A DNA stretch of 64,000 nt from Candidatus Gottesmanbacteria bacterium (GTDB lineage Bacteria > Patescibacteriota > Microgenomatia > UBA10105 > UBA927), in assembly GCA_016214885.1 (NCBI GenBank), contig JACRMP010000005.1:134725-198724 (forward strand), read 5' to 3'. The position numbers were made by a program, and so were the translations under genes. Below are positions 1-64,000 of the stretch, in pieces. Every line of letters begins with the position of its first letter. The stretch's first letter is position 1. The notes below the pieces were generated by a model that worked only from the letters and a program-made list of their open reading frames with translations, was not told the origin of the DNA and did not search any database.

Positions 1-1426
1 CCGTTGCGACATATTTCCACACCCGGCTCTTTTGGGTATCCAAAAGATACAGATTGCCGCCAAATGCCGCCATATCGGTAATAGTTCCCCACTCGGCAGA
101 CTTAGGAATAATATTAAGCACTGCTTTTTGATCAGAAAGGCGGATTTGGTGAATGCCGTTTGGCGTCCACACATATACTTTATCGCCGTATGTTGCCACA
201 TGCACCATCCCATCAAAGCCACTGCCTCCTCCGATAATGTTACCGTTCCTATTGGCCACCCCAAGGGTATACATGGTTTTACCGATAGCATCGGCTATAC
301 CTATCGTGTCCTCAAAGAGCGATATGTCCGTTGCCTTAGCGTCTTTTTTTAAAAGCCCCATATCAAAATACAATTCCGGAGATACATCGATACTATGCAT
401 GGCGCGCGTCAAATTCTTAACGACCTCATCATAAAGCTCCTGGGCTGCCCTCCCTTCCGGGGAACGGGATTTTTTGGCCACAATGGGGGCTAATGTATCA
501 CGGGCGATCGTCAACCGCTCCCGGCCTTTAACGGGATTTAATTCCAGAAGTGCCATCCCTTCATCAAACGAATGCTGAGCGACGGCTACGGCGTCGGTTA
601 TTGAACTTTGCACTTTTACGGTATATTGCCGCCGCACCCCCAAAACAACACTTATAAAAAACAGCCCTATCACCGCATACGTCACCAAGTGGCGCGCGGA
701 AAACCGCGGGTTTGCCCGGAGCATATGGACAAATCTCCGGAGCCGCACACGGGTTTCAACGGTGGTTACCCGCCGTCCAATTGCTTTAGCATGTTTAATA
801 AATATGGTCCGTTTACCGGTTTTGGGAACCGGACTAATAGTTGCGGGGGTTGCCGCCGTCTGCAAGGCTTCATCTGCTACCGGCTGCTCCATTTCAAAAA
901 TCAATGCGGCACCCCCCTCACTGCCCTCCCGTTCATGGAGGCGCATGGTCAGCTTTTCGGCAACCTCATGGGGCTTAAGGTGGTCAAATGAACCGATAAT
1001 CTCTTCCCGGGAAAGAGCACTTACAAACGCACCCGTTGCCGCAATTATTGTGTCGCCCGCGCGCATACTCCCCGACAACGAACCTGTTCCGTCTATAAGA
1101 CGCGCAAGCCTACTGTCCCGCTTAAGATACACAGCTCCGCTCCCCCGAGAAACAACATATAGCGTCGCCCCCACAGGAACCAGCAGGATAAGACTCACCA
1201 CATCCTCATTAACTGTTGTTTCGGCAATATCGGAAAGCGCGGACAACGAGACGGGAGTGGTGTCAAAAATACGGGTGAGCTTGGTTAACAGCTGGATGCC
1301 GCGTGTGCGGGCAATACCGTCAGGAGAGTACATTTCCACTACGCCGTACGCATGAGGGGTTTGCAGCACCTGCCCCCACTGCGTATCAGTAGGAACACCC
1401 ACTACGGACGCAACAACCGGCTTCAT
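1..1426 (-). CDS. hypothetical membrane-anchored protein, C-terminus runs off the window start
   Basis: Manual reverse-complement translation from the ATG at 1426..1424 (MKPVVASVVGVPTDTQWGQVLQTPHAYGVVEMYSPDGIA...) stays open to position 1, about 475 codons. It is absent from the ORF track because no stop lies in the window. A central hydrophobic helix (YAVIGLFFISVVLGV) is followed by a repeat-like C-terminal region (...GGNLYLLDTQKSRVWKY). The plus-strand ORFs 32..352, 153..434, 608..991, 762..1355 and 1352..1720 are shadows of this frame. Confidence 0.5.
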   Translation of the reverse strand, partial: MKPVVASVVGVPTDTQWGQVLQTPHAYGVVEMYSPDGIARTRGIQLLTKLTRIFDTTPVSLSALSDIAETTVNEDVVSLILLVPVGATLYVVSRGSGAVYLKRDSRLARLIDGTGSLSGSMRAGDTIIAATGAFVSALSREEIIGSFDHLKPHEVAEKLTMRLHEREGSEGGAALIFEMEQPVADEALQTAATPATISPVPKTGKRTIFIKHAKAIGRRVTTVETRVRLRRFVHMLRANPRFSARHLVTYAVIGLFFISVVLGVRRQYTVKVQSSITDAVAVAQHSFDEGMALLELNPVKGRERLTIARDTLAPIVAKKSRSPEGRAAQELYDEVVKNLTRAMHSIDVSPELYFDMGLLKKDAKATDISLFEDTIGIADAIGKTMYTLGVANRNGNIIGGGSGFDGMVHVATYGDKVYVWTPNGIHQIRLSDQKAVLNIIPKSAEWGTITDMAAFGGNLYLLDTQKSRVWKYVAT

Positions 1427-1467
1427 AGAATCCACCATACCATGAATCTATCGTATCACGGGGACAA

Positions 1468-1686
1468 CTATAAAATAAGAAGGGCCAGTACAAAAACGCC
1501 GATTGCCGCCGCCAGATGGAAAAACGCCGCAACCCTAAGCACCGGTTCGAATGACTCTTCCAACACCTGCGCCATGAGCTGTTCCTGGCGTAAAATAACG
1601 GTAGCAAACACCATATATAACCCCATCCCAAACAGAATAAGGTATTTAATAATGACAAATACTATGTTGGTTATATCAGGTGTCAT
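1468..1686 (-). CDS. small two-helix membrane protein
   Basis: 72 aa with two hydrophobic helices. Its start overlaps the stop of the upstream PH-domain gene by 4 nt (ATGA), consistent with the same operon. Confidence 0.35.
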   Translation of the reverse strand: MTPDITNIVFVIIKYLILFGMGLYMVFATVILRQEQLMAQVLEESFEPVLRVAAFFHLAAAIGVFVLALLIL

Positions 1687-2333
1687 AGCGATGATTTTTG
1701 ATTTTCCAATAACTCGCTGATTGCTTCAACTACCTTGGCAGGCTTCGGCACCGCTAAAAATTCTATATTCGGAAGATCTCCTCCGGCCGTCTGGACATAT
1801 GCATCGCCGTAATCAAAAAATACAGAAAATATCCCGCTGCTTTTATAACTGATATCCTGAATTTTATCGAGCCTCGCTTCAGAAAACTCCTTATAAAGAA
1901 GGTGAATAAAATCGATATCAACAATCCGCTTGTCCGTCACAATATAAATATTAAAAAACCACCGGAGAAAACTCATTAACCCAAAACCAAAGGTGACGAC
2001 ATACCAAAAAGCCGTACCCACAATGATGTAGTTTATTGGAATCTCAAACGGAAGCGTTAAAAAGGTAAATAACAGCGGAAAAAACAGCACGGGGGCAAGC
2101 GCGAGTAAGATAACCAGGAGCGCGGGACCCAACAGCACAATGAGATGCTGACGGAGAAACAGCGCGACTTTCTCTTCTTTTTCCTGTGTCTCAAAACTGA
2201 TACCTTCAGGACTCACTGCAAAACTCGTGAGCGGCGACATTATCGTGCGCTCTAAGTCAGGCTCCCTGGATGTAAATACAGTCGGCATCGCGGCTATTGT
2301 ACAACAATCAGGGGCAGTCGTCACCACCACCAT
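1683..2333 (-). CDS. membrane protein with bacterial PH (bPH_2/YdbT-like) domain
   Basis: Two N-terminal TM helices followed by VTDKRIVDIDFIHLLYKEFSEARLDKIQDISY...GDLPNIEFLAVPKPAKVVEAISEL, which is typical of bPH_2. The true start may be the internal Met at about 2240. Confidence 0.5.
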   Translation of the reverse strand: MVVVTTAPDCCTIAAMPTVFTSREPDLERTIMSPLTSFAVSPEGISFETQEKEEKVALFLRQHLIVLLGPALLVILLALAPVLFFPLLFTFLTLPFEIPINYIIVGTAFWYVVTFGFGLMSFLRWFFNIYIVTDKRIVDIDFIHLLYKEFSEARLDKIQDISYKSSGIFSVFFDYGDAYVQTAGGDLPNIEFLAVPKPAKVVEAISELLENQKSSL

Positions 2334-2345
2334 CCACGAGCGTGG

Positions 2346-4109
2346 CTACTTTCGCTCAATATTAAATAACGGCCCCACAATCTGGATATTGGCAGGCGCA
2401 CGGAGATTAAAAAAGTCCTTAAATTCGCTTCCCTCAAACGTGACACTCCCTGCATCACCGCTGATGGTTATTCCCGTCGTTCTTCCCAGCCCCCAGTCGA
2501 CGCCTGAGATGCTTATCCCGCTTACAGAGTTAAACGGTGTCCCGCCCCTGCTTTTGAGCTCTGCCTTAACCCTGTCCCTATCCCATGTGTCAGTGCCGGC
2601 GGGATTCGGCTTATCCGGCTGGTAGAGGTGTTCTTTTGTGCCACCGTCTTTCCTGGCAAGGAGTATAACGTTTGCCATATCCGCAACCTCTTCGCTTTTA
2701 AGCCACGCGCTCTTCCCGTATTCGTTACGAAAACCCTGTGCAGCATAAAAACAGGGTGAACTGCGATCGTATGCCTTGCTCTGCAGGTCTGAAAAGCTGG
2801 ATATGTCGCCGTTCGCATCGCGGGTCCGCTTGGTCCATGACCGGTGGCTCCCGCCCCACACATCATTATTCTGGAACGTGTACCCTCCGTCTGTTGATGA
2901 AAACCATGCGGCAATTGCAGCTCCTCCCTGCACCATCACTTTGCCCGATGTATCATTCACCGCCTGGTCCCAGGCTCCCCCTTTGGGATCTGTTTTAAAG
3001 ACCTGACAGCTTTGCGTAGCGCAAATGGAATTATTGCCGTTATCTGTTGAATACAGCGCGTAGGAACGTGCGGCGATCGCCTGTGCTTTAAGTGCTTCGG
3101 CAGGCCAGCTGGCCGGCACCTCATAAATCCGTTTTACATACTCCTCTAAACTCCCCGTCCAGATAACCGAACCTTGATTAACTCCGTTGCCATTATTCAC
3201 TTTAATCGTAATTCCCCCTTTATCCTGATAATCGTCAAAGTTGAAGTATGCACGCAGTATCCTGTCATATGAATGTCCGTCATTTGCCCGTCCTAGTGCG
3301 CCATATTGATTCATACCCACCCGGTGCGGAATGCCGTAGGTAAAAAACGCAAATGCCGGAGAAAATCCGGGATTGAGATTTCGATCATCCGTACAATACA
3401 AGGGGCCGGCTCCCAAACTCGACGGAAGATTAAGTCCTGATAATTTTGCCGCCAAAAATGACTGTTGCTTTGCAGACAACGCGGCAATTGCCGATGAAAG
3501 CTTGCTCTGATAAGCAGATGCCTCCCCTACAAGCTTCCTCACCGAAGCCGCCCTTCTGTCTAAATCTTCTTTGAGGGTTCCCAAGGTAATACGCTCTTTT
3601 TCAAGTTCCGCCTTTCTGGTTTCCAAGTCACGGATTGACACGGCGGTTTGTCCAATGAGTTTTTTATCTTCGTCAATAACGACGTGCTGATACGTAAACG
3701 CCCGCAATACCGAACCTACATTAGTAGAAGTAAGAAACGGCAATAGTGGATTATACGTTTGGGTTCTCCGGTATAACGCGGCAATCCGGCGCGTAGCAAG
3801 AGCAAGTGCGTCTGATAATTCATCTTCGGCAACTAAAATTGCCGCTGCTTTCTTAACAAGATCTGCTTCTATCTTCTTGATGCTTGCCTGAAAAGCGGCT
3901 ATATCCGCTTCCATTTTAGCAAGCGCGGAAACATGTGGAGCCTTCGCCTTTTCCATCTGATTCCACTCTTCCTGGCATTTCTCAATTTTCCTTAAACATT
4001 CATCACGGTCACCACAATTGCCGTCACAACTTTGCGCCAAAGCTACAGAGGGAGTAAATAAAATAATGACAGCCAGAAGAAAAATAGACAAAAATCGGGA
4101 AAACTTCAT
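2346..4109 (-). CDS. SpoIID/LytB-domain protein with signal peptide, Cys-rich segment and long coiled coil
   Basis: N-terminal signal peptide MKFSRFLSIFLLAVIILFTPSVALA; Cys cluster CDGNCGDRDECLRKIEKC; heptad-rich region; C-terminal SpoIID signature VPASWPAEALKAQAIAARSYAL. Confidence 0.65.
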   Translation of the reverse strand: MKFSRFLSIFLLAVIILFTPSVALAQSCDGNCGDRDECLRKIEKCQEEWNQMEKAKAPHVSALAKMEADIAAFQASIKKIEADLVKKAAAILVAEDELSDALALATRRIAALYRRTQTYNPLLPFLTSTNVGSVLRAFTYQHVVIDEDKKLIGQTAVSIRDLETRKAELEKERITLGTLKEDLDRRAASVRKLVGEASAYQSKLSSAIAALSAKQQSFLAAKLSGLNLPSSLGAGPLYCTDDRNLNPGFSPAFAFFTYGIPHRVGMNQYGALGRANDGHSYDRILRAYFNFDDYQDKGGITIKVNNGNGVNQGSVIWTGSLEEYVKRIYEVPASWPAEALKAQAIAARSYALYSTDNGNNSICATQSCQVFKTDPKGGAWDQAVNDTSGKVMVQGGAAIAAWFSSTDGGYTFQNNDVWGGSHRSWTKRTRDANGDISSFSDLQSKAYDRSSPCFYAAQGFRNEYGKSAWLKSEEVADMANVILLARKDGGTKEHLYQPDKPNPAGTDTWDRDRVKAELKSRGGTPFNSVSGISISGVDWGLGRTTGITISGDAGSVTFEGSEFKDFFNLRAPANIQIVGPLFNIERK

Positions 4110-4250
4110 AGAGTCTTACCATTGTACCAGACAGAGCGAAACGGGCCATTAGCTTTTATTATTTAGTAATATTTGCTACACTTATAGCCATGAAACGGGC
4201 GATTCTGTCGCTATTTTTGTTTTCCATAGCTCTGTTTATCGCTTCCCCAC

Positions 4251-4664
4251 TTGTGCGGGCTCCGTTATCACAGGTACACGCTCAGCGCCGGAACTGTGAC
4301 TGATGATTCTGTAGGAGAAAGTGCATGCCGGTTTGTCACCACTGGTGATGCCGGAGCATGGAAGTCATGTTTTGAGGGGGGGGGGGCATGGAAGGCAAGC
4401 GGTTGTATAGGTCAGGGGGGAACTCCCAATGATTTCGTCAGTTGGTTTCTGAAACTTGGCACCGGTCTGGGTGGAGGTATTGCATTCCTCCTTATCCTAT
4501 TTTCCGGATTTCAGCGTATTACAAGCGCCGGAAACCCGGAAAAACTCCATGAAGCAAAAGAGCTCATGACGGCCGCAATTTCGGGGCTGCTCCTTATTAT
4601 TTTTTCGATTTTCTTGCTTCGCCTCATCGGGGTAGATATATTACAGATACCGGGTCTCCGGTAA
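4251..4664 (+). CDS. TrbC/VirB2-like T4SS mini-pilin paralog (divergent, Cys-containing N-terminus)
   Basis: The C-terminal two-helix core GGIAFLLILFSGFQRITSAGNPEKLHEAKELMTAAISGLLLIIFSIF aligns with the seven other paralogs. The gene contains a G11 homopolymer at 4376..4386. Confidence 0.55.
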   Translation: MCGLRYHRYTLSAGTVTDDSVGESACRFVTTGDAGAWKSCFEGGGAWKASGCIGQGGTPNDFVSWFLKLGTGLGGGIAFLLILFSGFQRITSAGNPEKLHEAKELMTAAISGLLLIIFSIFLLRLIGVDILQIPGLR

Positions 4665-4668
4665 ACCT

Positions 4669-5019
4669 ATGAACAAAGTGCTTGCCCAGCTTATCATCGA
4701 AGGCAACAGTGGACTTCCGGATATATCTCTCGACGAACCGGAGGGATTTACCTTTAGCGGACAGGGTATCGGCGCTATCGTCGGACAGTCGCTTACCTAC
4801 GTATTTGCTGCAGCGGGGATTGGCCTTCTCCTCATGATTATTTCAAGCGGATATTCGCTCATCATGAGTGCCGGCGACCCCAAAAAAGCGGCCGCGGGCA
4901 AAGCCACCCTTACTAATGCCATTATCGGATTTCTTCTTATATTTGCTGCATTCTGGATTGTACAGATTATGGGGACAGTTCTGGGGTGGCAGAGTATCTT
5001 TGATATTTTTGGCCAGTAA
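4669..5019 (+). CDS. TrbC/VirB2-like T4SS mini-pilin paralog
   Basis: N-terminal MNKVLAQ leader shared with other paralogs; core LIMSAGDPKKAAAGKATLTNAIIGFLLIFAAFWIVQ matches the family motif (TM1 - AGGD-KK loop - TM2). Confidence 0.65.
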   Translation: MNKVLAQLIIEGNSGLPDISLDEPEGFTFSGQGIGAIVGQSLTYVFAAAGIGLLLMIISSGYSLIMSAGDPKKAAAGKATLTNAIIGFLLIFAAFWIVQIMGTVLGWQSIFDIFGQ

Positions 5020-5021
5020 CC

Positions 5022-5702
5022 TTACTTACCGAACCTTCGTTTCCGTTTGGCGTACACTTCTATCGCCTCGTCCAGTTTCTCCGGGGTAAAATCAGGCATA
5101 TGCCACACGGGAAAATACAGCTCACTGTAAACACTCTGCCATGGTAAAAAACCTGAAAGCCGCATCTCCCCACTGGTGCGGATAATGAGGTCGGGGTCAG
5201 GGACACCGGCGGTATCCAGATGAGCGGAAAAATCCTGCTCGGTAACGCGGATAGCGTCAGGCAACGAACGCACGGCGCGGAGGATCTCGTCGCGTCCTCC
5301 GTAATTCAATGCAAAAACCGCAGTAATTTTTTTGTTTTGCGCCGTCTGCTCCATAACTCCCGTGAGCGCTTTCCGGATATCCGGCGCAAACCGGGATATG
5401 TCACCGATAACCCGCACTTTCACTCCTTTGTCGTGGAGGCGCTGCCATCGTTTACGCACCGTATGCCGGAAAATCCGCATGATACCCTCTACCTCTTTTG
5501 CATCCCTGTTCCAGTTTTCCGTAGAAAACGCCCAAAACGTAATAAACGAAACCCCCCGTTTGGCCGCATGTTCAACCAGCGGCTCCAACACTTCATCGGA
5601 AACACGCTGATGCCCTGCAAGCACCGGCAGATTATGCTCTTTTGCCCAACGGCGGTTGCCGTCCATAATTATTGCGATATGAACCGGAATATTATTTGCC
5701 AT
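5022..5702 (-). CDS. uppS: undecaprenyl diphosphate synthase (isoprenyl transferase)
   Basis: IMDGNRRWAKEHNLPVLAGHQRV and FSTENWNRDAKEVEGIM, hallmark cis-prenyltransferase motifs. Confidence 0.9.
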   Translation of the reverse strand: MANNIPVHIAIIMDGNRRWAKEHNLPVLAGHQRVSDEVLEPLVEHAAKRGVSFITFWAFSTENWNRDAKEVEGIMRIFRHTVRKRWQRLHDKGVKVRVIGDISRFAPDIRKALTGVMEQTAQNKKITAVFALNYGGRDEILRAVRSLPDAIRVTEQDFSAHLDTAGVPDPDLIIRTSGEMRLSGFLPWQSVYSELYFPVWHMPDFTPEKLDEAIEVYAKRKRRFGK

Positions 5703-5708
5703 AATGCG

Positions 5709-6689
5709 TTAAAACAAGTGGGTGCTAACGATGTGAGCACCCCGCGCCGGCTTATTATAAATAATTTCTTCAATTCCAGGGAGCTTCATCACAGATTCCG
5801 CTACCCGCGGCTCATCATTACCCACACAGATAATATGGACATTCGGCCCGGCATCTATCGTAAAGTATACCGGTATGCCCTCAGCCCGCAAACGGACTAC
5901 GTGTGCCATTATACGCTGTGTCACGGGGCTCCAGTATCTAAGCGGCGGCACCTGACTCTGCATGACTGCATGCATATCCAGGCAATCCTCTTCTGTGACG
6001 CTCCCGAACAATGCAAAATCCTTCTTTTCTAATGCTTCCCGTATAACTGCCATACGGCGGGGCACTGCATTTAACCTAGCGGCAAGCTTTGGACTGGTGG
6101 TGACCCGCTCCATACCGTCTGTAGTTGAGACTTTTTTCATGCGTTTATCCACAATAACGAGAATATCCCGGATATCCCAGTAATCAGCAGGATGCAGTGA
6201 ATATGCATAGGAGGATTGACTGTCAGTCCCCTTTTCCCATACCGCGAATCCGTCGGGAATACTCCGGCACGCGGAGCCTGATCCCAACCGCGCAAATATC
6301 GTTTGTTCCTTTTCCGAAAGCACTGTCCCCAGTGCTGCAAAACCCGCCATCGTGAGCGCAGCAAATCCGGACGCGGAGGCTGCTGATCCCGCCCCCTTGG
6401 GGAATGTGTTTTTTGTGACCACCCTGGCTCTCAACTCGCTCCCCGCTCGTTCGCGGATACGGGTAAGTCCCTTTATAACACGTGCTTTTTCATGCTCTGA
6501 AAATTCCCCGCCAATAATATCCACACTATCCTCAATGAGTGCCGGATCAAATTCTACGGTAGTAATGGTATGCGCCCCGGTAAGATTCATCGATAGCGAA
6601 TCGTTAAGAGGCAAACGGAGCGTTTCATCGGCTTTTCCCCAATACTTAATGAAGGCAATGTTGGCAGGGGCTTTTGCTGATGCTTTCAT
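5709..6689 (-). CDS. mvaD: diphosphomevalonate decarboxylase family (MDD; a phosphomevalonate-decarboxylase variant cannot be excluded)
   Basis: NIAFIKYWGKADETLRLPLNDSLSMNLT matches the GHMP-family MDD N-terminal signature. The start is trimmed to the internal Met (MKASAK), whose ATG overlaps the upstream stop as ATGA. Confidence 0.8.
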   Translation of the reverse strand: MKASAKAPANIAFIKYWGKADETLRLPLNDSLSMNLTGAHTITTVEFDPALIEDSVDIIGGEFSEHEKARVIKGLTRIRERAGSELRARVVTKNTFPKGAGSAASASGFAALTMAGFAALGTVLSEKEQTIFARLGSGSACRSIPDGFAVWEKGTDSQSSYAYSLHPADYWDIRDILVIVDKRMKKVSTTDGMERVTTSPKLAARLNAVPRRMAVIREALEKKDFALFGSVTEEDCLDMHAVMQSQVPPLRYWSPVTQRIMAHVVRLRAEGIPVYFTIDAGPNVHIICVGNDEPRVAESVMKLPGIEEIIYNKPARGAHIVSTHLF

Positions 6690-7606
6690 GGCTCCCTCCG
6701 CACTCCCGGGGCATTCGGAGTAATGTGGATAACTTGTCCACCTGCAGCTTCTATAGCCTTTTCTATTTGGCCCCGCTTCTCCTTGGGCGCTACCGCAATC
6801 ATACAATCGCCTCCTCCGGCGCCCGACAATTTTGCCCCCCAGGCTCCCGCACCTTTAGCGGCTACTATGAGTGATTCCAGCTTTTCGGAGCTTACCCCCA
6901 AATCCCTAAGATACTCCTGATTAAAGTCCATGAGTTTCCCCACCCGCTCCCAATCTCCTTCCGCCATTTTTTCCCTGGCTCCCATAACCAGGTCCGCAAT
7001 TGCGTCAAAAATACGGGTCACCCGTTCAGTTTGTGCTGCGTATTTTTTAGCGACATCCGCAACAATGGCTGCCGTGTCAGCTTTCACCCCGGTAAACCCC
7101 ACGATAAGCGGCATATGATCACTTGCTGCGGGAGTGATGGTACGGCCAAGATGCTCATACCATACCGTGCCACCCCAAATTGCTGACGCTGCATCAAATC
7201 CTGATCCTACTTTCTGAACAGCAAGAATAGCGTTACGGGAAAGCCTGAACAGCTCGCCGGGAGTCACCTTCCTGCCAATATATTCTGCAATTGCGTATAG
7301 TGTAGCAACCGTCACCGCTGCCGACGATCCTAGCCCGTAATTACCCGAAAATCCGCTCTTTGTAGCAACCAGAACGGGCGGGAGTCTGTTCCCCCAACTC
7401 CCCTGTGCCGCTTCAATCGCGGCCGCAACAAACCGGGTGTCTGATACACCCGGCGTATCAAAATGCATCGCATTGTCGTGAGACGGTGAAAGTGAAACAG
7501 TAAGCCGTTCACTCACCGCAGTTACTAAACACGGCTTACCATACACCACCGCATGATCCCCCAACAAGAGAAGTTTACCCGGCGCGGAAACGGTTATTGT
7601 GTTCAT
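6686..7606 (-). CDS. GHMP kinase, second mevalonate-kinase-like enzyme (probable phosphomevalonate kinase)
   Basis: MNTITVSAPGKLLLLGDHAVVYGKP and GSGFDAASAIWGG are GHMP kinase motifs. It sits between MVK and MDD. Confidence 0.55.
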   Translation of the reverse strand: MNTITVSAPGKLLLLGDHAVVYGKPCLVTAVSERLTVSLSPSHDNAMHFDTPGVSDTRFVAAAIEAAQGSWGNRLPPVLVATKSGFSGNYGLGSSAAVTVATLYAIAEYIGRKVTPGELFRLSRNAILAVQKVGSGFDAASAIWGGTVWYEHLGRTITPAASDHMPLIVGFTGVKADTAAIVADVAKKYAAQTERVTRIFDAIADLVMGAREKMAEGDWERVGKLMDFNQEYLRDLGVSSEKLESLIVAAKGAGAWGAKLSGAGGGDCMIAVAPKEKRGQIEKAIEAAGGQVIHITPNAPGVRREP

Positions 7607-8550
7607 ACAAGCACCTGTTCAAGCTTTACCCCCGCTCCTCCCAGCGTCACCTGAAATGATGGGTAATTATATTTTTTCGCCATACGGACAAGTGAGCCAG
7701 GGCCATCATGTACTGCCAGAATAATACCTGATCCGCCTTTTATCCCCCCCGCGCCACTTATCTTTGCGGCGCCCCCCGATTTTTCAATATTCCTAATAAG
7801 CGTTTTGGCGTCCGGTGATACAATTTCCATTTTTTCCAATAGCATTTCATTTTTTGTGAGCGCATCGCGAAAAACCTGTTCATCCTCATCGTGGATTGCA
7901 CAAGCCACCTCTTTGGTCACCGTTTCCACATCATGTAATAAATTGGTGAAATATCCCCCGTCTTTGTCTTTCACTTCTGCCACATGCCGGACTAAATCAC
8001 CGGTGCTTTCAATTCTGCCGGTATTAATAAGGACAAACGGCGCAAACGTTTTGGGTATTTTAAACGGCAGGAGCCACAGTGTTTTAAGAAATTCCAATTC
8101 TTTCCGATACCAAAGCAGGCCGCCGTGAGTCGCCACCGCAGGATCGCTTCCTGAACTGTTTTCGTGTTTTGCTTTTTCCGCCTGGTACGCACTTTCGTTA
8201 ATAGCCTGAGCATTCCATGGCAATCCCTGCCACGCAGATAGCGCTCCAATAAGGGCTACGGCAAGTGCAGCAGATGAACCCATACCACTACGAACGGGAA
8301 CCGTTGAGGCTATAGCAATGCCAATATCTGCATCAATGGTGACGTTATGTTTTTTCTCAAAAACAGAACAGATCGCGTCGAGATATGTGTCTTTTTTTCT
8401 GACTTCAGATAGACGTGGTGTTGCACCCTTTTCCAGAGTGACATACAAACGAAGCGAGGTTGCCACAATAAGTGTTGGCTTGCCGTATACAACCGCATGT
8501 TCACCGGATATATGAAGCTTGCCCGGAGCTGAAACAGTTACTTTTTTCAT
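7603..8550 (-). CDS. mvk: mevalonate kinase
   Basis: MKKVTVSAPGKLHISGEHAVVYGKP and the GHMP ATP-binding loop PVRSGMGSSAALAVA. Confidence 0.7.
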   Translation of the reverse strand: MKKVTVSAPGKLHISGEHAVVYGKPTLIVATSLRLYVTLEKGATPRLSEVRKKDTYLDAICSVFEKKHNVTIDADIGIAIASTVPVRSGMGSSAALAVALIGALSAWQGLPWNAQAINESAYQAEKAKHENSSGSDPAVATHGGLLWYRKELEFLKTLWLLPFKIPKTFAPFVLINTGRIESTGDLVRHVAEVKDKDGGYFTNLLHDVETVTKEVACAIHDEDEQVFRDALTKNEMLLEKMEIVSPDAKTLIRNIEKSGGAAKISGAGGIKGGSGIILAVHDGPGSLVRMAKKYNYPSFQVTLGGAGVKLEQVLV

Positions 8551-8849
8551 ACCAGGGGTTTTGCTTTGATTCCATAAGGGATCACCCCGTCGCCGTCAGG
8601 GTGGGTCACCCTCCGCACTACGGTAACCACCTTTTGGCCAAACACGAGATCGTTTTCATCATAATCTACCAGCTGACAAGTTATTTTTTTGCCGTCCGAC
8701 AATTCTATAAGGGCTACAGGATACGGCGCCTGATCGGTAAATCCTCCGGGAGGAACACGGACAATTGTCCACGAAAGAATAAAGCCGGTTTTACCGATTA
8801 AACCAGCCACATTTTTTTGATTTCTCCACACTTTAACCGGACTTTGCAT
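8547..8849 (-). CDS. DUF35-type OB-fold protein (thiolase/HMG-CoA synthase scaffold), lacking the Zn-ribbon
   Basis: PYPVALIELSDGKKITCQLVDYDENDLVFGQKVVTVVRR...PDGDGVIPYGIKAKP resembles the C-terminal OB fold of archaeal DUF35 proteins. It lies immediately downstream of thiolase and HMGS. Confidence 0.6.
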   Translation of the reverse strand: MQSPVKVWRNQKNVAGLIGKTGFILSWTIVRVPPGGFTDQAPYPVALIELSDGKKITCQLVDYDENDLVFGQKVVTVVRRVTHPDGDGVIPYGIKAKPLV

Positions 8850-8850
8850 A

Positions 8851-9999
8851 TTATTTTTTAAGAATATGAATAACTGACGTAGCCCCGCTTCCTCCTACAT
8901 TATGGGCAAGCCCCACAGCAGCACCCTCAACCTGCCGCTTACCCGCCACTCCGCAAAGCTGATCCACCAATTCGACAATTTGTTTAACACCGGTAGCACC
9001 AACGGGGTGGCCGCACCCCTTAAGACCTCCTGACGGATTAACGACTATTCTCCCCCCCTTACCCACCGTAGTTTGCCCGGCGGCTATAGCAGCAGCTGCT
9101 TTCCCCTTGGGGAAAAACCCCAGGTCTTCCATTGCCAGCACCTCTGCAATCGTAAAACAATCATGCACCTCGGCAACATTAATATCATTTGCGGTCATAC
9201 CCGAAAGGTTGTATGCACGCGCTGCTGCCTGTTGGGTGGCCGACAATCCGGTTAGGGTTTTCCTTTGTGCAAGACCCAGGGAATCGGTGGCAACCGCTGA
9301 AGCGGCAATTTCTACCCGGCGAGCAGCTTTTTTTTGTTTCTTGGAGGTTATAACTACTGCTGCCGCTCCATCCGATATTGGAGAGCAATCCAACAGCTTC
9401 AACGGATCTGCAATCCTGCTGCTTTTCATAACCTGCTCAACGGATAACGTATTATGAAACTGTGCATTAGGATTAAGAGATGCGTGGTAATGGTTTTTAA
9501 CAGCGACCGCTGCCAACTCCTCTTCGGTCGTACCAAACTCGCGCATGTGAATACGGGCAAGCATTGCATATAACCCCGGAAAGGTTGCTCCACCGCTCCG
9601 CTCCTCTTCGCTTCCGGCACCCATAAGTGCAGTAGCGACATCCTCCGGCTTATGATCGGTCATTTTTTCTATCCCCAGCACAACGACCGTGTCATACTGG
9701 CCGCTCATGACGCTGTTTACTGCATTGTGGAGTGCTAATCCTCCCGATGCGCATGCGCCTTCCACTTTAAATGCAGGAGCAGTGAGACCCAATTCTTCCG
9801 CAAAAAACGCCCCCAAATGCTCCTGACCGCCCAGCATACCGGAAAGCATATTGCCGACAAAAAGCGCCTGGACATCGGCTATTTCTATACCTGCATCCGC
9901 AAGTGCACCAAACACCGCCTGGCGCGCTAACCCCCGGGGAGATGCGTTCCATAGTTCGCCAAATGCAGTAGTGGCCGATCCTGTTACATATATTTTCAT
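8851..9999 (-). CDS. acetyl-CoA acetyltransferase (archaeal/SCP-x-type thiolase)
   Basis: MKIYVTGSATTAFGELW..., a thiolase fold with catalytic Cys context GACASGGLALHNA, and C-terminal HNVGGSGATSVIHIL. Confidence 0.8.
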   Translation of the reverse strand: MKIYVTGSATTAFGELWNASPRGLARQAVFGALADAGIEIADVQALFVGNMLSGMLGGQEHLGAFFAEELGLTAPAFKVEGACASGGLALHNAVNSVMSGQYDTVVVLGIEKMTDHKPEDVATALMGAGSEEERSGGATFPGLYAMLARIHMREFGTTEEELAAVAVKNHYHASLNPNAQFHNTLSVEQVMKSSRIADPLKLLDCSPISDGAAAVVITSKKQKKAARRVEIAASAVATDSLGLAQRKTLTGLSATQQAAARAYNLSGMTANDINVAEVHDCFTIAEVLAMEDLGFFPKGKAAAAIAAGQTTVGKGGRIVVNPSGGLKGCGHPVGATGVKQIVELVDQLCGVAGKRQVEGAAVGLAHNVGGSGATSVIHILKK

Positions 10000-11039
10000 A
10001 ATTTGTGGGTCATCTTAAGAAATTTAATATAGTCGATATATGTTTTTCGATGCATCTGATCAGATACCAGATCTTTTGCTTTTTTACGGGATGACTGTAG
10101 CAGAGCGAGCCCTGCAGTGGTTTCCCAGACAAAGGCATCACTTCCTGCTCCTGATCCGTACGACACCATAAATATTTTCTGGCCGGGAGACGCTTGGTCC
10201 AAAATCGCCGAAAGCCCCAGCATGGCAGTTGCGGAATAGGCATTGCCGATATGATCAACAACAAGAGACGGAGCCAGCTGAGCCGGCGAAAAACCCAACC
10301 GCTTCGCCACTTCCCGCGGAAACTTTCCGTTGGGCATGTGGAAAACACAGTAGTCGTAGTCGGCGGCTGCGGTTTTGGTCATCTCGAACAACCTGTTTGC
10401 AGCCCCCATGACGTGCTGATAATACGCAGGCTCCCCCGTAAATCTGCCGGCATGAGAAGGATACCGCATGCCGTCCCGCCGCCAAAAATCAGGTGTATCC
10501 GACGAATACGATGTATCAGCAGTCAACCGCGCCGCTACTCCTTCGCTCCCCAATAAAAATGCAGCTCCCCCGGCCGCTGCCGTATATTCCAAAAAATCGT
10601 GCGGCTTTCCCTGCGCGGTATCGCTGCCGACCGCGAGACCATACCTGGCATGCCCTGCAGCCACAAGTCCCGCAATTGCCTGAATCGCGGCGGTTCCCGC
10701 CTTGCATGCAAATTCCATATCTGCGGCAAGATACGCTGTTCCCACTCCCAATAACTCACCAACAATGGTAGATGTCGGATTCACCGCATAGGGGTGGCTT
10801 TCGCTTCCCACGAACAAGACATCAATATCGGAGGGATTATGCTGAACAGCCGCAAGGCACGAAGATGCCGCCTCGATGGCAATTGTTGCTGCGTCTTCAT
10901 CAAACCCGGGAACCGACTTATCGGTAAGACCCAGCGACCGGGACACCTCATCGGCGTCCTTCTGCCAGGCCGCTGCAATATCGGCAATACGGATACGACT
11001 TCGGGGAATATAGGTTCCGTAGGAAACAATGCCTATCAT
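9996..11039 (-). CDS. hydroxymethylglutaryl-CoA synthase (archaeal-type)
   Basis: MIGIVSYGTYIPRSRIRIADIA...DEDAATIAIEAA and the active-site region MEFACKAGTAAIQ; an HMGS/thiolase-like condensing enzyme. Confidence 0.85.
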   Translation of the reverse strand: MIGIVSYGTYIPRSRIRIADIAAAWQKDADEVSRSLGLTDKSVPGFDEDAATIAIEAASSCLAAVQHNPSDIDVLFVGSESHPYAVNPTSTIVGELLGVGTAYLAADMEFACKAGTAAIQAIAGLVAAGHARYGLAVGSDTAQGKPHDFLEYTAAAGGAAFLLGSEGVAARLTADTSYSSDTPDFWRRDGMRYPSHAGRFTGEPAYYQHVMGAANRLFEMTKTAAADYDYCVFHMPNGKFPREVAKRLGFSPAQLAPSLVVDHIGNAYSATAMLGLSAILDQASPGQKIFMVSYGSGAGSDAFVWETTAGLALLQSSRKKAKDLVSDQMHRKTYIDYIKFLKMTHKL

Positions 11040-12211
11040 AGATCCTTCCCCCTCCCCAGCGTTTCGTGTGCCCGCGACAGCGTCCCCTGCTCTAACGAAC
11101 TTAACAATGATATTTCCCCCGCAAGAACCGCGCCCCCAACGATCTCTGAGAGGCGCATCGCCTCAGCGCCGCTTCCTCCTGCACCCACCCTCAGCATGGT
11201 AAGCGCCTCCCTCTGGGTTGCAAGACCCGTCCCTCCTCCTACGGTGCCGAGCATAAGATCAGGCAAATAAATACTCATATACAAATCTTCACCGTTTTGC
11301 ACTTCTGCTGTAGTTATGCCCAGACTCCCCTCTACGACATGCGCAGGATCCTGACCCGTTGCAATAAACAGGGCGGCAATAATATTTGCATACTGGGCGT
11401 TAAATCCCATTGATCCGCTCATTACACTCCCCAACATACATTTGGATATCCAGGTTTCATACACATGCCGTGCGTTCGTTTTGAGAACATCCCGCAATAC
11501 CGACTTGGGCAGCACCACCTCAGCCGACACAACAAATCCGCGGTTATTAAGAAAATTCTGCCATGACGGTTTTTTGTCCACACAAAAATTTCCGGAAAGT
11601 GCTGTGCAATGCGCTCCCGTTTGCTCCTCAATATAGGAAGCTGCCCTGTCGGTTGCGATGGTCACCATGTTAAGACCCATTGCATCCTGCGTATCGAACG
11701 AAAACCTCACATACCGATACAGTCCCACCCCTTTTGATGTAACCGCCATAAGCGTGAGGTGGTGAGATGTTTGTTCTGTTATTTTTTTGAGTTCCTCAAA
11801 ATGGCTATCGATAAACTGCATTAGCTTCTTGTTTTCGGCGAGTGAGCTCACTTTAAACGACGGACCCCTGGTCGCTCCAGCGCGAAAACTGTCCGTTGCG
11901 GCACCCCCGCTTAATGCAATCGCCTTACATCCCCGGTTTACCGATGCCACAAGCGCACCTTCGGTGGTCGCAAGCGGCAAAAAACACGTTTCCTTGACTC
12001 CGGACGTGCGGGTGAGCGCCAATGGACCTGCCACCCCCAAAGGGATCTGAACCGCTCCAATCATATTTTCACAATTTTTGGTAGAAGCCACACCTTCGTC
12101 TAAGGTAAAACTACCTGTGTGGGAGAGACTGACTGATAACCGCTCTTCCAACGCATTCCTACGGGCTTTTGCTGTCGTAAAGGTGCGTAATGATAATGGC
12201 GTATCGTTCAT
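11036..12211 (-). CDS. HMG-CoA reductase
   Basis: Catalytic-domain motifs ENMIGAVQIPLGVAGPL, TTEGALVASVNRGCKA and DAMGLNMV, plus C-terminal MLGTVGGGTGLATQ. The start is trimmed to the internal MNDTPL. Confidence 0.85.
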   Translation of the reverse strand: MNDTPLSLRTFTTAKARRNALEERLSVSLSHTGSFTLDEGVASTKNCENMIGAVQIPLGVAGPLALTRTSGVKETCFLPLATTEGALVASVNRGCKAIALSGGAATDSFRAGATRGPSFKVSSLAENKKLMQFIDSHFEELKKITEQTSHHLTLMAVTSKGVGLYRYVRFSFDTQDAMGLNMVTIATDRAASYIEEQTGAHCTALSGNFCVDKKPSWQNFLNNRGFVVSAEVVLPKSVLRDVLKTNARHVYETWISKCMLGSVMSGSMGFNAQYANIIAALFIATGQDPAHVVEGSLGITTAEVQNGEDLYMSIYLPDLMLGTVGGGTGLATQREALTMLRVGAGGSGAEAMRLSEIVGGAVLAGEISLLSSLEQGTLSRAHETLGRGKDL

Positions 12212-12221
12212 AAGTAATAAT

Positions 12222-12986
12222 TTATAAAAACGGAACTTTAAATATACCCAAGCGGTACATAGCATACGCCCACGCCGTCATGCCGGGGGCGGAACAAACC
12301 CCCACCACCACCGCCTGCAGAAGAGTAACTTTTAACCCAAACCGCAGGGTAAGATACGACAGCGTCACTTTCCACCATAATAGGGTAACGCTAAAAACCA
12401 GGAACAATAAACTGAACAGCACTCCGGGCACACTCGTTGTCCGTGGCGGCGGCAGAAGTACGTATAACACCGATGTAGCTAAAAACCATGTTACTGTCGG
12501 CACCAGGGTGTACGCCCATGCCAACAAAATCGGCCATAACTCTGCGCGTTTTCCAAACAACCTGCCCACCGCCGCAATACTCAGTGCCGCACAAAACACC
12601 CCGCTTACAGCGCCCATGGCGAGGGCGATAAACTGCTGCGTTAAAAGAAACGGACGGAATGATGCTATTTTTACAATACTTGCCAACGCAAAATATAAAG
12701 ACAACAATAAGCCGATATAAACAAATTCGCCCGATCTGCCGTGCGTCACAATACGCCGGTACGTTTCGTATGGACGTGAGATCAGCCCCACCAGTGTACG
12801 GCCGAAGGTAACCCCATCAACAATAAGTGCGCTCATGACGTCCATATTTAGGTAGTCGGAAAAATGAGGAAAAACCCGCGCTGGAGCGTTTAATTCCCTT
12901 ATGGAGCACCAACTAGAACCCGCGCTGGAGAAGCGTGACAATTGCCGAAACGGCCGGTCCGAATATGATATATAACCCTGCTGCAA
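12222..12986 (-). CDS. polytopic membrane protein of unknown function
   Basis: Five to six hydrophobic helices. The likely true start is the internal MDVMSALIVDG at about 12845. Same strand as the sigma factor and the mevalonate genes. Confidence 0.4.
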   Translation of the reverse strand: MQQGYISYSDRPFRQLSRFSSAGSSWCSIRELNAPARVFPHFSDYLNMDVMSALIVDGVTFGRTLVGLISRPYETYRRIVTHGRSGEFVYIGLLLSLYFALASIVKIASFRPFLLTQQFIALAMGAVSGVFCAALSIAAVGRLFGKRAELWPILLAWAYTLVPTVTWFLATSVLYVLLPPPRTTSVPGVLFSLLFLVFSVTLLWWKVTLSYLTLRFGLKVTLLQAVVVGVCSAPGMTAWAYAMYRLGIFKVPFL

Positions 12987-13143
12987 CCAGAAGACTCACC
13001 CCTACAAACCACGGCAGCGGTGTCACCTTAAGCCGCTTCGTCATCTGCTTATATAGTTGCGTTAAAGGACCCAAGGTTTGCGGTGGAATATCTGTCACCT
13101 CTTCCCACCGTTTTACAAATTTTTGATATGTAGCGTCAGGCAT
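12913..13143 (-). CDS. small single-pass membrane protein, candidate anti-sigma factor
   Basis: 76 aa with a cytoplasmic N-terminal part and one TM (LPWFVGVSLLVAAGLYIIFGPAV). It lies immediately downstream of the ECF sigma gene, 3 nt after its stop. Confidence 0.3.
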   Translation of the reverse strand: MPDATYQKFVKRWEEVTDIPPQTLGPLTQLYKQMTKRLKVTPLPWFVGVSLLVAAGLYIIFGPAVSAIVTLLQRGF

Positions 13144-13145
13144 AG

Positions 13146-13706
13146 TTATAATGACAAAAACACTTCGACAAACGCACGCCTTGCTCTAAACAGCCGTGAT
13201 TCTGCGCTCTTAAAGCTGATTGAAAGCTCTCGGGCAATATCTTCAACACTCACGTGCTCCAGATATTTAAGCACCAGCACCCTCCGGTGTACGGGAATGA
13301 GGCGCCGCATAGCGGCCTGAATTTTTTCTTTCACCAACGAAACATCAAGCTCTTCTTCCGGCCCCAACATGGGAGAAACCAGAAATTCAAGCTGCGGCAT
13401 TTGCGAAAACACAATGTGTTTTAATTTCTTTTTTCGGTAATAGTCGATGATCTTGTGCTGACAGATAGAGAACAGGTATGTTCGCACCGAACTTTTTTGC
13501 TGAAAATCCCGCAGACCCTCCAAAAATGAAAAGAGCGTGTCCTGAAGTATTTCCTCTGCATCCTCTGCTGTTTTAACCTTGGTGATGATATACCGGCGGA
13601 GCTGGGGCGCATAGGTACGGTAAAAAATACCTGCTGCCTGCCGGTCATGAGCAAATAGCCTGGTAATCAGCTGTGCGTCATCCATGGGATGCCCCCACTT
13701 TACCAT
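13146..13706 (-). CDS. ECF-family RNA polymerase sigma-70 factor
   Basis: Region 2 LQDTLFSFLEGLRDFQQKSSVRTYLFSICQHKIIDYYRKKK and region 4 LKYLEHVSVEDIARELSISFKSAESRLFRARR. Confidence 0.75.
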   Translation of the reverse strand: MVKWGHPMDDAQLITRLFAHDRQAAGIFYRTYAPQLRRYIITKVKTAEDAEEILQDTLFSFLEGLRDFQQKSSVRTYLFSICQHKIIDYYRKKKLKHIVFSQMPQLEFLVSPMLGPEEELDVSLVKEKIQAAMRRLIPVHRRVLVLKYLEHVSVEDIARELSISFKSAESRLFRARRAFVEVFLSL

Positions 13707-13708
13707 AA

Positions 13709-14056
13709 TTGACGCATCCGCTCAATTTTAGGTACACTGAAAGTATGTTTGAACAGGTGCTGGCCCAATCCGAAGATTTACAGGCGCTCGCCCCCAATCC
13801 CGGGCTTACATCGTTTGGCATGCTTATTACCGCAATTGTAAAGAATTCATTCGTTTTAGCAGGTATTATCAGCTTTATTTTGTTGATTTTCGGCGGATTT
13901 AACGTTATAGTAGCCGCAGGAGACGCCAAAAAGGCTCAACAGGGCAAAGCGGCAATTACAGGAGCCGTCACCGGACTGCTTCTGGTGCTTGGTTCTTTTT
14001 GGCTTGTCCAGATTATAGAAGTAATAACGGGTCTCAAGCTATTGAGTCCGCAATAA
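13709..14056 (+). CDS. TrbC/VirB2-like T4SS mini-pilin paralog
   Basis: Core FVLAGIISFILLIFGGFNVIVAAGDAKKAQQGKAAITGAVTGLLLVLGSFWLVQ. The likely true start is the internal MFEQVLAQ at 13745, which matches the xxLAQ leader of the other paralogs. Confidence 0.65.
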   Translation: MTHPLNFRYTESMFEQVLAQSEDLQALAPNPGLTSFGMLITAIVKNSFVLAGIISFILLIFGGFNVIVAAGDAKKAQQGKAAITGAVTGLLLVLGSFWLVQIIEVITGLKLLSPQ

Positions 14057-14065
14057 CACGAAATT

Positions 14066-14425
14066 ATGAAGCTGCTCGCACAGGCCGGAGAAATAGTCGG
14101 TTCAATAGAAAGCCCGCTTTCCAGCACCGGATACGGGAGCATATCATCGGGGGCTGTTGGATTGTTTATCACCAACGTTATCCGCTTGGCATTTGTCGCC
14201 GCCGGTATTTACGCCCTGTTTAACTTCATAATCGCCGGGTATTCATACATGAATGCTGCAGGTGACAGTAAAAAATTATCAGAAGCGTGGAGCCGTATCT
14301 GGCAATCCCTCATGGGTCTGGTTATTATTGTCGGATCATTTGCCCTCGCGTCATTGTTTGGCTACCTTATTTTCGGAAACGCCGGGTATATATTAAATCC
14401 GACTATCTACGGGCCCGGAGAATAA
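14066..14425 (+). CDS. TrbC/VirB2-like T4SS mini-pilin paralog
   Basis: MKLLAQ leader; core FVAAGIYALFNFIIAGYSYMNAAGDSKKLSEAWSRIWQSLMGLVIIVGSF. Confidence 0.65.
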   Translation: MKLLAQAGEIVGSIESPLSSTGYGSISSGAVGLFITNVIRLAFVAAGIYALFNFIIAGYSYMNAAGDSKKLSEAWSRIWQSLMGLVIIVGSFALASLFGYLIFGNAGYILNPTIYGPGE

Positions 14426-14426
14426 T

Positions 14427-14792
14427 ATGCGTGAACTTGCATTAGAATTAGGTCAAATCGGCGGCGAAGGCCTGGGGCCATTCGGATCAAACCCGGGCGA
14501 CGGGCTGACCGGCATCACCAGCATAGTTTCTTCTGTCATCGGCATCATGACAATAGCAGCAGGCATATGGTTCCTGTTCCAATTCATTATCGGAGGATTT
14601 AATTGGATCAACGCCGGAGGCGATAAAGCAAAGCTCCAGACATCCAAAGACAGACTTACCAATGCGTTTGTCGGGCTTATTGTCGTCGTTGCCGGGTGGG
14701 CAATCTTAGCCCTTGCAGGCACATTCTTTAATGTTGATTTCACCATATCAAATCCGGGCTCCCTGTTGCAGCAGCTGAGTCCGAACCGATAA
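14427..14792 (+). CDS. TrbC/VirB2-like T4SS mini-pilin paralog
   Basis: Core IAAGIWFLFQFIIGGFNWINAGGDKAKLQTSKDRLTNAFVGLIVVVAGWAILA. Confidence 0.65.
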   Translation: MRELALELGQIGGEGLGPFGSNPGDGLTGITSIVSSVIGIMTIAAGIWFLFQFIIGGFNWINAGGDKAKLQTSKDRLTNAFVGLIVVVAGWAILALAGTFFNVDFTISNPGSLLQQLSPNR

Positions 14793-14796
14793 CACT

Positions 14797-15138
14797 ATGA
14801 ACACTCTCGCCCAAATAGTAAATCCAGTACTCCCCGGCGCTCTGGGAAGCGGCGGCAACAGCACCGGGCCATCAGCGCTGGGCTCAATTATCAGCTCGCT
14901 TGTGGGTGTTTTTCTTATTCTTGCCTTCATTTCCGCCCTGCTTTACATGTTTCTTGGCGGATTTGACTGGATCACGAGCGGAGGCGACAAAACGAAACTT
15001 CAATCATCCCGGGACAAGATCACCAACTCCCTGGTAGGTCTTGTTGTTGTCGGAGCATCGTGGGCGGTTATGATGATTGTCGGCAACTTTATGGGCATTG
15101 ATTTCCCTAACCTACCTATTCCTGTTATCGGCAATTAA
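14797..15138 (+). CDS. TrbC/VirB2-like T4SS mini-pilin paralog
   Basis: MNTLAQ leader; core LYMFLGGFDWITSGGDKTKLQSSRDKITNSLVGLVVVGASWAVMM. Confidence 0.65.
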   Translation: MNTLAQIVNPVLPGALGSGGNSTGPSALGSIISSLVGVFLILAFISALLYMFLGGFDWITSGGDKTKLQSSRDKITNSLVGLVVVGASWAVMMIVGNFMGIDFPNLPIPVIGN

Positions 15139-15198
15139 CCAAGAGTGATAGGCTAAACCAAGAAAAAATAAACCTGTTTATTGACAAACCGAGTTTTG

Positions 15199-15228
15199 TT
15201 GCGCAAAAATGGAAGGTAGTGGTATAAT
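15199..15228 (+). promoter_or_regulatory. candidate sigma-70-type promoter upstream of pilin paralog 15263
   Basis: TTGCGC (15199..15204), an 18-nt spacer, then TATAAT (15223..15228), and AAAGGA 8 nt before the ATG at 15263. It lies in the only sizeable gap inside the pilin array. Confidence 0.35.
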
Positions 15229-15262
15229 AAAGCTTGTATTGATTTGACGAAAGGATTCATTT

Positions 15263-15592
15263 ATGCAAAAAGTATTTGCCCAAGCAGCACTGGATGTTAA
15301 ACAGCCGGACACTATCAAAATCACCGACATCGGCAAACTGATCAGTGCCCTCGTCGGAACCGTTCTTATCATCGCAGCGCTTTTGGCATTTCTTTACCTC
15401 ATCCTGGGAGGCATTAAGTGGATCACCTCCGGCGGCGACAAGGCCGGTATGGAAGAGGCGCGTAACAAAATTACCCACGCCATCGTCGGACTCATCATTG
15501 TCGGCTCTGCCTGGGCAGTGATGACGCTCGTCCAAAACTTCTTGGGCGTGCAGATCATCGGTGGTTCCATAAACTTCCCGAAGCCATACTAA
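15263..15592 (+). CDS. TrbC/VirB2-like T4SS mini-pilin paralog
   Basis: MQKVFAQ leader; core LYLILGGIKWITSGGDKAGMEEARNKITHAIVGLIIVGSAWAVMT. Confidence 0.65.
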   Translation: MQKVFAQAALDVKQPDTIKITDIGKLISALVGTVLIIAALLAFLYLILGGIKWITSGGDKAGMEEARNKITHAIVGLIIVGSAWAVMTLVQNFLGVQIIGGSINFPKPY

Positions 15593-15651
15593 CCGTTCAC
15601 AAAACGATTTTGGGCTTTACTCTGTAAGACTCCTGGGGGATAATATTATAT

Positions 15652-15948
15652 ATGGAAAGCTGCTCGATAGACGGCGTTGTACAAATCACCTGTATCATCC
15701 CGCTCGTTGCCAATGTAATCCGCGCTGTAGTGGCATTAGGCGCAGTAGCTCTGTTTGTCATGCTTCTTGCAGGAGGATTTAATTTCCTGTTTTCTTCCGG
15801 CGATCAAAAAAAACTTGAAGCTGCACGGGGCACCGTAACCCAGGCAATTGTTGGTATTATTATCATGTCTGTAGCATTCCTTATCTTACGCACCATACAA
15901 TTATTTACGGGAGTTGACGTGTCTACACTGCAGTTTCCTACACCGTAG
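15652..15948 (+). CDS. TrbC/VirB2-like T4SS mini-pilin paralog (shortest)
   Basis: Core VMLLAGGFNFLFSSGDQKKLEAARGTVTQAIVGIIIMSVAFLILR. Confidence 0.6.
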   Translation: MESCSIDGVVQITCIIPLVANVIRAVVALGAVALFVMLLAGGFNFLFSSGDQKKLEAARGTVTQAIVGIIIMSVAFLILRTIQLFTGVDVSTLQFPTP

Positions 15949-16000
15949 ATACAGAATTCGAGTTGACGGCATGGCTCATTATTAATGATAATAGACAGGC

Positions 16001-17626
16001 ATGAAGCGATTATTTTTAACCATCACCGGACTCATTCTGGCACTTGCTGTTTCAGTAAACCCGCTCCGTGTATACGCACAGGGTGCTGATGCCGCCGCAA
16101 CAACAGCTCCCGCAGCTGGTGAATGCGATTCCTGGTTTGTGGCTCCGGTCACTTGTCTTTTGGAACCGATAACCAAAGGTGTTGCGGGATCCCTCAATAA
16201 ACAAATCGGCGACATCGGCACAGCAACATTTGCCATGGGGCAAATGGTTATTGCCGGCATGGGACTATGCGATTCTGAATGCAATCCGAATTGTCCCAAG
16301 GGAGTGAGTTTCCAGCACAGTGCAGTTGCCGGTCTTTCGACGACGGCGCTTGCGATGTACCAAAATCCTCCCGCAGAAACCAAAACCTATATTGCCGATG
16401 TCGGAAGAACCCTAGGATTCATGCCGAGAGTGCAGGCACAGGGAATCGGATTCTCCGGTCTTTCTGCACTTCTTGACCTGTGGAAAGCATTTAGAAATAT
16501 TGCCTATGCCCTGCTCGCCATCATCCTTATTGTCGTAGGCTTTATGGTCATGTTCCGGAAGAAAATTGACCCCAAGACTGTAGTGACGGTACAAAACGCA
16601 ATCCCACGCATCGTTATCGCCCTTCTTCTGGTTACCTTCTCTTATGCCATAGTAGGTGTCATGATTGATCTGATGTATCTGGCGATCGTGCTTATTGTTT
16701 CTATCGTTGCCGGAGCAGCGGGACCTTCTCTGGGACAATCAGTGAGCCTGTTTACAACAGGTGGCTCATGTGTAGGCGCCGGCAGCGGAGCGGCGGTAGA
16801 AATCGGCGGGGGCACCGCAACCACCCAGCAAGTTTCCACAATACTGTTTAACGGCGGCGTCGGCGGACTTATGCAGTTTTTTATGGGAAGCGGATTTCAG
16901 GCGTGGGACGATATTGCCTCCATGCTTACCGGAGGATTTGACGCAAAAACTACCGCAGCATACTTTATTGTCCCCGGTCTAATCGGCGCACTCGTCGGCG
17001 GCGGAAAAGGATTGTTTACCGGTCTTGTATCAGCGCCCATACTATTAACACTTATTATCCTTATCGTCTTAATCTTCGGGTTTATCCGACTTGTATTCAT
17101 GCTTATTGATGCGTATATCAATATCATCATTTCGTTACTCACTGCCCCATTCCACCTTATGATGGAGGCAATTCCGGGAACCAATGCGTTTTCCAACTGG
17201 TTTAAGAACCTATTATCCAAAATAATAGTATTCCCGATAACTGCGGTGTTACTTCTGGTTGCGGCGGTCTTGACCAGCCAGAATGTCGCTACCAAGATAT
17301 GGGCACCACCCATGCTTTCGAGCGGCGGCGGCGCGTTTGGCATGGCTGGTATTATCGGACTCGGCATGCTGCTTGTTATCCCGACCGTAGTTGCGGGCAT
17401 CCAAAAAGGACTTAAGGCAGAACCTCTGGTGCCGGGCGGAGTGGCGCCTATATTCGGTCCATTGGGAAGCGGCGTCGGACAACTCTTCTCGTTGGTATAT
17501 CAGGCGTCATTTGTCTCGAGTGCGCTACGGCACAAACCAGACGACAGAAGCGGTATGCAATTAGCACGCGAAGGCTCAACAAAGGGCTTGGGTGCCATCA
17601 CCGGTGGCGGCAGCGGCGGCCATTAA
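16001..17626 (+). CDS. VirB6/TrbL-like polytopic T4SS membrane protein with signal peptide
   Basis: Signal peptide MKRLFLTITGLILALAVSVNPLRVYA, a periplasmic Cys-containing N-domain, then at least six TM helices rich in Gly/Ala, and a Gly-rich tail ...GGGSGGH. It directly follows the pilin array. Confidence 0.55.
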   Translation: MKRLFLTITGLILALAVSVNPLRVYAQGADAAATTAPAAGECDSWFVAPVTCLLEPITKGVAGSLNKQIGDIGTATFAMGQMVIAGMGLCDSECNPNCPKGVSFQHSAVAGLSTTALAMYQNPPAETKTYIADVGRTLGFMPRVQAQGIGFSGLSALLDLWKAFRNIAYALLAIILIVVGFMVMFRKKIDPKTVVTVQNAIPRIVIALLLVTFSYAIVGVMIDLMYLAIVLIVSIVAGAAGPSLGQSVSLFTTGGSCVGAGSGAAVEIGGGTATTQQVSTILFNGGVGGLMQFFMGSGFQAWDDIASMLTGGFDAKTTAAYFIVPGLIGALVGGGKGLFTGLVSAPILLTLIILIVLIFGFIRLVFMLIDAYINIIISLLTAPFHLMMEAIPGTNAFSNWFKNLLSKIIVFPITAVLLLVAAVLTSQNVATKIWAPPMLSSGGGAFGMAGIIGLGMLLVIPTVVAGIQKGLKAEPLVPGGVAPIFGPLGSGVGQLFSLVYQASFVSSALRHKPDDRSGMQLAREGSTKGLGAITGGGSGGH

Positions 17627-17709
17627 TCTCCCCTAATAGATTGATGTTTTTCTCCCGGGAAATAATTCGTGCACGCGGGCTACTCACGGTAACGCAGCGT
17701 CACAAAAAC

Positions 17710-20700
17710 CTAATGCCCTCCCCCGCCAGCACTCTTCTGCTCTTCTACGGACTTTTCCGCAGCGATAGCAAGAGTTGCAAGGATGGGCACCCACCAATAC
17801 TTCCGCCCCATTGCCCAGAGCCGGTCAATAAGGGTGGTGTGGAACTCTTTCTGTAAATCCTGCAGGTACTCGGGGTGATTGATAAACAACCCCATATCGT
17901 GAGCGGTATGGATAATCTCCGACATTTTTATCTCATCCCACACATTTCCGTGGGAACCCGTGTATCGGGTTGAATAAGAAACCGCCTCAGCAATAGAATG
18001 CGGCCAATGGGCAATTTTTTCTTTCGCCAGGTGCTCCCAACGCTCTTTACCGAATATCGTCTGCAGCAGTTTGTTTTTCTCCAGACCACGGAAGTCCGGC
18101 TCAAAATGCTGGAGCAATCCGGTTAAACCAGGCACCAATTGCATTGATAGGTGCCTCCCCTTGTTCATCTCAAAAAACACGCGCATCATTTCCTTGACCG
18201 TTGCCTCGGCTGCATCAGGACCAGAATAATCAACGATGGCGGTGCGCACTTCCATCATCTTCTGCAAACTCTTAGTGTAGTCATTGGGGGAAAGCACCAT
18301 CTCGGAATTGGAGAAAAATTCCAGCATGCCGTCGCGGGCGCGCATCTGGGCGCCGACATCGCGGATCCTCCGGTGCATCGCAACAGTTCCGAGCTGATAA
18401 AAATTAGATTCTTTCCAGTCAAAGTCGGTTAAACTCATGGTAAGCGGCAACTTAAGCGCTGATATGGCGTCCATTTTATTCCTGAATGTAGCTCCCGACG
18501 CCTCAACCGTACGGCTCCGGTATATTTCCGCCTGCATATCCACAATCACCTGGCGCATGTTTTCATTGCGCGCGGGGTCGAACTTTAACAATTTAAGATA
18601 AGGCGCCACCAGTGCATCAAAATCTTTTTTGTCTGCCAAATCAATACGGGCAAACTGCCAATCTTTCTCATGGGCCATTTTCAGTTCAGCAAGCGACAGC
18701 GCTTCCTTAAACTTTTTCCACTCTTCGTGGGTTACATTATTTTTGGTTAATATCTTTTCCGTATCTTCTTCCAGTAGTTCAAGGAACTTAGAGGGGTTTC
18801 TCCGGAGCATGCGGTCGAGTATCGGTTTGCGCTCTGCAGCGTTTCCGGCAGTCAGCAACTGGATAGACAGCGCTTGGTTATCAAGAAGCGCAGCGTTTTC
18901 CGGAAGCTTCTTCATACTGAGCATCTTGCCTCGGAGTTCGTCAGATATTCCTTTTTCAAGCCGCCACGCGGTTCCGTCATAAAATCCTCCGGATGACATA
19001 AATCCGGGGCCTAATAACTCGCTGAAGGATATGCCGGTTGCATCCTCGGCAAACTCCCAGGTTTCCATTGCTTTCTGCCGCTGCTTGTCGTGCTCATGAT
19101 GCTTGGCGTCATGCCATTCGTGGGTTTTAGTAAGCTTCATCTTTTGTCCGATACTTTCCGCCATGCCTCCCAGATACTTCCTGAACCACCCCACTTCTTT
19201 AGGATTAATGCCCTTGGTGGTCAGAAGGTTTTTCCGGAATATGCTCCGAGCAGTAATACCCATGTCGCCGCCGATATTAAACCGGGTGGCAAATGTTTCC
19301 GGGTTGAATATGCGCTGAATATCCTCAAAAGCAGGAGCGCGCATCACGTGTTTGCCCGACGCTGTCCCATATTCGTTTGCCGGAGGAACAGACATCATGG
19401 CACCAATCATCGCCATACGCCCGCTCCCTATCATGGCCGTGCGCGATGCCCACAGTGCCATACGGACTTCATATTCGGCCGGTTTATAATTTGGATCCTC
19501 GGGATGCTGCGCCTGCAGATACTCCACAAGCCGCTTTCTCACCTCAATATCGACGGGTGATAATCCGCGGGTTTCCAACAGCTCCTGGGTGAAGTTTTCA
19601 TTAAGCATTTCTTCACGGTGTGAGTAAATCTGATAAAGGCGTTCAACTTCGGATAGCTGCTCCATTTCCTTTTCATTAAGTGCCACTCCCTCGCTCTTTT
19701 TCTTTAAGAGGTCCTCGCGGGCATTACGTAGCTTAGACAGGGTAATATGAAGCTCTGTATAGCTTTGCACGTCATCGTCCCACAGCATCACCCCTTCTGC
19801 TGCCAAGTCCTGCTGCTGCTGGATCTCGTGCATAAGCCGCTGGTCTTCAACAGACAACGGACTCTGGGTTTTCCCCTTTTCCGGGTCATATCCTTCCTGC
19901 CGTTGTTTTGCCTTAAGTTCTTTGAGAATGTCCTCGCGTTTCATCTTGCCGCCGTTCCAGTTCACTTCTTCCCGCATGTATTTCACTGCTTCTCCGTATT
20001 TTGCCCGCTTTGTTGCCATAAGCTCAAAAAGCACGTGTTCATACAGGCTGTATGCCTCGTTTGAATGATCGAAATTTTTATATAGGTGATCAAGGTCTGC
20101 TCCTTGGAGCAAACTCATGGCCTTAAGCCGGTCCTTCACGTCGCCCGGGTTATACATGAGTCCTTTTACGGCATATTCGTATTGACCGCGGCTATCCCAA
20201 TGCTTCTGGTACAACTGAACCGCCAAATGATATTCACTGCCGTATTTCCATACAAGGAAGTCCTTGAATTCCTGGAAGCGCTGATCCTGGGTAAGTGTCG
20301 GCCTGGTTTCTTCGCGGCCCATGGAATATATTTGGTCAATAAAATCGAAGTACCACCTAGCCTCTCCTTCATCTCCCTGGATAAGCATTTCGACATCAGA
20401 CGGCGGAATATACCGGAAATCGGGGAACACTTCGTCAGGTTTATGGAGTTCGGGGTTCGGCGAGTTCCCCATCACCTCGCCCCAGGTAACCACACGGCCG
20501 CCCCTGAGTTTCTCCTGGTGCTTCTGCATCCGTAAATCAGTAAAGCGCTCAAACTGGCGGACGCGTTCAACCGCCTGCTGCACCAATTTTTCACTTACTC
20601 CTTCTTTTCTCCCTTTTTCCACCATGCGGCGGACAGCGTCGTCTGTAAGTCTGCCGTCATACGCAGCTCCCGGATCGACCCGGAACCGAAACTGCAGCTC

Positions 20701-21327
20701 TTTAAGATCGGATGCTAGCGGTGTGTCTTTAAGATCCACGTCGGCTGCTTCGTCATATAAACTCTTCACTGCTCCCGTAAGCTCAGGGTCATTATCTCTA
20801 ACAGGTTCCCCGGCTTCACCATCTTCCCCCACTCCGGAGCCGCCCTGAATAACCGGCACCGCTTCGTATGCAATGCCTTCCAGTGTCGGGTGCTCCGCAA
20901 TAATTTTGCGCAAATATTTCCTCGCCTCAACGGCGGTGGGGCTTGTATATTCTGCTTCTTTGGCCACCCGTGCTAACCGCTCGGCAACCCCCCGCATATA
21001 CTCAGGATCGGCCAACTGGGATTCGTCTGCGGTAAGAAGCGACTCAACAATACTAAACACTCTGGCGTCTTTAGGTAAATCGGATTCATTCCCCACAATC
21101 CTTTTGGTTGTTTCTGATGTCGTCTCCTTGAGCTTGCCCACCAGCGCTGCCAGACGATCTACAGACACGGTGTGCTCACCTGTTTCGGGCACTTCAGGAG
21201 GTGCTTCCGCGGGAGGAGGCGTCGGCTCAACGGGGGCAGCCTGCTCCACTGGCTTAGCGGGCTGACCTGCTTCTGCAGCTTTTTTGGCCGCCTCATTTAA
21301 CCGCTTAAATAGTTCTTCGTTAGCCAT
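17710..21327 (-). CDS. large (1205 aa) tail-anchored protein of unknown function, T4SS-associated by position
   Basis: A single uninterrupted ORF. The N-terminus is Pro/Ala/Glu-rich (PVEQAAPVEPTPPPAEAPPEVPETGEH); the body is mostly predicted-helical and soluble; a His-rich segment THEWHDAKHHEHDKQ is present; one C-terminal TM (YWWVPILATLAIAA) is followed by SAGGGGH at the C-terminus. Confidence 0.55.
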   Translation of the reverse strand: MANEELFKRLNEAAKKAAEAGQPAKPVEQAAPVEPTPPPAEAPPEVPETGEHTVSVDRLAALVGKLKETTSETTKRIVGNESDLPKDARVFSIVESLLTADESQLADPEYMRGVAERLARVAKEAEYTSPTAVEARKYLRKIIAEHPTLEGIAYEAVPVIQGGSGVGEDGEAGEPVRDNDPELTGAVKSLYDEAADVDLKDTPLASDLKELQFRFRVDPGAAYDGRLTDDAVRRMVEKGRKEGVSEKLVQQAVERVRQFERFTDLRMQKHQEKLRGGRVVTWGEVMGNSPNPELHKPDEVFPDFRYIPPSDVEMLIQGDEGEARWYFDFIDQIYSMGREETRPTLTQDQRFQEFKDFLVWKYGSEYHLAVQLYQKHWDSRGQYEYAVKGLMYNPGDVKDRLKAMSLLQGADLDHLYKNFDHSNEAYSLYEHVLFELMATKRAKYGEAVKYMREEVNWNGGKMKREDILKELKAKQRQEGYDPEKGKTQSPLSVEDQRLMHEIQQQQDLAAEGVMLWDDDVQSYTELHITLSKLRNAREDLLKKKSEGVALNEKEMEQLSEVERLYQIYSHREEMLNENFTQELLETRGLSPVDIEVRKRLVEYLQAQHPEDPNYKPAEYEVRMALWASRTAMIGSGRMAMIGAMMSVPPANEYGTASGKHVMRAPAFEDIQRIFNPETFATRFNIGGDMGITARSIFRKNLLTTKGINPKEVGWFRKYLGGMAESIGQKMKLTKTHEWHDAKHHEHDKQRQKAMETWEFAEDATGISFSELLGPGFMSSGGFYDGTAWRLEKGISDELRGKMLSMKKLPENAALLDNQALSIQLLTAGNAAERKPILDRMLRRNPSKFLELLEEDTEKILTKNNVTHEEWKKFKEALSLAELKMAHEKDWQFARIDLADKKDFDALVAPYLKLLKFDPARNENMRQVIVDMQAEIYRSRTVEASGATFRNKMDAISALKLPLTMSLTDFDWKESNFYQLGTVAMHRRIRDVGAQMRARDGMLEFFSNSEMVLSPNDYTKSLQKMMEVRTAIVDYSGPDAAEATVKEMMRVFFEMNKGRHLSMQLVPGLTGLLQHFEPDFRGLEKNKLLQTIFGKERWEHLAKEKIAHWPHSIAEAVSYSTRYTGSHGNVWDEIKMSEIIHTAHDMGLFINHPEYLQDLQKEFHTTLIDRLWAMGRKYWWVPILATLAIAAEKSVEEQKSAGGGGH

Positions 21328-21410
21328 AGAGCGTAAACGACACGAAATAACGCGCTAAATACATGCGCCTCTTAATATTCTATCGTTTCGATCCGCTACA
21401 AACAAGGGAG

Positions 21411-21965
21411 CTATCGATAAAGACCGTGGGTAGCAATATACTGGCTGACATCGGGCGGTACGAACTCGTCAATCGACAGACCTGCTTTCACCCGCTCGCG
21501 GATTTTTGTCGATGAAATATTGCTCCCGATAAGAAAATCGCTGGTGATCAGCGTCATATGAGGATACAGCGGCTCGTTGGGAAACCCATACCGGGGAAAC
21601 ACCAGAAACGGCATATGCCGCAGCAATTCTTCCCATTTGCCCCACAAATGAAACGTCGGAAGCTGATCAGAGCCGATAATAAACCGAAATTCGTGTCCGT
21701 TTGGCAAGTGCGGCAACAGGTGAATAGTGTCCCCGTCAAGCTTGTGGTCAATTTCCAGTGTGGAAACTTGGGTTTTCTCAAATTCCAGAAGCTTGGTCAT
21801 CGCAAGGCGGTGCGATACTTCAATAACCGGCTTGGGGGGGATTTGTCCATAATTAGGAAGAAACCATACCTCGTCGGCATCCGTAAAATCCAGCACCTGC
21901 CGGGCAATCATCAGGTGACCTATGTGGGGAGGGTTAAACGCGCCGCCCAAGAGTCCGATCTTCAT
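21411..21965 (-). CDS. nadD: nicotinate-nucleotide adenylyltransferase
   Basis: MKIGLLGGAFNPPHIGHLMIARQVLDF (the (H/T)xGH nucleotidyltransferase motif) and IGSDQLPTFHLWGKWEELL. Confidence 0.85.
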   Translation of the reverse strand: MKIGLLGGAFNPPHIGHLMIARQVLDFTDADEVWFLPNYGQIPPKPVIEVSHRLAMTKLLEFEKTQVSTLEIDHKLDGDTIHLLPHLPNGHEFRFIIGSDQLPTFHLWGKWEELLRHMPFLVFPRYGFPNEPLYPHMTLITSDFLIGSNISSTKIRERVKAGLSIDEFVPPDVSQYIATHGLYR

Positions 21966-21971
21966 AGCCTC

Positions 21972-24155
21972 CTATTCTACCTTTTTTGTGTACCGTTCGC
22001 GAGAAACACGGATAACGGTCTCCCGCTGTTCGTTGCGGCTCTTTGGAAGCGGAAGGGTGGTAGCAGAAAAAGGTGTCGATGTTTGATTATCTATAGATAG
22101 CTTGAGAACGACCTCAAAATTCCCGAGTCCCACCAGCTCCGCTTCTTCATATTTTTCACCAAACTCGCGCCCCAACATGCGGGCGTCAGCTGCTCCCACC
22201 GCAAACGATATGATGGAGCCCGCGTTGCCGAAAATCGCTTTCTGTACATCCTCGTCAATCTGCCCCACATATTGGTTGGCAAGGGCGAGGTTCAGCCGGT
22301 ATTTACGCGCCTCGGAGAGAATCTTAATAAACGACTGGGTGGCAAAATTCTGGAATTCATCGACGTAGAGATAAAAATCACGTCTGTTTTCTTCTGCGGT
22401 ATATACCCTATTCATGGCGGCTAATTGCATCTTGGTAATAATCATTGCCCCCAACAGCGCACTACTATCTTCTCCGAGTTTCCCCTGTGCCAAATTCACG
22501 ATGACAATTTTCCCTTCATTCATCATGCGCTCCAAATCCACTGTCGATGACGGGCTTCCCACTATGTTTCTGATCGTTTTGGAGGAGAGAAACTGCCCGA
22601 CTTTATTAAGTATCGGCGAAATCGACTCGCTCTTCATCTGCGGCGACAACCTGTTAAACTCGTTAAGCCAGAAATTCTTCAGCACCCGGTCATCCAATTT
22701 TTCGACTACCTTCTCACGGAAGCGATCGTTGGTCAGAAGCTCCGGGATATCCAAAAATGTCGATTGCGGTACGTGGGTGAGCGTTAAAATGGTGTTACGT
22801 AAAATATACTCAAGCCTAGGACCCCAACTCATATGGTATAGCTTGTAAAATATGGAAACAATACCGGAAGCGATGAGTTCACGGTACGCAGAATTTTTTA
22901 CCTCCAGAGGATTTAAGTGGAACGGGTGCTCGGTGTCAGACGGATCAAGATACGCCACATCGTTCATACGGTGTGAAGGAATATAATCAAGCAAAATATC
23001 ACTCAAGTCCCCGTGGGGATCAATAACGGCCACTCCCTCGCCGTTTTTCATATCATTAATTGCCATATTGGCAATAAGGGTGGATTTGCCTGTTCCTGTT
23101 TTTCCGATGATATACATATGCTTCCGGCGGTCCGCCTTTTTCACACCGAACGTGGTGGGAGTATTCTTATATTCCGTACGGGCAAAGAAATTTATGGATC
23201 GTTTCTCCTCATCGCTTCCGCCGGCAATCGGAAGATTCTCAGGAGCTTCTCCCAACAAATGCGCCCCCCAACGGATATTCTTAATCATCGACAGACCCAT
23301 CCCTGGAGGATGCCACAATGACGCCAACTCAGAAGACCCCAACACCTGATACTTTGGCCGGGCATAGTCACCGCGTGCTATCACGCTTTGTTCCAGTTTG
23401 TTTTTCTGCCAGAACTGCGGCTCGTGGAGCACCAAGCTGTTTCCACCGCCAAGACTATACACCCCAAATGTACCGGAGGCCGTGTGAAGCAGATGTTGCG
23501 CCCGCTCAACAGAACCCGCCACCGAAATAAGCCTTATCGCCGCATAAAATCCCACCTGATTCATTTTAATTTCCATAAGCCGGGCGTGCGGATGGGTCTT
23601 TGTCCTCCCTGTTGTAGAGTTAGGGTCGGCAACCCCTTTGGCGATAAGGGCCGCTATTCCCCGCTGCCAACTGTTGCCCGCGGGAGCTATACGGATCTGG
23701 ACGGCCATTGCTTCCTGCGGAGATAATTTAGCGAGCTGGCCAACAACACCAGAGAGGATATCGAGATCCTTCATGTCTTTGTAGGTTTTAAGCGGCAGAT
23801 AATAACTGTTTCCGTACACCAACTGACCTACCGCATGCGGAAGGGTCAAAAAATGCGGCATATAGTCTTTTGCCGGGGAAATAAGCACCCGCGGATACTG
23901 CGCAGTAAGCTGACTTTCCACGTATCCCCTCTGGGACTGGGGGGTTACGAGAAAAAAATGGATACCGCTATTAACAGACGCTATCTCCAAACTTAAAAAA
24001 GAAGAAGGGGCGCCTCCTCCGAACAACATCTGGAATATATTGCGGTGACCTCCCCCGGTGCTTAACGCAGCAAGCACCTGCTCCATAGCCAGCGGCGGTT
24101 CTTCGCTTTCCCTGCTATTTTGGATTTCCAACACGACGGGATCAATTGACGTCAT
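21972..24155 (-). CDS. VirD4/TraG-family T4SS coupling-protein-like ATPase with a novel roughly 330-aa N-terminal domain and no N-terminal TM anchor
   Basis: Walker A YIIGKTGTGKSTLIANM and AVIDPHGDL; Walker B FYLYVDEFQNF; RKYRLNLALANQYVGQI resembles the TraG-D_C signature. It is transcribed divergently from the VirB4 operon. Confidence 0.55.
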   Translation of the reverse strand: MTSIDPVVLEIQNSRESEEPPLAMEQVLAALSTGGGHRNIFQMLFGGGAPSSFLSLEIASVNSGIHFFLVTPQSQRGYVESQLTAQYPRVLISPAKDYMPHFLTLPHAVGQLVYGNSYYLPLKTYKDMKDLDILSGVVGQLAKLSPQEAMAVQIRIAPAGNSWQRGIAALIAKGVADPNSTTGRTKTHPHARLMEIKMNQVGFYAAIRLISVAGSVERAQHLLHTASGTFGVYSLGGGNSLVLHEPQFWQKNKLEQSVIARGDYARPKYQVLGSSELASLWHPPGMGLSMIKNIRWGAHLLGEAPENLPIAGGSDEEKRSINFFARTEYKNTPTTFGVKKADRRKHMYIIGKTGTGKSTLIANMAINDMKNGEGVAVIDPHGDLSDILLDYIPSHRMNDVAYLDPSDTEHPFHLNPLEVKNSAYRELIASGIVSIFYKLYHMSWGPRLEYILRNTILTLTHVPQSTFLDIPELLTNDRFREKVVEKLDDRVLKNFWLNEFNRLSPQMKSESISPILNKVGQFLSSKTIRNIVGSPSSTVDLERMMNEGKIVIVNLAQGKLGEDSSALLGAMIITKMQLAAMNRVYTAEENRRDFYLYVDEFQNFATQSFIKILSEARKYRLNLALANQYVGQIDEDVQKAIFGNAGSIISFAVGAADARMLGREFGEKYEEAELVGLGNFEVVLKLSIDNQTSTPFSATTLPLPKSRNEQRETVIRVSRERYTKKVE

Positions 24156-24188
24156 GAAGTAATCTTATCATACGTATTTTTCCCGCGT

Positions 24189-24218
24189 TCGTGAAAACTA
24201 AAAAAGTGGAGTTTTCAC
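24189..24218. promoter_or_regulatory. perfect 10-bp inverted repeat, candidate operator in the divergent T4CP / T4SS-operon promoter region
   Basis: CGTGAAAACT - aaaaaagtgg - AGTTTTCACG, located between the start of the minus-strand gene at 24155 and the plus-strand gene at 24278. Confidence 0.35.
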
Positions 24219-24277
24219 GGTCCTGATGCGCTTTGTGCTATTGAACCCCAATCATTTTACCTCTACAATATTTTTAC

Positions 24278-25600
24278 ATGGAACAGCACCCAGTGCCGCA
24301 AAACGTAACCACTTTTCAATTCCGTCTCATAGGAGACATGACGATCAAACAATTCGGATATCTTATTGCCGGAGGCATCCTCGCGGTTATTGCATACAAA
24401 TTACCCCTTCCGTTTATCATCACCTGGCCGCTTGCGGGTGCGTTTGCATTTTTAGGAGTGGGGTTTGCGTTTATCCCCGTCGAGGAACGGCCGATGGACG
24501 TATGGGTGTTCTCATTCTTTAAAAGCGTGTATAGCCCGACACAGTATATATGGTCACACGACCAAACTCCGGAAAACGCGGCCACTGCTGCTACCCCCGA
24601 TGTTATACATACTCCCACAAAACCTGCCCCGCTTACGGCTGCAACACCGGCACCCGCACCACAACCGGTACAAGTAGCACAACCGCAGGCCGCCAAAGCT
24701 GTGCTGACCGGATTGTTCCAACCCACCCAACAGGTCGCTCCCCCACCAAAACCGGTAGCGTTTACCGTGCCAGCAAAACACACATCGTTTATGGACGAGG
24801 TTATGGGATGGCTTTTTCCTAAACCTAAGGCCGCTACTGCGCCGGTACCCCCTCAGGCAGCAACACCTTCCGTAACAGGATACCGGCCTCCCGCGCCCCC
24901 TACCGCGGCACCTGTTTCGGCAGCAGATACCAAAGCTAACGAAGCCATTCACAACAAAATGACCCAACTGGAAGACACCCTAAAAACGTTGGAGGAGCGG
25001 TTGTCCACAAAAACCATAACTGAGGACCGGGTGTTGGAACTGCAAAAACAACTTACCGACGTCTTGTCACAAAAAGCAAAAACCGAAGACGAGCTTATTG
25101 CGTTAAAGCGGCATCTTACCACCCCACCGCCTCAACCTTCCGTGCCCCCACAACCCACAACGGTTGCCCAACCGCAACAAAAAGAGGCGCCTCTCACCCC
25201 GGCCTCCCGCGGGGCAGTAAATGTCATCACCACGCAGGAGGGGGCAGTAAAGGCGGGGCTCCCCCGGCTTACTAATGTCCCCAATGTCATAACGGGGCTT
25301 GTCAAAGACGACACGGGCAACTTTCTTCCCGGCATACTCGTTACTGTAACAAACAGCGACGGCATCCCCATGCGCGCGCTCAAAACAAACAAGCTCGGAC
25401 AGTTTGCTGCCTCAACCCAACTCGCGTCCGGAACATATTTTGTGGAAGTCGAAGATCCGAGGGGAAGATTTACCTTTTCCCGCGTGCAGATTACCCTAAA
25501 CAATGCCGTTGTTCCCATTCTCGAAATAATTGCAAAAAGCGAAAAAGCGCTCACCCGAGAAAAACTTGCACAGGAAATTTTTGGTAAACCAAATCTGTAA
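24278..25600 (+). CDS. mosaic T4SS membrane protein: VirB3/PrgI-like two-TM N-terminus, Pro-rich linker, coiled coil, C-terminal CarboxypepD_reg-like beta-sandwich
   Basis: Two TM helices at the N-terminus (YLIAGGILAVIAYKL, ITWPLAGAFAFLGVGFAFIPV); PAPLTAATPAPAPQPVQVAQPQ low-complexity region; heptad segment LEDTLKTLEERL...LELQKQLTD; C-terminal GLVKDDTGNFLPGILVTVTNSDGIPMRALKTNKLGQFAASTQLASGTYFVEVEDPRGRF. Confidence 0.45.
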   Translation: MEQHPVPQNVTTFQFRLIGDMTIKQFGYLIAGGILAVIAYKLPLPFIITWPLAGAFAFLGVGFAFIPVEERPMDVWVFSFFKSVYSPTQYIWSHDQTPENAATAATPDVIHTPTKPAPLTAATPAPAPQPVQVAQPQAAKAVLTGLFQPTQQVAPPPKPVAFTVPAKHTSFMDEVMGWLFPKPKAATAPVPPQAATPSVTGYRPPAPPTAAPVSAADTKANEAIHNKMTQLEDTLKTLEERLSTKTITEDRVLELQKQLTDVLSQKAKTEDELIALKRHLTTPPPQPSVPPQPTTVAQPQQKEAPLTPASRGAVNVITTQEGAVKAGLPRLTNVPNVITGLVKDDTGNFLPGILVTVTNSDGIPMRALKTNKLGQFAASTQLASGTYFVEVEDPRGRFTFSRVQITLNNAVVPILEIIAKSEKALTREKLAQEIFGKPNL

Positions 25601-25603
25601 CCT

Positions 25604-26266
25604 ATGGCCGAACCAATTACTCCAATCAGAGACTCAACGCAAATGTTTACTGAAATCGTGGCAGTGGATCACGACCTTGTCTTGTTCCGCGACGGATCGG
25701 TTGCCCTTGTCATTGCTACTACCGCGGTAAATTTTGGGTTGCTTTCTGAAAAGGAACAGGACGCGATCATCTATTCCTATGCAGGGCTTCTTAACTCATT
25801 GTCATTTCCCATACAAATCCTTATTCAGACAAAACACAAAGACATTTCCGCCTACCTTAAGCTCCTTGAGGATCAGGAGTCGCGGCAAACGAACCCCAAG
25901 CTGACCCGCAACATTCACAGTTACCGGCTCTTTGTAGCTTCTATGGTAAAGGAAAAAGATGTTTTGGATAAAAAGTTTTATATCGTTATACCTTTTTCAA
26001 GCATTGAGCTTGGGGTGTCTTCATCGCTCTTGTTTAGTCCGAAAAAATCAGGCCTCCCGTACGAAAAGTCATATATCTTTGACAAGGCGCAACTGGTGCT
26101 GGTGCCCAAACGTGATCATATTTTGCGCTTACTGGCGAGGGTGGGTCTTAAGGCCACACAACTGTCTTCCGATGCGCTCGTAAATCTGTTTTTCAGCATG
26201 TATAACCCGGGAAGCCCCGCCCCAGATGTCACCCGGCTGTTTCCGGGAAAGGAGCCGCATGAGTAA
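25604..26266 (+). CDS. soluble hypothetical protein inside the T4SS operon
   Basis: 220 aa with no TM helices. Its 3' end overlaps the VirB4 start by about 8 nt, suggesting translational coupling. Confidence 0.4.
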   Translation: MAEPITPIRDSTQMFTEIVAVDHDLVLFRDGSVALVIATTAVNFGLLSEKEQDAIIYSYAGLLNSLSFPIQILIQTKHKDISAYLKLLEDQESRQTNPKLTRNIHSYRLFVASMVKEKDVLDKKFYIVIPFSSIELGVSSSLLFSPKKSGLPYEKSYIFDKAQLVLVPKRDHILRLLARVGLKATQLSSDALVNLFFSMYNPGSPAPDVTRLFPGKEPHE

Positions 26267-28190
26267 ACCATTTAATCTAACGACATTTGTAAGCGGATTT
26301 ATGAATCCGGTAAAGCCGGGTTTGTCTTCACCGCGGCAATCAGGGCAACCGCTCGTCGTTACCGACATTATTGCTCCTCCCGCAATCGAGGTGGATTTTG
26401 ATCTTCTGAAGATCGGCGACTGGTACTATAGATCGCTTTTTGTCGCCGGATATCCTCGCTTTGTATCAGCAAACTGGCTTGAGCCGCTGGTTTCTTTTAA
26501 CCACACGCTCGATATATCAATGTATATCTATCCCACCCGGAGCGAAGAAATATTAGAAAACCTGAAGCGAAAAGTGGGAGAAATGGAAGCGACCATCCAA
26601 TCGGATCTCAAACGCGGCCGCGTTATTGAGCCGTCAGTGCAGGTGGCTCTGGAAGATGCATTGGCACTGCAACAGGAGTTGGCAAAAGGATCAGAGCGGT
26701 TTTTCCAATTCGGCCTTTATGTAACAATTCCCGCAAAAACCCGTGAGGATCTGGATAAAACAACCAAATCCGTTGAGGCAACGCTCGGAAGCTTACTTAT
26801 CGTCACCAAAAAATCCATCCTCCAGATGGAAGAGGGGCTCAAAACCACGCTTCCCATGGGACGAGACAGATTACTGGTCACCCGCAACATGGACACCACG
26901 TCGCTCGCAACCACGTTTCCGTTTACGACCAGCGAACTTACTGCCAACGAAGGAATTCTCTATGGCCTTAATGAACACAATGATTCGCTTATTATCTTCG
27001 ACCGATTCACTCTCGAAAACGCAAACTCTGTCGTGTTCGGCAAATCAGGAGGCGGAAAAAGCTACATGGTCAAACTGGAGATCATGCGGAGCCTCATGTT
27101 CGATACTGAAGTTATAGTCATCGACCCTGAAAATGAATATGAGGCGCTTACCCACACACTTGGAGGGGAATATATCCGGTTCCGTTTCGGCTCCAACACA
27201 AAACTCAACCCATTTGATCTGGCCCTACTCGGCAATGACGGAGCCTCACAAAGCGAACTCAGCCAAAAAGTATTGTCGTTACACGGGTTTTTCCGTGTGG
27301 TTATGGGCAAACTTACCCCGACAGAAGACGCGTTGCTTGATAGAGCGCTCATCCTTACCTATAAGCAAAAGGGTATTACTCCCGACCCAACTACCCACAG
27401 CAAAGAGCCGCCGCTCATGGAGGATCTTTATAAAACACTGGTGGGAATGGAAGAGCTCCTTGCGAAGGGGCTTGCCGACCGTATCGAAAAATTTGTCAAA
27501 GGAAGCTTGGTGGGCATATTTGACCAGCAAACAAATATAGAAATCAGAAACCAGCTAACTGTGTTTTCCATCCGCGACCTTGAGGACGAGCTCAGACCGA
27601 TTGCCATGTATCTTATTTTGGATTACATCTGGAACAAAATACGGCACAACAAAAAACGGCGCCTGCTTATTGTTGACGAGGCCTGGTACATGATGAAATA
27701 CCCTGATTCGGCACAATTTTTATACGGTATTGCGAAACGTGCAAGAAAATACTACCTTGGCTTGACTACCATAACCCAGGACGTCGAGGATTTTATGGCA
27801 ACGGAAATGGGCAAGGCCATTATTCAAAATAGCAGCATGCAGATACTTCTCAAACAATCCTCTGCTGCCATAGATACCATTGCTCAGGTGTTTTACCTTT
27901 CGGAAGGAGAAAAGCACCTGCTTCTTGCCGCCGATGTCGGTCAGGGATTGTTTTTTGCGGGACCCGCTCATGCCGCCATGCGGGTTATTGCAAGTCCCGA
28001 AGAGCACGCGGTTGCCACCACCAAGCCACAGGAGGCGCTCAAGGCTAAACCCACCGTTCAAAACACACAACCCGTTCATCCCTCCGAAGCCATGCCCGCT
28101 CCGCAGCAAAACGCGGCGCCCACTACCCCGCCGCCCTCCAACCGGCCGATTTTCACCGTAGAAACAGTAGACACTAAGCCGACGCCGTAA
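26259..28190 (+). CDS. VirB4/TrsE/PrgJ-like T4SS ATPase
   Basis: CagE_TrbE_VirB-type N-region IEVDFDLLKIGDWYYRSLFVAGYPRFVSANWLEPL; Walker A VVFGKSGGGKSYMV; Walker B RRLLIVDEAWYMM; Pro/Ala-rich C-terminal tail. The start is trimmed to MSKPFNL. Confidence 0.75.
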   Translation: MSKPFNLTTFVSGFMNPVKPGLSSPRQSGQPLVVTDIIAPPAIEVDFDLLKIGDWYYRSLFVAGYPRFVSANWLEPLVSFNHTLDISMYIYPTRSEEILENLKRKVGEMEATIQSDLKRGRVIEPSVQVALEDALALQQELAKGSERFFQFGLYVTIPAKTREDLDKTTKSVEATLGSLLIVTKKSILQMEEGLKTTLPMGRDRLLVTRNMDTTSLATTFPFTTSELTANEGILYGLNEHNDSLIIFDRFTLENANSVVFGKSGGGKSYMVKLEIMRSLMFDTEVIVIDPENEYEALTHTLGGEYIRFRFGSNTKLNPFDLALLGNDGASQSELSQKVLSLHGFFRVVMGKLTPTEDALLDRALILTYKQKGITPDPTTHSKEPPLMEDLYKTLVGMEELLAKGLADRIEKFVKGSLVGIFDQQTNIEIRNQLTVFSIRDLEDELRPIAMYLILDYIWNKIRHNKKRRLLIVDEAWYMMKYPDSAQFLYGIAKRARKYYLGLTTITQDVEDFMATEMGKAIIQNSSMQILLKQSSAAIDTIAQVFYLSEGEKHLLLAADVGQGLFFAGPAHAAMRVIASPEEHAVATTKPQEALKAKPTVQNTQPVHPSEAMPAPQQNAAPTTPPPSNRPIFTVETVDTKPTP

Positions 28191-28194
28191 CCCT

Positions 28195-30375
28195 ATGACA
28201 GACACGCCACAGACACTGCGCGAGTTTGCCCAAAACCTGCTATCGGATTTATCAAGCGGAGCAATCACTGTTCATGAGGCGTACGCAGCGGCCAACCAAT
28301 ACGCATACCTCCGTCAGGAACTCACCGGCGCATCGCTTACCCTCAGTGAGGCGGCGGCGCTCGGTGATGAAGAGCTCGTCCAAGCATTTACCAGTATCCT
28401 CTCTGAAACGGTAAAAAAGCTGTCAGAGTTACCGAACTTTCAAACACAACAACCAGACGCAGTTGAAACGGAGAAAAACATCCGGGACGTGGCGGCTTTA
28501 CAAAAAACAGCCACAACCCGCATACGGGAGTCAGAAAAAAATAAACCGGATAAAAATAAGCGAAGAGCGTTTGTTCATTCGTTGGTTGACCGCTTCAGCT
28601 CTACCATACCCGCGCTCACCGAGCGTCAGATTGACCGCCTGATAGAAAAGTCCTCGGTAACGGCCGCGCGGGCAACGCCTACCGATCAACAGTCGCGGTT
28701 TACCCAACAGCTCGCTGATTCTATAGAAAGCCTTGCCGGTGATATACCCGATGACCAAAAAAGAAATATAGATACGGTTATCCGAGCCGCCGTTGCAGAA
28801 CAGAAAGACGTTGTTAACACACAGATCGCCGGCGCCAGACGGGAACTGGCCGTATATGCTGCGCTTTTCGGCGTCACTGAACTCAAGCGACCGGATGTGT
28901 TTGCCGACGTTATACTTAACGCCCCGCAATCAGAACAGTTGGATGTGTCATTAACCCGCGCAGAAAAACTTGCCCGCGTTGCACAGGCTCTGGAAGAATC
29001 CAGCAATTCCCGTGGTGGCAAACTGCAATTTTTCTCGGCTAACGGAGCTAAGGGAGTTGCCGGCGGATTGCAAAAAGGCGCTGATGGCATCCTTTCACTT
29101 ATCGGGGAGCCGGCTCGGGAAATGCTTCTCCATGAAAAAGTAAACGGAACGCTCCGGAATATGCTTACCAGCACTCAACAGTTTGCAGACCGGCTAGGCG
29201 AATCGTTTGTTCATTCTGCGGTGTTTACCCACATTACCCAGGACCTCACCAAGCAACTTGCCCAAAAACCACAGGGCGGTCAGGCGCGGTCTGTTTTTGA
29301 TGACGTATTTTCCTCAGTATTCAGGGGGCCTCTCGCCGCCCCGCTTACCCGCAGCACAAAAAGCGGTATTCTGGATTTTTATGAGCTTGCCCGCGCCAAT
29401 GCAGCAGCCCCGTTAGGAAAAAAGTTTCTCGCTCCCGGCGTACTCCCGTGGGATATTTTCCGCGCGTTTGAACCGGGGGGCATGACTTCCTCTGGAAGCT
29501 ATAAAGGGCCTTCTGCGCGTAAACCATTTCTATCGCTTCTCGGCTTCGGATCGTTTGGGAATTTTTTGGGGGATATGGTAAGCGGGCTCATCGACAAAAC
29601 AACGTCGATGGCGCTCCTTAATCCCAGGCTCCCCGGACAACTTTCTGCCTCCAGAAGAGCGGCCGGCATACCCACCCCCCTTGTCGATGATATGCCCCTC
29701 TTAACGGCCCTTGTTGTTGTAGTAGTACTAGTCCTTCTCTTTCTCCTCCCCTCGCCGCTTAACCTCAATACAATCAACCACAGCTCAAAGGCAAGCGCTC
29801 TTCTGGCTGCTCTTTCAGATGGTCTCCAGACAATAATAAACCCGATCGCCGAAATTATCTGTGTCGGCGAGTGCAAGTGGCCGACATCAGGAACAATAAC
29901 TCAGGGTCCGAACACAAGCTCTTCACATAAAGGTACGATTAAGGAAAGCATAGATATTGGAACTTCGTGCGGCACACCCGTAGTTTCCACGCTTCAGGCC
30001 GGCGCGGTGGTGACGGGGGTATTCAACGAATGTCTCGACGATACCGGATATATCGGGAATAAATGCGGTGGCGGCTGGGGAAATTACGTTGATATTAAAG
30101 GGACAATTAATACGGGCACAGGAAAAGCAACTGCCGTAACGGTGCGGCTTTCACACCTTATGAAAAACAGCATGCCTCCCTCAGGAACAGTTTTACAACA
30201 GGGACAAAAAGTTGGCCAGGTTGATGACAACGGAAACTCCTCTGATTGCCATCTCCACTACGAGGTTAGGAGCGGGGGTCCTATAAACAACGTTCTTCCC
30301 TACCCGGTTCCTTCCTGTACAAGCTCGGCGGCGTGTTGTTCGCAAATGGGTGTAAAATGTAATGTAACTCCATGA
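28195..30375 (+). CDS. membrane-anchored M23 (LytM) peptidase, T4SS-associated peptidoglycan hydrolase (PrgK/VirB1 analog)
   Basis: Long helical N-terminal region, a TM helix LLTALVVVVVLVLLFLLPSPL, then the M23 signature GWGNYVDIKG...VRLSHLMKN...GQKVGQVDDNGNSSDCHLHYEVRSGG. Confidence 0.65.
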   Translation: MTDTPQTLREFAQNLLSDLSSGAITVHEAYAAANQYAYLRQELTGASLTLSEAAALGDEELVQAFTSILSETVKKLSELPNFQTQQPDAVETEKNIRDVAALQKTATTRIRESEKNKPDKNKRRAFVHSLVDRFSSTIPALTERQIDRLIEKSSVTAARATPTDQQSRFTQQLADSIESLAGDIPDDQKRNIDTVIRAAVAEQKDVVNTQIAGARRELAVYAALFGVTELKRPDVFADVILNAPQSEQLDVSLTRAEKLARVAQALEESSNSRGGKLQFFSANGAKGVAGGLQKGADGILSLIGEPAREMLLHEKVNGTLRNMLTSTQQFADRLGESFVHSAVFTHITQDLTKQLAQKPQGGQARSVFDDVFSSVFRGPLAAPLTRSTKSGILDFYELARANAAAPLGKKFLAPGVLPWDIFRAFEPGGMTSSGSYKGPSARKPFLSLLGFGSFGNFLGDMVSGLIDKTTSMALLNPRLPGQLSASRRAAGIPTPLVDDMPLLTALVVVVVLVLLFLLPSPLNLNTINHSSKASALLAALSDGLQTIINPIAEIICVGECKWPTSGTITQGPNTSSSHKGTIKESIDIGTSCGTPVVSTLQAGAVVTGVFNECLDDTGYIGNKCGGGWGNYVDIKGTINTGTGKATAVTVRLSHLMKNSMPPSGTVLQQGQKVGQVDDNGNSSDCHLHYEVRSGGPINNVLPYPVPSCTSSAACCSQMGVKCNVTP

Positions 30376-31340
30376 AAAAAACCCGCGTCATCTTTCTTGC
30401 TTTGTTCATTATATTACTCGTGTCAGCGTGGCTTTTTCTTCCCAAAAAACCCCCGCAGGAAACAACCCCCCCACCAAAACCCACGCTTGTTGGTGATCCG
30501 CCTATTATGGAGTTTGTTCCGGGCGCACCGAAAAATGTCCGCTTTTCTATTGAAAGCGGCGCTACTGTCCGCCTTCCTTCTTTACACCAAACATACGCCG
30601 TCGTACCTCTGGATCCTGAGCCGCTTGCGTATTCGTTTGCGGCGAGAACGGGGTTTACTAACCCCGCCTCTGTTTCCCACGACTCAACAAAAAAAACGGT
30701 TTGGAAATCGGCCACAGGATCCTTGTCATTTACAACAAACGGTCGTATTGGCGCCATCAGTTTTCGAAACGACACGGGCTACCAGGTGACACAAGGATCT
30801 CAGCAACAAGCCGCGGAAGAATATCTCCGGCTTTTGCTGGGAGCAGAAGCAAAAAACTACTCCCTATTTTCACAACAAATCCTTTCCGAATCATCAACAG
30901 AGGGGGGGTCGGCGATTAAAGCAGGTGCTGTAATGTTCCTTTTTTCGTATTCTGTAGGCGGGGTGCCGGTGCTCGTTGCTAATTTTGATCCTGTTTCTGC
31001 TTCGGTTATAGTGGGGAGCGACGGGAAAATATTATATTCTTCAACAACATTCCCCCCAGGGACGCTTTCGCTGCGTTCTAACCAGGCCTCTGTTTCAATT
31101 GAAAATATTGTTGCCAGTCTCAACGCCAACAAGGGAGTGTTGCTATCATCTTATGATGACGCAAGCGACGAGTATGGGGAGGAGCCGGTGTTTTCTGCGG
31201 TAAACATTTCCCGTTCTACAGGAGTTTTATATTATGACTCGGAGGCTTCTTTGCTAATTCCGGGGTTGTTAATCGACGGCACGGGAACATCAGCAACCAA
31301 AAATCAGGTGGTACAGTATTTTATCAGGGCGACCGAATAA
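30372..31340 (+). CDS. N-terminally anchored extracytoplasmic protein (possible VirB8/TcpC-like T4SS component)
   Basis: MKKTRVIFLALFIILLVSAWLFL is a signal anchor, followed by a Pro-rich linker PPQETTPPPKPT and a soluble domain. It is the last gene of the VirB4 operon. The family assignment rests on position and topology only. Confidence 0.4.
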   Translation: MKKTRVIFLALFIILLVSAWLFLPKKPPQETTPPPKPTLVGDPPIMEFVPGAPKNVRFSIESGATVRLPSLHQTYAVVPLDPEPLAYSFAARTGFTNPASVSHDSTKKTVWKSATGSLSFTTNGRIGAISFRNDTGYQVTQGSQQQAAEEYLRLLLGAEAKNYSLFSQQILSESSTEGGSAIKAGAVMFLFSYSVGGVPVLVANFDPVSASVIVGSDGKILYSSTTFPPGTLSLRSNQASVSIENIVASLNANKGVLLSSYDDASDEYGEEPVFSAVNISRSTGVLYYDSEASLLIPGLLIDGTGTSATKNQVVQYFIRATE

Positions 31341-32453
31341 CTATTCGCTTCCACTTACCCGCACCGGCATAATTATATGAAGCGCGTCGTCGTCTTTCAC
31401 GGGACGAAACACGCCGGAATTTAAAGACCCCGTCATTTCAAAAAGGAATTCCTCATCGGGAAAACTAGAAAGAAAATCCAACAAAAAGCGGCTGTTAAAG
31501 GCTATTTCGCCGCCATCGCCGTCAATTTTCGCCCCTAACTCTATGGCGTTTTTCCCTGTTTGAGCGGCGTTTGCAGATACAACAACACGCTGCTTGTCCA
31601 GATTAAGGCGGATAATATTTGCGTTGTCCCGAGCAAAGATTGCTGCAGAACGGACAGCCTGCAAAAACGGCTCTTTTTCGATAAGTGCTCTTGTGGTAAA
31701 TGTTTTTGGAATAATTCTCTCAAAGCTTGGATATTCCCCATCAATAAGCCTCGTTAAAAGGGTTGTGTCCCCCACCACAAACCCCGCTTGATGTTCCCCT
31801 GCCAGCCCCACTTTAATTTCCTTTTCTTCTTTGTCCTCGTTGCTTAATTTAACAACCTCTATAAGTGCTTTAGCAGGAATAATCACTCCGGAAAGACTTT
31901 TGACAGGAAGCACAACTCTCCTAAGTGACAACCTATACCCATCAGTTGCCACAAATAGGGTCTTTTCCCCCTCTTCTACAACCCTTACTCCTGTCAGCAC
32001 GGGCCGGCCTTCGTCAGTTGCTGCTGCAAATAACACGCCAGAAAGAGTTGAACAAAACTTCTCTTTGTCTATTTTTGCCACATCCTTTGATAACAGCTCG
32101 GGTTTTGGAGGAAACTCCGCTGCTCCGACGGTAGGCAGCTCTGCAGTAAATTTCCCGCAAGAAACATGAAGCGCTTCTTCTTTTATTATCAGGTGAACCG
32201 TCTCAGGAGGAAGAGAGGCAACGAGCTCAGTAAGCACCCTGGCAGAAACGCAGACTTCTCCCGATTTTTCCACTTTGCTCCCCACCCAAATAGTTTCGGT
32301 GGTCTCCATGTTTGTTGCCGTTATCTCAAGCCCCTCCTCTGAAGCAACCAGCTTTAGGTTCTGAAGGATTGGTAGTTGTGGGCGTGTGGGAACAACGCGG
32401 GTAATTCTTGTTAACGATTTAAGAAGGTTTTCTTGAAGGACATGTATATTCAT
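31341..32453 (-). CDS. dnaN: DNA polymerase III beta sliding clamp
   Basis: MNIHVLQENLLKSLTRITRVVPTRPQLPILQNLKL, three-domain length (370 aa), immediately downstream of dnaA. Confidence 0.9.
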   Translation of the reverse strand: MNIHVLQENLLKSLTRITRVVPTRPQLPILQNLKLVASEEGLEITATNMETTETIWVGSKVEKSGEVCVSARVLTELVASLPPETVHLIIKEEALHVSCGKFTAELPTVGAAEFPPKPELLSKDVAKIDKEKFCSTLSGVLFAAATDEGRPVLTGVRVVEEGEKTLFVATDGYRLSLRRVVLPVKSLSGVIIPAKALIEVVKLSNEDKEEKEIKVGLAGEHQAGFVVGDTTLLTRLIDGEYPSFERIIPKTFTTRALIEKEPFLQAVRSAAIFARDNANIIRLNLDKQRVVVSANAAQTGKNAIELGAKIDGDGGEIAFNSRFLLDFLSSFPDEEFLFEMTGSLNSGVFRPVKDDDALHIIMPVRVSGSE

Positions 32454-32635
32454 ATTAATCTAACCAGTAATAGTAATAGAAGTAACGCGTGGAAAAGTGT
32501 ATGAGTTTTTAGTTTGTGTGTCAACTGCGGGAAAAACCGGGCTTTTTCCTTGTGGAAAAGGCGGAAGAAAAAGCGCAGTAAAACGGGGATATCCTTGTGG
32601 ATAAGAACGGCCTCTTTGTGGATAAGTGGAAAAGC
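32454..32635. other. oriC candidate: DnaA-box cluster in the dnaA-dnaN intergenic region
   Basis: Perfect TGTGGATAA boxes at 32596..32604 and 32617..32625. Near-consensus TGTGGAAAA at 32551..32559 and CGTGGAAAA at 32488..32496. The flanking sequence at 32454..32485 is AT-rich. Confidence 0.6.
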
Positions 32636-34003
32636 TCATGAGGAGGTGGCCCATAATTTTTGTTTTATCCCCGCAACCGCCGCCCGAAGGGGCTCGTTTG
32701 TGGACAGTTCCTGGGTTATTGTTTCGACCCCATGCATTATCGTAGTGTGATCTCTTCCTCCGAGGCTGCCGCCAATGTCGTCGTACGTAAGGCCAAGCTC
32801 TGTTTTTGCCAAATACATATACACCTGGCGGGGTCTGGCAATAGGCCTGTCTCTTTTGGTGCCCTTAAGCACTGTTGTCTTTATCTCAAAATATGCAGAA
32901 ACGGCATCGAGAAGCTCTTGTGATGAAACCCGTTTTGTGGGCTTGGTTTGAAGGTTGACCAAAGATTTTGTGTTAAGAAGCGAAGAAACAAGGTCGGGGC
33001 TTACCGGCTGTGGGCGGGCAGAAAGTTCTGTGGCGAGTCTCCGGAGGAACCCCTCTATTGCTCTTGTGTCGACGACGTTTGCGGCAATGAGCTGCGCCGC
33101 GTCGCTTGGGACATTTATCCCCAGCGCTTTTGATTTAATATTAACAATAGCCGCCCGGAGCTCAAAGTCCGGGGGAGAAATATCTACAATGAGCCCGCCC
33201 TCAAACCTGCTTCGAAGCCTGTCTTCTAGTCTGGATATTTCGTGAGGGGGTCGGTCTGATGTGAGAAGTACTTGTCCTCCCTCTCTTAATACCGCGTTGA
33301 ACGTGTGAAAAAACTCTTCCTGTGCGGTTTGTTTGCCCGCAATAAACTGTACGTCGTCAACCATGAGAAGTTGGGCGCCGCGGTATTTTTGTTTAAACTG
33401 TCTGGCTGTTTTTGACTGAATTGCCTCGATGATCTCGTTAAGGAATTCTTCGCCCATACAATACACCACCTTTAAAGTAGGTCTAACCATGAGAATGCTA
33501 TTGGCTATCGCGTACATGAGGTGCGTTTTTCCCACCCCCACCCCGCCATAAAGGAACAACGGGTTATATGCTCCCCCCAAGGTTTTTGCTACGGCGGTGG
33601 CGGCGGCGTAGGCTAGCTGATTGGTGGTAGAGACGGCATAATTATCAAAAGTAAGTTCCGGGTTAATATGAAGGCGCTTGGCCTGCATAAGCGCGCTTGT
33701 TTCTGCCTCGACAGGCTGCATAAATAAAGGCCCCGCGTCTGCCCCCTCCTGCTCTTTCTTAGGGAGAACAGTGAACACAAGGCTGGTGTTGCCGTTTGTT
33801 TTATGATCAAGCGTGCTCTTAATAAGACTGTAATACCGTGTTTCCGCGAGCGTTCTCATAATTGGGCTAGGAAAGCCAATTGATGCCACGTCTCCGTTTA
33901 GCGCAACGAGCTCTGAGTGTGCAAAGTGGGTGTGATAAGTAGCCTTCGAGACAGAAAGCTCAATTTCCGCTAATACTGATTTCCAAAGGCGAGTGAGATC
34001 CAT
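32636..34003 (-). CDS. dnaA: chromosomal replication initiator protein DnaA
   Basis: Walker A LFLYGGVGVGKTHLMYAIAN; box VII-VIII LLMVDDVQFIAGKQTAQEEFFHTFN; C-terminal DNA-binding helix RPIARPRQVYMYLAK. The start is trimmed to MDLTRLWKSVL. Confidence 0.9.
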   Translation of the reverse strand: MDLTRLWKSVLAEIELSVSKATYHTHFAHSELVALNGDVASIGFPSPIMRTLAETRYYSLIKSTLDHKTNGNTSLVFTVLPKKEQEGADAGPLFMQPVEAETSALMQAKRLHINPELTFDNYAVSTTNQLAYAAATAVAKTLGGAYNPLFLYGGVGVGKTHLMYAIANSILMVRPTLKVVYCMGEEFLNEIIEAIQSKTARQFKQKYRGAQLLMVDDVQFIAGKQTAQEEFFHTFNAVLREGGQVLLTSDRPPHEISRLEDRLRSRFEGGLIVDISPPDFELRAAIVNIKSKALGINVPSDAAQLIAANVVDTRAIEGFLRRLATELSARPQPVSPDLVSSLLNTKSLVNLQTKPTKRVSSQELLDAVSAYFEIKTTVLKGTKRDRPIARPRQVYMYLAKTELGLTYDDIGGSLGGRDHTTIMHGVETITQELSTNEPLRAAVAGIKQKLWATSS

Positions 34004-34084
34004 ATATGAGGGCAAGGAGCAACTCTCCCCGAATCGCTGTTGCTGTTTTTTCCGGCAAGACCCCGGAAGCAAACAAAATTAGTT

Positions 34085-34103
34085 TGGGGATAAGTTGTCC
34101 ACA
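34085..34103. other. second DnaA-box pair upstream of dnaA
   Basis: TGGGGATAA at 34085..34093 and TTGTCCACA at 34095..34103, each one mismatch from the consensus, in opposite orientation, in the 121-nt gap between dnaA and the divergent gene at 34125. Confidence 0.4.
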
Positions 34104-34124
34104 TAGTAAATGCGGGGCAAATAA

Positions 34125-36173
34125 ATGTCAAGCGGAACGATGGGGCCGCCGTGCTATAGTAAAAGCGTGACCCACATACACCTTTTCTGGACCACATCGT
34201 TAAGCGCGGTGCTGTTCGCCGCCATTTTATTGGGAGATGCCCGCCAGTCAGTGGTTGATGTTTTTATGGCCGGCACGGTTATTGCGGGGTTTTTTGCTCT
34301 ATGGAAAACCGCCTCATTCCGCAGGATGCCAAAAGAGGCTGTGATGTTGTGGGGGGCCGTTATTGTTATGGCAACGCCGTTTTTTTGGCCCAATAACATA
34401 GGAGGGGCAATACAGGGGTATATCAGGTACCTTTTGGGATTCATGGTGTTTGGTTTGTTGTACTCGGTGGCAACAAGAGGTGCTTCATGGTTATTAGAGA
34501 GGGTTTTGTTGGTTGTTGGGGTTGCCGTATCTATATTTACCGTGTTATTTTTGTTTATCCCCCACCCGCCATGGCTTCCCCTTATGAATCTTCTTTATCC
34601 ATCATATGGGCACAATCACGCCGCGGATATTCTCCTGTTTGTGCTCCCGCTGGTTCTTTACACCAAAGAACTGAATGGTCGGGTGCGGACCGCTCTTTGG
34701 ATTGTAGTGCTTTGCGGTTTGGTTTTTTCATTTGCGCGAGGCGCGTGGGTTTTAGCGGCACTTTTTGGTGTGTGGGCGTTTTTGTTTTCCGGTATAAGGA
34801 GGCAAAGAAAAATTTTATTATCCGGTGTCGTTTTTGTGCTCGCCCTTGTATTCGTTGGCGCTTCTGCGACAAACAACTGGACGCGAAACGTACGCGGAAA
34901 GCTTGTAGATTCCCCCGCGATCCACAGGGTGATTAATAAGGGAAGTCCTTTAAGTGACCCGAGGCTTGAATATTGGACGCAGGCACTTAAGATGATTCGT
35001 GAACGCCCTTTGTTTGGAAGCGGGCCGGGCAGTTTTTATTATGGCTCTCGTCGGCTGCAATCACAGCCATCCTTATACTCATGGTTTGCCCATTCTTTTG
35101 TTTTACAGACCCTCGCTGAACAAGGAATTATCGGGGCGCTTCCTGTGCTTGTTTTGTTTGGGTTGGTTCTGTGGCGCGCTGTTTGCGTCATCCTGCGTCA
35201 CCCGCCGGAACACAGTCCGTTGGGGCGCCTGAGTGTCGGTCTTTTGCTGGTTGCCGCCTATTCATTTATTGAGTTTAATTTAAGTTTTGCTGTTGTGTGG
35301 GCGCTGTTTTGGGCCGTAGCGGGTTTGATTTTCGGCGCGGAAAAAATTTATGAAGAACACAAAACCAACAACGGCCGGCAATTATTAGCCGCCCTCCTAT
35401 TGCTCCTGGTGTTTTATGTGTTGTTTATCGGACAAAGTGCGGCGCTGGTGATGTTTCCGAAGCGCGCCGACATTGCTTTTTATCTGACGCCATTTGACGC
35501 AGTAACCGCGCGGTATTATCTCACCTCCGGTGTTGTAACCCCTCGTGGCATTACGATGGTTGAGTCACTTCATGGGGCAGACCCCGAAACGTTACAGGTT
35601 GTTGCTGATGCGTGGAGGAAGTCCGGGTTTATGGGTAAATCTCTTTATACAAGAGGACAGATCCTTATTGCGGACCCACTTAATGAAGACAACCACAAAG
35701 AATATTTGAGTCAACTTGTTGAGTCGGCGCGGTACGATGAAGCGGCGGCCTGGTTTAGCCGTTACCCTTCTTTATTTTTCCCCGCCGCCGTTGGTGGGCG
35801 CGCAGTTAATGTTCCGGCTTTATATATAAAGGATTATCCACAGGAATATCAAAAACTATTTGAAAGTAAGTATTCACATGAGGTGCGGTATTCCCGCTTT
35901 TATTACAACCTCGGTCTGTGGTATCTTTCGACCGAGCCTGAAAAAACACGCGATCTGTGGGAGCTGGCGTCGCTGCTGCAGCCAAAACTAAGCTTTCTAT
36001 GGTTGGAAAGATTTTTTTTGGAGAAGCAGGTTTTTACCGATGAGATTGCTGCAAAAAAAATTATTGAAGAGTGTCTGAATAATCCGTCGGCTGCGAAGCA
36101 CTGCGGCGGGGTGAGCATCGAGAACCAGGTATATTTACCGGGCCACTACAAAACAGAAATTAATGAAAAATAG
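34125..36173 (+). CDS. O-antigen-ligase-like (Wzy_C) polytopic membrane protein with extended C-terminal soluble domain
   Basis: At least ten TM helices. VFSFARGAWVLAALFGVWAF and IRERPLFGSGPGSFYY are typical of the WaaL/Wzy_C family. A roughly 250-aa helical C-terminal domain follows. Confidence 0.55.
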   Translation: MSSGTMGPPCYSKSVTHIHLFWTTSLSAVLFAAILLGDARQSVVDVFMAGTVIAGFFALWKTASFRRMPKEAVMLWGAVIVMATPFFWPNNIGGAIQGYIRYLLGFMVFGLLYSVATRGASWLLERVLLVVGVAVSIFTVLFLFIPHPPWLPLMNLLYPSYGHNHAADILLFVLPLVLYTKELNGRVRTALWIVVLCGLVFSFARGAWVLAALFGVWAFLFSGIRRQRKILLSGVVFVLALVFVGASATNNWTRNVRGKLVDSPAIHRVINKGSPLSDPRLEYWTQALKMIRERPLFGSGPGSFYYGSRRLQSQPSLYSWFAHSFVLQTLAEQGIIGALPVLVLFGLVLWRAVCVILRHPPEHSPLGRLSVGLLLVAAYSFIEFNLSFAVVWALFWAVAGLIFGAEKIYEEHKTNNGRQLLAALLLLLVFYVLFIGQSAALVMFPKRADIAFYLTPFDAVTARYYLTSGVVTPRGITMVESLHGADPETLQVVADAWRKSGFMGKSLYTRGQILIADPLNEDNHKEYLSQLVESARYDEAAAWFSRYPSLFFPAAVGGRAVNVPALYIKDYPQEYQKLFESKYSHEVRYSRFYYNLGLWYLSTEPEKTRDLWELASLLQPKLSFLWLERFFLEKQVFTDEIAAKKIIEECLNNPSAAKHCGGVSIENQVYLPGHYKTEINEK

Positions 36174-37218
36174 GCCGTTTTTAAACGCATTCAAGAACAG
36201 CAGAAGCATAGCGGTCATCGGTGTTAAAGGAATTCCCCCGGAGTTTCCCGGAACAAGCGGGGTCGAGTTCTATGTGTCACCACGCCTGCCCTTTCTGGCC
36301 GCAGCGGGCGCGAAAGTCGTTTGCTATGTGCGGAATTGGGCAACCCCGCGTCATATAAAAACTCACAATGAGGCCGTCCTTGTCCATCTTCCCAGTGTAT
36401 CCACGCTTTACTTTGATGCGGTGAGCCATTCGTTTCTTGCGACGGTTCACGCGTGTTTTTCGCAGGTAGACACGGTTTGGTATCAGGCTGCGGGACCTGC
36501 AATGTTTTCTTTTTTACCCAGGATCTTCGGTAAAAAAGTTGTGGTTACACTACACACCCTCGAGTGGAAGCGGAAAAAATGGGAAGGGGTTGGCGGGGCT
36601 ACACTTTTGTTTGCCGAAAGGGTTGCTGTTCACAGTGCGCACGAATTGTTAGTGGTATCTCGGGAGTTGGCGCGCTATTGCCAGAGTGTGTACAGCCGCG
36701 ACTGCTATATAGACACCCCGTTAGCACACCCTCCCCGCCGAGTACCGGCGAAAATTATTTCAGACAAATATGGCCTTCATAAAGACAGGTTTGTTTTATA
36801 TTTAGGAAGGTTTGTTCCCGAGAAGCGGATAGAGTGGCTTATAAGAGCTTTCCAAAAAACTTCCCGTGCCGGTATTCGGCTTGTGCTTGCCGGCGGCGCA
36901 CATCATATGGATAAGTATGCCGTCAGCCTCCGTAAGCTTGCCGGAAACGATGCGCGCATTTGCTTTGTGGGGTGGGTGTTTGGAAAAGAAAAAGAGGAGC
37001 TCCTTGCCAACTGCCTCCTTTTTGTCCTCCCTTCTTCGGTAGAAGGAAACCCCGTTGTGCTTTATGAGCTTCCCGATGACCGCAGGGCGCTTGTGTCTGA
37101 GGCGGTGGCGAGGTTGGTGACACACCGAGGCCGCCTCTCTACATTTCCTGAATCAGGTAAGTCGTTATTTGAGAAAAAACTGCGCGAGCTAATTAATGAT
37201 GATAGAATAAAGCATTAA
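36163..37218 (+). CDS. glycosyltransferase family 4 (DUF1972 N-terminus plus GT1 domain)
   Basis: SIAVIGVKGIPPEFPGTSGVEFYV is a DUF1972-type N-terminus. The C-terminus is a GT1 domain (LPSSVEGNPVVLYE). Confidence 0.65.
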   Translation: MKNRPFLNAFKNSRSIAVIGVKGIPPEFPGTSGVEFYVSPRLPFLAAAGAKVVCYVRNWATPRHIKTHNEAVLVHLPSVSTLYFDAVSHSFLATVHACFSQVDTVWYQAAGPAMFSFLPRIFGKKVVVTLHTLEWKRKKWEGVGGATLLFAERVAVHSAHELLVVSRELARYCQSVYSRDCYIDTPLAHPPRRVPAKIISDKYGLHKDRFVLYLGRFVPEKRIEWLIRAFQKTSRAGIRLVLAGGAHHMDKYAVSLRKLAGNDARICFVGWVFGKEKEELLANCLLFVLPSSVEGNPVVLYELPDDRRALVSEAVARLVTHRGRLSTFPESGKSLFEKKLRELINDDRIKH

Positions 37219-37415
37219 TGAAAATATTTACGCGTATCACCGCATATATACCCCGCATCATCACTGAGGTTTTTCTTACTCTCGCTTTTGTTTTGGGGGT
37301 GGGTGTTGTCTCCGTCGTGTTCCGTTTAGTTGGGCGCCGCATGCTTAAGTACAGCACAAAAAAATCCCTTTGGGAGGAGCCAACGGGAAGCAGCAGTCTC
37401 GCGAGAATGTATTAG
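37218..37415 (+). CDS. small membrane protein preceding the carbamoyltransferase
   Basis: 65 aa with one TM helix (VFLTLAFVLGVGVVSVVF). It is coupled on both sides: the ATGA overlap with the upstream glycosyltransferase and a 3-nt gap to the carbamoyltransferase. Confidence 0.3.
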   Translation: MKIFTRITAYIPRIITEVFLTLAFVLGVGVVSVVFRLVGRRMLKYSTKKSLWEEPTGSSSLARMY

Positions 37416-37418
37416 CGT

Positions 37419-39116
37419 ATGAACATACTGGGAATTTCCTGTTATTACCATGATAGCTCGGCGGTTCTGATTCAGGACGGCAAGATTGTTGCGGCTGTTG
37501 CAGAAGAACGCCTCAGCCGTAAAAAACACGACAACGATTTTCCTGAGCGGGCAATCAGATTTTGTTTTGATTGGGCACACACGGATGGGCGCGGGATTGA
37601 TGCAGTAGCATTTTACGAAAAACCCCTGGTTAAGTTTGAGCGCGTGCTCGCACAGCACATAGATGCTTTTCCTTTGGGAGCGAAAGCGTTTCGCGAAAAC
37701 ATCGGATCCTGGTTTTCCCGTAAGCTTAAAATTAAAGAAACGCTTCGGAAAAAGTTTGGTTATGAGGGAGAGGTTCTTTATATCCCTCACCACCTGTCCC
37801 ATGCCGCCAGCGCCTTTTATCTTTCCGGGTTTGATAAGGCCGCTGTGGTAACTATTGACGGTGTCGGCGAATGGGCAACAACAACAATGGGCATGGGAGA
37901 CGGAATCCGTGTAAATGTGGAGAGGGAGATACGATTCCCCCACTCTCTTGGACTCCTTTATAGCGCGGTCACTTCGTATTTGGGTTTTGAGGTAAACGAT
38001 GCAGAGTATAAGGTCATGGGGTACGCCGCCTACGGAAACCCCCAGACATACAGGGAGCAATTTTCCCAACTGATTACACTTCATAAGGACGGCAGCTTCT
38101 CGCTTGCCATGGATTATTTCACCTATGTGTGGTCGGACAGGATGTATAACAAAAAGCTTGAACAGCTTTTTAACCTCCCCACCAGACAAAAGGAGTCGGG
38201 CGTGCAGCAGGAATATGCGGACATTGCCGCAGGTCTTCAGCGCGTCCTGGAGGACTCGGTGGTGAATTTGTTGGTTGCGGTACACAAGAAGCATCCTGTG
38301 AACGCGCTGTGTTTAGCCGGGGGTGTAGCATTAAATTCGGTAATGAACGGAAAATTGCTAAAACGCACCCCGTTTAAGCAACTATATATCCCCCCTGATC
38401 CTGGCGACGGAGGGGGTGCCATGGGTGCGGCCATGTACGCGTATGTGCAAAAAGCAAAAAAATCCATATGCGGAGACTTTTTCCCCAACTTGGGACCCTC
38501 GTATCCTACGGAACAGATAATCGGCACACTGGAGAGCTTCGGATTAATTTATGAGGAGGCAGAGAGTGATGCGGCTCTTGTTGACGTTGTTTCCGGGTTT
38601 CTTGCCGAAGGAAAAGTGATCGGTTGGTTTCAGGGGCGCGTGGAATGGGGCCCCAGGGCGCTGGGGTTCAGGAGTATTCTGGCGAACGCAGGAAAAACAG
38701 AAATGAAGGATGTCATCAATGCAAAAATTAAACACAGGGAGCTTTTCCGGCCGTTTGCACCCGTTATTATGGATAAGTATGTGTATGATTATTTTTTGGC
38801 AGACAGCAGGCTGTCAGAATCGACAAAATACATGCTGATGGTTTACCCGTTTACACCCAAGGGAATTAAAAGGGTGCCTGCAACGGTTCATGTGGACGGA
38901 ACCGGCAGGCTTCAAGTGATAACCAGAAAAGACAATCCGTTATATTACGATCTAATCGACGCATTTAGAAAGAAAACAGGAACACCGGTTATCCTTAACA
39001 CCTCCTTTAACGTCCGGGGGGAGCCTATTGTGGCAAGCCCCAAAGATGCCGTAGAATGTTTCTTAAAGACAGATATAGACTATTTGGTTTTAGGAAAATA
39101 TATTATTAAAAAATAA
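37419..39116 (+). CDS. NodU/CmcH-family O-carbamoyltransferase
   Basis: MNILGISCYYHDSSAVLIQDGKIVAAVAEERLSRKKHD..., the canonical carbamoyltransferase N-terminus, and the C-terminal YrdC-like region. Confidence 0.85.
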   Translation: MNILGISCYYHDSSAVLIQDGKIVAAVAEERLSRKKHDNDFPERAIRFCFDWAHTDGRGIDAVAFYEKPLVKFERVLAQHIDAFPLGAKAFRENIGSWFSRKLKIKETLRKKFGYEGEVLYIPHHLSHAASAFYLSGFDKAAVVTIDGVGEWATTTMGMGDGIRVNVEREIRFPHSLGLLYSAVTSYLGFEVNDAEYKVMGYAAYGNPQTYREQFSQLITLHKDGSFSLAMDYFTYVWSDRMYNKKLEQLFNLPTRQKESGVQQEYADIAAGLQRVLEDSVVNLLVAVHKKHPVNALCLAGGVALNSVMNGKLLKRTPFKQLYIPPDPGDGGGAMGAAMYAYVQKAKKSICGDFFPNLGPSYPTEQIIGTLESFGLIYEEAESDAALVDVVSGFLAEGKVIGWFQGRVEWGPRALGFRSILANAGKTEMKDVINAKIKHRELFRPFAPVIMDKYVYDYFLADSRLSESTKYMLMVYPFTPKGIKRVPATVHVDGTGRLQVITRKDNPLYYDLIDAFRKKTGTPVILNTSFNVRGEPIVASPKDAVECFLKTDIDYLVLGKYIIKK

Positions 39117-39117
39117 T

Positions 39118-39261
39118 ATGTGGAAAGACTTGGTTCAGTTCATCTGGGAAAATAAAAAATGGTGGATGATTCCTCCGGTAATCATACTTATTCTCTTCGG
39201 TATTCTGATTTTTGTAACCACTGCCACCCCCGTGAGCCCGTTCATCTATATGCTGTTTTAA
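39118..39261 (+). CDS. SxtK/DUF5989-like 47-aa membrane mini-protein (below the ORF-track size cutoff)
   Basis: Hand-translated as MWKDLVQFIWENKKWWMIPPVIILILFGILIFVTTATPVSPFIYMLF. The pattern KKWW-hydrophobic helix-PFIY(T/M)LF is the family hallmark as I recall it. It starts 1 nt after the carbamoyltransferase stop. Confidence 0.45.
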   Translation: MWKDLVQFIWENKKWWMIPPVIILILFGILIFVTTATPVSPFIYMLF

Positions 39262-39324
39262 TTGTCAGTCTCCCCTTTTGTGTTTTTTGTCCGGCATAGT
39301 ACACTACGGAGGAATCTTTCCTGT

Positions 39325-39747
39325 ATGGGAGAAGTCCAGTTTTTAATGAATAATGCTCGTATGAAAATTCTCAGATTGCCGCAATTTCTTGACGATGCAA
39401 GACTTTTGTCGACACAGAACGCGTCGGTTATTCCTTTTTCAATCAGGCGGGTATTTATAATATGTGACGTTCAGGCCGACACCCTGCGGGGTAAGCACGC
39501 ACACAAAAAAACGAAACAGGCGATGTTTTGTATCCAGGGCTCTGTGCACGTCCGGTTAAGCGACGGGAAGAAAAAAAGAGTGTATCGGCTGACCGACCCC
39601 CGTCGGGGTATTTTTATTGACCGCCTCGTATGGTCGGAAATGTATAATTTCAGTTCCGATGCAATACTCATGGTTTTTGCCTCAGATTATTATAAAGAGG
39701 GTGATTATATACGTGATTATAAAAATTTTCTTAAATTAATAAAATGA
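39325..39747 (+). CDS. WxcM/FdtA-like cupin, dTDP-4-keto-6-deoxyhexose 3,4-isomerase
   Basis: RGKHAHKKTKQAMFCIQGSVHVRL...LVWSEMYNFSSDAILMVFASDYY matches the FdtA/WxcM cupin. The track ORF starts at a TTG (39262). A GGAGG sits 12 nt before the ATG at 39325; ATGs at 39346 and 39361 are alternatives. Confidence 0.55.
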   Translation: MGEVQFLMNNARMKILRLPQFLDDARLLSTQNASVIPFSIRRVFIICDVQADTLRGKHAHKKTKQAMFCIQGSVHVRLSDGKKKRVYRLTDPRRGIFIDRLVWSEMYNFSSDAILMVFASDYYKEGDYIRDYKNFLKLIK

Positions 39748-40853
39748 AACAACGTATAGTCATGAATGATTTTTCTCGGGAATACAGGGATCTTGGCAAG
39801 CCTCTCATAAAAAAACTGGATTCATTTTTAGCTGCTGGCCAATACATACTTGGTCCCAATGTAGCAGCTTTTGAACGCGGGTTTGCGCGACACCTCGGAT
39901 CAAAATACTGTGTCGGGGTTGGTAACGGCCTTGAAGCAATTCAGATTGCTCTCATGGGGCTTGGAGTTGGAAAGGGCGACGAGGTGATTACCGTGTCTAA
40001 TTCTGATGTTGCAACCGCCCTTGCGATTCTTTATGCCGGAGCTACTCCCGTATTTATCGATGTGGATGAGTATTATCATTTGGATCCTAAATTGCTTGAG
40101 CGGGCCATCACAAAGCGCACAAAAGCTATTTTACCGGTTCACTTGTTTGGTCAGGCTGCTGACATGTCTGCAATTTTAGATGTCGCAAAAAAACACAAGT
40201 TAATGATTGTAGAAGATGCCTGTCAGGCACACGGGGCAACATATAAGGGAAAATATGCCGGTACATTCGGAACAGCCGGATGTTTTAGTTTTTATCCCAC
40301 TAAAAATCTTGGTGCGGCTGGTGACGCAGGCGCAATAGTAACGGATAATAAAGCACTTTACGAAAAATGCCTGATGCTCCGGAACAGGGGGGCAAAAAAA
40401 AGATGTGTTCATGTGCTGCGGGGCTTGAATAGCCGGCTTGATGAACTGCAGGCGGTCATTCTTCGCCATAAGCTCCCCCGCTTGAGGGCGGCGAACAAAA
40501 GGAGGAGAGAGGTAGCGGCCAGGTATATTTCACTTCTTTCCGGTGTTGCCGGAGTCGGGTTACCAGGAGAGAGACAGGGTGCTCGGCACGTCTATCATCA
40601 GTTTGTAATCTCTGTACCCCATCGCGATAAACTGATGAAATATTTGTCTATGCACGGTGTGGATTCATTGGTTCATTATCCTGTTCCCATACATTGGCAG
40701 GAATCATTTTCAGGGTTCAGAAATACGCATCTTCCAAAAACAGAAAGGTACACGAAGGAGATGCTTTCTCTCCCTGTGCATCCGTATATGACGGAAGCAC
40801 AGGTCGACGCTGTAGCCGGTTTAGTTAAAAAATTCTTTTGTAATAAGAAATAA
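39744..40853 (+). CDS. DegT/DnrJ/EryC1-family PLP sugar aminotransferase
   Basis: ILGPNVAAFERGFARHLGSKYCVGVGNGLEAIQIAL, the PLP-lysine context FYPTKNLGAAGDAG, and its pairing with the FdtA-like gene. Confidence 0.85.
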   Translation: MKQRIVMNDFSREYRDLGKPLIKKLDSFLAAGQYILGPNVAAFERGFARHLGSKYCVGVGNGLEAIQIALMGLGVGKGDEVITVSNSDVATALAILYAGATPVFIDVDEYYHLDPKLLERAITKRTKAILPVHLFGQAADMSAILDVAKKHKLMIVEDACQAHGATYKGKYAGTFGTAGCFSFYPTKNLGAAGDAGAIVTDNKALYEKCLMLRNRGAKKRCVHVLRGLNSRLDELQAVILRHKLPRLRAANKRRREVAARYISLLSGVAGVGLPGERQGARHVYHQFVISVPHRDKLMKYLSMHGVDSLVHYPVPIHWQESFSGFRNTHLPKTERYTKEMLSLPVHPYMTEAQVDAVAGLVKKFFCNKK

Positions 40854-40867
40854 TCATTGACATCAGC

Positions 40868-41584
40868 ATGTATAAGACCAGCATTTCAGTGTTTTTCCCC
40901 TGTTATAATGACGCCAAAAGCATAGGACGACTTGTATTAGACGCGCAAGAAATCCTTACCACCCTTGTAAGCGATTGGGAAATAATTGTGGTAAATGACG
41001 GATCTACCGACGAAAGCATGATGGTTTTGGAGAAGCTTCGTCTGACAGTTCCGCGGTTGAGAATTATAAACCACGTTAAAAATAAGGGGTATGGAGCAGC
41101 GCTAAGAAGTGGTTTTGCCGCAGCCCGCAAATCGCTTGTTTTTTATACTGACGGAGACGGTCAATACTCCGTGAAAGAGCTTGGTATTCTTCTTCCTCTT
41201 ATGACCGGCGAGATAGATTTTGTAAACGGGATAAAAATGAGCCGCAAGGATCCCACGTATCGGATCTTCCTTGGTAATTGGTACAGCCTGGTGGCCCGGT
41301 GGATGTTTTGGCTACCAATTTATGACGTGGACTGCGATTTTCGTCTGATCCGCCGCCGGGTTCTTAAAAAAATGTCACTTTTCAGCAGCAGCGGATCCAT
41401 TTGTATCGAACTGGTGAAAAAAGCAGAGTTGTCCGGTGCGCGATTCAGGCAGGTATCTGTGCATCACTACGAACGAAAATACGGATCCTCACATTTTTTC
41501 CGTATAGACCGGCTTTTTTATACATTATGTCAGGTAATTATTTTGTGGATTCAAATTTGGGTCAAGTATTTTTTCAAAAAATAG
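40868..41584 (+). CDS. GT2 polyprenyl-phosphate glycosyltransferase (GtrB/DPM1-like)
   Basis: SVFFPCYNDAKSI...EIIVVNDGSTDES...VKNKGYGAALRSG...TDGDGQYS, the GT-A DXD fold. Confidence 0.75.
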   Translation: MYKTSISVFFPCYNDAKSIGRLVLDAQEILTTLVSDWEIIVVNDGSTDESMMVLEKLRLTVPRLRIINHVKNKGYGAALRSGFAAARKSLVFYTDGDGQYSVKELGILLPLMTGEIDFVNGIKMSRKDPTYRIFLGNWYSLVARWMFWLPIYDVDCDFRLIRRRVLKKMSLFSSSGSICIELVKKAELSGARFRQVSVHHYERKYGSSHFFRIDRLFYTLCQVIILWIQIWVKYFFKK

Positions 41585-41654
41585 TTTATTCACGCGGATG
41601 CATTTTGCCATTGGTTTTTATCTGTCAAATGTATAAATAACACCTCAAATTGCC

Positions 41655-42698
41655 ATGCGTAGATTCATATACATAGTTTGTTTAGCCGCCGTTTCGTTAA
41701 CAGCCACAATAGCAGTATTAGAATTGAGCCTGAAAGCTATCAGGTACAAACCACGTGCTGTTTGGTGGCAATGGGTTACTAATCCCGACAATCAAAAATT
41801 TGTTCTTGATACCCGGAGAATTTATCGATTAAAAAAAGGGGTTATTGTGGATTTCGAGGAGAATACCCCCGTGCAGACGATTAACGCCGAAGGTTGGCGC
41901 GCCTCCCCCTGCGCGCAGGGGTCGGAAACCTGGTTATTTGTCGGCGATTCGTTTGTTTACGGCCACGGTGTGGATGATCAGCAAACATTCCCGGCGTATG
42001 CTTATAAAGCAATGATGGATCACGGGAAACCGGTGTGTACGGTAAACGCGGGTGTGCAGGGGTATTCCCTTGGTCCGTCATATGTTGCGTTTCGGGAAGC
42101 GCTTGTAAGGGTAAAACCCGACGTAGTAGTGTGGGGCATCCGTTCGGATGATTTTCTGGATTCGGCACAAAATGGTGTGATATCGGTGAATAAAGACGAT
42201 GTTATAGTTCGGGGCGCGTGGACAAGCGGCGTGTTTCTTCAGGGGGTATTAAATAAGACTGTTGGAAGAATATTCCCCCATAGCCTGCTATTAAATGCGC
42301 TCATGTACGTTTTGCAGGCAGACAGGACGGATAATCGGTATATAGCGGAGCAAATGCGCACGCTCCCCTTTTTCTTATCGCATATGCGAGCGCTTTCACA
42401 AAAGCATTTGTTTACGCTGTATTATGTTATTACGCCTTCTCAGTCCGTCGTTATTGATCCAACAAGGAGCGATAATCCCGAGGGCGCGGTGTATGCGCCA
42501 TTGCGGCAGGCGCTGCGGACAAACGGCGAACCGTTTTTGGACATGAACGCCGTTTTGTCGCCGGTGTATCTTACTCATCTTAAAAAAATTGTGGGTATAG
42601 AAAGCGATAAAATTTTTCAAACAGACGGGCATCTAACCGCAAGCGGCAACAAACTTATGGGAAAACTGTTTTATGATGCTACTTATGCCGGGAGGTAG
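41655..42698 (+). CDS. SGNH/GDSL-family hydrolase or acyltransferase, N-terminal TM
   Basis: LFVGDSFVYGHGVDD (GDS block) after a signal anchor. Paralogous to 42794..43843 and 58440..59645. Confidence 0.5.
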   Translation: MRRFIYIVCLAAVSLTATIAVLELSLKAIRYKPRAVWWQWVTNPDNQKFVLDTRRIYRLKKGVIVDFEENTPVQTINAEGWRASPCAQGSETWLFVGDSFVYGHGVDDQQTFPAYAYKAMMDHGKPVCTVNAGVQGYSLGPSYVAFREALVRVKPDVVVWGIRSDDFLDSAQNGVISVNKDDVIVRGAWTSGVFLQGVLNKTVGRIFPHSLLLNALMYVLQADRTDNRYIAEQMRTLPFFLSHMRALSQKHLFTLYYVITPSQSVVIDPTRSDNPEGAVYAPLRQALRTNGEPFLDMNAVLSPVYLTHLKKIVGIESDKIFQTDGHLTASGNKLMGKLFYDATYAGR

Positions 42699-42793
42699 TA
42701 TTTACTATATGGATCTTGTTGGGCGCGGACAGCATTATCTATTACATTACTCTACGGCGGGCAAAAAATAACGCGTAGGCTTATTTACGCGTC

Positions 42794-43843
42794 ATGCTTA
42801 TGAAGCAGTATTCCTTCAGGGTTAAAGCTGTAGCAGGACTTTTGATAGTTCTGGAGAGCCTTGTGCTAATAGGTGCGCTTGGATATTTTGTTTACGTCAA
42901 ATCTCAATCGTATGGATTGGGAGCGGGTGTTTCCCGAATAAATAAAGAAAATGTTGTTTTTCGGCCGGGTGAGCGCCTTAAATTTTTTTATGAATGGGAA
43001 GCCCATCAAACCATTGTCTATGAGCGGTCCTGGCTTCCTCAGGTCTTTGAAACCAAAACAAACAGCGACGGGCTGATATCTCCGGTTGATTATGAGCCAT
43101 CAAAGCCGCCTGACGTATACCGAATTTTGGCTATAGGCGATTCCTTTGTGGAGGGTCCGTTTGTTGAGCCTGGTGAAGCCTATCCAAGACAACTGGAAGC
43201 GCTGTTAAATGCATCAGATGCCTGTAAAGCCGTGCGCACATATGAAGTGCTTAATCTGGGTGTTGGCGGTTATGACATAGAATATGCAGGCGCCCGACTC
43301 TTATCCAAGGGCATAAAGTACAACCCCGATGTAATTATATGGTTTCTTAAAAATGATGACTTTATTGAACGATCAGACATAAACTTTATCAGAGAACAAA
43401 AATATATAGAGTTTGTAAATAACACTCTGGGAGGTGATATAGAAAAATTTGCTCCTTATAAGAAATGGCTGAATCAGATCGGAGATACAAAAAACGTCAG
43501 TCAAATCATACACGGAGTAGTTGTGGGTGAGCAGGTAGAAGAAGAGGCTCACAAATTATATTTCAAAGAACAGAACGATATGATTAACGAAGTTGCAAGT
43601 GTAATAAAGCTGCCGATTATCCTTGCCACATTTTCTGATACGGATGCAATCTTTAAAGCAAGAATGAGATTGTGGGCAAACTATCACGAGAATATGCATT
43701 TCTTTGATAAAATACCCGCGCTAAAATCCGGAGATGAGACATTTGACCCTCATGACGGACACCCGAACAGCAGCGGGTATCGGGTGATAGCAAATAGCCT
43801 GTTTGACGAGTTAGTAAATAACGGCTTTGTGTGTAGAGATTAA
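42794..43843 (+). CDS. SGNH/GDSL-family hydrolase or acyltransferase, N-terminal TM
   Basis: ILAIGDSFVEGPFVEPGEAYPRQLEALL and C-terminal DPHDGHPNSSGYRVIANSL (block V, DxxH). Confidence 0.5.
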   Translation: MLMKQYSFRVKAVAGLLIVLESLVLIGALGYFVYVKSQSYGLGAGVSRINKENVVFRPGERLKFFYEWEAHQTIVYERSWLPQVFETKTNSDGLISPVDYEPSKPPDVYRILAIGDSFVEGPFVEPGEAYPRQLEALLNASDACKAVRTYEVLNLGVGGYDIEYAGARLLSKGIKYNPDVIIWFLKNDDFIERSDINFIREQKYIEFVNNTLGGDIEKFAPYKKWLNQIGDTKNVSQIIHGVVVGEQVEEEAHKLYFKEQNDMINEVASVIKLPIILATFSDTDAIFKARMRLWANYHENMHFFDKIPALKSGDETFDPHDGHPNSSGYRVIANSLFDELVNNGFVCRD

Positions 43844-43876
43844 TGCAGTATTTTATGCACGCCGTGAATATTCATT

Positions 43877-45643
43877 ATGTATAAACGCATGACACGAATG
43901 ATAGGTAGTTTTATTGAAACGGTGGGCGTGTTTGTAAAGAAGTATTTTTTGGTAGCCGCGCTATTTTTTATTTTAACCGTTATTGTGACTTACCCCCTTG
44001 TTAACAATGTTTTGACCAGAATACCCGGTTATGGTGACGCTTTAACATACCTTTGGACTCTGTGGTGGTTTCATCACGCTGTGGCCGTTCTTCACCAAAA
44101 TCCCCTATTCACGAATTTTCAATTCTATCCTGAAGCCATCAATATTTCACAGGATGTGTCATTGCTGCATGGAGTGTATGCACTCCCCATCATTTCCTGG
44201 CTTGGTGTATATGCCGGATATAATGCCGTTATATTTTTTACGTACGTTGTTACCGGTCTTGGATTCTATATATTTTTCCGGTCACTAATAATTAGCAAAA
44301 CCGCGGCATTTATAGGTTCGTGTCTATTTACCTTTTCCTATTACCGTAACATTCGTGTTACGGAAGGTCATGTGGATATTGCATCTACAGAATGGTATGG
44401 TTTTGTTTTATACTTTTTGACCGCAATATTTTATTTCGGAAAAAATTCAAGAAGAAATATTTTTGGCGCCGCGCTATTTTTGTCGCTATGTGCTTATACG
44501 GAGTACAGAAATTTTTTTTATATCGCGTTATTTTTCGGATTATTTGTTCTGGTCTCAACAATCGTACAGATGGCTAGGTCCAAAAGACATGAGGTAAAAG
44601 CGCTTCTTATAGCGCAAACGGAATCTTTTATTTCCGTTGCACTTATCGTCTGGTTTATGCTTTTGCCGTTATTTATCATTAACCTAAGTAAGATTGGAGA
44701 TGTCCAGTACGCACCTACATATCCAAGTTTTAACGCATACGCGCCTGCGTTTATACTCCCTCCATGTAGTACTCATCTTGGGCAAATATTACCGCGGTGT
44801 TTCTCTTCTCCAGTATACGAAGGCGGCATGGTGTATCTGGGTATAACATCCGTTTTATTTTCCCTTTATTACCTTATTTTGAGAAGCAGAAAGCGAGATT
44901 GGGGAATCGTTATGCTGTTCGGATCCCTCATTGTTATATTTATATTGCTTTCTCTCGGTACCAAAACACCGTTATATTCCTGGCTATTTGATAATATGCC
45001 GCTTTTTAAGGTTGTCCGGGTGCCAAGCCGGCTCGTTGTGTTGGTGGGCGCATGTTTGTCGGTTATCAGTGCGATGGGTGTTCACGCAATGCTTCAGCGG
45101 AGTGCTGCGCCGCAACGACTCATGATAATAGTGTTCGCTACGATACTTTTTATTGCTGAGGGGGCGGTATCAAACGAGAAATATGTATACGATAGCGCGG
45201 GAGTGTCACCGCACCTTGCTGTATTAGAAGCAAGCAATTCCTATTCGTTATTAGAAATTCCGTTTGGTTTTAGAGGAAACATATATGAAACATTCGGTTC
45301 CCATAATACCGGTCAGAGTTTTTATTATCAGATGAGACATCAAATTCCGTTAATCGGCGGCTACATGTCCATGATTGATTTCAGCACATGGAGAAATATC
45401 AGCGAAGATTCGTTGTTAATAAAGCTTGTTAATTGCCAGGAAATATCCGTGTGCGAGCCGTTAAGTGATATAGAAAAACAGGCATTCAGTCAAAAATATA
45501 AAGTAAAATACGTATCATTTTTATCCAATAATTATATGCATCTTGAACAGTATCTAAAGAGTAACTTAAATCTACAAGTAGTATACCGTGACGGGACAAA
45601 GGCTGTGTTCCAAAATTCTTCATTGGTTGCTGACGCTGATTGA
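43877..45643 (+). CDS. large polytopic membrane protein, putative GT-C-fold glycosyltransferase (YfhO/ArnT-like)
   Basis: At least twelve hydrophobic helices, an early periplasmic loop with YPLVNNVLTRIPGYGDALTYLWTLWWFHHAV, and a C-terminal soluble domain. Confidence 0.4.
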   Translation: MYKRMTRMIGSFIETVGVFVKKYFLVAALFFILTVIVTYPLVNNVLTRIPGYGDALTYLWTLWWFHHAVAVLHQNPLFTNFQFYPEAINISQDVSLLHGVYALPIISWLGVYAGYNAVIFFTYVVTGLGFYIFFRSLIISKTAAFIGSCLFTFSYYRNIRVTEGHVDIASTEWYGFVLYFLTAIFYFGKNSRRNIFGAALFLSLCAYTEYRNFFYIALFFGLFVLVSTIVQMARSKRHEVKALLIAQTESFISVALIVWFMLLPLFIINLSKIGDVQYAPTYPSFNAYAPAFILPPCSTHLGQILPRCFSSPVYEGGMVYLGITSVLFSLYYLILRSRKRDWGIVMLFGSLIVIFILLSLGTKTPLYSWLFDNMPLFKVVRVPSRLVVLVGACLSVISAMGVHAMLQRSAAPQRLMIIVFATILFIAEGAVSNEKYVYDSAGVSPHLAVLEASNSYSLLEIPFGFRGNIYETFGSHNTGQSFYYQMRHQIPLIGGYMSMIDFSTWRNISEDSLLIKLVNCQEISVCEPLSDIEKQAFSQKYKVKYVSFLSNNYMHLEQYLKSNLNLQVVYRDGTKAVFQNSSLVADAD

Positions 45644-45677
45644 TTGTAGCGCGGGTCTGTTGCGGTGATGCGGTAAG

Positions 45678-46892
45678 TTGGGGTTCCCCCACAGAAAATA
45701 TACACTGGCATTAATTTCAGTCTTGCTCTATCCTAGAGGCATTATTGGAGCCCCGTGTATCAATATGCGTGTGATGATCTACCGTGATTATAAAGAAGAA
45801 GGCTGGGAAAGCATGCAGGTGTATGCTGATAATTTGGCTACCTCCCTGCGCAGGATGACCAAAAAATTGCGGGTAGATGAATTTGTTGCGTTCCCCACTC
45901 TGTCGCAGCATCTTGCGCGCGACAATAAATTATTCCGGTATGTATTCAGATTTGCCGTTAACCCCCTCTTCGCACCCCGGCATCAGGGTGATGTAAATCA
46001 TATTATCGATCAGGCAAACGCACACCTTCTTGCCGTTTTGGATCCGAAGAAAACCATAGTTACCTGCCATGATCTTATTGTCCCCTATTGGGTTATGCAT
46101 AATGTGCATCCCCAGACTTACAAAAAAAGGATAAAACGAATTGTTGAATTGTGGAGAATTGGTTATTTGAAAAAAGCGGCAAGAATTATCGCCGTCTCCC
46201 ACGCAACCAAGAAGGAAATCATTGATACGATCGGAATAAATCCAGAAAAAATTGCGGTAGTGCCTGAAGGCGTTGATGAAATTTTTACCGCACCTTTATT
46301 GGCCGCAGAACTTCGGTCTGTCCGGCTCCGTTACGCGTTGCCGGAGCGATACGTGCTTCATGTGGGTACAACGCATGAGTACAAAAATATGGAAGGGCTT
46401 TTAAAAGCCGTGGCTCATTTGCGGAGGAATGACCGCTCTTTGAAGCTGGTGAAGGTAGGTACCCCTTGGACCAGATCTCAGAGCCGGCTGATCGATAAGC
46501 TTTTGTTAGCGCCACACATTTCCCATCTCGGCTTTGTTCCGAAAGAGGATCTCCCCGGTATTTATGCTTCTGCCCTGTCGCTCATTCACCCTTCATATAC
46601 CGAAGGGTTCGGGTTTACCGTCCTAGAGGCAATGGCAGCAGGGTGTCCCGTAATTGTTTCGGATATTCCGGCACTTCGGGAAATGGCCGGCGCAGCCGGA
46701 ATATACATTAATCCGGCAATTACCGTTTCAGATATCCGAAGAATTTATTCAGCGATTCATTCGTCACAAAAACGAGCACGCTTAAAAAGTTTGGGCAGGA
46801 AACGCGCCACCTATTTTTCTTGGAGCCGAACCGCGAAACTAACCGATGCCATTTACCGTGAGGTAGCGGCGCAACAAAGGAAAAACCCATGA
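45678..46892 (+). CDS. glycosyltransferase family 4
   Basis: LSLIHPSYTEGFGFTVLEAMAAGCPVIVSDIPALREMAG (GT1 E-x7-E region). Confidence 0.7.
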   Translation: MGFPHRKYTLALISVLLYPRGIIGAPCINMRVMIYRDYKEEGWESMQVYADNLATSLRRMTKKLRVDEFVAFPTLSQHLARDNKLFRYVFRFAVNPLFAPRHQGDVNHIIDQANAHLLAVLDPKKTIVTCHDLIVPYWVMHNVHPQTYKKRIKRIVELWRIGYLKKAARIIAVSHATKKEIIDTIGINPEKIAVVPEGVDEIFTAPLLAAELRSVRLRYALPERYVLHVGTTHEYKNMEGLLKAVAHLRRNDRSLKLVKVGTPWTRSQSRLIDKLLLAPHISHLGFVPKEDLPGIYASALSLIHPSYTEGFGFTVLEAMAAGCPVIVSDIPALREMAGAAGIYINPAITVSDIRRIYSAIHSSQKRARLKSLGRKRATYFSWSRTAKLTDAIYREVAAQQRKNP

Positions 46893-48064
46893 ATATTGTT
46901 TTTGTTTCTCTTTATTCTCCCATTACTTATCTTGGCGGAGCGGAAATACTTACGCTGGTTTTGGCAGAGTCACTCGTGAAGCTTGGTCATCATGTCATTA
47001 TATATACGGCGGGAACAGGACGAAGGAATATGTTAAGAGGTGTAGTTATACAGGAAACGCCACTGTTTATGTTTCCTCTGAGATTTCGTGCCACCCTTCT
47101 CCCGCTATATTCACTGGTATTGGGTGCATTTTTTTCATTGAACCGGGATTTTCGCAATGCCGATATTGTTCATGCGATTGACAGCGGAGCAATCGTACTT
47201 TTATCAGGCTGGGGATTTCTCCGGGAAAAATTTGTTGCCACTATTCAGGATTACTCGCTTATCTGGCCGACGAAGGATTATTTTTCATTAGGAAGATCAA
47301 AAAGAACCCCGTTGTCATTTGCCGGAGTTCTCACCCGTATGATCCGTAAAACAGTTAGTCTGAGCGCAGCGCGCCGGTTGCGGTATGCAGTTTGTGTGAG
47401 TGAGTACGTCGCTAGCAAATTCAGGGCAGTAAATTCTAAAACAAATATTACTGTTATTGGTAATTGTGTTTCGCCTGATTGGGAAAAGCAGGTGGCCACC
47501 GCCCCGCGAGATATTGATATTCTTTATGTCGGTAAATTAATGCCATATAAAGGCCTTGATGTGCTTCTTTCGTCACTACGACGCCTATCAGATATGCGCA
47601 CATTATCGGTGGTGATTGTCGGGGAGGGGCTTATGCCGCGCTATAAGAATCAAGCGGTGCGGATTGGCATATCCCGCCATGTTACGTTTACCGGCCCTAT
47701 TCCTTACCTGGATATCCGCAGGTTTTACCAGAGGTCAAAAATAGTTGTGTCTCCCTCTATCTGGCCGGAACCATGCGGCAGGTCAATTATTGAGGCAATG
47801 TGGTTGGGGTGTGCGGTGGTGGCAACCAATGTCGGCGGAACTCCTGAATCACTGATCGATGGTATTCATGGATATCTGGTTGATCCGGGAAAGCCGTCTG
47901 AAATAGCAATTGCTTGTGGGAAGCTGTTACGAAATACCAAAAAGCGCAATACATTCGGGGAGGAAGCCGCAAGATATGCGCATAAGAATTATTCATCGGA
48001 TCGGATCGCAAAAGAATATTTGCGTTTCTACAGCTTGATAAAATCAGGCCAGTTGATAATATAG
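46889..48064 (+). CDS. glycosyltransferase family 4
   Basis: VVSPSIWPEPCGRSIIEAMWLGCAVVATNVGGTPESLIDGIHGYLV. Confidence 0.7.
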   Translation: MNIVFVSLYSPITYLGGAEILTLVLAESLVKLGHHVIIYTAGTGRRNMLRGVVIQETPLFMFPLRFRATLLPLYSLVLGAFFSLNRDFRNADIVHAIDSGAIVLLSGWGFLREKFVATIQDYSLIWPTKDYFSLGRSKRTPLSFAGVLTRMIRKTVSLSAARRLRYAVCVSEYVASKFRAVNSKTNITVIGNCVSPDWEKQVATAPRDIDILYVGKLMPYKGLDVLLSSLRRLSDMRTLSVVIVGEGLMPRYKNQAVRIGISRHVTFTGPIPYLDIRRFYQRSKIVVSPSIWPEPCGRSIIEAMWLGCAVVATNVGGTPESLIDGIHGYLVDPGKPSEIAIACGKLLRNTKKRNTFGEEAARYAHKNYSSDRIAKEYLRFYSLIKSGQLII

Positions 48065-48070
48065 GGAGAT

Positions 48071-48886
48071 ATGAAAAATCCACTACGACTTTTCCGGCAA
48101 AAAAAGGCTCTTACGTTTGTGATAATAGGAATTGTCGGACTTATTCTTGCGGGATTGGCGAGCTATCAAGTTGTTACGCAAAAACCTACGTTTGTTACCG
48201 TGAGAATAAAAGGGAGCCCCGGTAATTGGTGGTGGGTCACTCCCCGGCCGCCCGATTGGCTAGCAAATTCAGTACACGCGGGAGACAAAGAATATAACGC
48301 ATCAAATAAAGCAATTGCCGAAGTGTTAGCGGTTGATATTTATGATGCCGGCGGTCCTACAAAAGATATATATCTTACGACAAAATTAGATGTCCGTTAT
48401 AACACAAAAACGAAAAAATACCGGTATAAAGGTGAACCTTTGGAAATTGGAGGGCCGATTAGCTTAAGTCTCGGGAGCACTTTTTTCCCCGGAATGGTTG
48501 TGGGTATTTCCGGTGAGGGAACCGTTGCTCCGGAATATAAAGATTTGATTATCCAGGTGCGTCACAAGGATCGTTGGCCATACGAATATGACGCGATAAA
48601 AATCGGCGAAAAGATTGTTGACGGAAACAATCAGCCGATTGCCGAGATTATTGCTAAGTCTCAGTCGCCCGCCATAAGAGAAGTGCAAACGCTCGCTGGT
48701 CAGGTCGTCAAAGGGCTCAGTCCGGTGTTAAATGATTATTATGTAACCATAAGAATTCGCGCAGAGGAACAGGATGGGCAATTTATATACCGCGAGGAAC
48801 AGTATATAAAGGTAGGAAATCAAATGTGGTTGTTGTTCCCCAGTTATAATATGAGCGGCGCACATATTATAGCTATTGAAAAATGA
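48071..48886 (+). CDS. signal-anchored extracytoplasmic protein of unknown function
   Basis: One N-terminal TM (LTFVIIGIVGLILAGLASY) followed by a soluble domain. No recognisable motif. Confidence 0.35.
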   Translation: MKNPLRLFRQKKALTFVIIGIVGLILAGLASYQVVTQKPTFVTVRIKGSPGNWWWVTPRPPDWLANSVHAGDKEYNASNKAIAEVLAVDIYDAGGPTKDIYLTTKLDVRYNTKTKKYRYKGEPLEIGGPISLSLGSTFFPGMVVGISGEGTVAPEYKDLIIQVRHKDRWPYEYDAIKIGEKIVDGNNQPIAEIIAKSQSPAIREVQTLAGQVVKGLSPVLNDYYVTIRIRAEEQDGQFIYREEQYIKVGNQMWLLFPSYNMSGAHIIAIEK

Positions 48887-48889
48887 TTC

Positions 48890-50437
48890 ATGGACAATAC
48901 CGCTACCTATCCTGATATATATGAGCAGGGCCGCTTTGGATTGCAGCTCCAGATGCCCAGCTACCAAACCGAGTTTCCCCACGATCTTCCCTTTGATCCC
49001 GGTGCGACGAGCAGTCTTTTTGAGCTTAATTATTTCCCCTCAACCGCATCAAGGCTATTGCTTTTGATTCCCATTGCGCTGGTGCTGCTTGTATTTTTTT
49101 TCCGGAAACACATCCAGAGCGGGTTCGGGCATATCGGCTTTCTGATAGGAATGATACTTGTTTTTTTTGGTCCCCTGCGACTGCCGTCGTTTTTTCCGTT
49201 TAACACAACTTTAGGACTGGTTAAAGCAATCGGACTATTGCTCACGGGATATGCAGCGGTACTTTACGTATTGAAGCGTGTTAAGTTCGATCTCTTTGAG
49301 ATCCCCTCTCTTGCCCGGGTCGGCGTCTATATTATCAGCTTATTATTATCGGTATTTGTGATGACAAACCCTTCTTTTTTTATTGCTGACTTCGGCATAG
49401 TACTAACCGGCGTGCTGTTTTTTATCCTGGGATTTATTTATTTTACCTGGAGTACGGCCGGACTACTCATTACCACCTGGGCAAGACTGTTGGCTATTGC
49501 TGGCATAATTGTACTTACAATATTCATTGATCGAGGTGTCGGTGCGGAAATCATTTCATTATTGTTTCAGAAGTATGAGAATTTTGTATTCCTGCACGAT
49601 CTTTCCCGCGGGAGAATATTTTCCATTATCGACTTTGAATATTTTATTCCCTGCGTTGCCATTTTTATTGTCGGGTTTAGGCTAAATAAACAGCGCCGGT
49701 CGATTCTGGAATATTATATTTTTACCACAATGTCATTCGTTGCAATTCTTCTAGTGAATTATCGGTACCGGTTTCTTACCTATGTATTGGGTTTAATTTC
49801 AATTTCATTGTTTACCAAAACAATGGCAAAAGCTATCAGAAAACATACTATAATTCTTCTTGTTATTTTAAGCACATTATATTTCGGTTACTCGATTGCG
49901 TTTTTTAGAAGCACAATCCTCGACCGTTTCCTGGTAAGGAATTATTCTGAAGACCAGGTTAGTATTGACCGGCGCCTTGTTATGTATCAGCAGGCGTGGG
50001 AGCTTTTCCAGGAGCGTCCAATTTTGGGAGTAGGCCTGGGGAATTATAAAGACAATGTGCAGATAGTTTATTCCCGGTTTGGCGGGAGAACGTATGAGCC
50101 GTATTATAAGATTTTACAAAACGTATATGCATATCCCCATAACTGGTTTTTGACCGTGTTGGCAGAAAACGGCATTGTGGGATTTGTTGTTTTGATGTGG
50201 ATGCTTGGGATGTTTTTGGTTATGGATATAAGGCTTTATCAGAAGCTCGCTGGTGACCGTCTTCTGGTTTTTGTGACACTTAGTACCATTGGTTGGCTAT
50301 ATGTGTTTGCCAATCTGTTTACCATGATGCACGTGTCGCTTCCTATGGTGATAGTGTTTTGGGCGTGCAGAGGTATGATAGAGAGGATTCATCATGAAGT
50401 ATTCCCCCAGGGAAGAAAACTTAGTGCCCCAAGATAA
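48890..50437 (+). CDS. Wzy/O-antigen-polymerase-like membrane protein
   Basis: At least ten TM helices. The late periplasmic loop ILGVGLGNYKDN...AYPHNWFLTVLAENGIVGF is a Wzy_C hallmark. Confidence 0.55.
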   Translation: MDNTATYPDIYEQGRFGLQLQMPSYQTEFPHDLPFDPGATSSLFELNYFPSTASRLLLLIPIALVLLVFFFRKHIQSGFGHIGFLIGMILVFFGPLRLPSFFPFNTTLGLVKAIGLLLTGYAAVLYVLKRVKFDLFEIPSLARVGVYIISLLLSVFVMTNPSFFIADFGIVLTGVLFFILGFIYFTWSTAGLLITTWARLLAIAGIIVLTIFIDRGVGAEIISLLFQKYENFVFLHDLSRGRIFSIIDFEYFIPCVAIFIVGFRLNKQRRSILEYYIFTTMSFVAILLVNYRYRFLTYVLGLISISLFTKTMAKAIRKHTIILLVILSTLYFGYSIAFFRSTILDRFLVRNYSEDQVSIDRRLVMYQQAWELFQERPILGVGLGNYKDNVQIVYSRFGGRTYEPYYKILQNVYAYPHNWFLTVLAENGIVGFVVLMWMLGMFLVMDIRLYQKLAGDRLLVFVTLSTIGWLYVFANLFTMMHVSLPMVIVFWACRGMIERIHHEVFPQGRKLSAPR

Positions 50438-51697
50438 TTACAGAAGGCGTTTTTGTTTCACCAACACCGCACTACCGATCGATTCCCCTACCCATCCCCA
50501 CAATACAGCCGTTGCTAACCCAACGCCATCCATATCTTTTGCGATAAAAAATAATACTCCAATATTTATTGATGCGCGCAGCACGGTAAGGAAAAGGTTC
50601 TCTTTTGTGTGTCCTGCCATATCAAGAAGTTGCCGGTTTGGCCACGCGATAAGGGCGTAAACAGCGTGTGCGGCAACCAGAATAAATAATATATGATTGG
50701 CAGGGCTGTAGAGTGTGCCAAAGATCATTGATATGATTGGCGCACCGTACGCAAAAAGAATCCCGGAAGGAACGAGCACTGAAACGCCAAGCCACAGCAT
50801 CAGTGTTTTATATATTGACCAAACGGATTTTTTTTGTGCATGTACGCGGCTTGCTGCAGGCAAAAACACAGACAATACCATTTGTGGAACGATATGAGTG
50901 AGCGCAGCGAGTGAAACAGCGGCTGCATAAAATCCCACTGCATCACCACTGCCTTCCGCACGGATGACGTAAAGTAGTCCTATATTTATTGCTGCCGTAA
51001 TGATCTCCGAAAGGCTTACCGGGAGGGTAAAGTTCAGGAATCCGATGGATAGCTGCGGTGTAAATCGTTTGATGACGGACAATTTGACCAATATAAATAG
51101 ATTAATGACGGCCGCAAGGAGCGTGCCCGCCGTATACCCGATTAATGCACCGATTATCCCCCAACGGAGCACCAGCATGCCGATGATAGTAAAGACAAAC
51201 CTCAGCACCATGTCGTTAGCCTCGGTTACATACGATAACCTGACGCGTAAAAGTCCAAGAAGAATGCCTTTCACAAGAAGGGTTGCTGTAGAACCGATGA
51301 ATCCGAACGAGAGTATGCGAAGATATGGCGCTGCATGCTTTGCGTGGATAAGAATGCCGATGGAGTCTGCATGGAAGTAAAGAATGATGCCGACAATACA
51401 CGATGAGACGCCCATGATGGTTATTGCGGAGGCGATTATGGAGTACCTGGCATCTGATTGTGATTTTTTCTCCAGAAAAGAAATAAACCGCGTCACGCTC
51501 ATCGGAATACCGAGGGCGGCTATCGTGGTCAATCCAAGAAAAGTTGAAGTGGCAAGATAATAGTCCCCGAAGTCAGCGACACCAAGCCGGGACACGAAAA
51601 TTTTAAGAATAAAATTAAGCAGCTTTGATCCTCCCAAGATGAGAACGCCCAGTGAAATGCTAGTGACAAAAGACGCAATGAGATCGTTTTTTTTCAC
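50438..51697 (-). CDS. Wzx-like polysaccharide flippase (MOP superfamily)
   Basis: 419 aa, about 12 TM helices; N-terminal LLNFILKIFVSRLGVADFGDYYLA is typical of Polysacc_synt. Confidence 0.6.
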   Translation of the reverse strand: MKKNDLIASFVTSISLGVLILGGSKLLNFILKIFVSRLGVADFGDYYLATSTFLGLTTIAALGIPMSVTRFISFLEKKSQSDARYSIIASAITIMGVSSCIVGIILYFHADSIGILIHAKHAAPYLRILSFGFIGSTATLLVKGILLGLLRVRLSYVTEANDMVLRFVFTIIGMLVLRWGIIGALIGYTAGTLLAAVINLFILVKLSVIKRFTPQLSIGFLNFTLPVSLSEIITAAINIGLLYVIRAEGSGDAVGFYAAAVSLAALTHIVPQMVLSVFLPAASRVHAQKKSVWSIYKTLMLWLGVSVLVPSGILFAYGAPIISMIFGTLYSPANHILFILVAAHAVYALIAWPNRQLLDMAGHTKENLFLTVLRASINIGVLFFIAKDMDGVGLATAVLWGWVGESIGSAVLVKQKRLL

Positions 51698-51743
51698 AAT
51701 GAAAAGTGTACACGCTTTTACGGGATATGACTACCGTAAGTTC

Positions 51744-52766
51744 TTATGAGGATTTCGTCGGTACCACTACTCCGAAGTCCGGCTTGTCAGGCAGCGGGAA
51801 ATGGATAGCTGCTTTGTCTTTGAACGCTTCGAGGGCCACCCGGAATATTTTTTTCCGCATCATGGACTTTGCCGTGCACACCATCCAGCAAGCGTCACAG
51901 GAAGCGACACGTTTGGCATATGTTTGATTAGCGAGGATAGTTTCCATGGACTGGGTTTTAATATTTCCCATCTTCCATGGTTTTAGATGGCATGTATATA
52001 CGCTCCCTAATGAATCCATATAAAAGAATCCTGTACCCGCATCACATACCAGCGCTCTTTTTCCTGTTTGGACGAAGGATATAAGCCTTTTGATAAACCA
52101 ACCGCGCATGAGTTCTTTTGGAGACATCCGCGTAAGATGGATTTTTGCAGCTTCTTTAAGACGGAACTCCAGTCGTTCAGGATTCTTCGGACGAAGGTTT
52201 TCTTTTCCGGAACCAAAATAGATAACTGAGTTAGTTGCTACCGTCATAGAAAACTCTACACCAAGATCGTCTGCTAATTTCTGAACCTTGGGAAGTTCAT
52301 CGACGTTTTGATCGATAAGCGTGAAGGCTATTCCGAGGTCTTTGGCACCAACTTCTTTTGCAATACGGAGCGACTCTAAGATTTTTTTATATCCTCCAGG
52401 GATTCTGCGGATGGCATCGTGTGCTTCCCCTATGCCGTCTATGGACACACGGAACGCAAAATTGGGATCTATCTCGAGTATTTTAGGAAGGTGTTTTTTG
52501 ACCATGTGCGGCATGAATCCATTGGTATTCATAATAAACCGGGCGTTTGGGGCGGCCTCCCGCATGTTGCGTACAATTTCGACGATATCCTGCCGGAGGA
52601 ATGGTTCTCCCCCGGTGATGTTTATATCCTTAAGGCTGGACGGGAGCTTTTTATAGTATTCAGCAGGGAGTTCGTTGGGTATTTTATTTTTCCAAATGTC
52701 ACACATAATGCAACGTGAGTTGCAATTGAGCGTTATGGCGATGATTGCCGATGTCGGAGCCTGCAT
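51744..52766 (-). CDS. radical SAM enzyme with C-terminal SPASM/twitch-like Cys cluster
   Basis: CNSRCIMC (CxxxCxxC) near the N-terminus and GGEPFL; additional Cys motifs CDAGTGFFYMD...TCH and CDACWMVC. Confidence 0.65.
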   Translation of the reverse strand: MQAPTSAIIAITLNCNSRCIMCDIWKNKIPNELPAEYYKKLPSSLKDINITGGEPFLRQDIVEIVRNMREAAPNARFIMNTNGFMPHMVKKHLPKILEIDPNFAFRVSIDGIGEAHDAIRRIPGGYKKILESLRIAKEVGAKDLGIAFTLIDQNVDELPKVQKLADDLGVEFSMTVATNSVIYFGSGKENLRPKNPERLEFRLKEAAKIHLTRMSPKELMRGWFIKRLISFVQTGKRALVCDAGTGFFYMDSLGSVYTCHLKPWKMGNIKTQSMETILANQTYAKRVASCDACWMVCTAKSMMRKKIFRVALEAFKDKAAIHFPLPDKPDFGVVVPTKSS

Positions 52767-52780
52767 AATAGACTACTGTA

Positions 52781-53455
52781 TCATATTTTTCCTATAATCC
52801 GGCGGATTAACTGTTTGAGCTTATTAAAACGACTCAAGCCGTACAGATTAAAATGATGATAATCCCACCATGGCCTTTTATCGTTGCTTATGCGCTGTAC
52901 AATGCATAGATTTGGTTGGGATACCTGCAGGAACCGGAAGTCGGGTCTATTGGAGGCGATCCAGCCCAAAACCATTCTGGTTTGCGGTAAGGATGCATCA
53001 TGAAAGAGTAAAAAGCCCCCCGGAGAAAGCAGCTTTTCCAGATAGTAGAAATCGAGAAATATACCGTCAAAAAGATGCCCCCCGTCGATAAAAGCAAAAT
53101 CGAAAACTCTTTTTTTCTTTAGCAACAAGGGCAACGCCCAGTGTGAATACCCGGCGATTAGTGTAGTGTTTTTCCAAAGTCCCAGCGCCTTCATGTTGCG
53201 TATGCCCATGTTGCCATACTTTTTCTGAAATGGGTCAATAACGGTATGCAACGCTCCCGTAGTGCCTGCAATAATAGCGGCTGAATAGCCGTATGCAAAA
53301 CCTATTTCCACGGTGCGTTTGCCCTTCCAGTTGTGGGAAATAAGAAAGTTATATAAGGCGGCCGCTTCGTCATCTGTTATGGAGATGGAGCGTTTATTTT
53401 GTGGTATCCGGATATTTCCGCGGATTTGTTCAAATGACAGTGGCGGTGTTTTCAT
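52781..53455 (-). CDS. class I SAM-dependent O-methyltransferase (TylF/MycF/CmcI-like)
   Basis: VEIGFAYGYSAAIIAG is a Gly-rich SAM loop; FIDGGHLFDGIFLDFYYLEKLLSPGGFLLFHD matches the macrocin-O-MT-like fold. Confidence 0.5.
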   Translation of the reverse strand: MKTPPLSFEQIRGNIRIPQNKRSISITDDEAAALYNFLISHNWKGKRTVEIGFAYGYSAAIIAGTTGALHTVIDPFQKKYGNMGIRNMKALGLWKNTTLIAGYSHWALPLLLKKKRVFDFAFIDGGHLFDGIFLDFYYLEKLLSPGGFLLFHDASLPQTRMVLGWIASNRPDFRFLQVSQPNLCIVQRISNDKRPWWDYHHFNLYGLSRFNKLKQLIRRIIGKI

Positions 53456-53460
53456 ACAAA

Positions 53461-54684
53461 TTATCCGGCAATCCTATCATGATTAATAACAGACATCATG
53501 TAGGCAATTTTTGCCCTCCACGAATTACTCACTGCTAGTGTACGCTGTTTTTGTCTGTACGAACGCGGCCAAGTAGCGCGTACACATTCCCGTATGGCCG
53601 CAGCGAACGCTTTTGGTGTCGCCGCGATCTTAATGAGAGGCACAAGGCGTTTAAGTTCCGGTATCGGGGTTGCAACAACAGGAACCCCCATATAAAAGTA
53701 TTCATGAGTTTTGACGGGAAAACTGAAATGGTTAAAAATATGACGCACATTATATGGTGTTATACCGGCAGAAAAAGTACGCATATAGGAGGGGAGTAAT
53801 TTTCTCGGCTTGTTTCCGAGCATGAAGACATTTGGAAGGTTTGTAAGCGTGTGTATTGACGGCGTTTTTGTATTTGCTATCTGATGCCGGTAGTCATTAT
53901 CTATCGGACCGATAAATATAAATGCATAGTGCGGGAGAAGTTGAATTACTTTTTGCATAAGCGTCACATCAATTCGTTCGCTAATATTGCCGATAAATCC
54001 GATCCGCGGACCCGGGATGCTTATGATATCGCGCGGTACACGCCGAATCCCGTTCCCCATGCGGTAAGTGTCCAGGTCGAACCCTGCAGGCGTGTGATAT
54101 ACAGAGGGGTGAAGGTGTTTGAGTCTATGAAAAAGCGTTGTTGTATTTGTAAATACGTATCGAGAGCCCCGCAGTATCAGTTGTTCGCGGCGCTGCCATA
54201 ACCTGCGGAGTGACGGGACTTCCGATATAAACGCATCGAGGCAATCGTAGACTTTAATCCAACGTTTGGAGAACCATTGCGGGATGACCGCTGTTTGCAG
54301 GGAAAACATCCAGAGCACGGTGCGTTGTCTGATGCGGTATTTTTGACGGAGATAGACGCAAACTGCCCTTGTTTGTATAGCAGCAAAAAAGAAGTTTATT
54401 TCGGCAATAAACCTGATTCGCTGAAACGGGAAGACATACAGCGGTCTGAATATATATAACGAATGGTTATGGGTGAGAAGAAAACCATATTTGTGTTCCT
54501 GCAACAGTGACCGGAAAGTATAACCCTCCCCCACCAGGAAGCAAAGCACAACGTTGTCTTCCGAAAGTATCGTTGCGGTAATGCGTTCATAATCCGCTCC
54601 CCAGGCAAACGGAAGCGCAAATGGGAGGACAATAAGCCGATTCATAATCGTTGGATGTTTTGTCGGGCTGCCTGAGGTGATCAT
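53461..54684 (-). CDS. glycosyltransferase (GT1/GT4-like C-terminal domain)
   Basis: THEYFYMGVPVVATPIPELKRL and a Rossmann-like IGFIGNI. Motifs are weak. Confidence 0.45.
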   Translation of the reverse strand: MITSGSPTKHPTIMNRLIVLPFALPFAWGADYERITATILSEDNVVLCFLVGEGYTFRSLLQEHKYGFLLTHNHSLYIFRPLYVFPFQRIRFIAEINFFFAAIQTRAVCVYLRQKYRIRQRTVLWMFSLQTAVIPQWFSKRWIKVYDCLDAFISEVPSLRRLWQRREQLILRGSRYVFTNTTTLFHRLKHLHPSVYHTPAGFDLDTYRMGNGIRRVPRDIISIPGPRIGFIGNISERIDVTLMQKVIQLLPHYAFIFIGPIDNDYRHQIANTKTPSIHTLTNLPNVFMLGNKPRKLLPSYMRTFSAGITPYNVRHIFNHFSFPVKTHEYFYMGVPVVATPIPELKRLVPLIKIAATPKAFAAAIRECVRATWPRSYRQKQRTLAVSNSWRAKIAYMMSVINHDRIAG

Positions 54685-55892
54685 GCGGTCACACCGGCCT
54701 CACGAATAAACTTTTTTAATTGTGTTATTGCGGTTAACGATCCGTGTGTTTGTTGTATGTAATTCATAATCTTCTTTTTTAAAAGCGTTTTTTGACCGGG
54801 CGGTAACCGGAGAAATAGTTGTATGGCGGTAGCAAGGCCTTTGTAATCGGGTTGCTTGGCCAGGAGCCCCGCAAAGTGCCGGAGGATTTCCTGCGATCCC
54901 CCAGTGGGGAAAGCAATAACCGGCGTTCCGACCGATAACGACTCCAGTGTTACCATGCCGAGCGTTTCCAGTTTTACCGAAGGCATGATGGTCGCATCCG
55001 CGGCCTTGTAAAGGCTCCACATATCATTCGGCGCCCTTTCCCCCATGAAGAAGGTGTGTATGTTGCCCGGCAAAGAAACACGGAGGAGATCCGAAAAATA
55101 ATACACGGCATTTGGATGTACAGGTCCGCAAAAAATAATAGCTATTTTTATATCCGCGGGTATAATCGACAACGCCCGCAATAGGATGTCTTGGCCTTTT
55201 CTTGGCTCAATTCTTGAGGGAACCACTAACAGAAATCTATGCGGATCAATGCCCAGTTGTTTTCTGGCTGCGCGTTTTTCATCTGCGGTTGTTTCGTGAT
55301 ACATGAACGGAACCGAGAGAAGATTTGCCTTGTGTTTGTGAAACAATCCATTGAGTTGTCGCCGGGCAAAGGTGCTAAAACAGCCCACCGTTGAGCGTTG
55401 TATAAGTATGTATTGCAGGAGCCAGTGCAGCCAATGGACGAAGGAGTGTTTTATTTTTCTCAACAAATTTATTTTTCCCTGAACATATGATTTTTTTTCC
55501 AGATACAGAGCTCCGTGATAAAAATAGGCATAAGGAATTCTCAGTGCGCTGCAATACAGATTTGCGGCGAAAGCGCTGTAAACAATATTCCCAATAACGC
55601 CCCCCAGTAAATATTCCTTGCGGATAGACCGGATCAACTGTATTGTCCGGTAGGCTATATAGAAAAAACGGCGCGGATGACCGATGTCGGGAATGCTATA
55701 CGTGATGATTTTTTTGGCATACGGAAACCATTCAGTATCCAATGTCTGTCCGGGGGAAATGCCAGTAAGAACGATAATGTCCGCTTTAAGGCTTGATTGT
55801 GCTGCTGAAAGAACCGCACGGTTCAGCGTGAATGCTCCACCCGTGAACAAATCGTCAAATATAACTAGGATTGCCCTGTTTTTCCGGTCCAT
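54681..55892 (-). CDS. glycosyltransferase family 4
   Basis: ADATIMPSVKLETLGMVTLESLSVGTPVIAFPTGGSQEIL. Confidence 0.7.
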   Translation of the reverse strand: MDRKNRAILVIFDDLFTGGAFTLNRAVLSAAQSSLKADIIVLTGISPGQTLDTEWFPYAKKIITYSIPDIGHPRRFFYIAYRTIQLIRSIRKEYLLGGVIGNIVYSAFAANLYCSALRIPYAYFYHGALYLEKKSYVQGKINLLRKIKHSFVHWLHWLLQYILIQRSTVGCFSTFARRQLNGLFHKHKANLLSVPFMYHETTADEKRAARKQLGIDPHRFLLVVPSRIEPRKGQDILLRALSIIPADIKIAIIFCGPVHPNAVYYFSDLLRVSLPGNIHTFFMGERAPNDMWSLYKAADATIMPSVKLETLGMVTLESLSVGTPVIAFPTGGSQEILRHFAGLLAKQPDYKGLATAIQLFLRLPPGQKTLLKKKIMNYIQQTHGSLTAITQLKKFIREAGVTA

Positions 55893-55901
55893 AGTACATG
55901 G

Positions 55902-56795
55902 TTATTGCATGCGGTTGGTTAGGTAGGACAGGTATGACTGGTAAAATAATCGTCCGAATAATCCGAACGTATGGAAGTGTTCGTACGGCGTGTTGTCGTT
56001 ATAAATTGCCCTAGGCGTATAATTACATCCTTTACATATGTCGATTTGTGACCGGTTGCCTTTCCAGAGCTGATGGCGCGCCTCGTTGAATTTTTTAGAA
56101 AACCATACGGACAGCACATGGTGTTTTTTTACATTTCCCATCACTTGTTTCCCAAAGTAGTCGTCACAACACTGTACCGTATTCCCCTCCCAGTTTATGA
56201 CCATGGTAGAGCTTGGCCGGAAACATGGCTTGTTGAGAGGTTTTTTAGGGACAGTAAGGTGGGTGAGTAATCCACCACGATTGTCAAAGAATGCATTGTT
56301 TACCCGTACGGCAATCCGGCGTCTCCATGTGGGGTGATGTTTTTCCACCCATGCCAATACTTCGGCAACATTTGTGTTCACCTTGCCGTCATATTGGCTG
56401 ACATAGACAAGATCAACTCCTGCGCGGATGAGCGAGGTGAGGATATCTGTTTTCAAAAAATCGCCGTTGGTGTTGATTTTGACAAAGGTGTGGGGACACC
56501 GTTTTTTGAGCAGCGTTAAAAGTTTTGGCAGACGCTTGTCCAGTAGTGGCTCACCATACATATGAAGAGACACACGTCCGTCGTAGCCCATATCAGCCAG
56601 ATCGCCGACGATTTTTGTAAACACTTTATCGGGAAGAAAGCCCTTCCCTCTTCCGCGATAAATATTCGGACAAAACGAGCACCGGCGGTTACATATTGAG
56701 GTTGTTTCAATTTCTATGCCGGTGAATACCGGAAACCGTTTGTATTTGATCAGATTTCCCAGGTAAAAATAGAATAAGGTAATAAACTGTTCCAT
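55902..56795 (-). CDS. radical SAM enzyme with C-terminal Cys-rich (SPASM-like) region
   Basis: CNRRCSFC (CxxxCxxC), HMYGEPLL, and C-terminal CCDDYFG and CKGCNY. Confidence 0.6.
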   Translation of the reverse strand: MEQFITLFYFYLGNLIKYKRFPVFTGIEIETTSICNRRCSFCPNIYRGRGKGFLPDKVFTKIVGDLADMGYDGRVSLHMYGEPLLDKRLPKLLTLLKKRCPHTFVKINTNGDFLKTDILTSLIRAGVDLVYVSQYDGKVNTNVAEVLAWVEKHHPTWRRRIAVRVNNAFFDNRGGLLTHLTVPKKPLNKPCFRPSSTMVINWEGNTVQCCDDYFGKQVMGNVKKHHVLSVWFSKKFNEARHQLWKGNRSQIDICKGCNYTPRAIYNDNTPYEHFHTFGLFGRLFYQSYLSYLTNRMQ

Positions 56796-56803
56796 AAGGT
56801 TTG

Positions 56804-57442
56804 TTAAAAGCGTCTTATGATATGGCTAAGCATTGCGGCGTTGCTGTCTTTTTGCTCCACAAGAATAATATCCGCGGTTGTTTTTTTCTGTATGCTATTT
56901 TTTATTTTTTTATTATCCACCAGCACCACATCAGTATTGTTAAGCACGTCCTCGGTAGCGATTTGTGACTCCTGGAAGGGAAATTCAGGAATGTCAGATG
57001 AAATTTGAACTATGCATGCTTTTTCTGCAAAGATTCCCGGAAGAAATAGCCAATGAGGCCGTATGGTAGCGCCTGTTTCCCAAACCACCAACGGGCGCCC
57101 CTTAACAGATCCCTTAAGAATTATATCCGGATGAAATAACCGGACAACATACAGCCAGCAGATCAATAAAAATGTGTTGAGCTGGTGAACGTGCTGGTTC
57201 CGCTCGAATGGGATAAGTCCGAACGGATGAAAGATCATTACATTTTTCCTGGTAAGCAACAGAAGCTTAAAGCCAACGATAGCCCTCCGCAGGCTCAGGG
57301 CGTGTTTGTATGTGTAGATTGAGGTGCCCGTGATGAGGAGTATGTTGTGTTCTTTTTTGAGGAGGTGAATGTGTTTTGCCCACTTGGCAGGGTTTTGACA
57401 CGCGTCATCAGCAAGCAGAATAAGTGTGTTTTTTGATTTCAT
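56804..57442 (-). CDS. hypothetical protein
   Basis: 212-aa ORF that overlaps its neighbours by 4 nt, consistent with the operon. No motif recognised. Confidence 0.35.
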   Translation of the reverse strand: MKSKNTLILLADDACQNPAKWAKHIHLLKKEHNILLITGTSIYTYKHALSLRRAIVGFKLLLLTRKNVMIFHPFGLIPFERNQHVHQLNTFLLICWLYVVRLFHPDIILKGSVKGRPLVVWETGATIRPHWLFLPGIFAEKACIVQISSDIPEFPFQESQIATEDVLNNTDVVLVDNKKIKNSIQKKTTADIILVEQKDSNAAMLSHIIRRF

Positions 57443-58356
57443 GTATGGTTAAAACGGAACCCCCGTGTGTGAACAGCAAGCCGGATTGCGTCGAGTTGGA
57501 ATAATGCTTTGGCTCTCCAGCAATAATGGAGGCAGATAATATTCTGGCGTGCCCGTCGTATTGTATCAAATTGAATGACATATCGCTTTTTGGGAAGCGG
57601 GGTGCGCTCCCTTTTTGCAATCACGCTTCCGACGATGACTTCATCGGATCCGAATTGATTATCAAAGTATGTTGTTTTGAGAATTCCCAGAAGCCTGTTC
57701 ATTGTGGAGAGCTCGAAAAGTGATTTGTCAGGTATACACACCAGCCCGGTGTTAAATAGTGGATTTGCGCCGGGTGCGCTGCTATGGACGAGCAGCTGTC
57801 GGTATGAGTGGTATAAATCTAAATAGCATTCGTCATCGGTATGTTTACGGGTGCGTTCCCTGGGTTCGTATTCGAGGTGGAGCACCTTATTTGGATTGCT
57901 GAGCCATTGTGCTATTTCCGGCGATTTTTGGAAAAAAAGAATATCGGCATCATAAATAATAAACCGTTTAAACGGGCAAACAAGCTTCAGCAGAAGCTTC
58001 CATTTTATGACGGGCGCCTCAGGGGAATCCATAAACTTTTTGATATTCGGGTAGGTCTGCAGAATTGTTTTTGCCCGCCGTAATAGCTGTCCCCTCGTGA
58101 TGATGGTGATGGTAAAATGCCCGGCAAGGCGCTGTTTGTCCTCTGCGGTAAGTGTACCGTCATCAACAACATATAACGGGAGATTTTGGTTAATGGCAAA
58201 AAACAACGAATATACAGCATAGATATACATGGTTACATCCCTGTGACAAAGAAGCGATGCGACACCGGTTTTTCTTGACGGAGCTTTGGCGTCTAAGAAA
58301 ATCCGGGGAAGAGTCGAAAAAATCCCTTGTTTAATGCTATTTTTCAGTTGATACAT
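57439..58356 (-). CDS. putative GT-A-fold glycosyltransferase
   Basis: LYVVDDGT and FIIYDADILFF (DXD-like), consistent with a nucleotide-diphospho-sugar transferase fold. Confidence 0.4.
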   Translation of the reverse strand: MYQLKNSIKQGIFSTLPRIFLDAKAPSRKTGVASLLCHRDVTMYIYAVYSLFFAINQNLPLYVVDDGTLTAEDKQRLAGHFTITIITRGQLLRRAKTILQTYPNIKKFMDSPEAPVIKWKLLLKLVCPFKRFIIYDADILFFQKSPEIAQWLSNPNKVLHLEYEPRERTRKHTDDECYLDLYHSYRQLLVHSSAPGANPLFNTGLVCIPDKSLFELSTMNRLLGILKTTYFDNQFGSDEVIVGSVIAKRERTPLPKKRYVIQFDTIRRARQNIICLHYCWRAKALFQLDAIRLAVHTRGFRFNHT

Positions 58357-58439
58357 TTGGTTAGAAATAAGTGAATGTCATTATAACGTTTGTGCACCAT
58401 ACGGCAACATATTTGGACTAGATTCCCCGTCTGCCTGGG

Positions 58440-59645
58440 TTACTGTGCGTTTAACGCATCAATGATACGGGGGGTAATATACTCCGCAATCATTTTATTT
58501 CCCTCCGGTGATATATGGGCAAAATCAAGGTAAACAGGTTGATCTACATTTGAAAAGACGCCGCTTGCATCAACAAAGTCGGGAAGAGCCAATTCGGTGA
58601 CTTTTTTTGTAATTTCTTTGTATAAACCGGCCGATTCGGTTTTAGAATTTATTACTTCGGTTTCGTCGTCGGTAAGTTTTTTGGTTGCTATGGATGGCTG
58701 CCAAATAAACAGCGTCTTAAACCCGTAGATTTTACTCAGATTTCGCACCATGGCTATGTTTTCTGCGTATATACGTGTAACGTCATCAGGCAATGCTGCG
58801 GTGTTGTGAAATTTAATAAGCCTGTTGTTTTCCTCATTATTCCCTGTACGCAGGATGCGGAAGAACTTAATCGGGTAATCGATTACTTTAATTCTTGATG
58901 CAAGCGAACGCGCCGCTTGCGAAAGATATGAAAAATCGAGCAATGACTGATTGCGGTACGGTACATGGAATGAATAGATGTTTCCCAGTCTGGTACGTAT
59001 TATGTCTTCATACACTGTCTGATTACCAGGAGAATATGTATAAAGATAGCGGGAGTAAAGCTCATTTATCCCGTCATAAAAAACAACCATATCAGGAATA
59101 TTTCCCTGTTTGAGTTGTATGAGTAGGCTTGCTAGCTCCTGTGATGAGTTATAGGCGCTGACGCCAAAGTTAGTAATCCGGTGCACCGGCGCCTTGGTGT
59201 TTAATAATTTGGCAACATGTGACGGAACCGTTTCCCCGTCTGATACGTTCGTACCGAATAGCGTAGATCCGCCGAACATGAAAATTTTTATTTGCTGATG
59301 AGAGATTGTAGCAGGGTTTCCTGTCGTTTCCCGTATACCTAAATCATTAATTGTAATGTGCGGGGTGTTGAGTGGTTTAGGGGTAAAGCTTAATAATGGA
59401 TGGTACTGCGCCTGTATTTTTTCGCTTTCGGTAAGCCACCATTTATTACTGTCTTTTGCATAAAACCAATCATTAGTCATTAGCCCCATTTTTTCTTTGT
59501 ATTCGTACACGCGCCAAAAAACATACCGGGAGAATGATATTGTCTGCAAAATCATCTCCAGAAAAAGTAATCCGGCAATGATTTTTGTTGCGCGCAGGCT
59601 CCGGGAAGTATTTTTTATCGGCAGTGAGCCGGGAGTGTTTTTCAT
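58440..59645 (-). CDS. SGNH/GDSL-family hydrolase or acyltransferase, N-terminal TM
   Basis: IKIFMFGGSTLFGTNVSDGETVPSHVAKLL and C-terminal block DFAHISPEGNKMIAEYI. Confidence 0.5.
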   Translation of the reverse strand: MKNTPGSLPIKNTSRSLRATKIIAGLLFLEMILQTISFSRYVFWRVYEYKEKMGLMTNDWFYAKDSNKWWLTESEKIQAQYHPLLSFTPKPLNTPHITINDLGIRETTGNPATISHQQIKIFMFGGSTLFGTNVSDGETVPSHVAKLLNTKAPVHRITNFGVSAYNSSQELASLLIQLKQGNIPDMVVFYDGINELYSRYLYTYSPGNQTVYEDIIRTRLGNIYSFHVPYRNQSLLDFSYLSQAARSLASRIKVIDYPIKFFRILRTGNNEENNRLIKFHNTAALPDDVTRIYAENIAMVRNLSKIYGFKTLFIWQPSIATKKLTDDETEVINSKTESAGLYKEITKKVTELALPDFVDASGVFSNVDQPVYLDFAHISPEGNKMIAEYITPRIIDALNAQ

Positions 59646-60343
59646 AGGCTGCTGCGTTTTTTTCCGTTATACCGTCCTTTTTCCAGTTCTATAACCCGGT
59701 CGCAGTTCTGCCGGACAAATTCCATCCAGTGCGACACAAGGATAAATGTCTTGTGTTGGCTGATAAGCTTTTGGAGGGCGCGTTGTGATTTGCGTTTAAA
59801 TTTTGCGTCACCTACCCCAAGGCTTTCATCGAGTATTAAAATATCCGGATTGGAGTGGAGGGCAATCGAAAATCCAAGCCGCAGCTTCATGCCAAAAGAA
59901 TAGGTAAACAGCGGCACATCGATAAACTGTCCTATATCTGCAAACGCAATAATCGCCGGCAATGCGCGCTCTATCTGCCGTTTAGACATCCCAAGTAACA
60001 TGCCGTTAAGGTACGCATTTTGCAGTCCAGTAAGATCAGGGTGAAACCCTGCTTCCAGATCAATGAGTGATACCGTTTTTCCGTTACGCACCACCGTGCC
60101 GGTTGTGGGATGGGTAATTCCGGCAATTATTTTTAACAAAGTTGTCTTCCCCGCTCCGTTTGGTCCAACAATCCCTACGCGTTCGCCTTTCCGGATAGTC
60201 AGATTGATATCTCGCAGCGCCCAGAAAATTTCGTTTCGGCCGCGGGTCAGTTTTTCGATGAGCGTGGGCTTATCGTGATGTATTTCATACCGCTTACTTA
60301 CATTCGTAAGCTGGATGGCAATTTCAGGATTTATCTTTTTCAT
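59642..60343 (-). CDS. ABC transporter ATP-binding protein (Wzt/TagH-like polysaccharide exporter)
   Basis: Walker A GIVGPNGAGKTTLLKIIAG; signature FSFGMKLRLGFSIAL; Walker B ILILDE. Confidence 0.85.
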   Translation of the reverse strand: MKKINPEIAIQLTNVSKRYEIHHDKPTLIEKLTRGRNEIFWALRDINLTIRKGERVGIVGPNGAGKTTLLKIIAGITHPTTGTVVRNGKTVSLIDLEAGFHPDLTGLQNAYLNGMLLGMSKRQIERALPAIIAFADIGQFIDVPLFTYSFGMKLRLGFSIALHSNPDILILDESLGVGDAKFKRKSQRALQKLISQHKTFILVSHWMEFVRQNCDRVIELEKGRYNGKKRSSL

Positions 60344-61110
60344 AGCCAGTCGTCAAACAGTTTTGATTCAGATTGGAATACCCAGATACCGATAATGAGG
60401 GTGGCTATGGCAATGGTGCCGTTGCATCCTATCATGGCAAGACCAGGAGCGGGGTAGTTGATGAAGGCATTTTGAAAAAATTGAACTACTGAAGTCATGG
60501 GGTTTAACCGCCAGATAAAAAGTAAAGCCGGAGGCACCGAATAGATGGAATAAACGATTGGCGTGAGGTAGAACCATACGATAAGACCTGCCTGGGTAAA
60601 AAACGTAATATCCCGGTACCGCACGTTGAGTGCCGCCGTAAGCAGGCTGGCTCCCGAAGTAAAGATGATGAGCAGGATAAATCCTAAAATGAATGAGCCC
60701 ACCCGTTCCATCGAAAACATTTGATAATAGAGGGTAAACGGCAGGATGAGTGCAAATGAAAGCAATAGGTTTATCGCGTTTGAAAGTACTATGGACAACG
60801 GAATTATTGCGTGCGGAAATTTGGATTTTTTTATAAGGGAGCGCTCGTTAACGATGGACGATGAGCCTTTGGCAAGGGAAAGCGAGAAAAAATTCCAGGT
60901 CAGCAGTCCGGTAAATAAGTACAAGTTATAGTGGGGTATCGGTTCTTTGATGAAAAGGGGGAAAATAAATCCTATAACTATCATTTGAATGAGAGGGTTA
61001 ATGAATACCCATAAGAATCCAAAAAGGGTGTGTTTGTACCGCGTGGTTAACTCTTTGTGGGTCATGCTGATAAGCAGTTCCCAAAAATGGTGGAGCGCGT
61101 AGCGTTTCAT
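60340..61110 (-). CDS. ABC-2-type permease (Wzm/TagG-like)
   Basis: 256 aa with six TM helices. Its start overlaps the ATPase gene by 4 nt. Confidence 0.75.
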   Translation of the reverse strand: MKRYALHHFWELLISMTHKELTTRYKHTLFGFLWVFINPLIQMIVIGFIFPLFIKEPIPHYNLYLFTGLLTWNFFSLSLAKGSSSIVNERSLIKKSKFPHAIIPLSIVLSNAINLLLSFALILPFTLYYQMFSMERVGSFILGFILLIIFTSGASLLTAALNVRYRDITFFTQAGLIVWFYLTPIVYSIYSVPPALLFIWRLNPMTSVVQFFQNAFINYPAPGLAMIGCNGTIAIATLIIGIWVFQSESKLFDDWL

Positions 61111-61780
61111 GCACCGTATTATACGATATGCTGCACGATTAGGTTATACTGGTGTATTATCGGGTACATATATGATCTCGGTGTTTTATCACTTGACCGT
61201 CATGGTCATTTTTTTGGTATCCCTTCCGCTGCAGGTGTTGATTGCCATACTCATTATGATGATGAGCGGGCTTCCCATTGTCTTCCGGCAGAAGCGCACC
61301 GGCAAGAACGGCGCACCTTTTGTTATGTATAAATTCCGTACGATGGTGAATGGCGCGGAAAAGAAGAAACCGGCTTATGCACACCTTAATGAATCACAGG
61401 GTCCTGCATTTAAGATTCGGAAAGATCCCCGTTTTACGGGAATCGGCGCTTTTTTGAGCCACACCGGGCTTGATGAACTTCCCCAGCTATTTAATGTATT
61501 GCGGGGCGATATGGCCCTTATTGGTCCCCGCCCCCTCCCTATCGCTGAGGCTCAAAAATTAAAACCATGGATGAGGGTGCGTGAACAGATACTCCCCGGC
61601 ATCATCTCCCCCGCCATATTAACCGGTAAATATCATGAGAACTTTGATTCGTGGATGCGCAGTGATGTTTCCTACGTCAAAAAGAAAAACGCCATAGGCG
61701 ACGTACGGCTGTTTTTGCAGAGTTTTTCATTTCTGGCAAGACTGTTTGTCCGGAGTATGGGCATGAAGCAGAGCACTTGA
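61109..61780 (+). CDS. initiating sugar-phosphate transferase (Bac_transf / WbaP-PglC-like)
   Basis: MSGLPIVFRQKRTGKNGAPFVMYKFRTM and DELPQLFNVLRGDMALIGPRP. Confidence 0.85.
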   Translation: MHRIIRYAARLGYTGVLSGTYMISVFYHLTVMVIFLVSLPLQVLIAILIMMMSGLPIVFRQKRTGKNGAPFVMYKFRTMVNGAEKKKPAYAHLNESQGPAFKIRKDPRFTGIGAFLSHTGLDELPQLFNVLRGDMALIGPRPLPIAEAQKLKPWMRVREQILPGIISPAILTGKYHENFDSWMRSDVSYVKKKNAIGDVRLFLQSFSFLARLFVRSMGMKQST

Positions 61781-61881
61781 CAGGACGCCTTCCTTATTAC
61801 ATATACTATATACGTAATGCGCGACAGCAACACGCACAAACAGACATATTTCGTGCCTATTTTTAATAGGTGACATCGTCC

Positions 61882-61904
61882 CCCGGCTTACCGCCGGGTT
61901 TTTT
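61882..61904 (+). terminator. rho-independent terminator after the sugar-transferase gene
   Basis: CCCGGC - ttacc - GCCGGG stem-loop followed by TTTTTT. Confidence 0.5.
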
Positions 61905-61956
61905 ATGGCTGACAGGATTGACAAAGGTGAATATATAATGTTACTATAGGTTAATT

Positions 61957-64000
61957 ATGTTGACTGCTGAGGTTCATACACCAGACAAGAGCATACATGA
62001 CGCGTTATTAATCGACGCTCGACGCCCCAAGTTAGTCGAAACCCTCCCCTTCTGGATGAGCCGTGAATCCCGTGTCCGAGTTGGTGATAATTTTATTGAC
62101 CTCGACGAAACACGCCTCCCCCGTCTTGAGGGGGTCATGGGAGCAGTGCACCTTCTCCGTAAGGGTCAGGCTGAATTTAAGCATGAGGCAATAGCCCCCG
62201 CGAATACTCCTGCAAATAAAGAGCAATCAGGCGCACTATTGGCAGTAAAAGCTATTCTTGAGATGGCCGGGTTATACGGCGGTGCTCAGGCAATGAAGAA
62301 AGGCCGCGGCAAAAACGGTTTATTATTTCTTGGAGGTCTAGGGTTAATGGCAGGAAGCGGAATAGGGCTTACCATGGATTTGTCCGGATGCGGCCCACAG
62401 GGCATAGAAACTCCCCCGGCTATGGTCACCGATATTCCTGCAACGGCAAAGCCCGTTGAGACCAGCACTCCCTCTCTAGGAAATGAGGTGCTTACAGGTA
62501 CTCCCTCGGCGGCTCCGGAAACACCGGCTCCCGTTGGGAGCGTGTATCCTTCTGAGGTTTCCAATATGACCGACCCTAAAGTGTATAGTTATGGCGGGGC
62601 TGAAGGCCGGGCGAATATGAATGAGTATACCCGCGCATTGTTTGATCGGTATATTGCGGAAATGGGTCCCGAGCGCGGAGGATTTTTGACTGGTGCGACC
62701 GTAGAAGAGCTTTATCGCTCGTTTGATAGTGGCTATGATTTCAAGCTGTACACGACCGATGCCGGTCTTGTGTGGCTTGTGCAGAGCAAATCAGACGGGA
62801 GCTTCTTGGTGCCAAAAAATCAGGATGGACAGGTGTTCCGGGATCTTCAGCTTTCCTATGATTATATGTTCCAGAATGGGACTGCTGTTTCGGTGGGAAC
62901 TGATAATTTCGATTTCCAGAAATTTTCGGCAAACCGCGTAGGATTTGTGGGCGCCTGGCCGGTGCTTGTGAGCGTTGATGCACAGAATGTGCCGGTGAGC
63001 TGGGTGAATATGGAGCAGGGAGGGGCAACCGCTCCTATTGTTTTGGCATCTGCTACCGAATTGCCAGAGGTGGCTGTCGCTACCGCAACACCGGATTCCG
63101 GAGTCAGTCTTGTATCTGGTACGGAAACCATTAGGGTGACTACCGACGTGATTCATTCTGAAGAAGTTACCAGCTTATCAATTGATGCCTCCAAAGCCCA
63201 AAAGGTGGGTGACGTTTGGGTGTACACCGACGCGTCGGGGAGATATTTGTGGAATGACGAACGGCAGGCGTGGGCCCCAGAATTTACCACGAGCATGGAT
63301 TATACCCACCCAGAGCTCGCGCCGTTCGTCCCCATGGATGCCTATACGGATGGATCCGCTGCATTGTCCGCGCAGTTATATATGGCAGAACACCCGGGGC
63401 TAATTGAAGCAGACGCTTCCTATCCACATTATATGGTTAATGTTGAGAATAGCGAAGGTTATCATATAAGTTTGATTCCGGTAAACAGAAACGCATTTCC
63501 TGCCGATAAAATCACTACTTTAACCGCAAATACAAATAAACCATTTGAATACCTCGGACTTCAGCAAACAACCGATTCTGCAGGGCACGTTATTTACGTT
63601 GTTGTGAAAGAAAACTGGAATCCTGTTCCCGGAAATGAGAGTCAGACGCTCCCGACGTTCCATGGTTTTGATAAAGCAGCGTATAACGAGTGGATCAAGT
63701 ATCCATTAATACTGAAATTCCTTACAAATGACACGAATCCTTTTGGACAGTTATTGCCTATTTTCCCTGCTCCTCCGGGCAGCTACGCCGAACCGGCTGA
63801 AACCTATGCCTACTGGAGCCAACCTGCAAATCCCCATGTTCGTGCACTGAATGGTCAGAATTCGATAACTATTTTTCCTGCAGATATACAAGCCGCTATC
63901 AAAGCAATGTATGCAAAGGTCGGGGAAAATTATGATCCTGTCACCAACCCCAAAAGTATTTCCTTGTCCCAGCTTCCTGAAGGGCTTTCGCGGATGATTC
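61957..64000 (+). CDS. large hypothetical surface protein, N-terminal part only (runs off window end)
   Basis: Hand-translated frame is open from the stop at 61936..61938 to 64000 and is absent from the ORF track. Candidate starts lie at 61957, 62137, 62263 and 62293. A hydrophobic anchor LLFLGGLGLMAGSGIGLTMDLSGCGPQ (lipobox-like LSGC) is followed by a Thr/Pro-rich linker and a large soluble domain. Confidence 0.45.
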   Translation, partial: MLTAEVHTPDKSIHDALLIDARRPKLVETLPFWMSRESRVRVGDNFIDLDETRLPRLEGVMGAVHLLRKGQAEFKHEAIAPANTPANKEQSGALLAVKAILEMAGLYGGAQAMKKGRGKNGLLFLGGLGLMAGSGIGLTMDLSGCGPQGIETPPAMVTDIPATAKPVETSTPSLGNEVLTGTPSAAPETPAPVGSVYPSEVSNMTDPKVYSYGGAEGRANMNEYTRALFDRYIAEMGPERGGFLTGATVEELYRSFDSGYDFKLYTTDAGLVWLVQSKSDGSFLVPKNQDGQVFRDLQLSYDYMFQNGTAVSVGTDNFDFQKFSANRVGFVGAWPVLVSVDAQNVPVSWVNMEQGGATAPIVLASATELPEVAVATATPDSGVSLVSGTETIRVTTDVIHSEEVTSLSIDASKAQKVGDVWVYTDASGRYLWNDERQAWAPEFTTSMDYTHPELAPFVPMDAYTDGSAALSAQLYMAEHPGLIEADASYPHYMVNVENSEGYHISLIPVNRNAFPADKITTLTANTNKPFEYLGLQQTTDSAGHVIYVVVKENWNPVPGNESQTLPTFHGFDKAAYNEWIKYPLILKFLTNDTNPFGQLLPIFPAPPGSYAEPAETYAYWSQPANPHVRALNGQNSITIFPADIQAAIKAMYAKVGENYDPVTNPKSISLSQLPEGLSRMI

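Follow-up and report, generated by a model that had tools for sequence, protein, structure and literature searches.

A large all-α protein family as candidate partner of a VirB6-like membrane protein and a six-pilin array in a chromosomal type IV secretion locus of Microgenomatia

Introduction

The closest described counterparts of the locus analysed here are the extended VirB6 proteins, of which the monoderm TcpH/ConG/Orf15-type proteins are examples, and the type IV secretion systems (T4SSs) of Patescibacteria, a group to which a large part of the uncultivated bacteria belongs. In extended VirB6 proteins, the polypeptide includes large hydrophilic domains whose role is not known (PMC12857230). 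The VirB6-like proteins SEML1_0013 (1088 aa) and SEML1_0011 (998 aa) of Southlakia epibionticum have ARM-repeat-like, all-α C-terminal domains and belong to an essential T4SS cluster with six pilin genes (PMC10633639 supplement). In the sole genetically tractable member of the Patescibacteria, growth on the host requires the T4SS, a machine whose substrate and mode of action are not known and which is devoid of a relaxase and, in that species, also of a recognisable coupling protein (PMC10633639; PMC12102498). VirB6 homologues are reported to be scarce in Microgenomatia (PMC12102498).

The window, by which we mean the whole stretch of 64,000 nucleotides of Candidatus Gottesmanbacteria DNA that was analysed, contains a T4SS locus with the same MPF-FATA-like set as described for Patescibacteria by Quinonero-Coronel et al. 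(2025; PMC12102498): VirB4, a PrgI/VirB3-like protein, a TraC-like/TrsD-like protein, a VirD4-type coupling protein (T4CP), a cell-wall hydrolase (here an M23 peptidase in the VirB1 role) and VirB2-like pilins (Table 1). The locus is chromosomal, adjoins dnaN and dnaA, and has no relaxase. Embedded in it is the gene of a 1205-aa protein, referred to as BIG, whose family is not described in the Patescibacteria T4SS survey (PMC12102498). A sequence-only reading of the window had singled this protein out as an orphan of no recognisable catalytic family, and had offered it as a structural component, an effector or an effector-docking platform of the T4SS. The present study examines BIG, its family and its genomic partners in the light of these proposals.

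Table 1. Features of the T4SS locus and of the BIG gene in the window (positions counted from the first nucleotide of the window; res, residues of BIG)
Feature	Position	Strand	Remarks
Six VirB2-like T4SS pilin genes	13709..15948	+	Upstream of the polytopic gene; PF18895
Polytopic membrane protein, 541 aa	16001..17626	+	Convergent partner; signal peptide; ends ...GGGSGGH; "VirB6-like" by position and topology only
BIG gene	17710..21327	-	ATG-to-stop ORF; 1205 aa; all-α protein
C-terminal GGGGH tail, res 1201-1205	17713..17727	-	Conserved in relatives
C-terminal hydrophobic helix YWWVPILATLAIAA, res 1177-1190	17758..17799	-	Putative short tail anchor; R1175-K1176 just before
R986-R987-x-x-D990 motif	18358..18372	-	Invariant; inside C-terminal module, res about 930-1088
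His cluster THEWHDAKHHEHDKQ, res 733-747	19087..19131	-	Lineage-specific
Most conserved family motif, res 662-690	19258..19344	-	From the 65-sequence alignment
Acidic/helical N-terminus and Pro/Glu/Ala-rich linker	21172..21327	-	From the alignment of close relatives
Promoter-like TTGTTT-17 nt-TAGAAT	21377..21405	-	Upstream of the BIG gene; read from sequence
NadD-like cytidylyltransferase gene	21411..21965	-	PF01467, E 1e-18; between T4CP and BIG genes
VirD4-type coupling protein (T4CP)	21972..24155	-	PF10412, PF12696, PF01935; weak NCBIfam TraD/CD1115-type
Divergent T4SS operon	24278..30375	+	Four genes
PrgI/VirB3-like fused to CarboxypepD_reg domain	24278..25600	+	Divergent T4SS operon
TraC-like/TrsD-like gene, 220 aa	25604..26266	+	Divergent T4SS operon
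VirB4	26226..28190	+	Divergent T4SS operon
M23 peptidase	28195..30375	+	Divergent T4SS operon
dnaN/dnaA	31341..34072		Near T4SS locus

Results

The BIG gene and its family

The BIG ORF is real, running from ATG to stop, and the window has only one copy of it. The gene faces the polytopic gene convergently and is situated between the six-pilin array and the T4CP gene, just as originally placed. The protein begins with MANEELFKRLNEAAKKAAE and is considered to be without a Sec/Tat-type signal because its N-terminus is hydrophilic, a property that the N-termini share across the family. Residues 1-19 are conserved (MANEEL.KR..EAAKKAA), with M1, E5, L6 and A14 invariant in the alignment of close relatives, and they lead into a Pro/Glu/Ala-rich linker (residues about 20-52) whose columns vary among the same relatives. 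Length, lack of a signal peptide and Pro/Glu/Ala-rich N-terminal part are thus all borne out. Upstream of the gene, the promoter-like element (Table 1) is not listed by a consensus promoter scan, the criteria of which its -35 hexamer fails with 3/6 matches; in 12/12 close (Gottesmanbacteria-type) loci examined, a TAGAAT box likewise precedes the orthologue. The start codon in the window is overlapped by a 14-codon uORF that has a good Shine-Dalgarno sequence; this uORF is not conserved in relatives and was dropped as a regulatory feature. A terminator-like hairpin was looked for in the 83-nt convergent gap between the BIG and polytopic genes, and none was found.

Scans of BIG and of long and divergent family members against Pfam, NCBIfam, PHROGs and PADLOC gave no match, and the PDB sequence search, whether the query was the single sequence or the family profile, returned only low-complexity helical matches to designed repeat proteins, in agreement with the initial impression that no catalytic family can be recognised. 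The designation as an orphan is correct for annotation but not otherwise. We found 40 close full-length relatives; an exhaustive profile search, its representative run using N-terminally trimmed sequences, gave 103 clusters at 50% identity comprising proteins mostly of 1150-1590 aa; and still more remote positional homologues exist beyond these clusters. When the diverse alignment was used in a second homologue search by word index, just one further protein was gained. The named relatives belong to Microgenomatia (Gottesmanbacteria, Woesebacteria), and BIG is here the founding member of an unannotated Microgenomatia family.

The most conserved motif of this family reads M-x-A-P-x-x-E668-D-x-x-R672-x-x-N675-P-E-x-F679-x-x-R-F683-x-x-G-G-x-x-G690, with columns invariant or near-invariant in the 65-sequence alignment, and the C-terminal module around the R986-R987-x-x-D990 motif is recovered in the remotest homologues too. 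The eight family-invariant residues are three Arg and one each of Glu, Asp, Phe, Gly and Pro, with no His, Ser or Cys among them; BIG as a whole contains no Cys. Sequence inspection of BIG revealed no Walker A motif (GxxxxGK[ST]), and there was no AAA/P-loop Pfam match; together with the all-α fold, these results led us to reject BIG as one of the P-loop NTPases of the T4SS (VirB4/VirB11/VirD4). Catalytic or nucleotide-binding family signatures are absent from the protein.

Predicted structure and the relaxase question

A first AlphaFold (AF2) run, based on a shallow alignment of 35 sequences (58-100% identity), gave a pLDDT of 60 and a pTM of 0.27, with the most conserved blocks modelled worst, and was discarded in preference to a run on the diverse 65-sequence alignment, which gave a compact, all-α model of 1145 residues (pLDDT 85.9, pTM 0.78). 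Only four strands, each of 3-4 residues, are present, and the sole long low-confidence loop comprises model residues 653-675 (713-735 of the full-length protein). The long helical body anticipated from the sequence is therefore almost wholly helical in a confident model. The suggested fold search yielded no relative: Foldseek comparison of the model with the PDB and BFVD gave no meaningful match (TM 0.10 or less), the top, insignificant PDB matches being karyopherins and other α-solenoids (TM 0.10 or less, probability 0.12 or less). BIG has the large all-helical architecture of α-solenoid scaffolds (karyopherins, HEAT/ARM proteins), but its model is compact and not an extended superhelix, as far as the pTM suggests. 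Internal repeats were not detected by hhalign profile self-comparison (best off-diagonal probability 0.6%), and this finding, along with the low karyopherin TM, caused us to reject a HEAT/ARM α-solenoid repeat protein. Considered together, the lacking signal peptide, Cys and Walker A motif and the compact all-α model favour a protein that looks cytoplasmic and non-enzymatic.

HUH relaxases carry their active site on an antiparallel β-sheet and have invariant metal-binding His (HxH or 3-His) and an N-terminal catalytic Tyr. BIG possesses a His-rich stretch at residues 733-747, directly after the low-confidence loop of the model, and supposing that this served as a HUH/His-triad metal site, the protein could be a divergent relaxase or DNA-processing enzyme that fills in for the relaxase missing from Patescibacterial T4SS loci. 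The cluster is indeed present but proves to be lineage-specific, not a family motif. Each of its His positions is occupied by His in 12% or fewer of the 65 family members, W738 alone being commonly kept, and none of the 49 positions whose conservation in the family alignment is at least 80% is a His; the sole near-invariant Tyr, Y1034, is found near the C-terminus. The all-α model with its four very short strands is unlike the β-sheet core on which the HUH fold is centred, and searches in Pfam, NCBIfam, PHROGs, PADLOC and PDB returned no relaxase, helicase or nuclease match. The hint of a relaxase His triad, already doubted when first raised, is thus refuted, and we reject this interpretation of BIG as extremely improbable. 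A tempting wrong lead, that of a "hidden relaxase", is now removed.

Conserved pairing with the polytopic gene and the pilins

All six pilins of the window match PF18895 (E 1.7e-10 to 4.7e-4, the fifth alone above the gathering score), and the number of six recurs in most related loci. The polytopic protein shows in its hydropathy one long C-terminal hydrophobic stretch that may be one or two helices. Its label as virB6 has the support of position and topology, but the protein matched no Pfam family, no PDB chain and no VirB6/TrbL signature, and none of its at least 562 relatives carries an annotation. On the other side of the locus, related loci have a PF26593 (TraC-like) gene of 229-240 aa at the same place, flanked by the PrgI-like gene and VirB4.

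In 14 genome loci and 10 family contexts, extending to about 17-33% identity, BIG is always convergent with the polytopic gene, which comes after the pilin genes wherever the contig reaches that far. The converse scan, starting from the polytopic protein, covered the 43 metagenomic loci in which the contig continues for 3 kb or more past its 3' end. A convergent ORF of at least 550 aa adjoins the polytopic relative in 42 of them, and in 34 this large ORF is detectably homologous to BIG, a co-occurrence of the kind expected for a T4SS component. Remote partners match BIG collinearly, N-part to N-part and the module of residues 930-1088 to C-module. About six pilin genes lie on the polytopic gene's other side. 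The outer flanks vary: the far-side neighbour of BIG is NadD, NadE or T4CP in many loci and other genes elsewhere, for example a class-I tRNA synthetase in locus L022, from the neighbourhood of which T4CP is absent, and a MazE/PIN pair in locus L026. BIG, the polytopic protein and about six pilins stay together where these flanks differ and constitute an almost invariant module that moves as a unit; through changes of lineage and gene order, the BIG gene accompanies the T4SS module. The proposed link to the T4SS is strongly supported, as every context examined has BIG, or a remote homologue collinear with it, in convergent orientation to the VirB6-like gene and its pilins.

The two proteins also resemble one another at their ends. 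Only two ORFs within the window have a Gly-rich terminus finishing in His, namely BIG (GGGGH) and its polytopic partner (...GGGSGGH), and in related loci both proteins of the pair often carry such a tail. Whether one partner ends in His is associated with whether the other does (odds ratio 6.25, Fisher p = 0.014, without phylogenetic correction).

These observations bear on the idea that BIG is a lineage-specific housekeeping scaffold, involved for example in envelope, division or chromosome handling and unrelated to secretion, whose position would reflect conserved gene order near the replication origin. Conserved non-T4SS genes do occur in the region in an unchanged order (mevalonate pathway, ECF sigma, Yip1, NadD/NadE, dnaN, dnaA), and the convergent orientation yields no operon argument. 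Conservation of BIG is moreover housekeeping-like: when proteins of related loci are compared with their counterparts in the window, identity amounts to 59-88% for BIG, 52-70% for HMG-CoA reductase, 67-86% for T4CP, 37-53% for the M23 peptidase and 50-89% for the polytopic protein. However, where the flanks differ (loci L022, L026, L056, L067, L077 and L098), it is the polytopic gene and pilins, not the housekeeping genes, that BIG accompanies, the pairing persists even where sequence comparison recognises the partner barely or not at all, and the two proteins often have Gly-rich, His-ended tails in common. We consider a housekeeping scaffold unlikely.

The C-terminal helix and the possibility of export

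BIG has a single short hydrophobic stretch, at its C-terminus, and a VirB6/TrbL-type polytopic identity of its own (five or more hydrophobic helices) was rejected on that ground. The stretch comprises 14 uncharged residues with a Kyte-Doolittle value of 0.92 (19-residue window), and no such window anywhere in BIG is above 1.0. The C-terminal tail of the family has a median best 19-residue window of 1.18 and a median uncharged run of 15 residues (14-19 in the helix), below standard hydropathy thresholds. Conserved in the family are the position of the helix and its R-K-Y-W-W lead-in (R1175, W1178 and W1179 in 88-91% of members), and the combination of basic/aromatic lead-in with acidic follow-on is as in tail anchors. 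Like bacterial tail-anchored proteins, BIG has no signal peptide, a large cytoplasmic N-terminal body and one hydrophobic helix in the last 30 residues, preceded by basic residues and followed by a short polar tail; it differs from them by the shortness and weak hydrophobicity of the helix. Of the one C-terminal transmembrane segment ascribed to BIG there is, therefore, a hydrophobic helix conserved in position, but as a membrane span it is marginal. Instead of inserting in the membrane, the helix could pack against the transmembrane helices of the partner.

A helix below the hydrophobicity expected for co-translational membrane targeting would also suit an effector that is synthesised in the cytoplasm and exported after recognition by the coupling protein, and whose C-terminal helix inserts in the host membrane only after delivery. 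The absence of a signal peptide, the location of the gene downstream of the T4CP gene on the same strand and a fold without known match, as for many effectors, are compatible with this scenario, and the presumed task of Patescibacterial T4SSs is protein export or some alternative function, not DNA conjugation (PMC10633639; PMC12102498). Yet BIG is a single-copy protein found in essentially every locus examined, and among close relatives its conservation equals that of core components and metabolic enzymes. Typical effectors vary, both in sequence and in whether they are present. The compact 1145-residue model (pTM 0.78) would have to be unfolded for export, and the gene pairs with the polytopic gene and not with T4CP, which is missing from the L022 neighbourhood. 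BIG as an exported effector is, in our assessment, distinctly improbable.

Discussion

Based on the evidence obtained in this study, BIG is understood, with confidence slightly above even, as a cytoplasmic all-α protein that is the dedicated partner of the VirB6-like protein and the six-pilin array in a chromosomal MPF-FATA-like T4SS of Microgenomatia (Patescibacteria), where it serves as membrane-tethered scaffold or platform. Among the roles offered at the outset (structural component, effector, docking platform), with the T4SS link standing, a component of the machine is favoured over a variable effector because of the single copy, the near-universal pairing and the housekeeping-like conservation. 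We infer the scaffold or platform role, the tethering to the membrane and a physical contact between BIG and the VirB6-like protein in the following way. BIG would be made without a signal peptide, and its short conserved C-terminal hydrophobic helix (RKYWW...) would tether it to the inner face of the membrane, beside the VirB6-like channel subunit. Thus positioned, it could act as a scaffold or platform that assembles the pilin/VirB6 module, or could dock cargo headed to the VirB4/T4CP ATPases.

By analogy, BIG would functionally match the large hydrophilic all-α domains fused within extended VirB6 proteins. As described, those domains likewise represent a large non-membrane all-α module together with a polytopic VirB6-type subunit in a monoderm-type T4SS. 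BIG differs in being a separate polypeptide of ~1200 aa, convergently encoded and equipped with its own C-terminal hydrophobic helix, and the Microgenomatia polytopic partner is without a detectable VirB6/TrbL signature. The polytopic protein and BIG together may be the missing, highly diverged VirB6 equivalent of Microgenomatia.

Carried further, and here we are doubtful, the BIG family might be a previously unrecognised core subunit, of new fold, in the essential Patescibacterial T4SS, forming a membrane-tethered cytoplasmic gate or dock on the VirB6-like channel; the His-ended Gly-rich tails would then form a shared, possibly metal-dependent contact, and the subunit would set what the non-conjugative machine moves between the ultrasmall cell and its host. 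The module offers concrete targets for co-folding, for pull-downs and for the interpretation of cryo-ET. A sizeable protein family without a known fold match is added to the parts list, and Microgenomatia gain a candidate channel/platform pair.

Results

The gene of the 1205-aa protein, present in single copy in the window, encodes a product that matches no family in Pfam, NCBIfam, PHROGs or PADLOC and, by sequence, no PDB chain. A word-indexed search retrieved 40 full-length relatives (58–100% identity), named only "hypothetical protein", Patescibacteria bacterium, and an exhaustive HMMER search of 1.84 billion representatives, with an N-terminally trimmed profile as query, recovered 103 family proteins, mostly of 1150–1590 aa and 77 of them below 1e-30. 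The protein is therefore unannotated yet not an orphan, as the sequence-only reading had called it. The genome scan, where titles were informative, located relatives in MAGs named Gottesmanbacteria, Woesebacteria or simply Patescibacteria; the named MAGs belong to the class Microgenomatia. In one related locus (L011, 357-3984), the orthologue is broken into two ORFs of 521 and 712 aa; it may be a pseudogene, or a frameshift or assembly error may account for the split.

A 65-sequence alignment spanning 17–67% identity contains only eight invariant columns (E668, R672, F683, G690, R789, R986, D990, P1066), and none of the 49 positions conserved to at least 80% is His, Ser or Cys; the protein itself is devoid of cysteine. 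The AlphaFold model is compact and all-alpha, with no catalytic or nucleotide-binding signatures. Its pLDDT increased from 60 to 86 once members of 17–48% identity joined the alignment of close relatives. In the shallow close-relative run, confidence was lowest exactly at the best-conserved blocks, which cautions against the use of alignments from a single clade. The family is undescribed and fairly large, and the modelled fold has no meaningful match in PDB or BFVD.

The N-terminus (MANEELFKRLNEAAKKAAE) is hydrophilic and followed by a Pro/Glu/Ala-rich linker; the protein thus lacks a signal peptide and is understood as cytoplasmic. The His cluster (residues 733-747, THEWHDAKHHEHDKQ), located straight after the model's only long low-confidence loop, had been noted as recalling a relaxase His-triad loosely but not convincingly. 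With His found at each of its positions in no more than 12% of family members, an all-alpha fold and no relaxase profile match, an HUH/His-triad enzyme is ruled out. The single C-terminal transmembrane segment proposed earlier is marginal. The helix is kept in position (R1175, W1178 and W1179 in 88–91% of members, with an acidic/basic tail thereafter), but it is only weakly hydrophobic: in the window protein, which ends in RKYWWVPILATLAIAAEKSVEEQKSAGGGGH, it is an uncharged stretch of 14 residues, and no 19-residue Kyte-Doolittle window is above 1.0. For the tails of 102 family members, the medians are 1.18 for the best such window and 15 residues for the uncharged run (maximum 20 residues). 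Judged from these sequence properties, a short tail anchor is plausible.

Features of the window and of the protein model
Feature	Position	Strand	Remarks
Mevalonate-pathway genes (thiolase, HMG-CoA synthase, HMG-CoA reductase)	8851-12265	-	adjoin pilin array
Six pilin ORFs, 98-121 aa	13709-15948	+	all match PF18895 T4SS_pilin, E 1.7e-10 to 4.7e-4
Polytopic protein tail ...GGGSGGH	17603-17623	+	Gly-rich, terminal His
1205-aa protein, ORF (ATG-to-stop)	17710..21327	-	1205 aa
1205-aa protein, tail ...SAGGGGH	17713-17727	-	Gly-rich, terminal His
Upstream ORF MYLARYFVSFTLYG	21334-21378	-	14 codons; AAGAGG Shine-Dalgarno
Promoter-like element TTGTTT-17-TAGAAT	21377-21405	-	upstream of 1205-aa protein gene
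NadD-like gene	21411-21965	-	upstream of 1205-aa protein gene, same strand
PrgI/VirB3-like protein, 440 aa	24278-25600	+	C-terminal CarboxypepD_reg / Ig-like domain, PF13620, E 1.3e-7
Lowest-confidence blocks, shallow AlphaFold run	model residues 315-359, 570-633, 703-759, 901-931		

In the window, the pilin array is followed on the plus strand by the gene of a 541-aa polytopic protein (signal peptide and several hydrophobic segments), which converges with that of the 1205-aa protein across an 83-nt gap in which no terminator-like hairpin was found. A VirD4-type coupling protein (T4CP) is encoded upstream of the latter on the same strand; in the opposite direction from the NadD-like and T4CP genes lie the PrgI-like–CarboxypepD_reg fusion, a 220-aa gene, VirB4 and an M23 peptidase, then dnaN and dnaA. 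The locus is the chromosomal, origin-proximal MPF-FATA-like T4SS with VirB2-like pilin arrays and without relaxase described for Patescibacteria (PMC12102498). The Ig-like domain of the fusion constitutes an extracellular-type extension, unusual among VirB3 homologues, and the VirB4 ORF of one related locus (L008; 1276 aa) is apparently fused to the next gene. Among the six pilins, the fifth stands out by its much higher conservation (83–100% identity, compared to 45–94% for the rest). The NadD-like gene separates T4CP from the 1205-aa protein, and many relatives add NadE there too; this NAD-biosynthesis pair inside a secretion locus has been kept across large distances (L017, L018, L020, L023 and many metagenome loci). 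The mevalonate-pathway genes are grouped with a Yip1-domain protein and an ECF-type sigma factor, in an order kept across the class.

In each of the 12 close (Gottesmanbacteria-type) loci examined, the TAGAAT box recurs ahead of the orthologue, 8–46 nt from the ATG. A promoter dedicated to this gene is therefore probable, and some transcripts may be leaderless or short-leader. The 14-codon upstream ORF terminates 8 nt inside the gene, which shows no obvious Shine-Dalgarno sequence, and is not conserved in relatives.

Gene order is identical in all 14 genome loci holding the gene, which are close relatives syntenic over the entire region, housekeeping genes included. Contexts of family members at ~17–33% identity are more informative: in every one of them the gene and the polytopic gene converge, and the pilin array precedes the latter wherever the contig reaches far enough. 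The far flank is a class-I tRNA synthetase with an FMN-dependent dehydrogenase in one such locus (L022) and a MazE/PIN pair in another (L026). For the converse test, metagenomes were scanned with the polytopic-protein alignment, giving 79 loci; in 43 of these the 3' end of the gene is intact and followed by 3 kb or more of sequence. A convergent ORF of at least 550 aa lay within 250 nt of the polytopic gene in 42 of the 43; the remaining locus has a 276-aa pilin-like ORF, then a 1190-aa ORF. Homology to the 1205-aa protein was detectable (family HMM or six jackhmmer rounds) for 34/43 partners, the remote ones being collinear over an N-terminal region (~64-460) and a C-terminal module (~930-1088) that contains R986, R987 and D990. 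Partners are mostly of 920–1412 aa and carry a C-terminal hydrophobic helix, which is missing from four short ones (L084, L088, L092, L099; 595–842 aa); these loci may represent a reduced module variant in another lineage. L084, L092 and L099 have PrgI-like, TraC-like and VirB4-like genes within ~1 kb on the other strand. Pilin genes (median six) occupy the other side of the polytopic gene in 47 of the 49 loci with enough sequence, and six is the number in the window and in the large majority of such loci. From these counts and the changing far flanks, the unit of about six pilins, polytopic protein and large partner is nearly invariant and its outer neighbours variable.

Discussion

The T4SS association put forward from sequence is thus well supported, a large convergent partner being present in 42/43 loci and the pilins in 47/49 while flanks vary. 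A housekeeping scaffold unrelated to secretion, kept nearby by synteny, is a weakened alternative on this genomic evidence: rearranged loci keep the protein with the module, and the pairing outlasts detectable sequence similarity. Across related loci, identity to the window protein is 59–88% for the 1205-aa protein, 67–86% for T4CP and 50–89% for the polytopic protein, with 52–70% for HMG-CoA reductase and 37–53% for the M23 peptidase.

Among window ORFs, only the 1205-aa and polytopic proteins end in a Gly-rich tail with terminal His. Both keep it in close relatives and several distant ones, and neither has it in L022, L023 or L026. Over 56 distinct pairs, a His among the last three residues tended to occur in both proteins together (12/16/3/25; odds ratio 6.25; Fisher p = 0.014, uncorrected for shared ancestry). 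As a link between the two proteins the co-occurrence is suggestive only; the tails may bind a metal jointly or serve as a recognition tag.

On the best-supported reading, the protein is a cytoplasmic partner dedicated to the VirB6-like subunit and located close to the membrane; it would act as scaffold or platform for assembly of the pilin/channel module, or in cargo docking towards the ATPases. It is possible that the protein is instead a translocated effector whose C-terminal helix inserts late; that fits poorly with a single-copy gene that is universally present and under strong constraint. By analogy, the proposed partner comes closest to the hydrophilic domain that extended VirB6 proteins carry, for which no role is established either (PMC12857230). 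The essential Southlakia T4SS cluster encodes two VirB6-like proteins (998 and 1088 aa) with ARM-repeat-like all-alpha C-terminal domains (PMC10633639 supplement); in Microgenomatia, by contrast, a polytopic protein of only 430–580 aa stands beside a large helical protein encoded as a separate polypeptide. The "VirB6" label of the polytopic neighbour is positional: it has no match in Pfam or PDB, and its at least 562 relatives are all unannotated, in agreement with the reported scarcity of VirB6 in Microgenomatia (PMC12102498). The sequence-only reading was largely right, save for the relaxase hint, which is wrong, a tail anchor that stays putative and an orphan label valid for annotation only. 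The family seems to belong to the regular inventory of the pilin/channel module in the Microgenomatia T4SS.

Follow-up and report, generated by a model that had tools for sequence, protein, structure and literature searches.

We find that the 27 tightly packed genes between positions 34125 and 61780 (27.7 kb) form a real cell-envelope glycan locus that Candidatus Gottesmanbacteria (CPR) has inherited vertically; NCBI records under that name include proteins 100% identical to those encoded here. The explanation that we favor, tentatively, is that three lipid-carrier routes cooperate on one composite surface glycoconjugate: Wzx would flip its conserved part, an ABC transporter would export its variable part, and an amino sugar would decorate it. 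Within the window (the whole stretch of 64,000 nucleotides that was analysed), dnaA/oriC flanks the locus on one side and a surface-protein/mur gene block on the other. The original prediction began the locus at 36163; its actual start is 34125, where the first Wzy_C gene stands 52 bp from dnaA. Neighbouring genes fit a CPR monoderm (Gram-positive-type T4SS, mevalonate pathway, UppS), and LPS and an outer membrane are probably absent, as assumed from the lineage. The locus is followed by a gene for a 704-aa protein that has a membrane helix and a linker rich in Pro and Thr.

Is the locus perhaps an assembly chimera of two contigs? The one feature that could raise such a suspicion is a drop in G+C, which is about 44% between approximately 38 and 61 kb as against about 49% before; reduced G+C is, however, usual in glycan loci. 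A 38.9-kb contig assembled independently from another sample (SRR12113407_110505) spans dnaN to past the phosphotransferase gene and covers the entire locus at 99.7% identity. Five more contigs match at 99.7-99.9%, and contigs from four further samples agree. In a related species (about 75% protein identity), a 72-kb contig keeps the full gene order from the first Wzy_C gene as far as the phosphotransferase gene. The independent contig and the colinear relative refute the chimera, whose likelihood we regard as negligible.

The locus is documented by its gene families, folds, catalytic residues, gene order and conservation pattern. Comparison with eight related loci reveals a core conserved in all eight. 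On the minus strand it consists of a TuaH-like GT4 (53461..54684, 407 aa; Glyco_trans_1_4 36.3 bits), a radical SAM/SPASM enzyme (51744..52766, 340 aa; Radical_SAM 66.5 bits) and a MOP-family Wzx-type flippase (50438..51697, 419 aa; Polysacc_synt 51.4 bits, GA 28.2; Polysacc_synt_3 32.5 bits). These face, on the plus strand, a Wzy_C protein (48890..50437, 515 aa; Wzy_C 63.3 bits, GA 31.7), a DUF4330 protein (48071..48886; PF14221 41.9 bits) and two GT4 enzymes (46889..48064 and 45678..46892; Glycos_transf_1 121.2 and 100.8 bits). The convergent wzx and Wzy_C genes abut at their stop codons. Wzx has about 12 or more hydrophobic segments and 32-57% identity in relatives; in all relatives the GT4 enzymes at 45678, at 46889 and TuaH-like (TuaH 73.6 bits, under cutoff) keep 50-53%, 38-63% and 34-39%, respectively. 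The 340-aa radical SAM enzyme is the most conserved product of the locus, at 84-93% in close relatives, and its nearest solved relative is the cytosylglucuronate decarboxylase BlsE (1.2e-10). A class I SAM methyltransferase (52781..53455, minus; Methyltransf_24 47.3, Methyltransf_3 23.8 bits) sits with the TuaH-like GT4 between core and variable arm; the predicted O-methyltransferase is present as a methyltransferase, known at class level only.

Between the TuaH-like GT4 and Wzt gene content varies by lineage, and this arm terminates in Wzm/Wzt, the end of the same operon in the window and in three relatives (L012, L013 and L018). In the window the arm, all on the minus strand, encodes a 403-aa GT4 (54681..55892; Glycos_transf_1 94.1 bits) that lacks a counterpart in L010-L016 and is matched in position by a 404-aa GT4 on the colinear contig L017/L018; a 297-aa radical SAM/SPASM enzyme (55902..56795; SPASM 48.9, Radical_SAM 49.2 bits); a 212-aa protein of unknown function (56804..57442) without Pfam or NCBIfam match; a 305-aa GT8-like GT-A glycosyltransferase (57439..58356); a 401-aa SGNH/GDSL-like protein (58440..59645; Lipase_GDSL_2 25.7 bits, below GA); and the exporter. 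The 212-aa protein weakly resembles the TuaH-like GT4 in the latter's N-terminal half (E 0.001 over 66 aa). The 305-aa protein has no Pfam match; its AF2 model (pLDDT 85.2) matches LARGE1, UGGT, XXYLT1, glycogenin and LgtC in Foldseek, all GT8-type GT-A enzymes at probability 1.0, and D136-x-D138 is invariant. Outside core and arm, the fifth GT4-type protein of the locus (36163..37218, plus, 351 aa; Glycos_transf_1 58.4 bits) gives a weak Cps2T-like match (51.9 bits; cutoff 500).

The exporter consists of a Wzt/TagH-type ATPase (59642..60343, minus, 233 aa; ABC_tran 83 bits), which lacks a C-terminal glycan-binding domain and matches TagH (178-184 bits) and galactan Wzt (175 bits) under all cutoffs, and a Wzm-type ABC-2 permease (60340..61110, minus; ABC2_membrane 60.4, galactan Wzm 60.7, KpsM 29 bits). 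From wzm to wzx, 11 co-directional genes follow one another with 4-nt overlaps at four junctions and gaps of at most 83 nt; therefore both exporters are very probably co-transcribed. Divergent from wzm lies the only phosphoglycosyl transferase of the locus, a small monotopic polyprenyl-phosphate sugar-1-phosphate transferase (61109..61780, plus; Bac_transf 162.9, EPS_sugtrans 181 bits), to which gene calls on independent contigs give 202 aa, probably its true length, with a start at about 61172. One related locus, L014, has the Wzx core but runs on that side into a transposase and unrelated genes, where it ends without having included an ABC exporter; therefore the core can stand alone.

The second Wzy_C protein (34125..36173, plus, 682 aa; 72.1 bits), whose start gene callers place at 34140, adjoins dnaA also in L016 and L017 and ends in a soluble domain of about 230 aa of unknown fold. 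Invariant R280 and H323 of this protein, and R362 and H417 of the 515-aa protein, align to Arg-265 and His-313 of WaaL (7TPG), and a joint profile of both families finds an O-oligosaccharyltransferase (9rmk, 2.5e-10) as its best solved relative, and WaaL (7tpg) at 1.8e-4. Polymerases of the clan have Asp or Glu where ligases have His (PMC10920833). Judged by these two aligned residues and family-level knowledge, both proteins look like ligases or transferases, and a polymerase role is demonstrable for neither. The 515-aa protein is extended at its N-terminus by about 50 conserved cytoplasmic residues and keeps 53-74% identity in relatives; of 1.84 billion cluster representatives, only nine match it at E<=1e-30. 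Always directly upstream of its gene is that of the DUF4330 protein, which has one N-terminal helix followed by a strongly conserved outside domain (mean column identity 71%; motif VRIKGSPGNWWWVTPRPPDWLA). No significant Wzz-like co-polymerase was found by Pfam among the locus genes, the sole trace being a 47-aa DUF5989 micro-protein (E 0.015, 16 bits, GA 25.5). Wzx and Wzy_C are true family members and not unrelated membrane proteins, yet the predicted Wzx/Wzy type is not established, given the ligase/O-OTase signature in both Wzy_C proteins and the lack of a Wzz-like partner.

The plus-strand genes between these two encode, in part, a third route. FdtA, DegT, an ArnC-like GT2 and a GT-C enzyme are an Arn/Gtr/Gac-type extracytoplasmic decoration module. 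The FdtA-type 3,4-ketoisomerase cupin (39262..39747; 142.4 bits) contains an RGKHAHK motif; its true start is probably some 25-35 codons downstream of 39262, and alignment with its homologue in L010 begins at residue 27. Its gene overlaps by 4 nt that of the DegT/DnrJ/EryC1 sugar aminotransferase (39744..40853; PF01041 380.6 bits), for which PseC, ArnB and other NCBIfam matches all fall under cutoffs. The GT2, of the polyprenyl-phosphate sugar synthase type (40868..41584, 238 aa; GT2 81.6 bits), has no C-terminal membrane helices; its best NCBIfam matches are ArnC, PgfS, PpgS, AglJ and a Dol-P-hexose transferase, and its best solved relatives ArnC (1.6e-17, residues 5-222), GtrB and DPMS. The 588-aa protein (43877..45643) has no Pfam match; its AF2 model (pLDDT 86.7, pTM 0.88) has about 11 helices and a C-terminal extracytoplasmic domain, and its top 22 Foldseek PDB matches are all GT-C enzymes (STT3, AglB, PglB, DPY19, AftD, ArnT, AftA). 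D54 in its first loop is invariant. L010/L016, L014, L015 and L017 likewise have a GT2 of about 239-265 aa beside a polytopic protein of roughly 580 aa, and PMT_2-type GT-C proteins take the position of the 588-aa enzyme in L011-L013. The window lacks RmlA/RmlB, whose steps must precede that of FdtA, as well as any N-acyltransferase to act on the amino sugar, and neither a GtrA-type flippase, a GacJ-like activator nor an LCP transferase was found in the locus.

Three SGNH proteins are present, as predicted. Calling them paralogs is generous because they are only distantly alike (27-30% identity over about 90 aa), and one of the three passes the Pfam threshold (42794..43843, plus, 349 aa; Lipase_GDSL_2 33.4 bits, GA 32.9). 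This protein and the one at 41655..42698 (plus, 347 aa; 23.9 bits, below GA) each have an N-terminal helix and are membrane-anchored. The NodU/CmcH-type carbamoyltransferase (37419..39116, plus, 565 aa; Carbam_trans_N 281.6, Carbam_trans_C 227.8 bits; NodU 146 bits, under its cutoff) is flanked by two one-helix micro-genes on the same strand, 37218-37415 (65 aa) and 39118-39261 (DUF5989; PF19451 63.4 bits, GA 27), both conserved in L016 and L017. Pfam, and structure prediction for the 588-aa and 305-aa proteins, place every gene class of the original prediction where it was listed, including its GT-C-like and GT-A-like enzymes and the coexistence of flippase and ABC exporter; the micro-genes had been missed. 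Its claim of unusualness and its decoration-only view did not hold; the decoration genes are there, and part of them is the overlooked module leading from polyprenyl-phosphate-sugar synthase to GT-C.

How might the three routes work together? We infer the assignment of glycosyltransferases to routes, the joining of products and the acceptor. The conserved GT4 enzymes would build an undecaprenyl-PP-linked oligosaccharide, modified by the conserved radical SAM enzyme and flipped by Wzx, which the 515-aa WaaL/PglL-like enzyme and its constant partner DUF4330 would use outside the membrane. The small phosphoglycosyl transferase would prime a polymer that the GT4, GT8-like and radical SAM enzymes of the variable arm complete in the cytoplasm and Wzm/Wzt exports; the TuaH-like GT4 and the methyltransferase stay without an assigned route. 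FdtA and DegT may supply a dTDP-3-amino-3,6-dideoxyhexose. The ArnC-like GT2 would load a sugar on polyprenyl phosphate, and on the outer face of the membrane the 588-aa GT-C would add it to the glycan; there, too, the anchored SGNH proteins may act on ester groups. The 682-aa WaaL/PglL-like enzyme would perform the other joining step, onto a final acceptor. Since this lineage is not expected to have LPS, that acceptor would be a protein, a lipid or a glycan.

The single primer, the one gene string from wzm to wzx, the ligase signature, the core shared by all eight related loci, the Wzm/Wzt arm that closes the same operon and the recurring GT2/polytopic pair argue for one composite product, as does the cooperation in the GacIJKL, L. 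lactis Wps and E. faecalis Epa models. Against it, the sequence contains no sign of the route products being joined, the core of L014 occurs without an ABC exporter, and the LCP transferase, GtrA-type flippase, GacJ-like activator, RmlA/RmlB and N-acyltransferase named above are missing. A strong rival, if on balance unlikely, is that two separate glycoconjugates arise in parallel, from genes grouped solely because they are co-regulated and draw on common precursors: the 515-aa enzyme would move a Wzx-flipped oligosaccharide en bloc, for example onto surface proteins (PglL-type O-glycosylation), and the 682-aa enzyme would attach the ABC-exported polymer. Two exporters and two ligase-like enzymes pair one-to-one, the Wzy_C profile finds its best solved relative in an O-oligosaccharyltransferase, L014 has no nearby ABC exporter, core and arm differ in conservation as separable modules would, and the 704-aa protein could be an acceptor. 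Yet a single phosphoglycosyl transferase would serve two Und-PP-linked products, wzm, wzt and wzx belong to a single string of overlapping genes, and known loci with such a gene mix yield a single composite polymer (PMC9574508, PMC7188991).

Classical Wzx/Wzy synthesis, the implicit model of the original prediction, would make the 515-aa protein a repeat-unit polymerase, DUF4330 its chain-length partner and the 682-aa protein the ligase, with the ABC polymer separate or additional. In all relatives Wzx and Wzy_C are invariably encoded as convergent neighbours, accompanied by three conserved GT4 genes and by a gene for a single-pass membrane protein directly upstream of Wzy_C, and some polymerases fall under Pfam Wzy_C. 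We nevertheless consider it improbable: the 515-aa protein keeps the ligase-type His, its conservation is unusually high for a polymerase (53-74% versus 32-57% for Wzx), DUF4330 with its single helix and beta-rich domain is unlike the two-helix coiled-coil Wzz, and the Wzz trace on DUF5989 is insignificant. Less probable still is a single ABC-dependent glycan with a four-component decoration system, in which Wzx would be a GacK-like flippase of polyprenyl-P-amino sugar for the GT-C and both Wzy_C proteins ligases with different acceptors. The GacI/GacK/GacL-like set is indeed complete (PMC9574508), with an ArnC-like GT2 free of membrane helices, a Wzx-family flippase and a GT-C, and the absence of a GtrA-type flippase from the locus fits; but Wzx is fixed beside the Wzy_C/GT4 core, also in L014 without an adjacent ABC exporter, whereas the GT2/GT-C pair moves and is replaced or separated in relatives, and the GacJ-like activator is missing.

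Loci that unite a Wzx flippase, a GT-C and an ABC exporter are well known from the wall polysaccharides of streptococci, lactococci and enterococci. There, gac, cwps and epa combine both the ABC exporter and the flippase with a GacI-like GT2 and GT-C/Wzy-like enzymes, their gene sets lead to one composite polymer, and cooperation has been modelled for GacIJKL, Wps and Epa (PMC9574508, PMC7188991). Because the three-route arrangement is familiar in Gram-positive cocci, the locus is interesting but not unprecedented.

The glycan locus at 34125-61780 comprises 27 closely spaced genes, arranged as two convergent strings and one divergent gene. The plus-strand string (34125-50437) encodes, in order, a 682-aa Wzy_C protein (34125-36173), a GT4 glycosyltransferase, a NodU/CmcH-type carbamoyltransferase with a one-helix micro-gene on each side (65 aa upstream; 47 aa, DUF5989, downstream), FdtA, a DegT aminotransferase, a GT2 of 238 aa, two SGNH proteins with membrane anchors, a polytopic protein of 588 aa, two further GT4 enzymes, a DUF4330 protein and a 515-aa Wzy_C protein (48890-50437). 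The minus-strand string, running from 61110 to 50438, encodes Wzm, Wzt, an SGNH-like protein, proteins of 305 and 212 aa, a radical SAM/SPASM enzyme, a GT4, a TuaH-like GT4, a methyltransferase, a second radical SAM/SPASM enzyme and a Wzx-type flippase, whereas a small phosphoglycosyl transferase (Pfam Bac_transf, 162.9 bits) diverges from wzm. Most of these assignments lie above Pfam's own thresholds, with finer detail taken from NCBIfam, and they bear out the gene inventory of the original prediction. Among the transferases, GT4 enzymes number five and Wzy_C-type enzymes two, with one each of GT2, GT8-like and GT-C type. Genes of both strings overlap or are separated by short gaps; in the minus string four junctions are 4-nt overlaps and the widest gap is 83 nt, and therefore wzm, wzt and wzx very probably share one transcript. 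Operon structure is read here from gene overlaps because a promoter and terminator scan of the window was uninformative, promoter-like sites occurring at chance level. Rfam and tRNA scans of the window gave no match, including a stretch of about 2.3 kb (13706-16001) that also holds no ORF of at least 120 aa.

Predicted structures settle two proteins that match no known family and for which sequence searches of solved structures gave nothing useful. The model of the 588-aa protein, built from 22 homologues (pLDDT 86.7, pTM 0.88), finds GT-C glycosyltransferases in all of its best 22 PDB matches (STT3, AglB, PglB, DPY19, AftD, ArnT, AftA), and D54 in its first outside loop is invariant. The 305-aa model (pLDDT 85.2) matches the GT8-type GT-A enzymes LARGE1, UGGT, XXYLT1, glycogenin and LgtC, and its DxD is invariant. 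The labels "GT-C-like" and "GT-A-like" given earlier to these proteins were thus right. The 212-aa protein shows a faint GT-B N-terminal likeness only. The two one-helix micro-genes (37218-37415 and 39118-39261) flank the carbamoyltransferase and are kept in relatives, a set that we take to resemble the SxtI/SxtJ/SxtK-type trio beside carbamoyltransferases elsewhere.

Chimeric assembly, which the original prediction had named as grounds for its refutation, is excluded. Independent contigs from six sequencing runs agree with the window at 99.7-99.9%, one contig of 38.9 kb reaches from dnaN over the entire locus past the phosphotransferase, and in a related species, with proteins about 73-82% identical, a 72-kb contig keeps the gene order of the window between the first Wzy_C gene and the phosphotransferase and goes on with a 688-aa protein, murL and murD. 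Several proteins are 100% identical to entries MBI5018951-965 of a Candidatus Gottesmanbacteria MAG, where the annotation is generic only. Elsewhere the gene content of the window agrees with a CPR monoderm, with dnaA/dnaN, a Gram-positive-type type IV secretion set, UppS and a full mevalonate pathway; therefore LPS is, from lineage, not expected to be the acceptor. UppS, an undecaprenyl-diphosphate synthase, and the mevalonate genes (decarboxylase, two GHMP kinases, thiolase, HMG-CoA synthase-like, HMG-CoA reductase) lie at 5022-12265 and supply the polyprenyl carrier that the glycan locus needs. The secretion set (21972-30375 and 4251-4664) includes a TrwB/TraG-like coupling protein, a PrgI-family protein, a CD1110-family VirB4, a 726-aa M23 peptidase and a pilin; near it are two large Pfam-negative proteins of 1205 aa (17710-21327) and 541 aa (16001-17626). 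The region at 31341-34124 is the replication origin: both dnaN and dnaA are encoded on the minus strand, the sign of the GC skew switches near 32-33 kb, and DnaA-box-like 9-mers cluster in the dnaA-dnaN spacer (32551, 32596, 32617); two more (34085, 34095) fall within the 52 bp that separate dnaA from the first glycan gene. At the other end, after the phosphotransferase, a protein of about 704 aa (61957-64000, past the window end) has a membrane helix, a Pro/Thr-rich linker and no Pfam match. Its counterpart in the related species (locus L018) is the 688-aa protein ahead of murL/murD, and it may be a surface protein and possible glycosylation target. A contig of the same population, L008, departs from the window beyond 63095.

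Comparison with eight related loci on other contigs (L010/L016, L011-L015, L017/L018) divides the locus into two parts. Every relative carries the TuaH-like GT4, the 340-aa radical SAM enzyme and Wzx, facing the 515-aa Wzy_C protein, DUF4330 and two GT4 enzymes. Identity to the window is 62-93% for the radical SAM enzyme, 53-74% for the 515-aa Wzy_C, 51-70% for DUF4330 and 32-57% for Wzx, the Wzy_C being better conserved than its partner Wzx. In the window, as in L018, L012 and L013, Wzm/Wzt complete the operon that carries the Wzx side of the core, and L013 also has the divergent phosphotransferase. The interval between Wzt and the TuaH-like GT4 varies by lineage, holding epimerases, other glycosyltransferases, an APS kinase or a PqqD-like gene. 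Since the core is present in all relatives and this interval varies, the locus is a conserved Wzx-linked core joined to a variable ABC-linked arm. The entire left arm, beginning directly at dnaA, is kept in MAG CAYUZE01 (L016). We did not adopt the label "uncultured Gammaproteobacteria" of this MAG: the NCBI proteins identical to those of the window are named Candidatus Gottesmanbacteria and the gene content fits CPR. With a dnaA-adjacent locus (L010/L016) syntenic with the window at 47-92% protein identity, the label looks wrong. A small GT2 beside a polytopic protein of about 580 aa is found in L014 and L015 as well, whereas L011-L013 have a PMT_2-type or unannotated polytopic protein of 491-546 aa without an adjacent small GT2.

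In more distant relatives other genes stand in place of the ABC arm. L014 (1-9973) has sulfate-activation genes there (ATP sulfurylase/APS kinase, TauE), and L015 (1-8460) sulfotransferases, a B12-radical SAM enzyme and a TagF-like glycerophosphotransferase, which suggests that the same core glycan occurs in sulfated or teichoic-acid-like forms. The 340-aa radical SAM enzyme (51744-52766, minus strand) is 84-93% identical in relatives whose neighbouring genes reach only 35-74%. Its homologues number in the hundreds at E<=1e-20 and include some whose source records name other CPR phyla and Binatia, and its closest solved relative is the nucleoside-sugar decarboxylase BlsE.

A question arises, are the two Wzy_C proteins a polymerase and a ligase, or two enzymes of one kind? 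Searched singly against solved structures, neither gave a useful match, nor did profiles of the 515-aa and DUF4330 families; among the searches with Wzy_C proteins only a joint profile of both families reached an O-oligosaccharyltransferase, 9rmk, at E 2.5e-10, and the WaaL ligase, 7tpg, at E 1.8e-4. Residues invariant in both families align to Arg-265 and His-313 of WaaL (7TPG), namely R280/H323 (682-aa protein) and R362/H417 (515-aa protein), whereas polymerases of the same clan have Asp or Glu in place of the His (PMC10920833). Judged by these residues, both proteins carry a Wzy_C domain with the putative phosphate-binding Arg and acceptor-activating His of GT121-like ligases and O-oligosaccharyltransferases, which points to two ligase/transferase-type enzymes rather than a polymerase and a ligase. 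The Wzy_C domain and a visible H[NS]x9GxxG motif are shared with WaaL and PglL-type O-oligosaccharyltransferases (CAZy GT121; PDB 7TPG, 9RMK), to which both locus proteins are only remotely similar in sequence. Unlike these enzymes, the 682-aa protein has an additional C-terminal domain of about 230 aa, and the 515-aa protein is extended at its N terminus by a conserved cytoplasmic segment and has DUF4330 as an obligate neighbour; nor, in contrast to WaaL, is lipid A-core the expected acceptor in this host. The close family of the 515-aa protein is small, with 9 cluster representatives at E<=1e-30 among 1.84 billion.

The ABC route is represented by adjacent Wzm permease and Wzt ATPase genes (ABC2_membrane 60.4 bits, ABC_tran 83 bits, 4-nt overlap). 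The 233-aa Wzt consists of the ATPase domain only and lacks the C-terminal glycan-binding domain that one ABC subclass pairs with a chain terminator. The glycosyltransferases that we assign to this route are so placed by position and conservation only. By family, Wzy_C-type enzymes use Und-PP-linked donors and GT-C enzymes Und-P-linked donors (PMC10920833, PMC9574508), and the locus would therefore run at least three lipid-linked routes. The third has as its likely donor synthase the 238-aa GT2, which matches polyprenyl-phosphate sugar synthases over its full length (solved ArnC, GtrB and DPMS; NCBIfam ArnC, PgfS, PpgS and AglJ, all scoring under equivalog cutoffs). It is without the C-terminal membrane helices of its relatives; streptococcal GacI is likewise small and helix-free. 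The GT2 lies between FdtA/DegT and the SGNH/GT-C genes, a block kept in L016 and L017. The locus holds both a GT-A polyprenyl-phosphate sugar synthase and a GT-C-fold transferase, as in the Gtr, Arn and GacIJKL systems of extracytoplasmic glycosylation. The neighbouring DegT aminotransferase, GT2 (closest solved relative ArnC) and GT-C (ArnT among its fold matches) imply that a polyprenyl-phosphate amino sugar serves as donor outside the membrane. If it acts like ArnB-ArnC-ArnT and GacI-K-L, this module would charge polyprenyl phosphate with a sugar, which the GT-C enzyme would then transfer on the outside. The sugar is plausibly a 3-amino-3,6-dideoxyhexose. The 3,4-ketoisomerase cupin (FdtA, 142 bits) and PLP aminotransferase (DegT, 381 bits) of the dTDP-sugar pathway (FdtA/B or QdtA/B) are both present, and their genes overlap by 4 nt. 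Neither RmlA/RmlB nor an N-acyl or formyl transferase came up when the main ORFs of the window (about 45, of at least 120 aa) were scanned with Pfam, and the amino group may be free or modified by another enzyme. The module differs from Arn in that its sugar would be a 6-deoxyhexose made via FdtA and not Ara4N, and from Arn and Gtr in having no ArnA/ArnD formyl cycle, no ArnE/F or GtrA flippase, a GT2 without membrane helices and a presumed acceptor other than lipid A.

How would these routes fit together? We tentatively favour one composite conjugate: the two exporters very probably share an operon, the locus has only one phosphotransferase, and the gac, cwps and epa loci of Gram-positive cocci offer a precedent. 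A conserved unit would be flipped by Wzx and handled by the 515-aa Wzy_C enzyme with DUF4330, a variable polymer would be exported by Wzm/Wzt, the GT-C enzyme would add the amino sugar and the 682-aa enzyme would perform the remaining ligation. A strong rival, though a less probable one, is that two conjugates are made independently, each through an exporter and a ligase of its own. For this speak the L014 locus, with its core but no ABC exporter before it runs into unrelated genes and a transposase, and the O-oligosaccharyltransferase similarity of the Wzy_C proteins; the common operon and lone phosphotransferase argue for a single product. Classical Wzx/Wzy polymerisation, with the one-helix DUF4330 protein as co-polymerase, seems improbable. 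It would find an initiating polyprenyl-phosphate sugar-1-phosphate transferase and a MOP-family flippase in place (Polysacc_synt 51.4 bits, GA 28.2), but each Wzy_C protein has a ligase-type His at the WaaL His-313 position, and no locus gene gives a significant Pfam match to a Wzz/PCP chain-length regulator, the sole trace being E 0.015 (16 bits, GA 25.5) on the 47-aa DUF5989 micro-protein. That Wzx serves the GT-C module only is the least probable of these readings: no GtrA-like flippase gene was found and Wzx is the sole flippase, but its fixed partner is the Wzy_C core. The original prediction, of Wzx/Wzy-type and ABC-type export combined in one heavily decorated locus, is thus supported in part; its "Wzy" is doubtful in view of the ligase-type residues, and a hybrid of this kind, with gac, cwps and epa as precedent, is not unusual.

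The composite reading can be extended to a more specific proposal, to which we give little weight: an LPS-like "core plus O-antigen" conjugate in Ca. Gottesmanbacteria and relatives, expected without lipid A or outer membrane. A lineage-specific WaaL/PglL-like enzyme with DUF4330 would attach the conserved unit, once flipped by Wzx, to an anchor of protein or lipid, the species-variable ABC-exported polymer would be added by another ligase-like enzyme, and the GT-C enzyme would add a polyprenyl-phosphate-linked, possibly free-amine (cationic) 3-amino-6-deoxyhexose. If true, these episymbiont-type cells would present the conjugate as their main variable surface. CPR/Patescibacteria are thought to be host-attached and phage-targeted through their surfaces; to our knowledge almost nothing is known of their surface glycans, and our literature search found no paper on glycan loci of this lineage. 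With its fixed core and species-variable arm, this conserved oriC-adjacent locus is a concrete candidate for the lineage's main surface antigen, and it offers two unusual WaaL/PglL-like enzymes, one always paired with DUF4330.

Among known systems, the S-layer glycan (slg) clusters of Geobacillus, Aneurinibacillus and Paenibacillus share with the locus a Wzm/Wzt exporter, a Wzy_C-type O-oligosaccharyltransferase (WsaB), Fdt genes for 3-amino-3,6-dideoxyhexose and a monoderm host; they carry an FdtC acetyltransferase, which the locus lacks, and, as far as we know, unlike the locus they have no Wzx flippase and no GT-C module. The nearest counterparts are found in Gram-positive cocci, in their loci for rhamnose-rich wall polysaccharides: Streptococcus pyogenes gac, with the GacD/E ABC exporter and GacI/J/K/L, Lactococcus lactis cwps, with the Rgp ABC exporter and WpsA-J, and Enterococcus faecalis epa. 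The products of these loci are linked on the outer side of the membrane to give a single composite polymer (PMC9574508, PMC7188991). Common to them and the locus are an ABC exporter for a cytoplasm-finished polymer, a GT-A polyprenyl-phosphate-sugar synthase, a Wzx-family flippase, GT-C and/or Wzy-like membrane transferases, and a division into a conserved and a variable part. The locus works like these loci but is not a member: the window is without rml genes (no Rml family among locus proteins in Pfam) and recognisable rhamnosyltransferases (a Cps2T-like match scores 51.9 bits against a cutoff of 500), its main ORFs give no Pfam match to an LCP transferase (LytR_cpsA_psr), which may lie elsewhere in the genome, and no GacJ/WpsB-like activator was found in the locus. 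It further differs in its CPR host, its two WaaL/PglL-like enzymes, DUF4330 partner and two radical SAM enzymes. Compared with gac, cwps and epa its polarity is inverted, the Wzx-linked part being conserved and the ABC-linked part variable. While adding no new principle, the locus extends the composite assembly logic of ABC exporter plus Wzx flippase plus GT-C well outside the Firmicutes.

What the first reader, a model, noticed from the sequence alone, without database searches (positions are those of the whole stretch)
51744..56795. Two radical SAM/SPASM-like enzymes embedded among glycosyltransferases
Both proteins carry the CxxxCxxC radical SAM core plus extra C-terminal Cys clusters. They sit between a Wzx-like flippase, a methyltransferase and GT4 genes, with no RiPP precursor or maturase context. 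Radical SAM enzymes in glycan loci can catalyse C-methylation, epimerisation or unusual sugar rearrangements, so their target here is open.
Basis: partly seen in the sequence, partly recalled or inferred. Interest (0 to 1): 0.55.

Follow-up and report, generated by a model that had tools for sequence, protein, structure and literature searches.

The report
Two sugar-editing radical SAM enzymes
A candidate-phylum bacterium carries two iron-sulfur "radical SAM" enzymes inside a cell-surface sugar-polymer gene cluster; one is a clear relative of the antibiotic-pathway sugar oxidase BtrN, with a change that hints at a different reaction, and the other belongs to a widespread, unstudied family that nearly always sits between sugar-transferring enzymes.

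Summary
Two radical SAM proteins lie at 51744-52766(-) and 55902-56795(-), in an 11-gene minus-strand array running Wzm to Wzx. This array is part of a ~28 kb glycan locus of a Candidatus Gottesmanbacteria contig.

Both proteins are twitch-type, with four conserved auxiliary Cys and so one auxiliary cluster. Neither is a full SPASM protein. Neither has a B12 domain, an RRE/PqqD domain or room for a precursor peptide gene.

rSAM2 is a full-length homologue of BtrN (PDB phmmer E 7e-38, 32% identity). All seven cluster Cys and the equivalent of BtrN Arg152 are kept. It is not a BtrN orthologue. The residue after the second auxiliary Cys is Cys210, where BtrN has Phe188. Across 80 relatives, Cys-type members almost never neighbour an aminotransferase (1/39), while non-Cys members often do (14/41). 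Cys-type members sit among glycosyltransferases. My leading hypothesis is a redox-neutral sugar epimerase, and it is unproven.

rSAM1 belongs to an uncharacterised family found in at least 168 species of more than 10 phyla, including Segatella copri. It is typically sandwiched between GT4 glycosyltransferases. A WchF/Cps2T-like, DUF1972-type GT lies downstream in 46/80 loci.

Verdict: a new variant of a known kind, of moderate interest.

The parts
55902..56795 (-). rSAM2: BtrN-family twitch radical SAM enzyme, Cys210 ('CC') subtype. RS cluster C35/C39/C42; auxiliary cluster C191/C209/C254/C257; R173 = BtrN R152.
   Evidence: Pfam; PDB phmmer vs BtrN 4m7t E 6.6e-38 over aa 23-259; BLASTP 32% identity, E 1e-43; family alignment.
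51744..52766 (-). rSAM1: twitch radical SAM enzyme of a widespread uncharacterised GT-coupled family. RS cluster C15/C19/C22; auxiliary Cys C241/C259/C290/C293, plus the non-universal C297.
   Evidence: Pfam/NCBIfam, no model above its cut-off; conservation; AF2 pLDDT 92.4; Foldseek top hit BlsE, TM 0.65; 168 GTDB species.
54681..55892 (-). GT4d: GT4 glycosyltransferase, conserved immediately downstream of Cys-type rSAM2 homologues.
   Evidence: Pfam Glycos_transf_1 E 9e-27; syntenic in L001/L002, L171 and L173 at 32-39% identity.
56804..57442 (-). unk212: orphan 212-aa protein conserved just upstream of rSAM2. Weak resemblance to the N-domain of a GT-B glycosyltransferase.
   Evidence: No Pfam hit; only 3 representatives among 1.84e9 proteins; syntenic homologues in L001 and L173; BLASTP to the TuaH-like GT N-domain E 0.001.
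57439..58356 (-). unk305: rare GT-A-fold, GT8-like glycosyltransferase with an invariant DxD motif (D136/D138).
   Evidence: 8 homologues only; alignment; AF2 pLDDT 85; Foldseek hits LARGE1, UGGT, XXYLT1, glycogenin, LgtC; weak GT8 Pfam hit for the L001 homologue.
53461..54684 (-). TuaH-like GT-B glycosyltransferase, conserved upstream of rSAM1 in close CPR relatives.
   Evidence: Pfam Glyco_trans_1_4; NCBIfam TuaH 73.6 bits, below cut-off; synteny in L007-L010, L012, L015, L017, L059.
52781..53455 (-). Methyltransf_24 (TylF-like) SAM-dependent O-methyltransferase, inserted between the TuaH-like GT and rSAM1.
   Evidence: Pfam E 4e-12. Absent at this position in the syntenic relatives.
50438..51697 (-). 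Wzx-type flippase (Polysacc_synt), last gene of the minus-strand array.
   Evidence: Pfam; syntenic downstream of rSAM1 in CPR relatives.
58440..59645 (-). SGNH/GDSL-like protein, one of three paralogues in the locus.
   Evidence: Pfam weak GDSL hits; homologue next to an unk305 homologue in L167.
59642..61110 (-). Wzt (59642-60343) and Wzm (60340-61110): ABC-transporter glycan export pair, first genes of the array.
   Evidence: Pfam ABC_tran and ABC2_membrane; NCBIfam TagH/Wzt-like.
61109..61780 (+). Initiating polyprenyl-phosphate phosphoglycosyl transferase (Bac_transf).
   Evidence: Pfam E 7e-48; NCBIfam EPS_sugtrans 181 bits.
36163..37218 (+). GT4a: WchF/Cps2T-like (DUF1972-type) GT4. Its orthologues are the commonest downstream neighbour of rSAM1 homologues in other phyla.
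   Evidence: Pfam; NCBIfam Cps2T 51.9 bits; 46/80 loci; DUF1972 in 13 of 122 neighbour proteins.
45678..50437 (+). GT4b, GT4c, DUF4330 protein and Wzy2: block co-inherited with TuaH-GT/rSAM1/Wzx in close CPR relatives.
   Evidence: Pfam; synteny at 38-74% identity in L007-L010, L012, L015, L017, L059.
37419..40853 (+). NodU-like carbamoyltransferase, FdtA-like ketoisomerase and DegT-family aminotransferase: a self-contained amino-deoxy-sugar module 15 kb from rSAM2.
   Evidence: Pfam; NCBIfam. The FdtA and DegT genes overlap by 4 nt.

Best explanation
Both genes encode twitch-type radical SAM enzymes, with one SAM-cleaving [4Fe-4S] cluster and one fully Cys-ligated auxiliary cluster. They tailor carbohydrate during assembly of a cell-surface glycan. 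They are not peptide maturases, B12 methylases or heme enzymes.

rSAM2 is a member of the BtrN family. The shown parts are homology, cluster ligands and the Arg. The inferred mechanism is as follows. The RS cluster cleaves SAM, and 5'-deoxyadenosyl radical abstracts the H on a carbinol carbon of a sugar. The substrate is probably phosphate-linked, because the Cys-type subfamily additionally fixes R49 and R88. In BtrN the resulting radical is deprotonated and oxidised through the auxiliary cluster to a ketone, which an aminotransferase then aminates. The window enzyme belongs to a subfamily in which the residue next to the second auxiliary ligand is an invariant Cys (C210) instead of Phe/Tyr/Pro/Ser. 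This subfamily has lost the aminotransferase linkage and is embedded among glycosyltransferases. I therefore propose that C210 returns an H atom to the opposite face, giving a redox-neutral epimerisation as in NeoN/HygY. The epimerised residue would then be used by, or made on the product of, the flanking GT8-like and GT4 enzymes.

rSAM1 is a member of a separate, widespread family that sits between a GT4 and a WchF/Cps2T-like GT4, close to the initiating phosphoglycosyl transferase. It most likely edits a sugar of the early lipid-linked intermediate between two glycosyl transfers. The reaction type is unknown.
For: Superfamily and twitch architecture: with motif definitions from PMC6231123.

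BtrN homology: E 6.6e-38, full length; 32% identity, E 1e-43; BtrN is the only full-length PDB match. BtrN chemistry is taken from PMC9012708 and PMC10337720.

Subfamily split:
- 0/40 Cys-type versus 11/43 non-Cys loci have an aminotransferase within 3 genes.
- 1/39 versus 14/41 within 5 kb, Fisher p = 3e-4. With at least 6 kb of flank the counts are 1/15 versus 8/16, p = 0.015.
- two separate aminotransferase-linked non-Cys clades, one of which contains BtrN.
- the Sodalis BtrN orthologue, beside a DOI synthase, has Tyr at this position.

Context of Cys-type members: GT4, Wzy and ABC genes, with no aminotransferase or nucleotidyltransferase among the top families. The block GT8-like / 212-aa protein / rSAM2 / GT4 is conserved in four independent contigs. 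R49, R88 and E30 are fixed only in the Cys-type. A Cys H-donor is documented for NeoN (PMC10991966). The HygY reference title cited in that paper states that mutating one Cys turns the epimerase into a dehydrogenase.

rSAM1: 168 species, more than 10 phyla. GT4a-like GT downstream in 46/80 loci. Among neighbours, GT4 31/122 and DUF1972 13/122, with no PqqD and no NDP-sugar enzymes in the top 25 families. GT / rSAM / GT4 order in Segatella copri DSM 18205. Best structural match is the sugar decarboxylase BlsE. There is no RRE: the alignment to SkfB starts at SkfB residue 110. Tight operon with no precursor ORF.
Against: - No biochemistry exists for either subfamily.
- The Cys210/aminotransferase association is not phylogenetically corrected. 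It rests on about two or three independent non-Cys clades, and many contigs are short.
- I could not align rSAM2 to NeoN or HygY, and I could not measure the distance from C210 to the SAM 5'-carbon, because no model coordinates were available. That this position faces the substrate rests on my memory of anSME Asp277 following ligand Cys276.
- R173, the putative BtrN base, is still about 90% conserved in the Cys-type, which also fits a dehydrogenase.
- A DegT aminotransferase exists 15 kb away in the same locus.
- For rSAM1, the closest PDB sequence-profile match is a peptide-modifying enzyme (SkfB). Similarity to every characterised enzyme is low (about 20% identity), so neither substrate nor reaction can be read from homology. 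PMC6231123 itself warns that function is hard to predict in this subclass.
Confidence: 0.62

Rival explanations
1. rSAM2 is an isofunctional BtrN-type dehydrogenase. It oxidises a sugar or cyclitol hydroxyl to a ketone. The ketone is then aminated by the locus's DegT aminotransferase (39744-40853), or kept as a keto sugar, or re-reduced.
For: Full-length BtrN homology with all cluster ligands and the R152 equivalent retained. A DegT gene lies in the same super-locus. Non-Cys relatives are clearly aminotransferase-coupled.
Against: The window DegT overlaps an FdtA ketoisomerase gene by 4 nt and is 15 kb away on the other strand, so it already has its own keto-sugar source. Cys-type members have 1/39 aminotransferase neighbours. 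The block conserved around rSAM2 contains only GTs. Position 210 is Cys in all 78 Cys-clade members, against Phe in BtrN.
Confidence: 0.27
2. One or both enzymes are protein or peptide maturases of the anSME or sactisynthase type. Their target would be encoded elsewhere, or would be a neighbouring protein such as a GT or a sulfatase-fold enzyme.
For: The rSAM1 profile's best PDB sequence match is SkfB, followed by CteB and anSME. Sulfatase-fold genes lie near rSAM2 or unk305 homologues in L001 and L167. One rSAM1 homologue (L005) lies about 5 kb from a PqqD/ScmC cassette.
Against: There is no RRE/PqqD domain or gene and no small ORF space. Only one auxiliary cluster is present. No PqqD appears among 220 neighbour proteins. 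There is no sulfatase gene in the window locus. rSAM2's only full-length structural relative acts on a cyclitol. GT synteny holds across more than 10 phyla.
Confidence: 0.06
3. rSAM1 is a BlsE-like decarboxylase, or another radical lyase, acting on a uronic-acid residue. For example, it could convert a glucuronosyl unit added by the TuaH-like GT into a pentosyl unit.
For: BlsE is the top Foldseek hit (TM 0.65/0.67) and the top single-sequence PDB hit. The upstream GT resembles the teichuronic-acid GT TuaH. Many conserved Arg/Lys residues (R58, R120, R221, R237) could bind a carboxylate or phosphate.
Against: The NCBIfam BlsE model scores 49.6 against a cut-off of 400. The sequence alignment to BlsE covers only the radical SAM core. 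No UDP-glucose dehydrogenase is seen in the locus. In most phyla the conserved partner is a WchF-like GT, not a TuaH-like one.
Confidence: 0.1
4. The enzymes are cobalamin-dependent C-methylases (GenK/Fom3-type) or heme-pathway enzymes. JGI labels rSAM1 homologues 'Fe-coproporphyrin III synthase', i.e. AhbD.
For: JGI names on several rSAM1 homologues. A weak AhbD/NirJ NCBIfam hit.
Against: No B12-binding domain is found, and the radical SAM core starts at residue 6-29 of proteins only 297-340 aa long. AhbD scores 69.8 against a cut-off of 500, and NirJ 63 against 515. The context is entirely glycan genes.
Confidence: 0.01

Closest known systems
BtrN (2-deoxy-scyllo-inosamine dehydrogenase, butirosin pathway, PDB 4M7T/4M7S)
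   Same: rSAM2 aligns over its full length (32% identity, E 1e-43). It has the same abridged radical SAM core and a twitch domain with four Cys ligands (rSAM2 C191/C209/C254/C257). It shares the YGEPLL SAM motif and the SNRGG/DNRGG Arg. A GT4 gene is adjacent, as in aminoglycoside clusters.
   Different: There is no DOI synthase, deacetylase or adjacent aminotransferase. The residue after the second auxiliary ligand is Cys, not Phe. R49 and R88 are extra invariant residues. There is an extra ~22-aa N-terminus and ~38-aa C-terminus. The gene sits in a Wzm/Wzt-linked glycan operon of a CPR bacterium.
NeoN / HygY (twitch radical SAM sugar epimerases of aminoglycoside pathways)
   Same: The proposed logic is the same: H abstraction at a sugar carbon, then H-atom return from a protein Cys. 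NeoN Cys249 is documented in PMC10991966. The HygY reference title there states that the Cys mutant is a dehydrogenase. All are small twitch-type enzymes.
   Different: No sequences were available here for alignment. The Cys210 equivalence is untested. The NeoN and HygY substrates are free pseudo-oligosaccharides, not glycan intermediates.
BlsE (cytosylglucuronate decarboxylase, PDB 7VOB)
   Same: It is the best structural match of the rSAM1 model (TM 0.65, E 8e-16). It is of similar size and acts on a sugar.
   Different: Identity is 19%. The sequence match covers the core only. NCBIfam scores 49.6 against a cut-off of 400. rSAM1 has a conserved four-Cys auxiliary site and a different genomic context.
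SkfB / CteB / anSME (peptide- or protein-modifying twitch/SPASM enzymes)
   Same: Same SPASM/twitch superclass. SkfB is the best profile match for rSAM1 (E 9e-20), including the C-terminal hairpin and CxxC.
   Different: rSAM1 lacks the N-terminal RRE. It lacks the second auxiliary cluster of CteB and anSME. It has no precursor peptide or sulfatase partner, and it is syntenic with GTs.

Membership tests
Radical SAM superfamily | CxxxCxxC motif ligating the SAM-binding [4Fe-4S] cluster; Pfam PF04055 above the gathering score; GGE-type SAM motif | tested here: met
   rSAM1 C15/C19/C22, 66.5 bits, 'TGGEPF'. rSAM2 C35/C39/C42, 49.2 bits, 'YGEPLL'.. The Cys are invariant in both families.
SPASM subclass (two auxiliary clusters) | Seven-Cys motif CX9-15GX4C-gap-CX2CX5CX3C-gap-C (PMC6231123) | tested here: not met
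   rSAM2 has only four conserved C-terminal Cys, plus C210. rSAM1 has four invariant Cys plus C297, which is present in 57/80 members. Pfam PF13186 still hits because it also covers twitch domains.
Twitch subclass (one auxiliary cluster) | One Cys before and one after the beta-hairpin (CX9-17GX4C), plus two Cys after the following helix | tested here: met
   rSAM2: C191-x17-C209 ('GNTVQC') and C254xxC257. rSAM1: C241-x17-C259 ('GSVYTC') and C290xxC293.. The AF2 model of rSAM1 shows the hairpin at 247-268. Cluster occupancy itself cannot be tested here.
BtrN family (homology) | Full-length sequence similarity to BtrN, including the auxiliary ligands and Arg152 | tested here: met
   rSAM2 only: E 6.6e-38; 32% identity over 239 aa; R173 aligned to R152. 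rSAM1 matches BtrN only in the N-terminal core.
BtrN orthologue (DOIA dehydrogenase function) | Pathway context (DOI synthase, aminotransferase, deacetylase) and a non-Cys residue after the second auxiliary ligand | tested here: not met
   None of these genes is adjacent. rSAM2 has Cys210 and falls in a different NJ clade from BtrN. The true orthologue in Sodalis has DOI synthase and Tyr.
NeoN/HygY-type radical SAM epimerase | Active-site Cys that donates H to the substrate radical | tested here: inconclusive
   The candidate C210 is invariant in 78 Cys-clade members and anti-correlated with aminotransferase neighbours. No alignment to NeoN/HygY and no 3D distance could be obtained.
Class B cobalamin radical SAM methylases (GenK, Fom3) | N-terminal B12-binding domain | tested here: not met
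   No PF02310 hit. The radical SAM core begins at residues 6-29.
BlsE (TIGR04466) | NCBIfam equivalog score of at least 400 | tested here: not met
   rSAM1 scores 49.6 bits.
AhbD / NirJ heme-pathway radical SAM enzymes (JGI label) | NCBIfam equivalog cut-offs (500 / 515) | tested here: not met
   69.8 and 63.2 bits. There are no heme genes nearby.
RiPP maturases / anSME | RRE (PqqD-like) domain or partner, precursor peptide or sulfatase substrate gene, usually two auxiliary clusters | tested here: not met
   No PqqD hit. Gaps of 83 nt or less. One auxiliary cluster. The SkfB alignment starts after its RRE.
DesII-type (no auxiliary cluster) sugar radical SAM enzymes | Homology to DesII; absence of a twitch domain | not tested
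   No DesII sequence or model was available. The presence of a conserved auxiliary site argues against this type.

The most novel reading that the evidence does not exclude
Radical chemistry would be a routine, overlooked step of bacterial surface-glycan assembly. The Cys210-type BtrN homologues would be radical SAM epimerases working on phosphate-linked (nucleotide- or polyprenyl-linked) sugars. The rSAM1 family, present in more than 10 phyla including human-gut Segatella, would be a glycosyltransferase-coupled editor that alters a sugar of the lipid-linked intermediate between two glycosyl transfers. This would yield residues that no NDP-sugar pathway supplies. BtrN of antibiotic pathways would then be a late offshoot of this glycan-tailoring family.
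Probability: 0.25. Interest if true: 0.78.

Novelty: new variant of a known kind. Interest (0 to 1): 0.52.

Why it matters
Sugar diversity in bacterial polysaccharides is normally explained by nucleotide-sugar pathways together with glycosyltransferases. Radical SAM enzymes are known in aminoglycoside and nucleoside antibiotic sugar tailoring (BtrN, NeoN, HygY, BlsE). I found no characterised case in O-antigen or capsule-type assembly in the literature available here.

Two families that are syntenic with GTs would point to unrecognised sugar modifications in cell envelopes. One is found in at least 168 species, including culturable gut Segatella. These modifications would be oxygen-independent and suited to anaerobes and CPR bacteria.

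The one-residue switch in the BtrN family (Phe/Tyr/Pro/Ser versus Cys), tracking aminotransferase linkage, gives a directly testable rule for dehydrogenase versus epimerase outcome.

The work also flags a systematic mis-annotation: rSAM1 homologues are labelled 'Fe-coproporphyrin III synthase'.

Tried and rejected
- **NCBIfam.** No model reaches its cut-off for either protein, so no name could be transferred.
- **Rfam and tRNA scans.** Nothing was found in the window.
- **Literature.** Searches for radical SAM with O-antigen, polysaccharide, DUF1972 or twitch epimerase found nothing relevant. The BtrN structure paper, the SPASM/twitch review and the HygY paper are not held. BtrN Arg152 as the proposed base and anSME Asp277 therefore rest on my memory. 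A search for Asp277 found nothing.
- **unk212.** There are no Pfam or PDB hits, and only three relatives in 1.84e9 proteins. The similarity to a GT-B N-domain is weak.
- **Strict unk305/rSAM2 linkage: rejected.** unk305 homologues occur beside Wzm/Wzt without a BtrN-like gene in L167 and L168.
- **Window DegT as the partner of rSAM2: rejected as the leading idea.** It is paired with FdtA and is distant.
- **Plasmid search.** It gave only distant hits. These were useful as the Segatella and Sodalis examples.

Full report
**Setting**

The window is 100% identical, for both proteins, to a 200,878-bp contig of Candidatus Gottesmanbacteria (CPR/Microgenomates). dnaN and dnaA lie at 31341-34072(-), and GC skew changes sign at about 32 kb. 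Immediately to the right, from 34125 to 61780, is a large glycan locus. It contains:
- two Wzy-like polymerases;
- a WchF/Cps2T-like GT4 (GT4a, 36163-37218);
- a NodU-like carbamoyltransferase;
- an FdtA ketoisomerase overlapping a DegT aminotransferase;
- a GT2;
- three SGNH/GDSL-like proteins;
- several GT4s and a DUF4330 protein;
- a minus-strand array of 11 genes with gaps of -4 to 83 nt, in the order Wzm, Wzt, SGNH, unk305, unk212, rSAM2, GT4d, TuaH-like GT, Methyltransf_24, rSAM1, Wzx;
- a divergent phosphoglycosyl transferase.

**Observation**

Both ORFs exist as described, and both pass the Pfam Radical_SAM and SPASM gathering scores. No NCBIfam model reaches its cut-off. There is no B12-binding domain and no PqqD/RRE. 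The intergenic gaps leave no space for a precursor peptide gene.

**Twitch, not SPASM**

The SPASM motif has seven Cys for two clusters. Twitch is the truncated one-cluster form, with one ligand before and one after a beta-hairpin and two after the next helix (PMC6231123).

In the rSAM2 family (40 sequences) the invariant Cys are C35/C39/C42 plus C191, C209, C254 and C257. In the rSAM1 family (80 species) they are C15/C19/C22 plus C241, C259, C290 and C293, each present in 79-80 of 80 members. C297 is present in only 57/80. Both proteins carry the GX4C hairpin signature. Both are therefore twitch enzymes.

**rSAM2 is a BtrN homologue**

phmmer against all PDB chains returns only BtrN, with E 6.6e-38 over residues 23-259. 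BLASTP gives 32% identity over 239 aa, E 1e-43. A family profile finds no other full-length PDB match.

BtrN is the twitch radical SAM dehydrogenase that oxidises 2-deoxy-scyllo-inosamine to the ketone. Its Cys4 auxiliary cluster is thought to accept the electron (PMC9012708, PMC10337720). The 'SNRGG' Arg of BtrN is R152, which by my memory of the structure paper is the proposed base. It aligns with rSAM2 R173, which is at least 90% conserved.

**rSAM2 is not a BtrN orthologue**

In the 80 loci kept, plus earlier ones, I tabulated the residue after the second auxiliary ligand. This is rSAM2 C210 and BtrN F188.
- With Cys at this position, 0 of 40 loci have an aminotransferase within three genes. 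With Pro, Ser, Phe, Tyr, Ala or His, 11 of 43 do.
- Measured by distance, the counts are 1/39 versus 14/41 within 5 kb (Fisher p = 3e-4). With at least 6 kb of flank they are 1/15 versus 8/16 (p = 0.015).
- A neighbour-joining tree shows at least two separate non-Cys, aminotransferase-linked clades. One is a marine Ser/Pro clade with the order HMGL-like, cytidylyltransferase, rSAM, SDR, class I/II aminotransferase. The other is a Phe/Tyr/His clade that contains BtrN, in which DegT genes lie next door.
- The Sodalis praecaptivus plasmid orthologue sits beside a DOI synthase and a PIG-L deacetylase and has Tyr at this position.

The window protein falls in the Cys clade. Its nearest relatives (45-50% identity) share the block GT8-like / 212-aa protein / rSAM2 / GT4 in four independent contigs. 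Neighbours of Cys-type members are mainly GT4s, Wzy, GT2, ABC exporters and other radical SAM genes. No aminotransferase or nucleotidyltransferase appears among the top families. The Cys-type also fixes R49, R88 and E30, which vary in non-Cys members. This suggests an anionic, probably phosphate-bearing, substrate.

**Mechanistic reading for rSAM2**

The shown parts are homology, ligands and context. The inferred part is H abstraction at a sugar carbinol carbon, as in BtrN.

Two outcomes are possible.
- (a) BtrN-like oxidation to a ketone.
- (b) H-atom return from C210 to give an epimer. NeoN uses Cys249 in this way (PMC10991966). HygY becomes a dehydrogenase when one Cys is mutated, according to the title of the reference cited in that paper.

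The position after the post-hairpin ligand is likely to face the substrate. In anSME that ligand is Cys276 (PMC6231123), and the next residue, Asp277, is the proposed catalytic base (my memory, not verified here). I favour (b) at roughly 0.4 against 0.3 for (a). R173 conservation and the non-independence of the counts keep (a) alive.

**The rSAM2 block**

unk305 has only eight homologues and an invariant DxD motif. Its AF2 model (pLDDT 85) matches GT8/GT24-type GT-A transferases such as LARGE1, UGGT, XXYLT1, glycogenin and LgtC. Its homologues also occur next to Wzm/Wzt without a BtrN-like gene, so it belongs to the ABC-transporter pathway rather than strictly to rSAM2.

unk212 is an orphan, with three relatives among 1.84 billion representatives. 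It has a weak colinear resemblance to the N-domain of the TuaH-like GT.

**rSAM1**

The family is large. There are 1326 hits in the protein search and 168 GTDB species. These span Patescibacteria, Acidobacteriota, Nitrospirota, Verrucomicrobiota, Gemmatimonadota, Eisenbacteria, Latescibacterota, Planctomycetota, Cyanobacteria, Bacteroidales (including Segatella bryantii DSM 11371 and S. paludivivens DSM 17968), Desulfobacteraceae and a Thermoplasmata archaeon.

No characterised relative is close.
- By single sequence, BlsE matches with E 1e-10 over the core only.
- By profile, the order is SkfB (E 9e-20), then CteB, BlsE and anSME. The SkfB alignment starts at residue 110, after its peptide-binding domain.
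- By structure (AF2 pLDDT 92.4), the order is BlsE (TM 0.65), SkfB, CteB, anSME, SuiB and MoaA.

Context is consistent across phyla. A homologue of the window's GT4a lies directly downstream in 46/80 loci. This GT carries a DUF1972 domain, and its best NCBIfam hit is the Cps2T/WchF rhamnosyltransferase. Another GT4 is often upstream, and the phosphoglycosyl transferase is often next. Among 122 neighbour proteins from 37 diverse loci, 31 are GT4s, 13 carry DUF1972, 6 are Wzy, 5 are other radical SAM proteins and 3 are PGTs. No PqqD or NDP-sugar enzyme is in the top 25 families. Segatella copri DSM 18205 shows the order GT / rSAM / GT4 / nucleotidyltransferase.

Close CPR relatives share the window's TuaH-GT / rSAM1 / Wzx / Wzy2 / DUF4330 / GT4c / GT4b block. 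Others place rSAM1 between the Wzy1 and GT4a homologues, which in the window lie 15 kb away.

The simplest reading is that rSAM1 modifies a sugar of an early lipid-linked intermediate between two glycosyl transfers. The chemistry cannot be read from homology, and PMC6231123 warns that sequence networks do not predict function in this subclass. JGI's label 'Fe-coproporphyrin III synthase' for many members is a mis-annotation: the AhbD model scores 69.8 bits against a cut-off of 500.

**Comparison and novelty**

rSAM2 is a member of the BtrN family by homology, but it fails the tests for BtrN function (context and residue 210). It represents a Cys-type subfamily that is not described in the literature I could search. 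rSAM1 is an uncharacterised twitch family. Neither is a new kind of enzyme. The linkage of both to glycosyltransferases of surface-glycan assembly, and the residue-210 rule, are new variants worth testing.

**Verdict**

Interest is moderate (0.52). The most novel reading that the evidence does not exclude is radical epimerisation or editing of lipid- or nucleotide-linked sugars as a widespread step in glycan assembly. I give it about 0.25 probability.

Noticed in passing
window 5022-12986 (-): A complete-looking mevalonate pathway cluster: diphosphomevalonate decarboxylase, GHMP kinase, thiolase, HMG-CoA synthase-like protein and HMG-CoA reductase. This is an unusual isoprenoid route for a bacterium and is relevant to polyprenyl carrier supply.
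   Followed up: no
window 21972-30375: A type IV secretion-like or conjugation-like set: a TrwB/VirD4-like coupling ATPase, a PrgI-family protein, a TraG/VirB4-like P-loop ATPase and a large M23 peptidase protein.
   Followed up: no
window 31341-34125: dnaN and dnaA, together with a GC-skew sign change at about 32 kb, mark the probable replication origin. The glycan locus starts right next to it.
   Followed up: partly
window 16001-21327: Two large ORFs have no Pfam match at E <= 1e-5: 541 aa on the + strand and 1205 aa on the - strand.
   Followed up: no
L128, L137, L140, L147, L153, L160, L164 (marine metagenome contigs): A recurrent marine cassette has the order HMGL-like aldolase/synthase, CTP_transf_3 cytidylyltransferase, Pro-type BtrN homologue, SDR, class I/II aminotransferase. 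It looks like an undescribed CMP-activated amino-sugar or acid pathway that uses a radical SAM dehydrogenase plus a transaminase. JGI labels some members as Kdo8N transaminase.
   Followed up: partly
L170 (Sodalis praecaptivus pHS1, NZ_CP006570.1 391558-396131): An insect-associated Sodalis plasmid carries 2-deoxy-scyllo-inosose synthase, a PIG-L deacetylase, a GT and a BtrN orthologue (37% identity to BtrN). This is an aminoglycoside-like (paromamine-type) cluster in an enterobacterium.
   Followed up: partly
window 41655-43843 and 58440-59645: The single glycan locus holds three SGNH/GDSL-like paralogues. GDSL-like genes also recur next to rSAM1 and rSAM2 homologues: 4 of 122 rSAM1 neighbours, and at position -1 in L003. 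They may be O-acyl transferases or esterases of the glycan.
   Followed up: no
L005 1-3526: One rSAM1 homologue (P0066, 50% identity) lies about 5 kb from a SynChlorMet-like RiPP cassette with ScmC, PqqD and another radical SAM gene. This is probably coincidental, but it is the only peptide-type context seen.
   Followed up: no
L047, L050, L056 and other rSAM1 and rSAM2 loci: Additional, unrelated radical SAM genes (Radical_SAM_N2-type and B12-binding type) recur within two genes of both families. Several radical enzymes per glycan locus seems common in uncultivated anaerobes.
   Followed up: no
window 61109-61110: The annotated start codons of Wzm (- strand) and the phosphoglycosyl transferase (+ strand) overlap head-to-head by 2 nt. 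At least one true start is probably further in, or the divergent promoters lie inside coding sequence.
   Followed up: no
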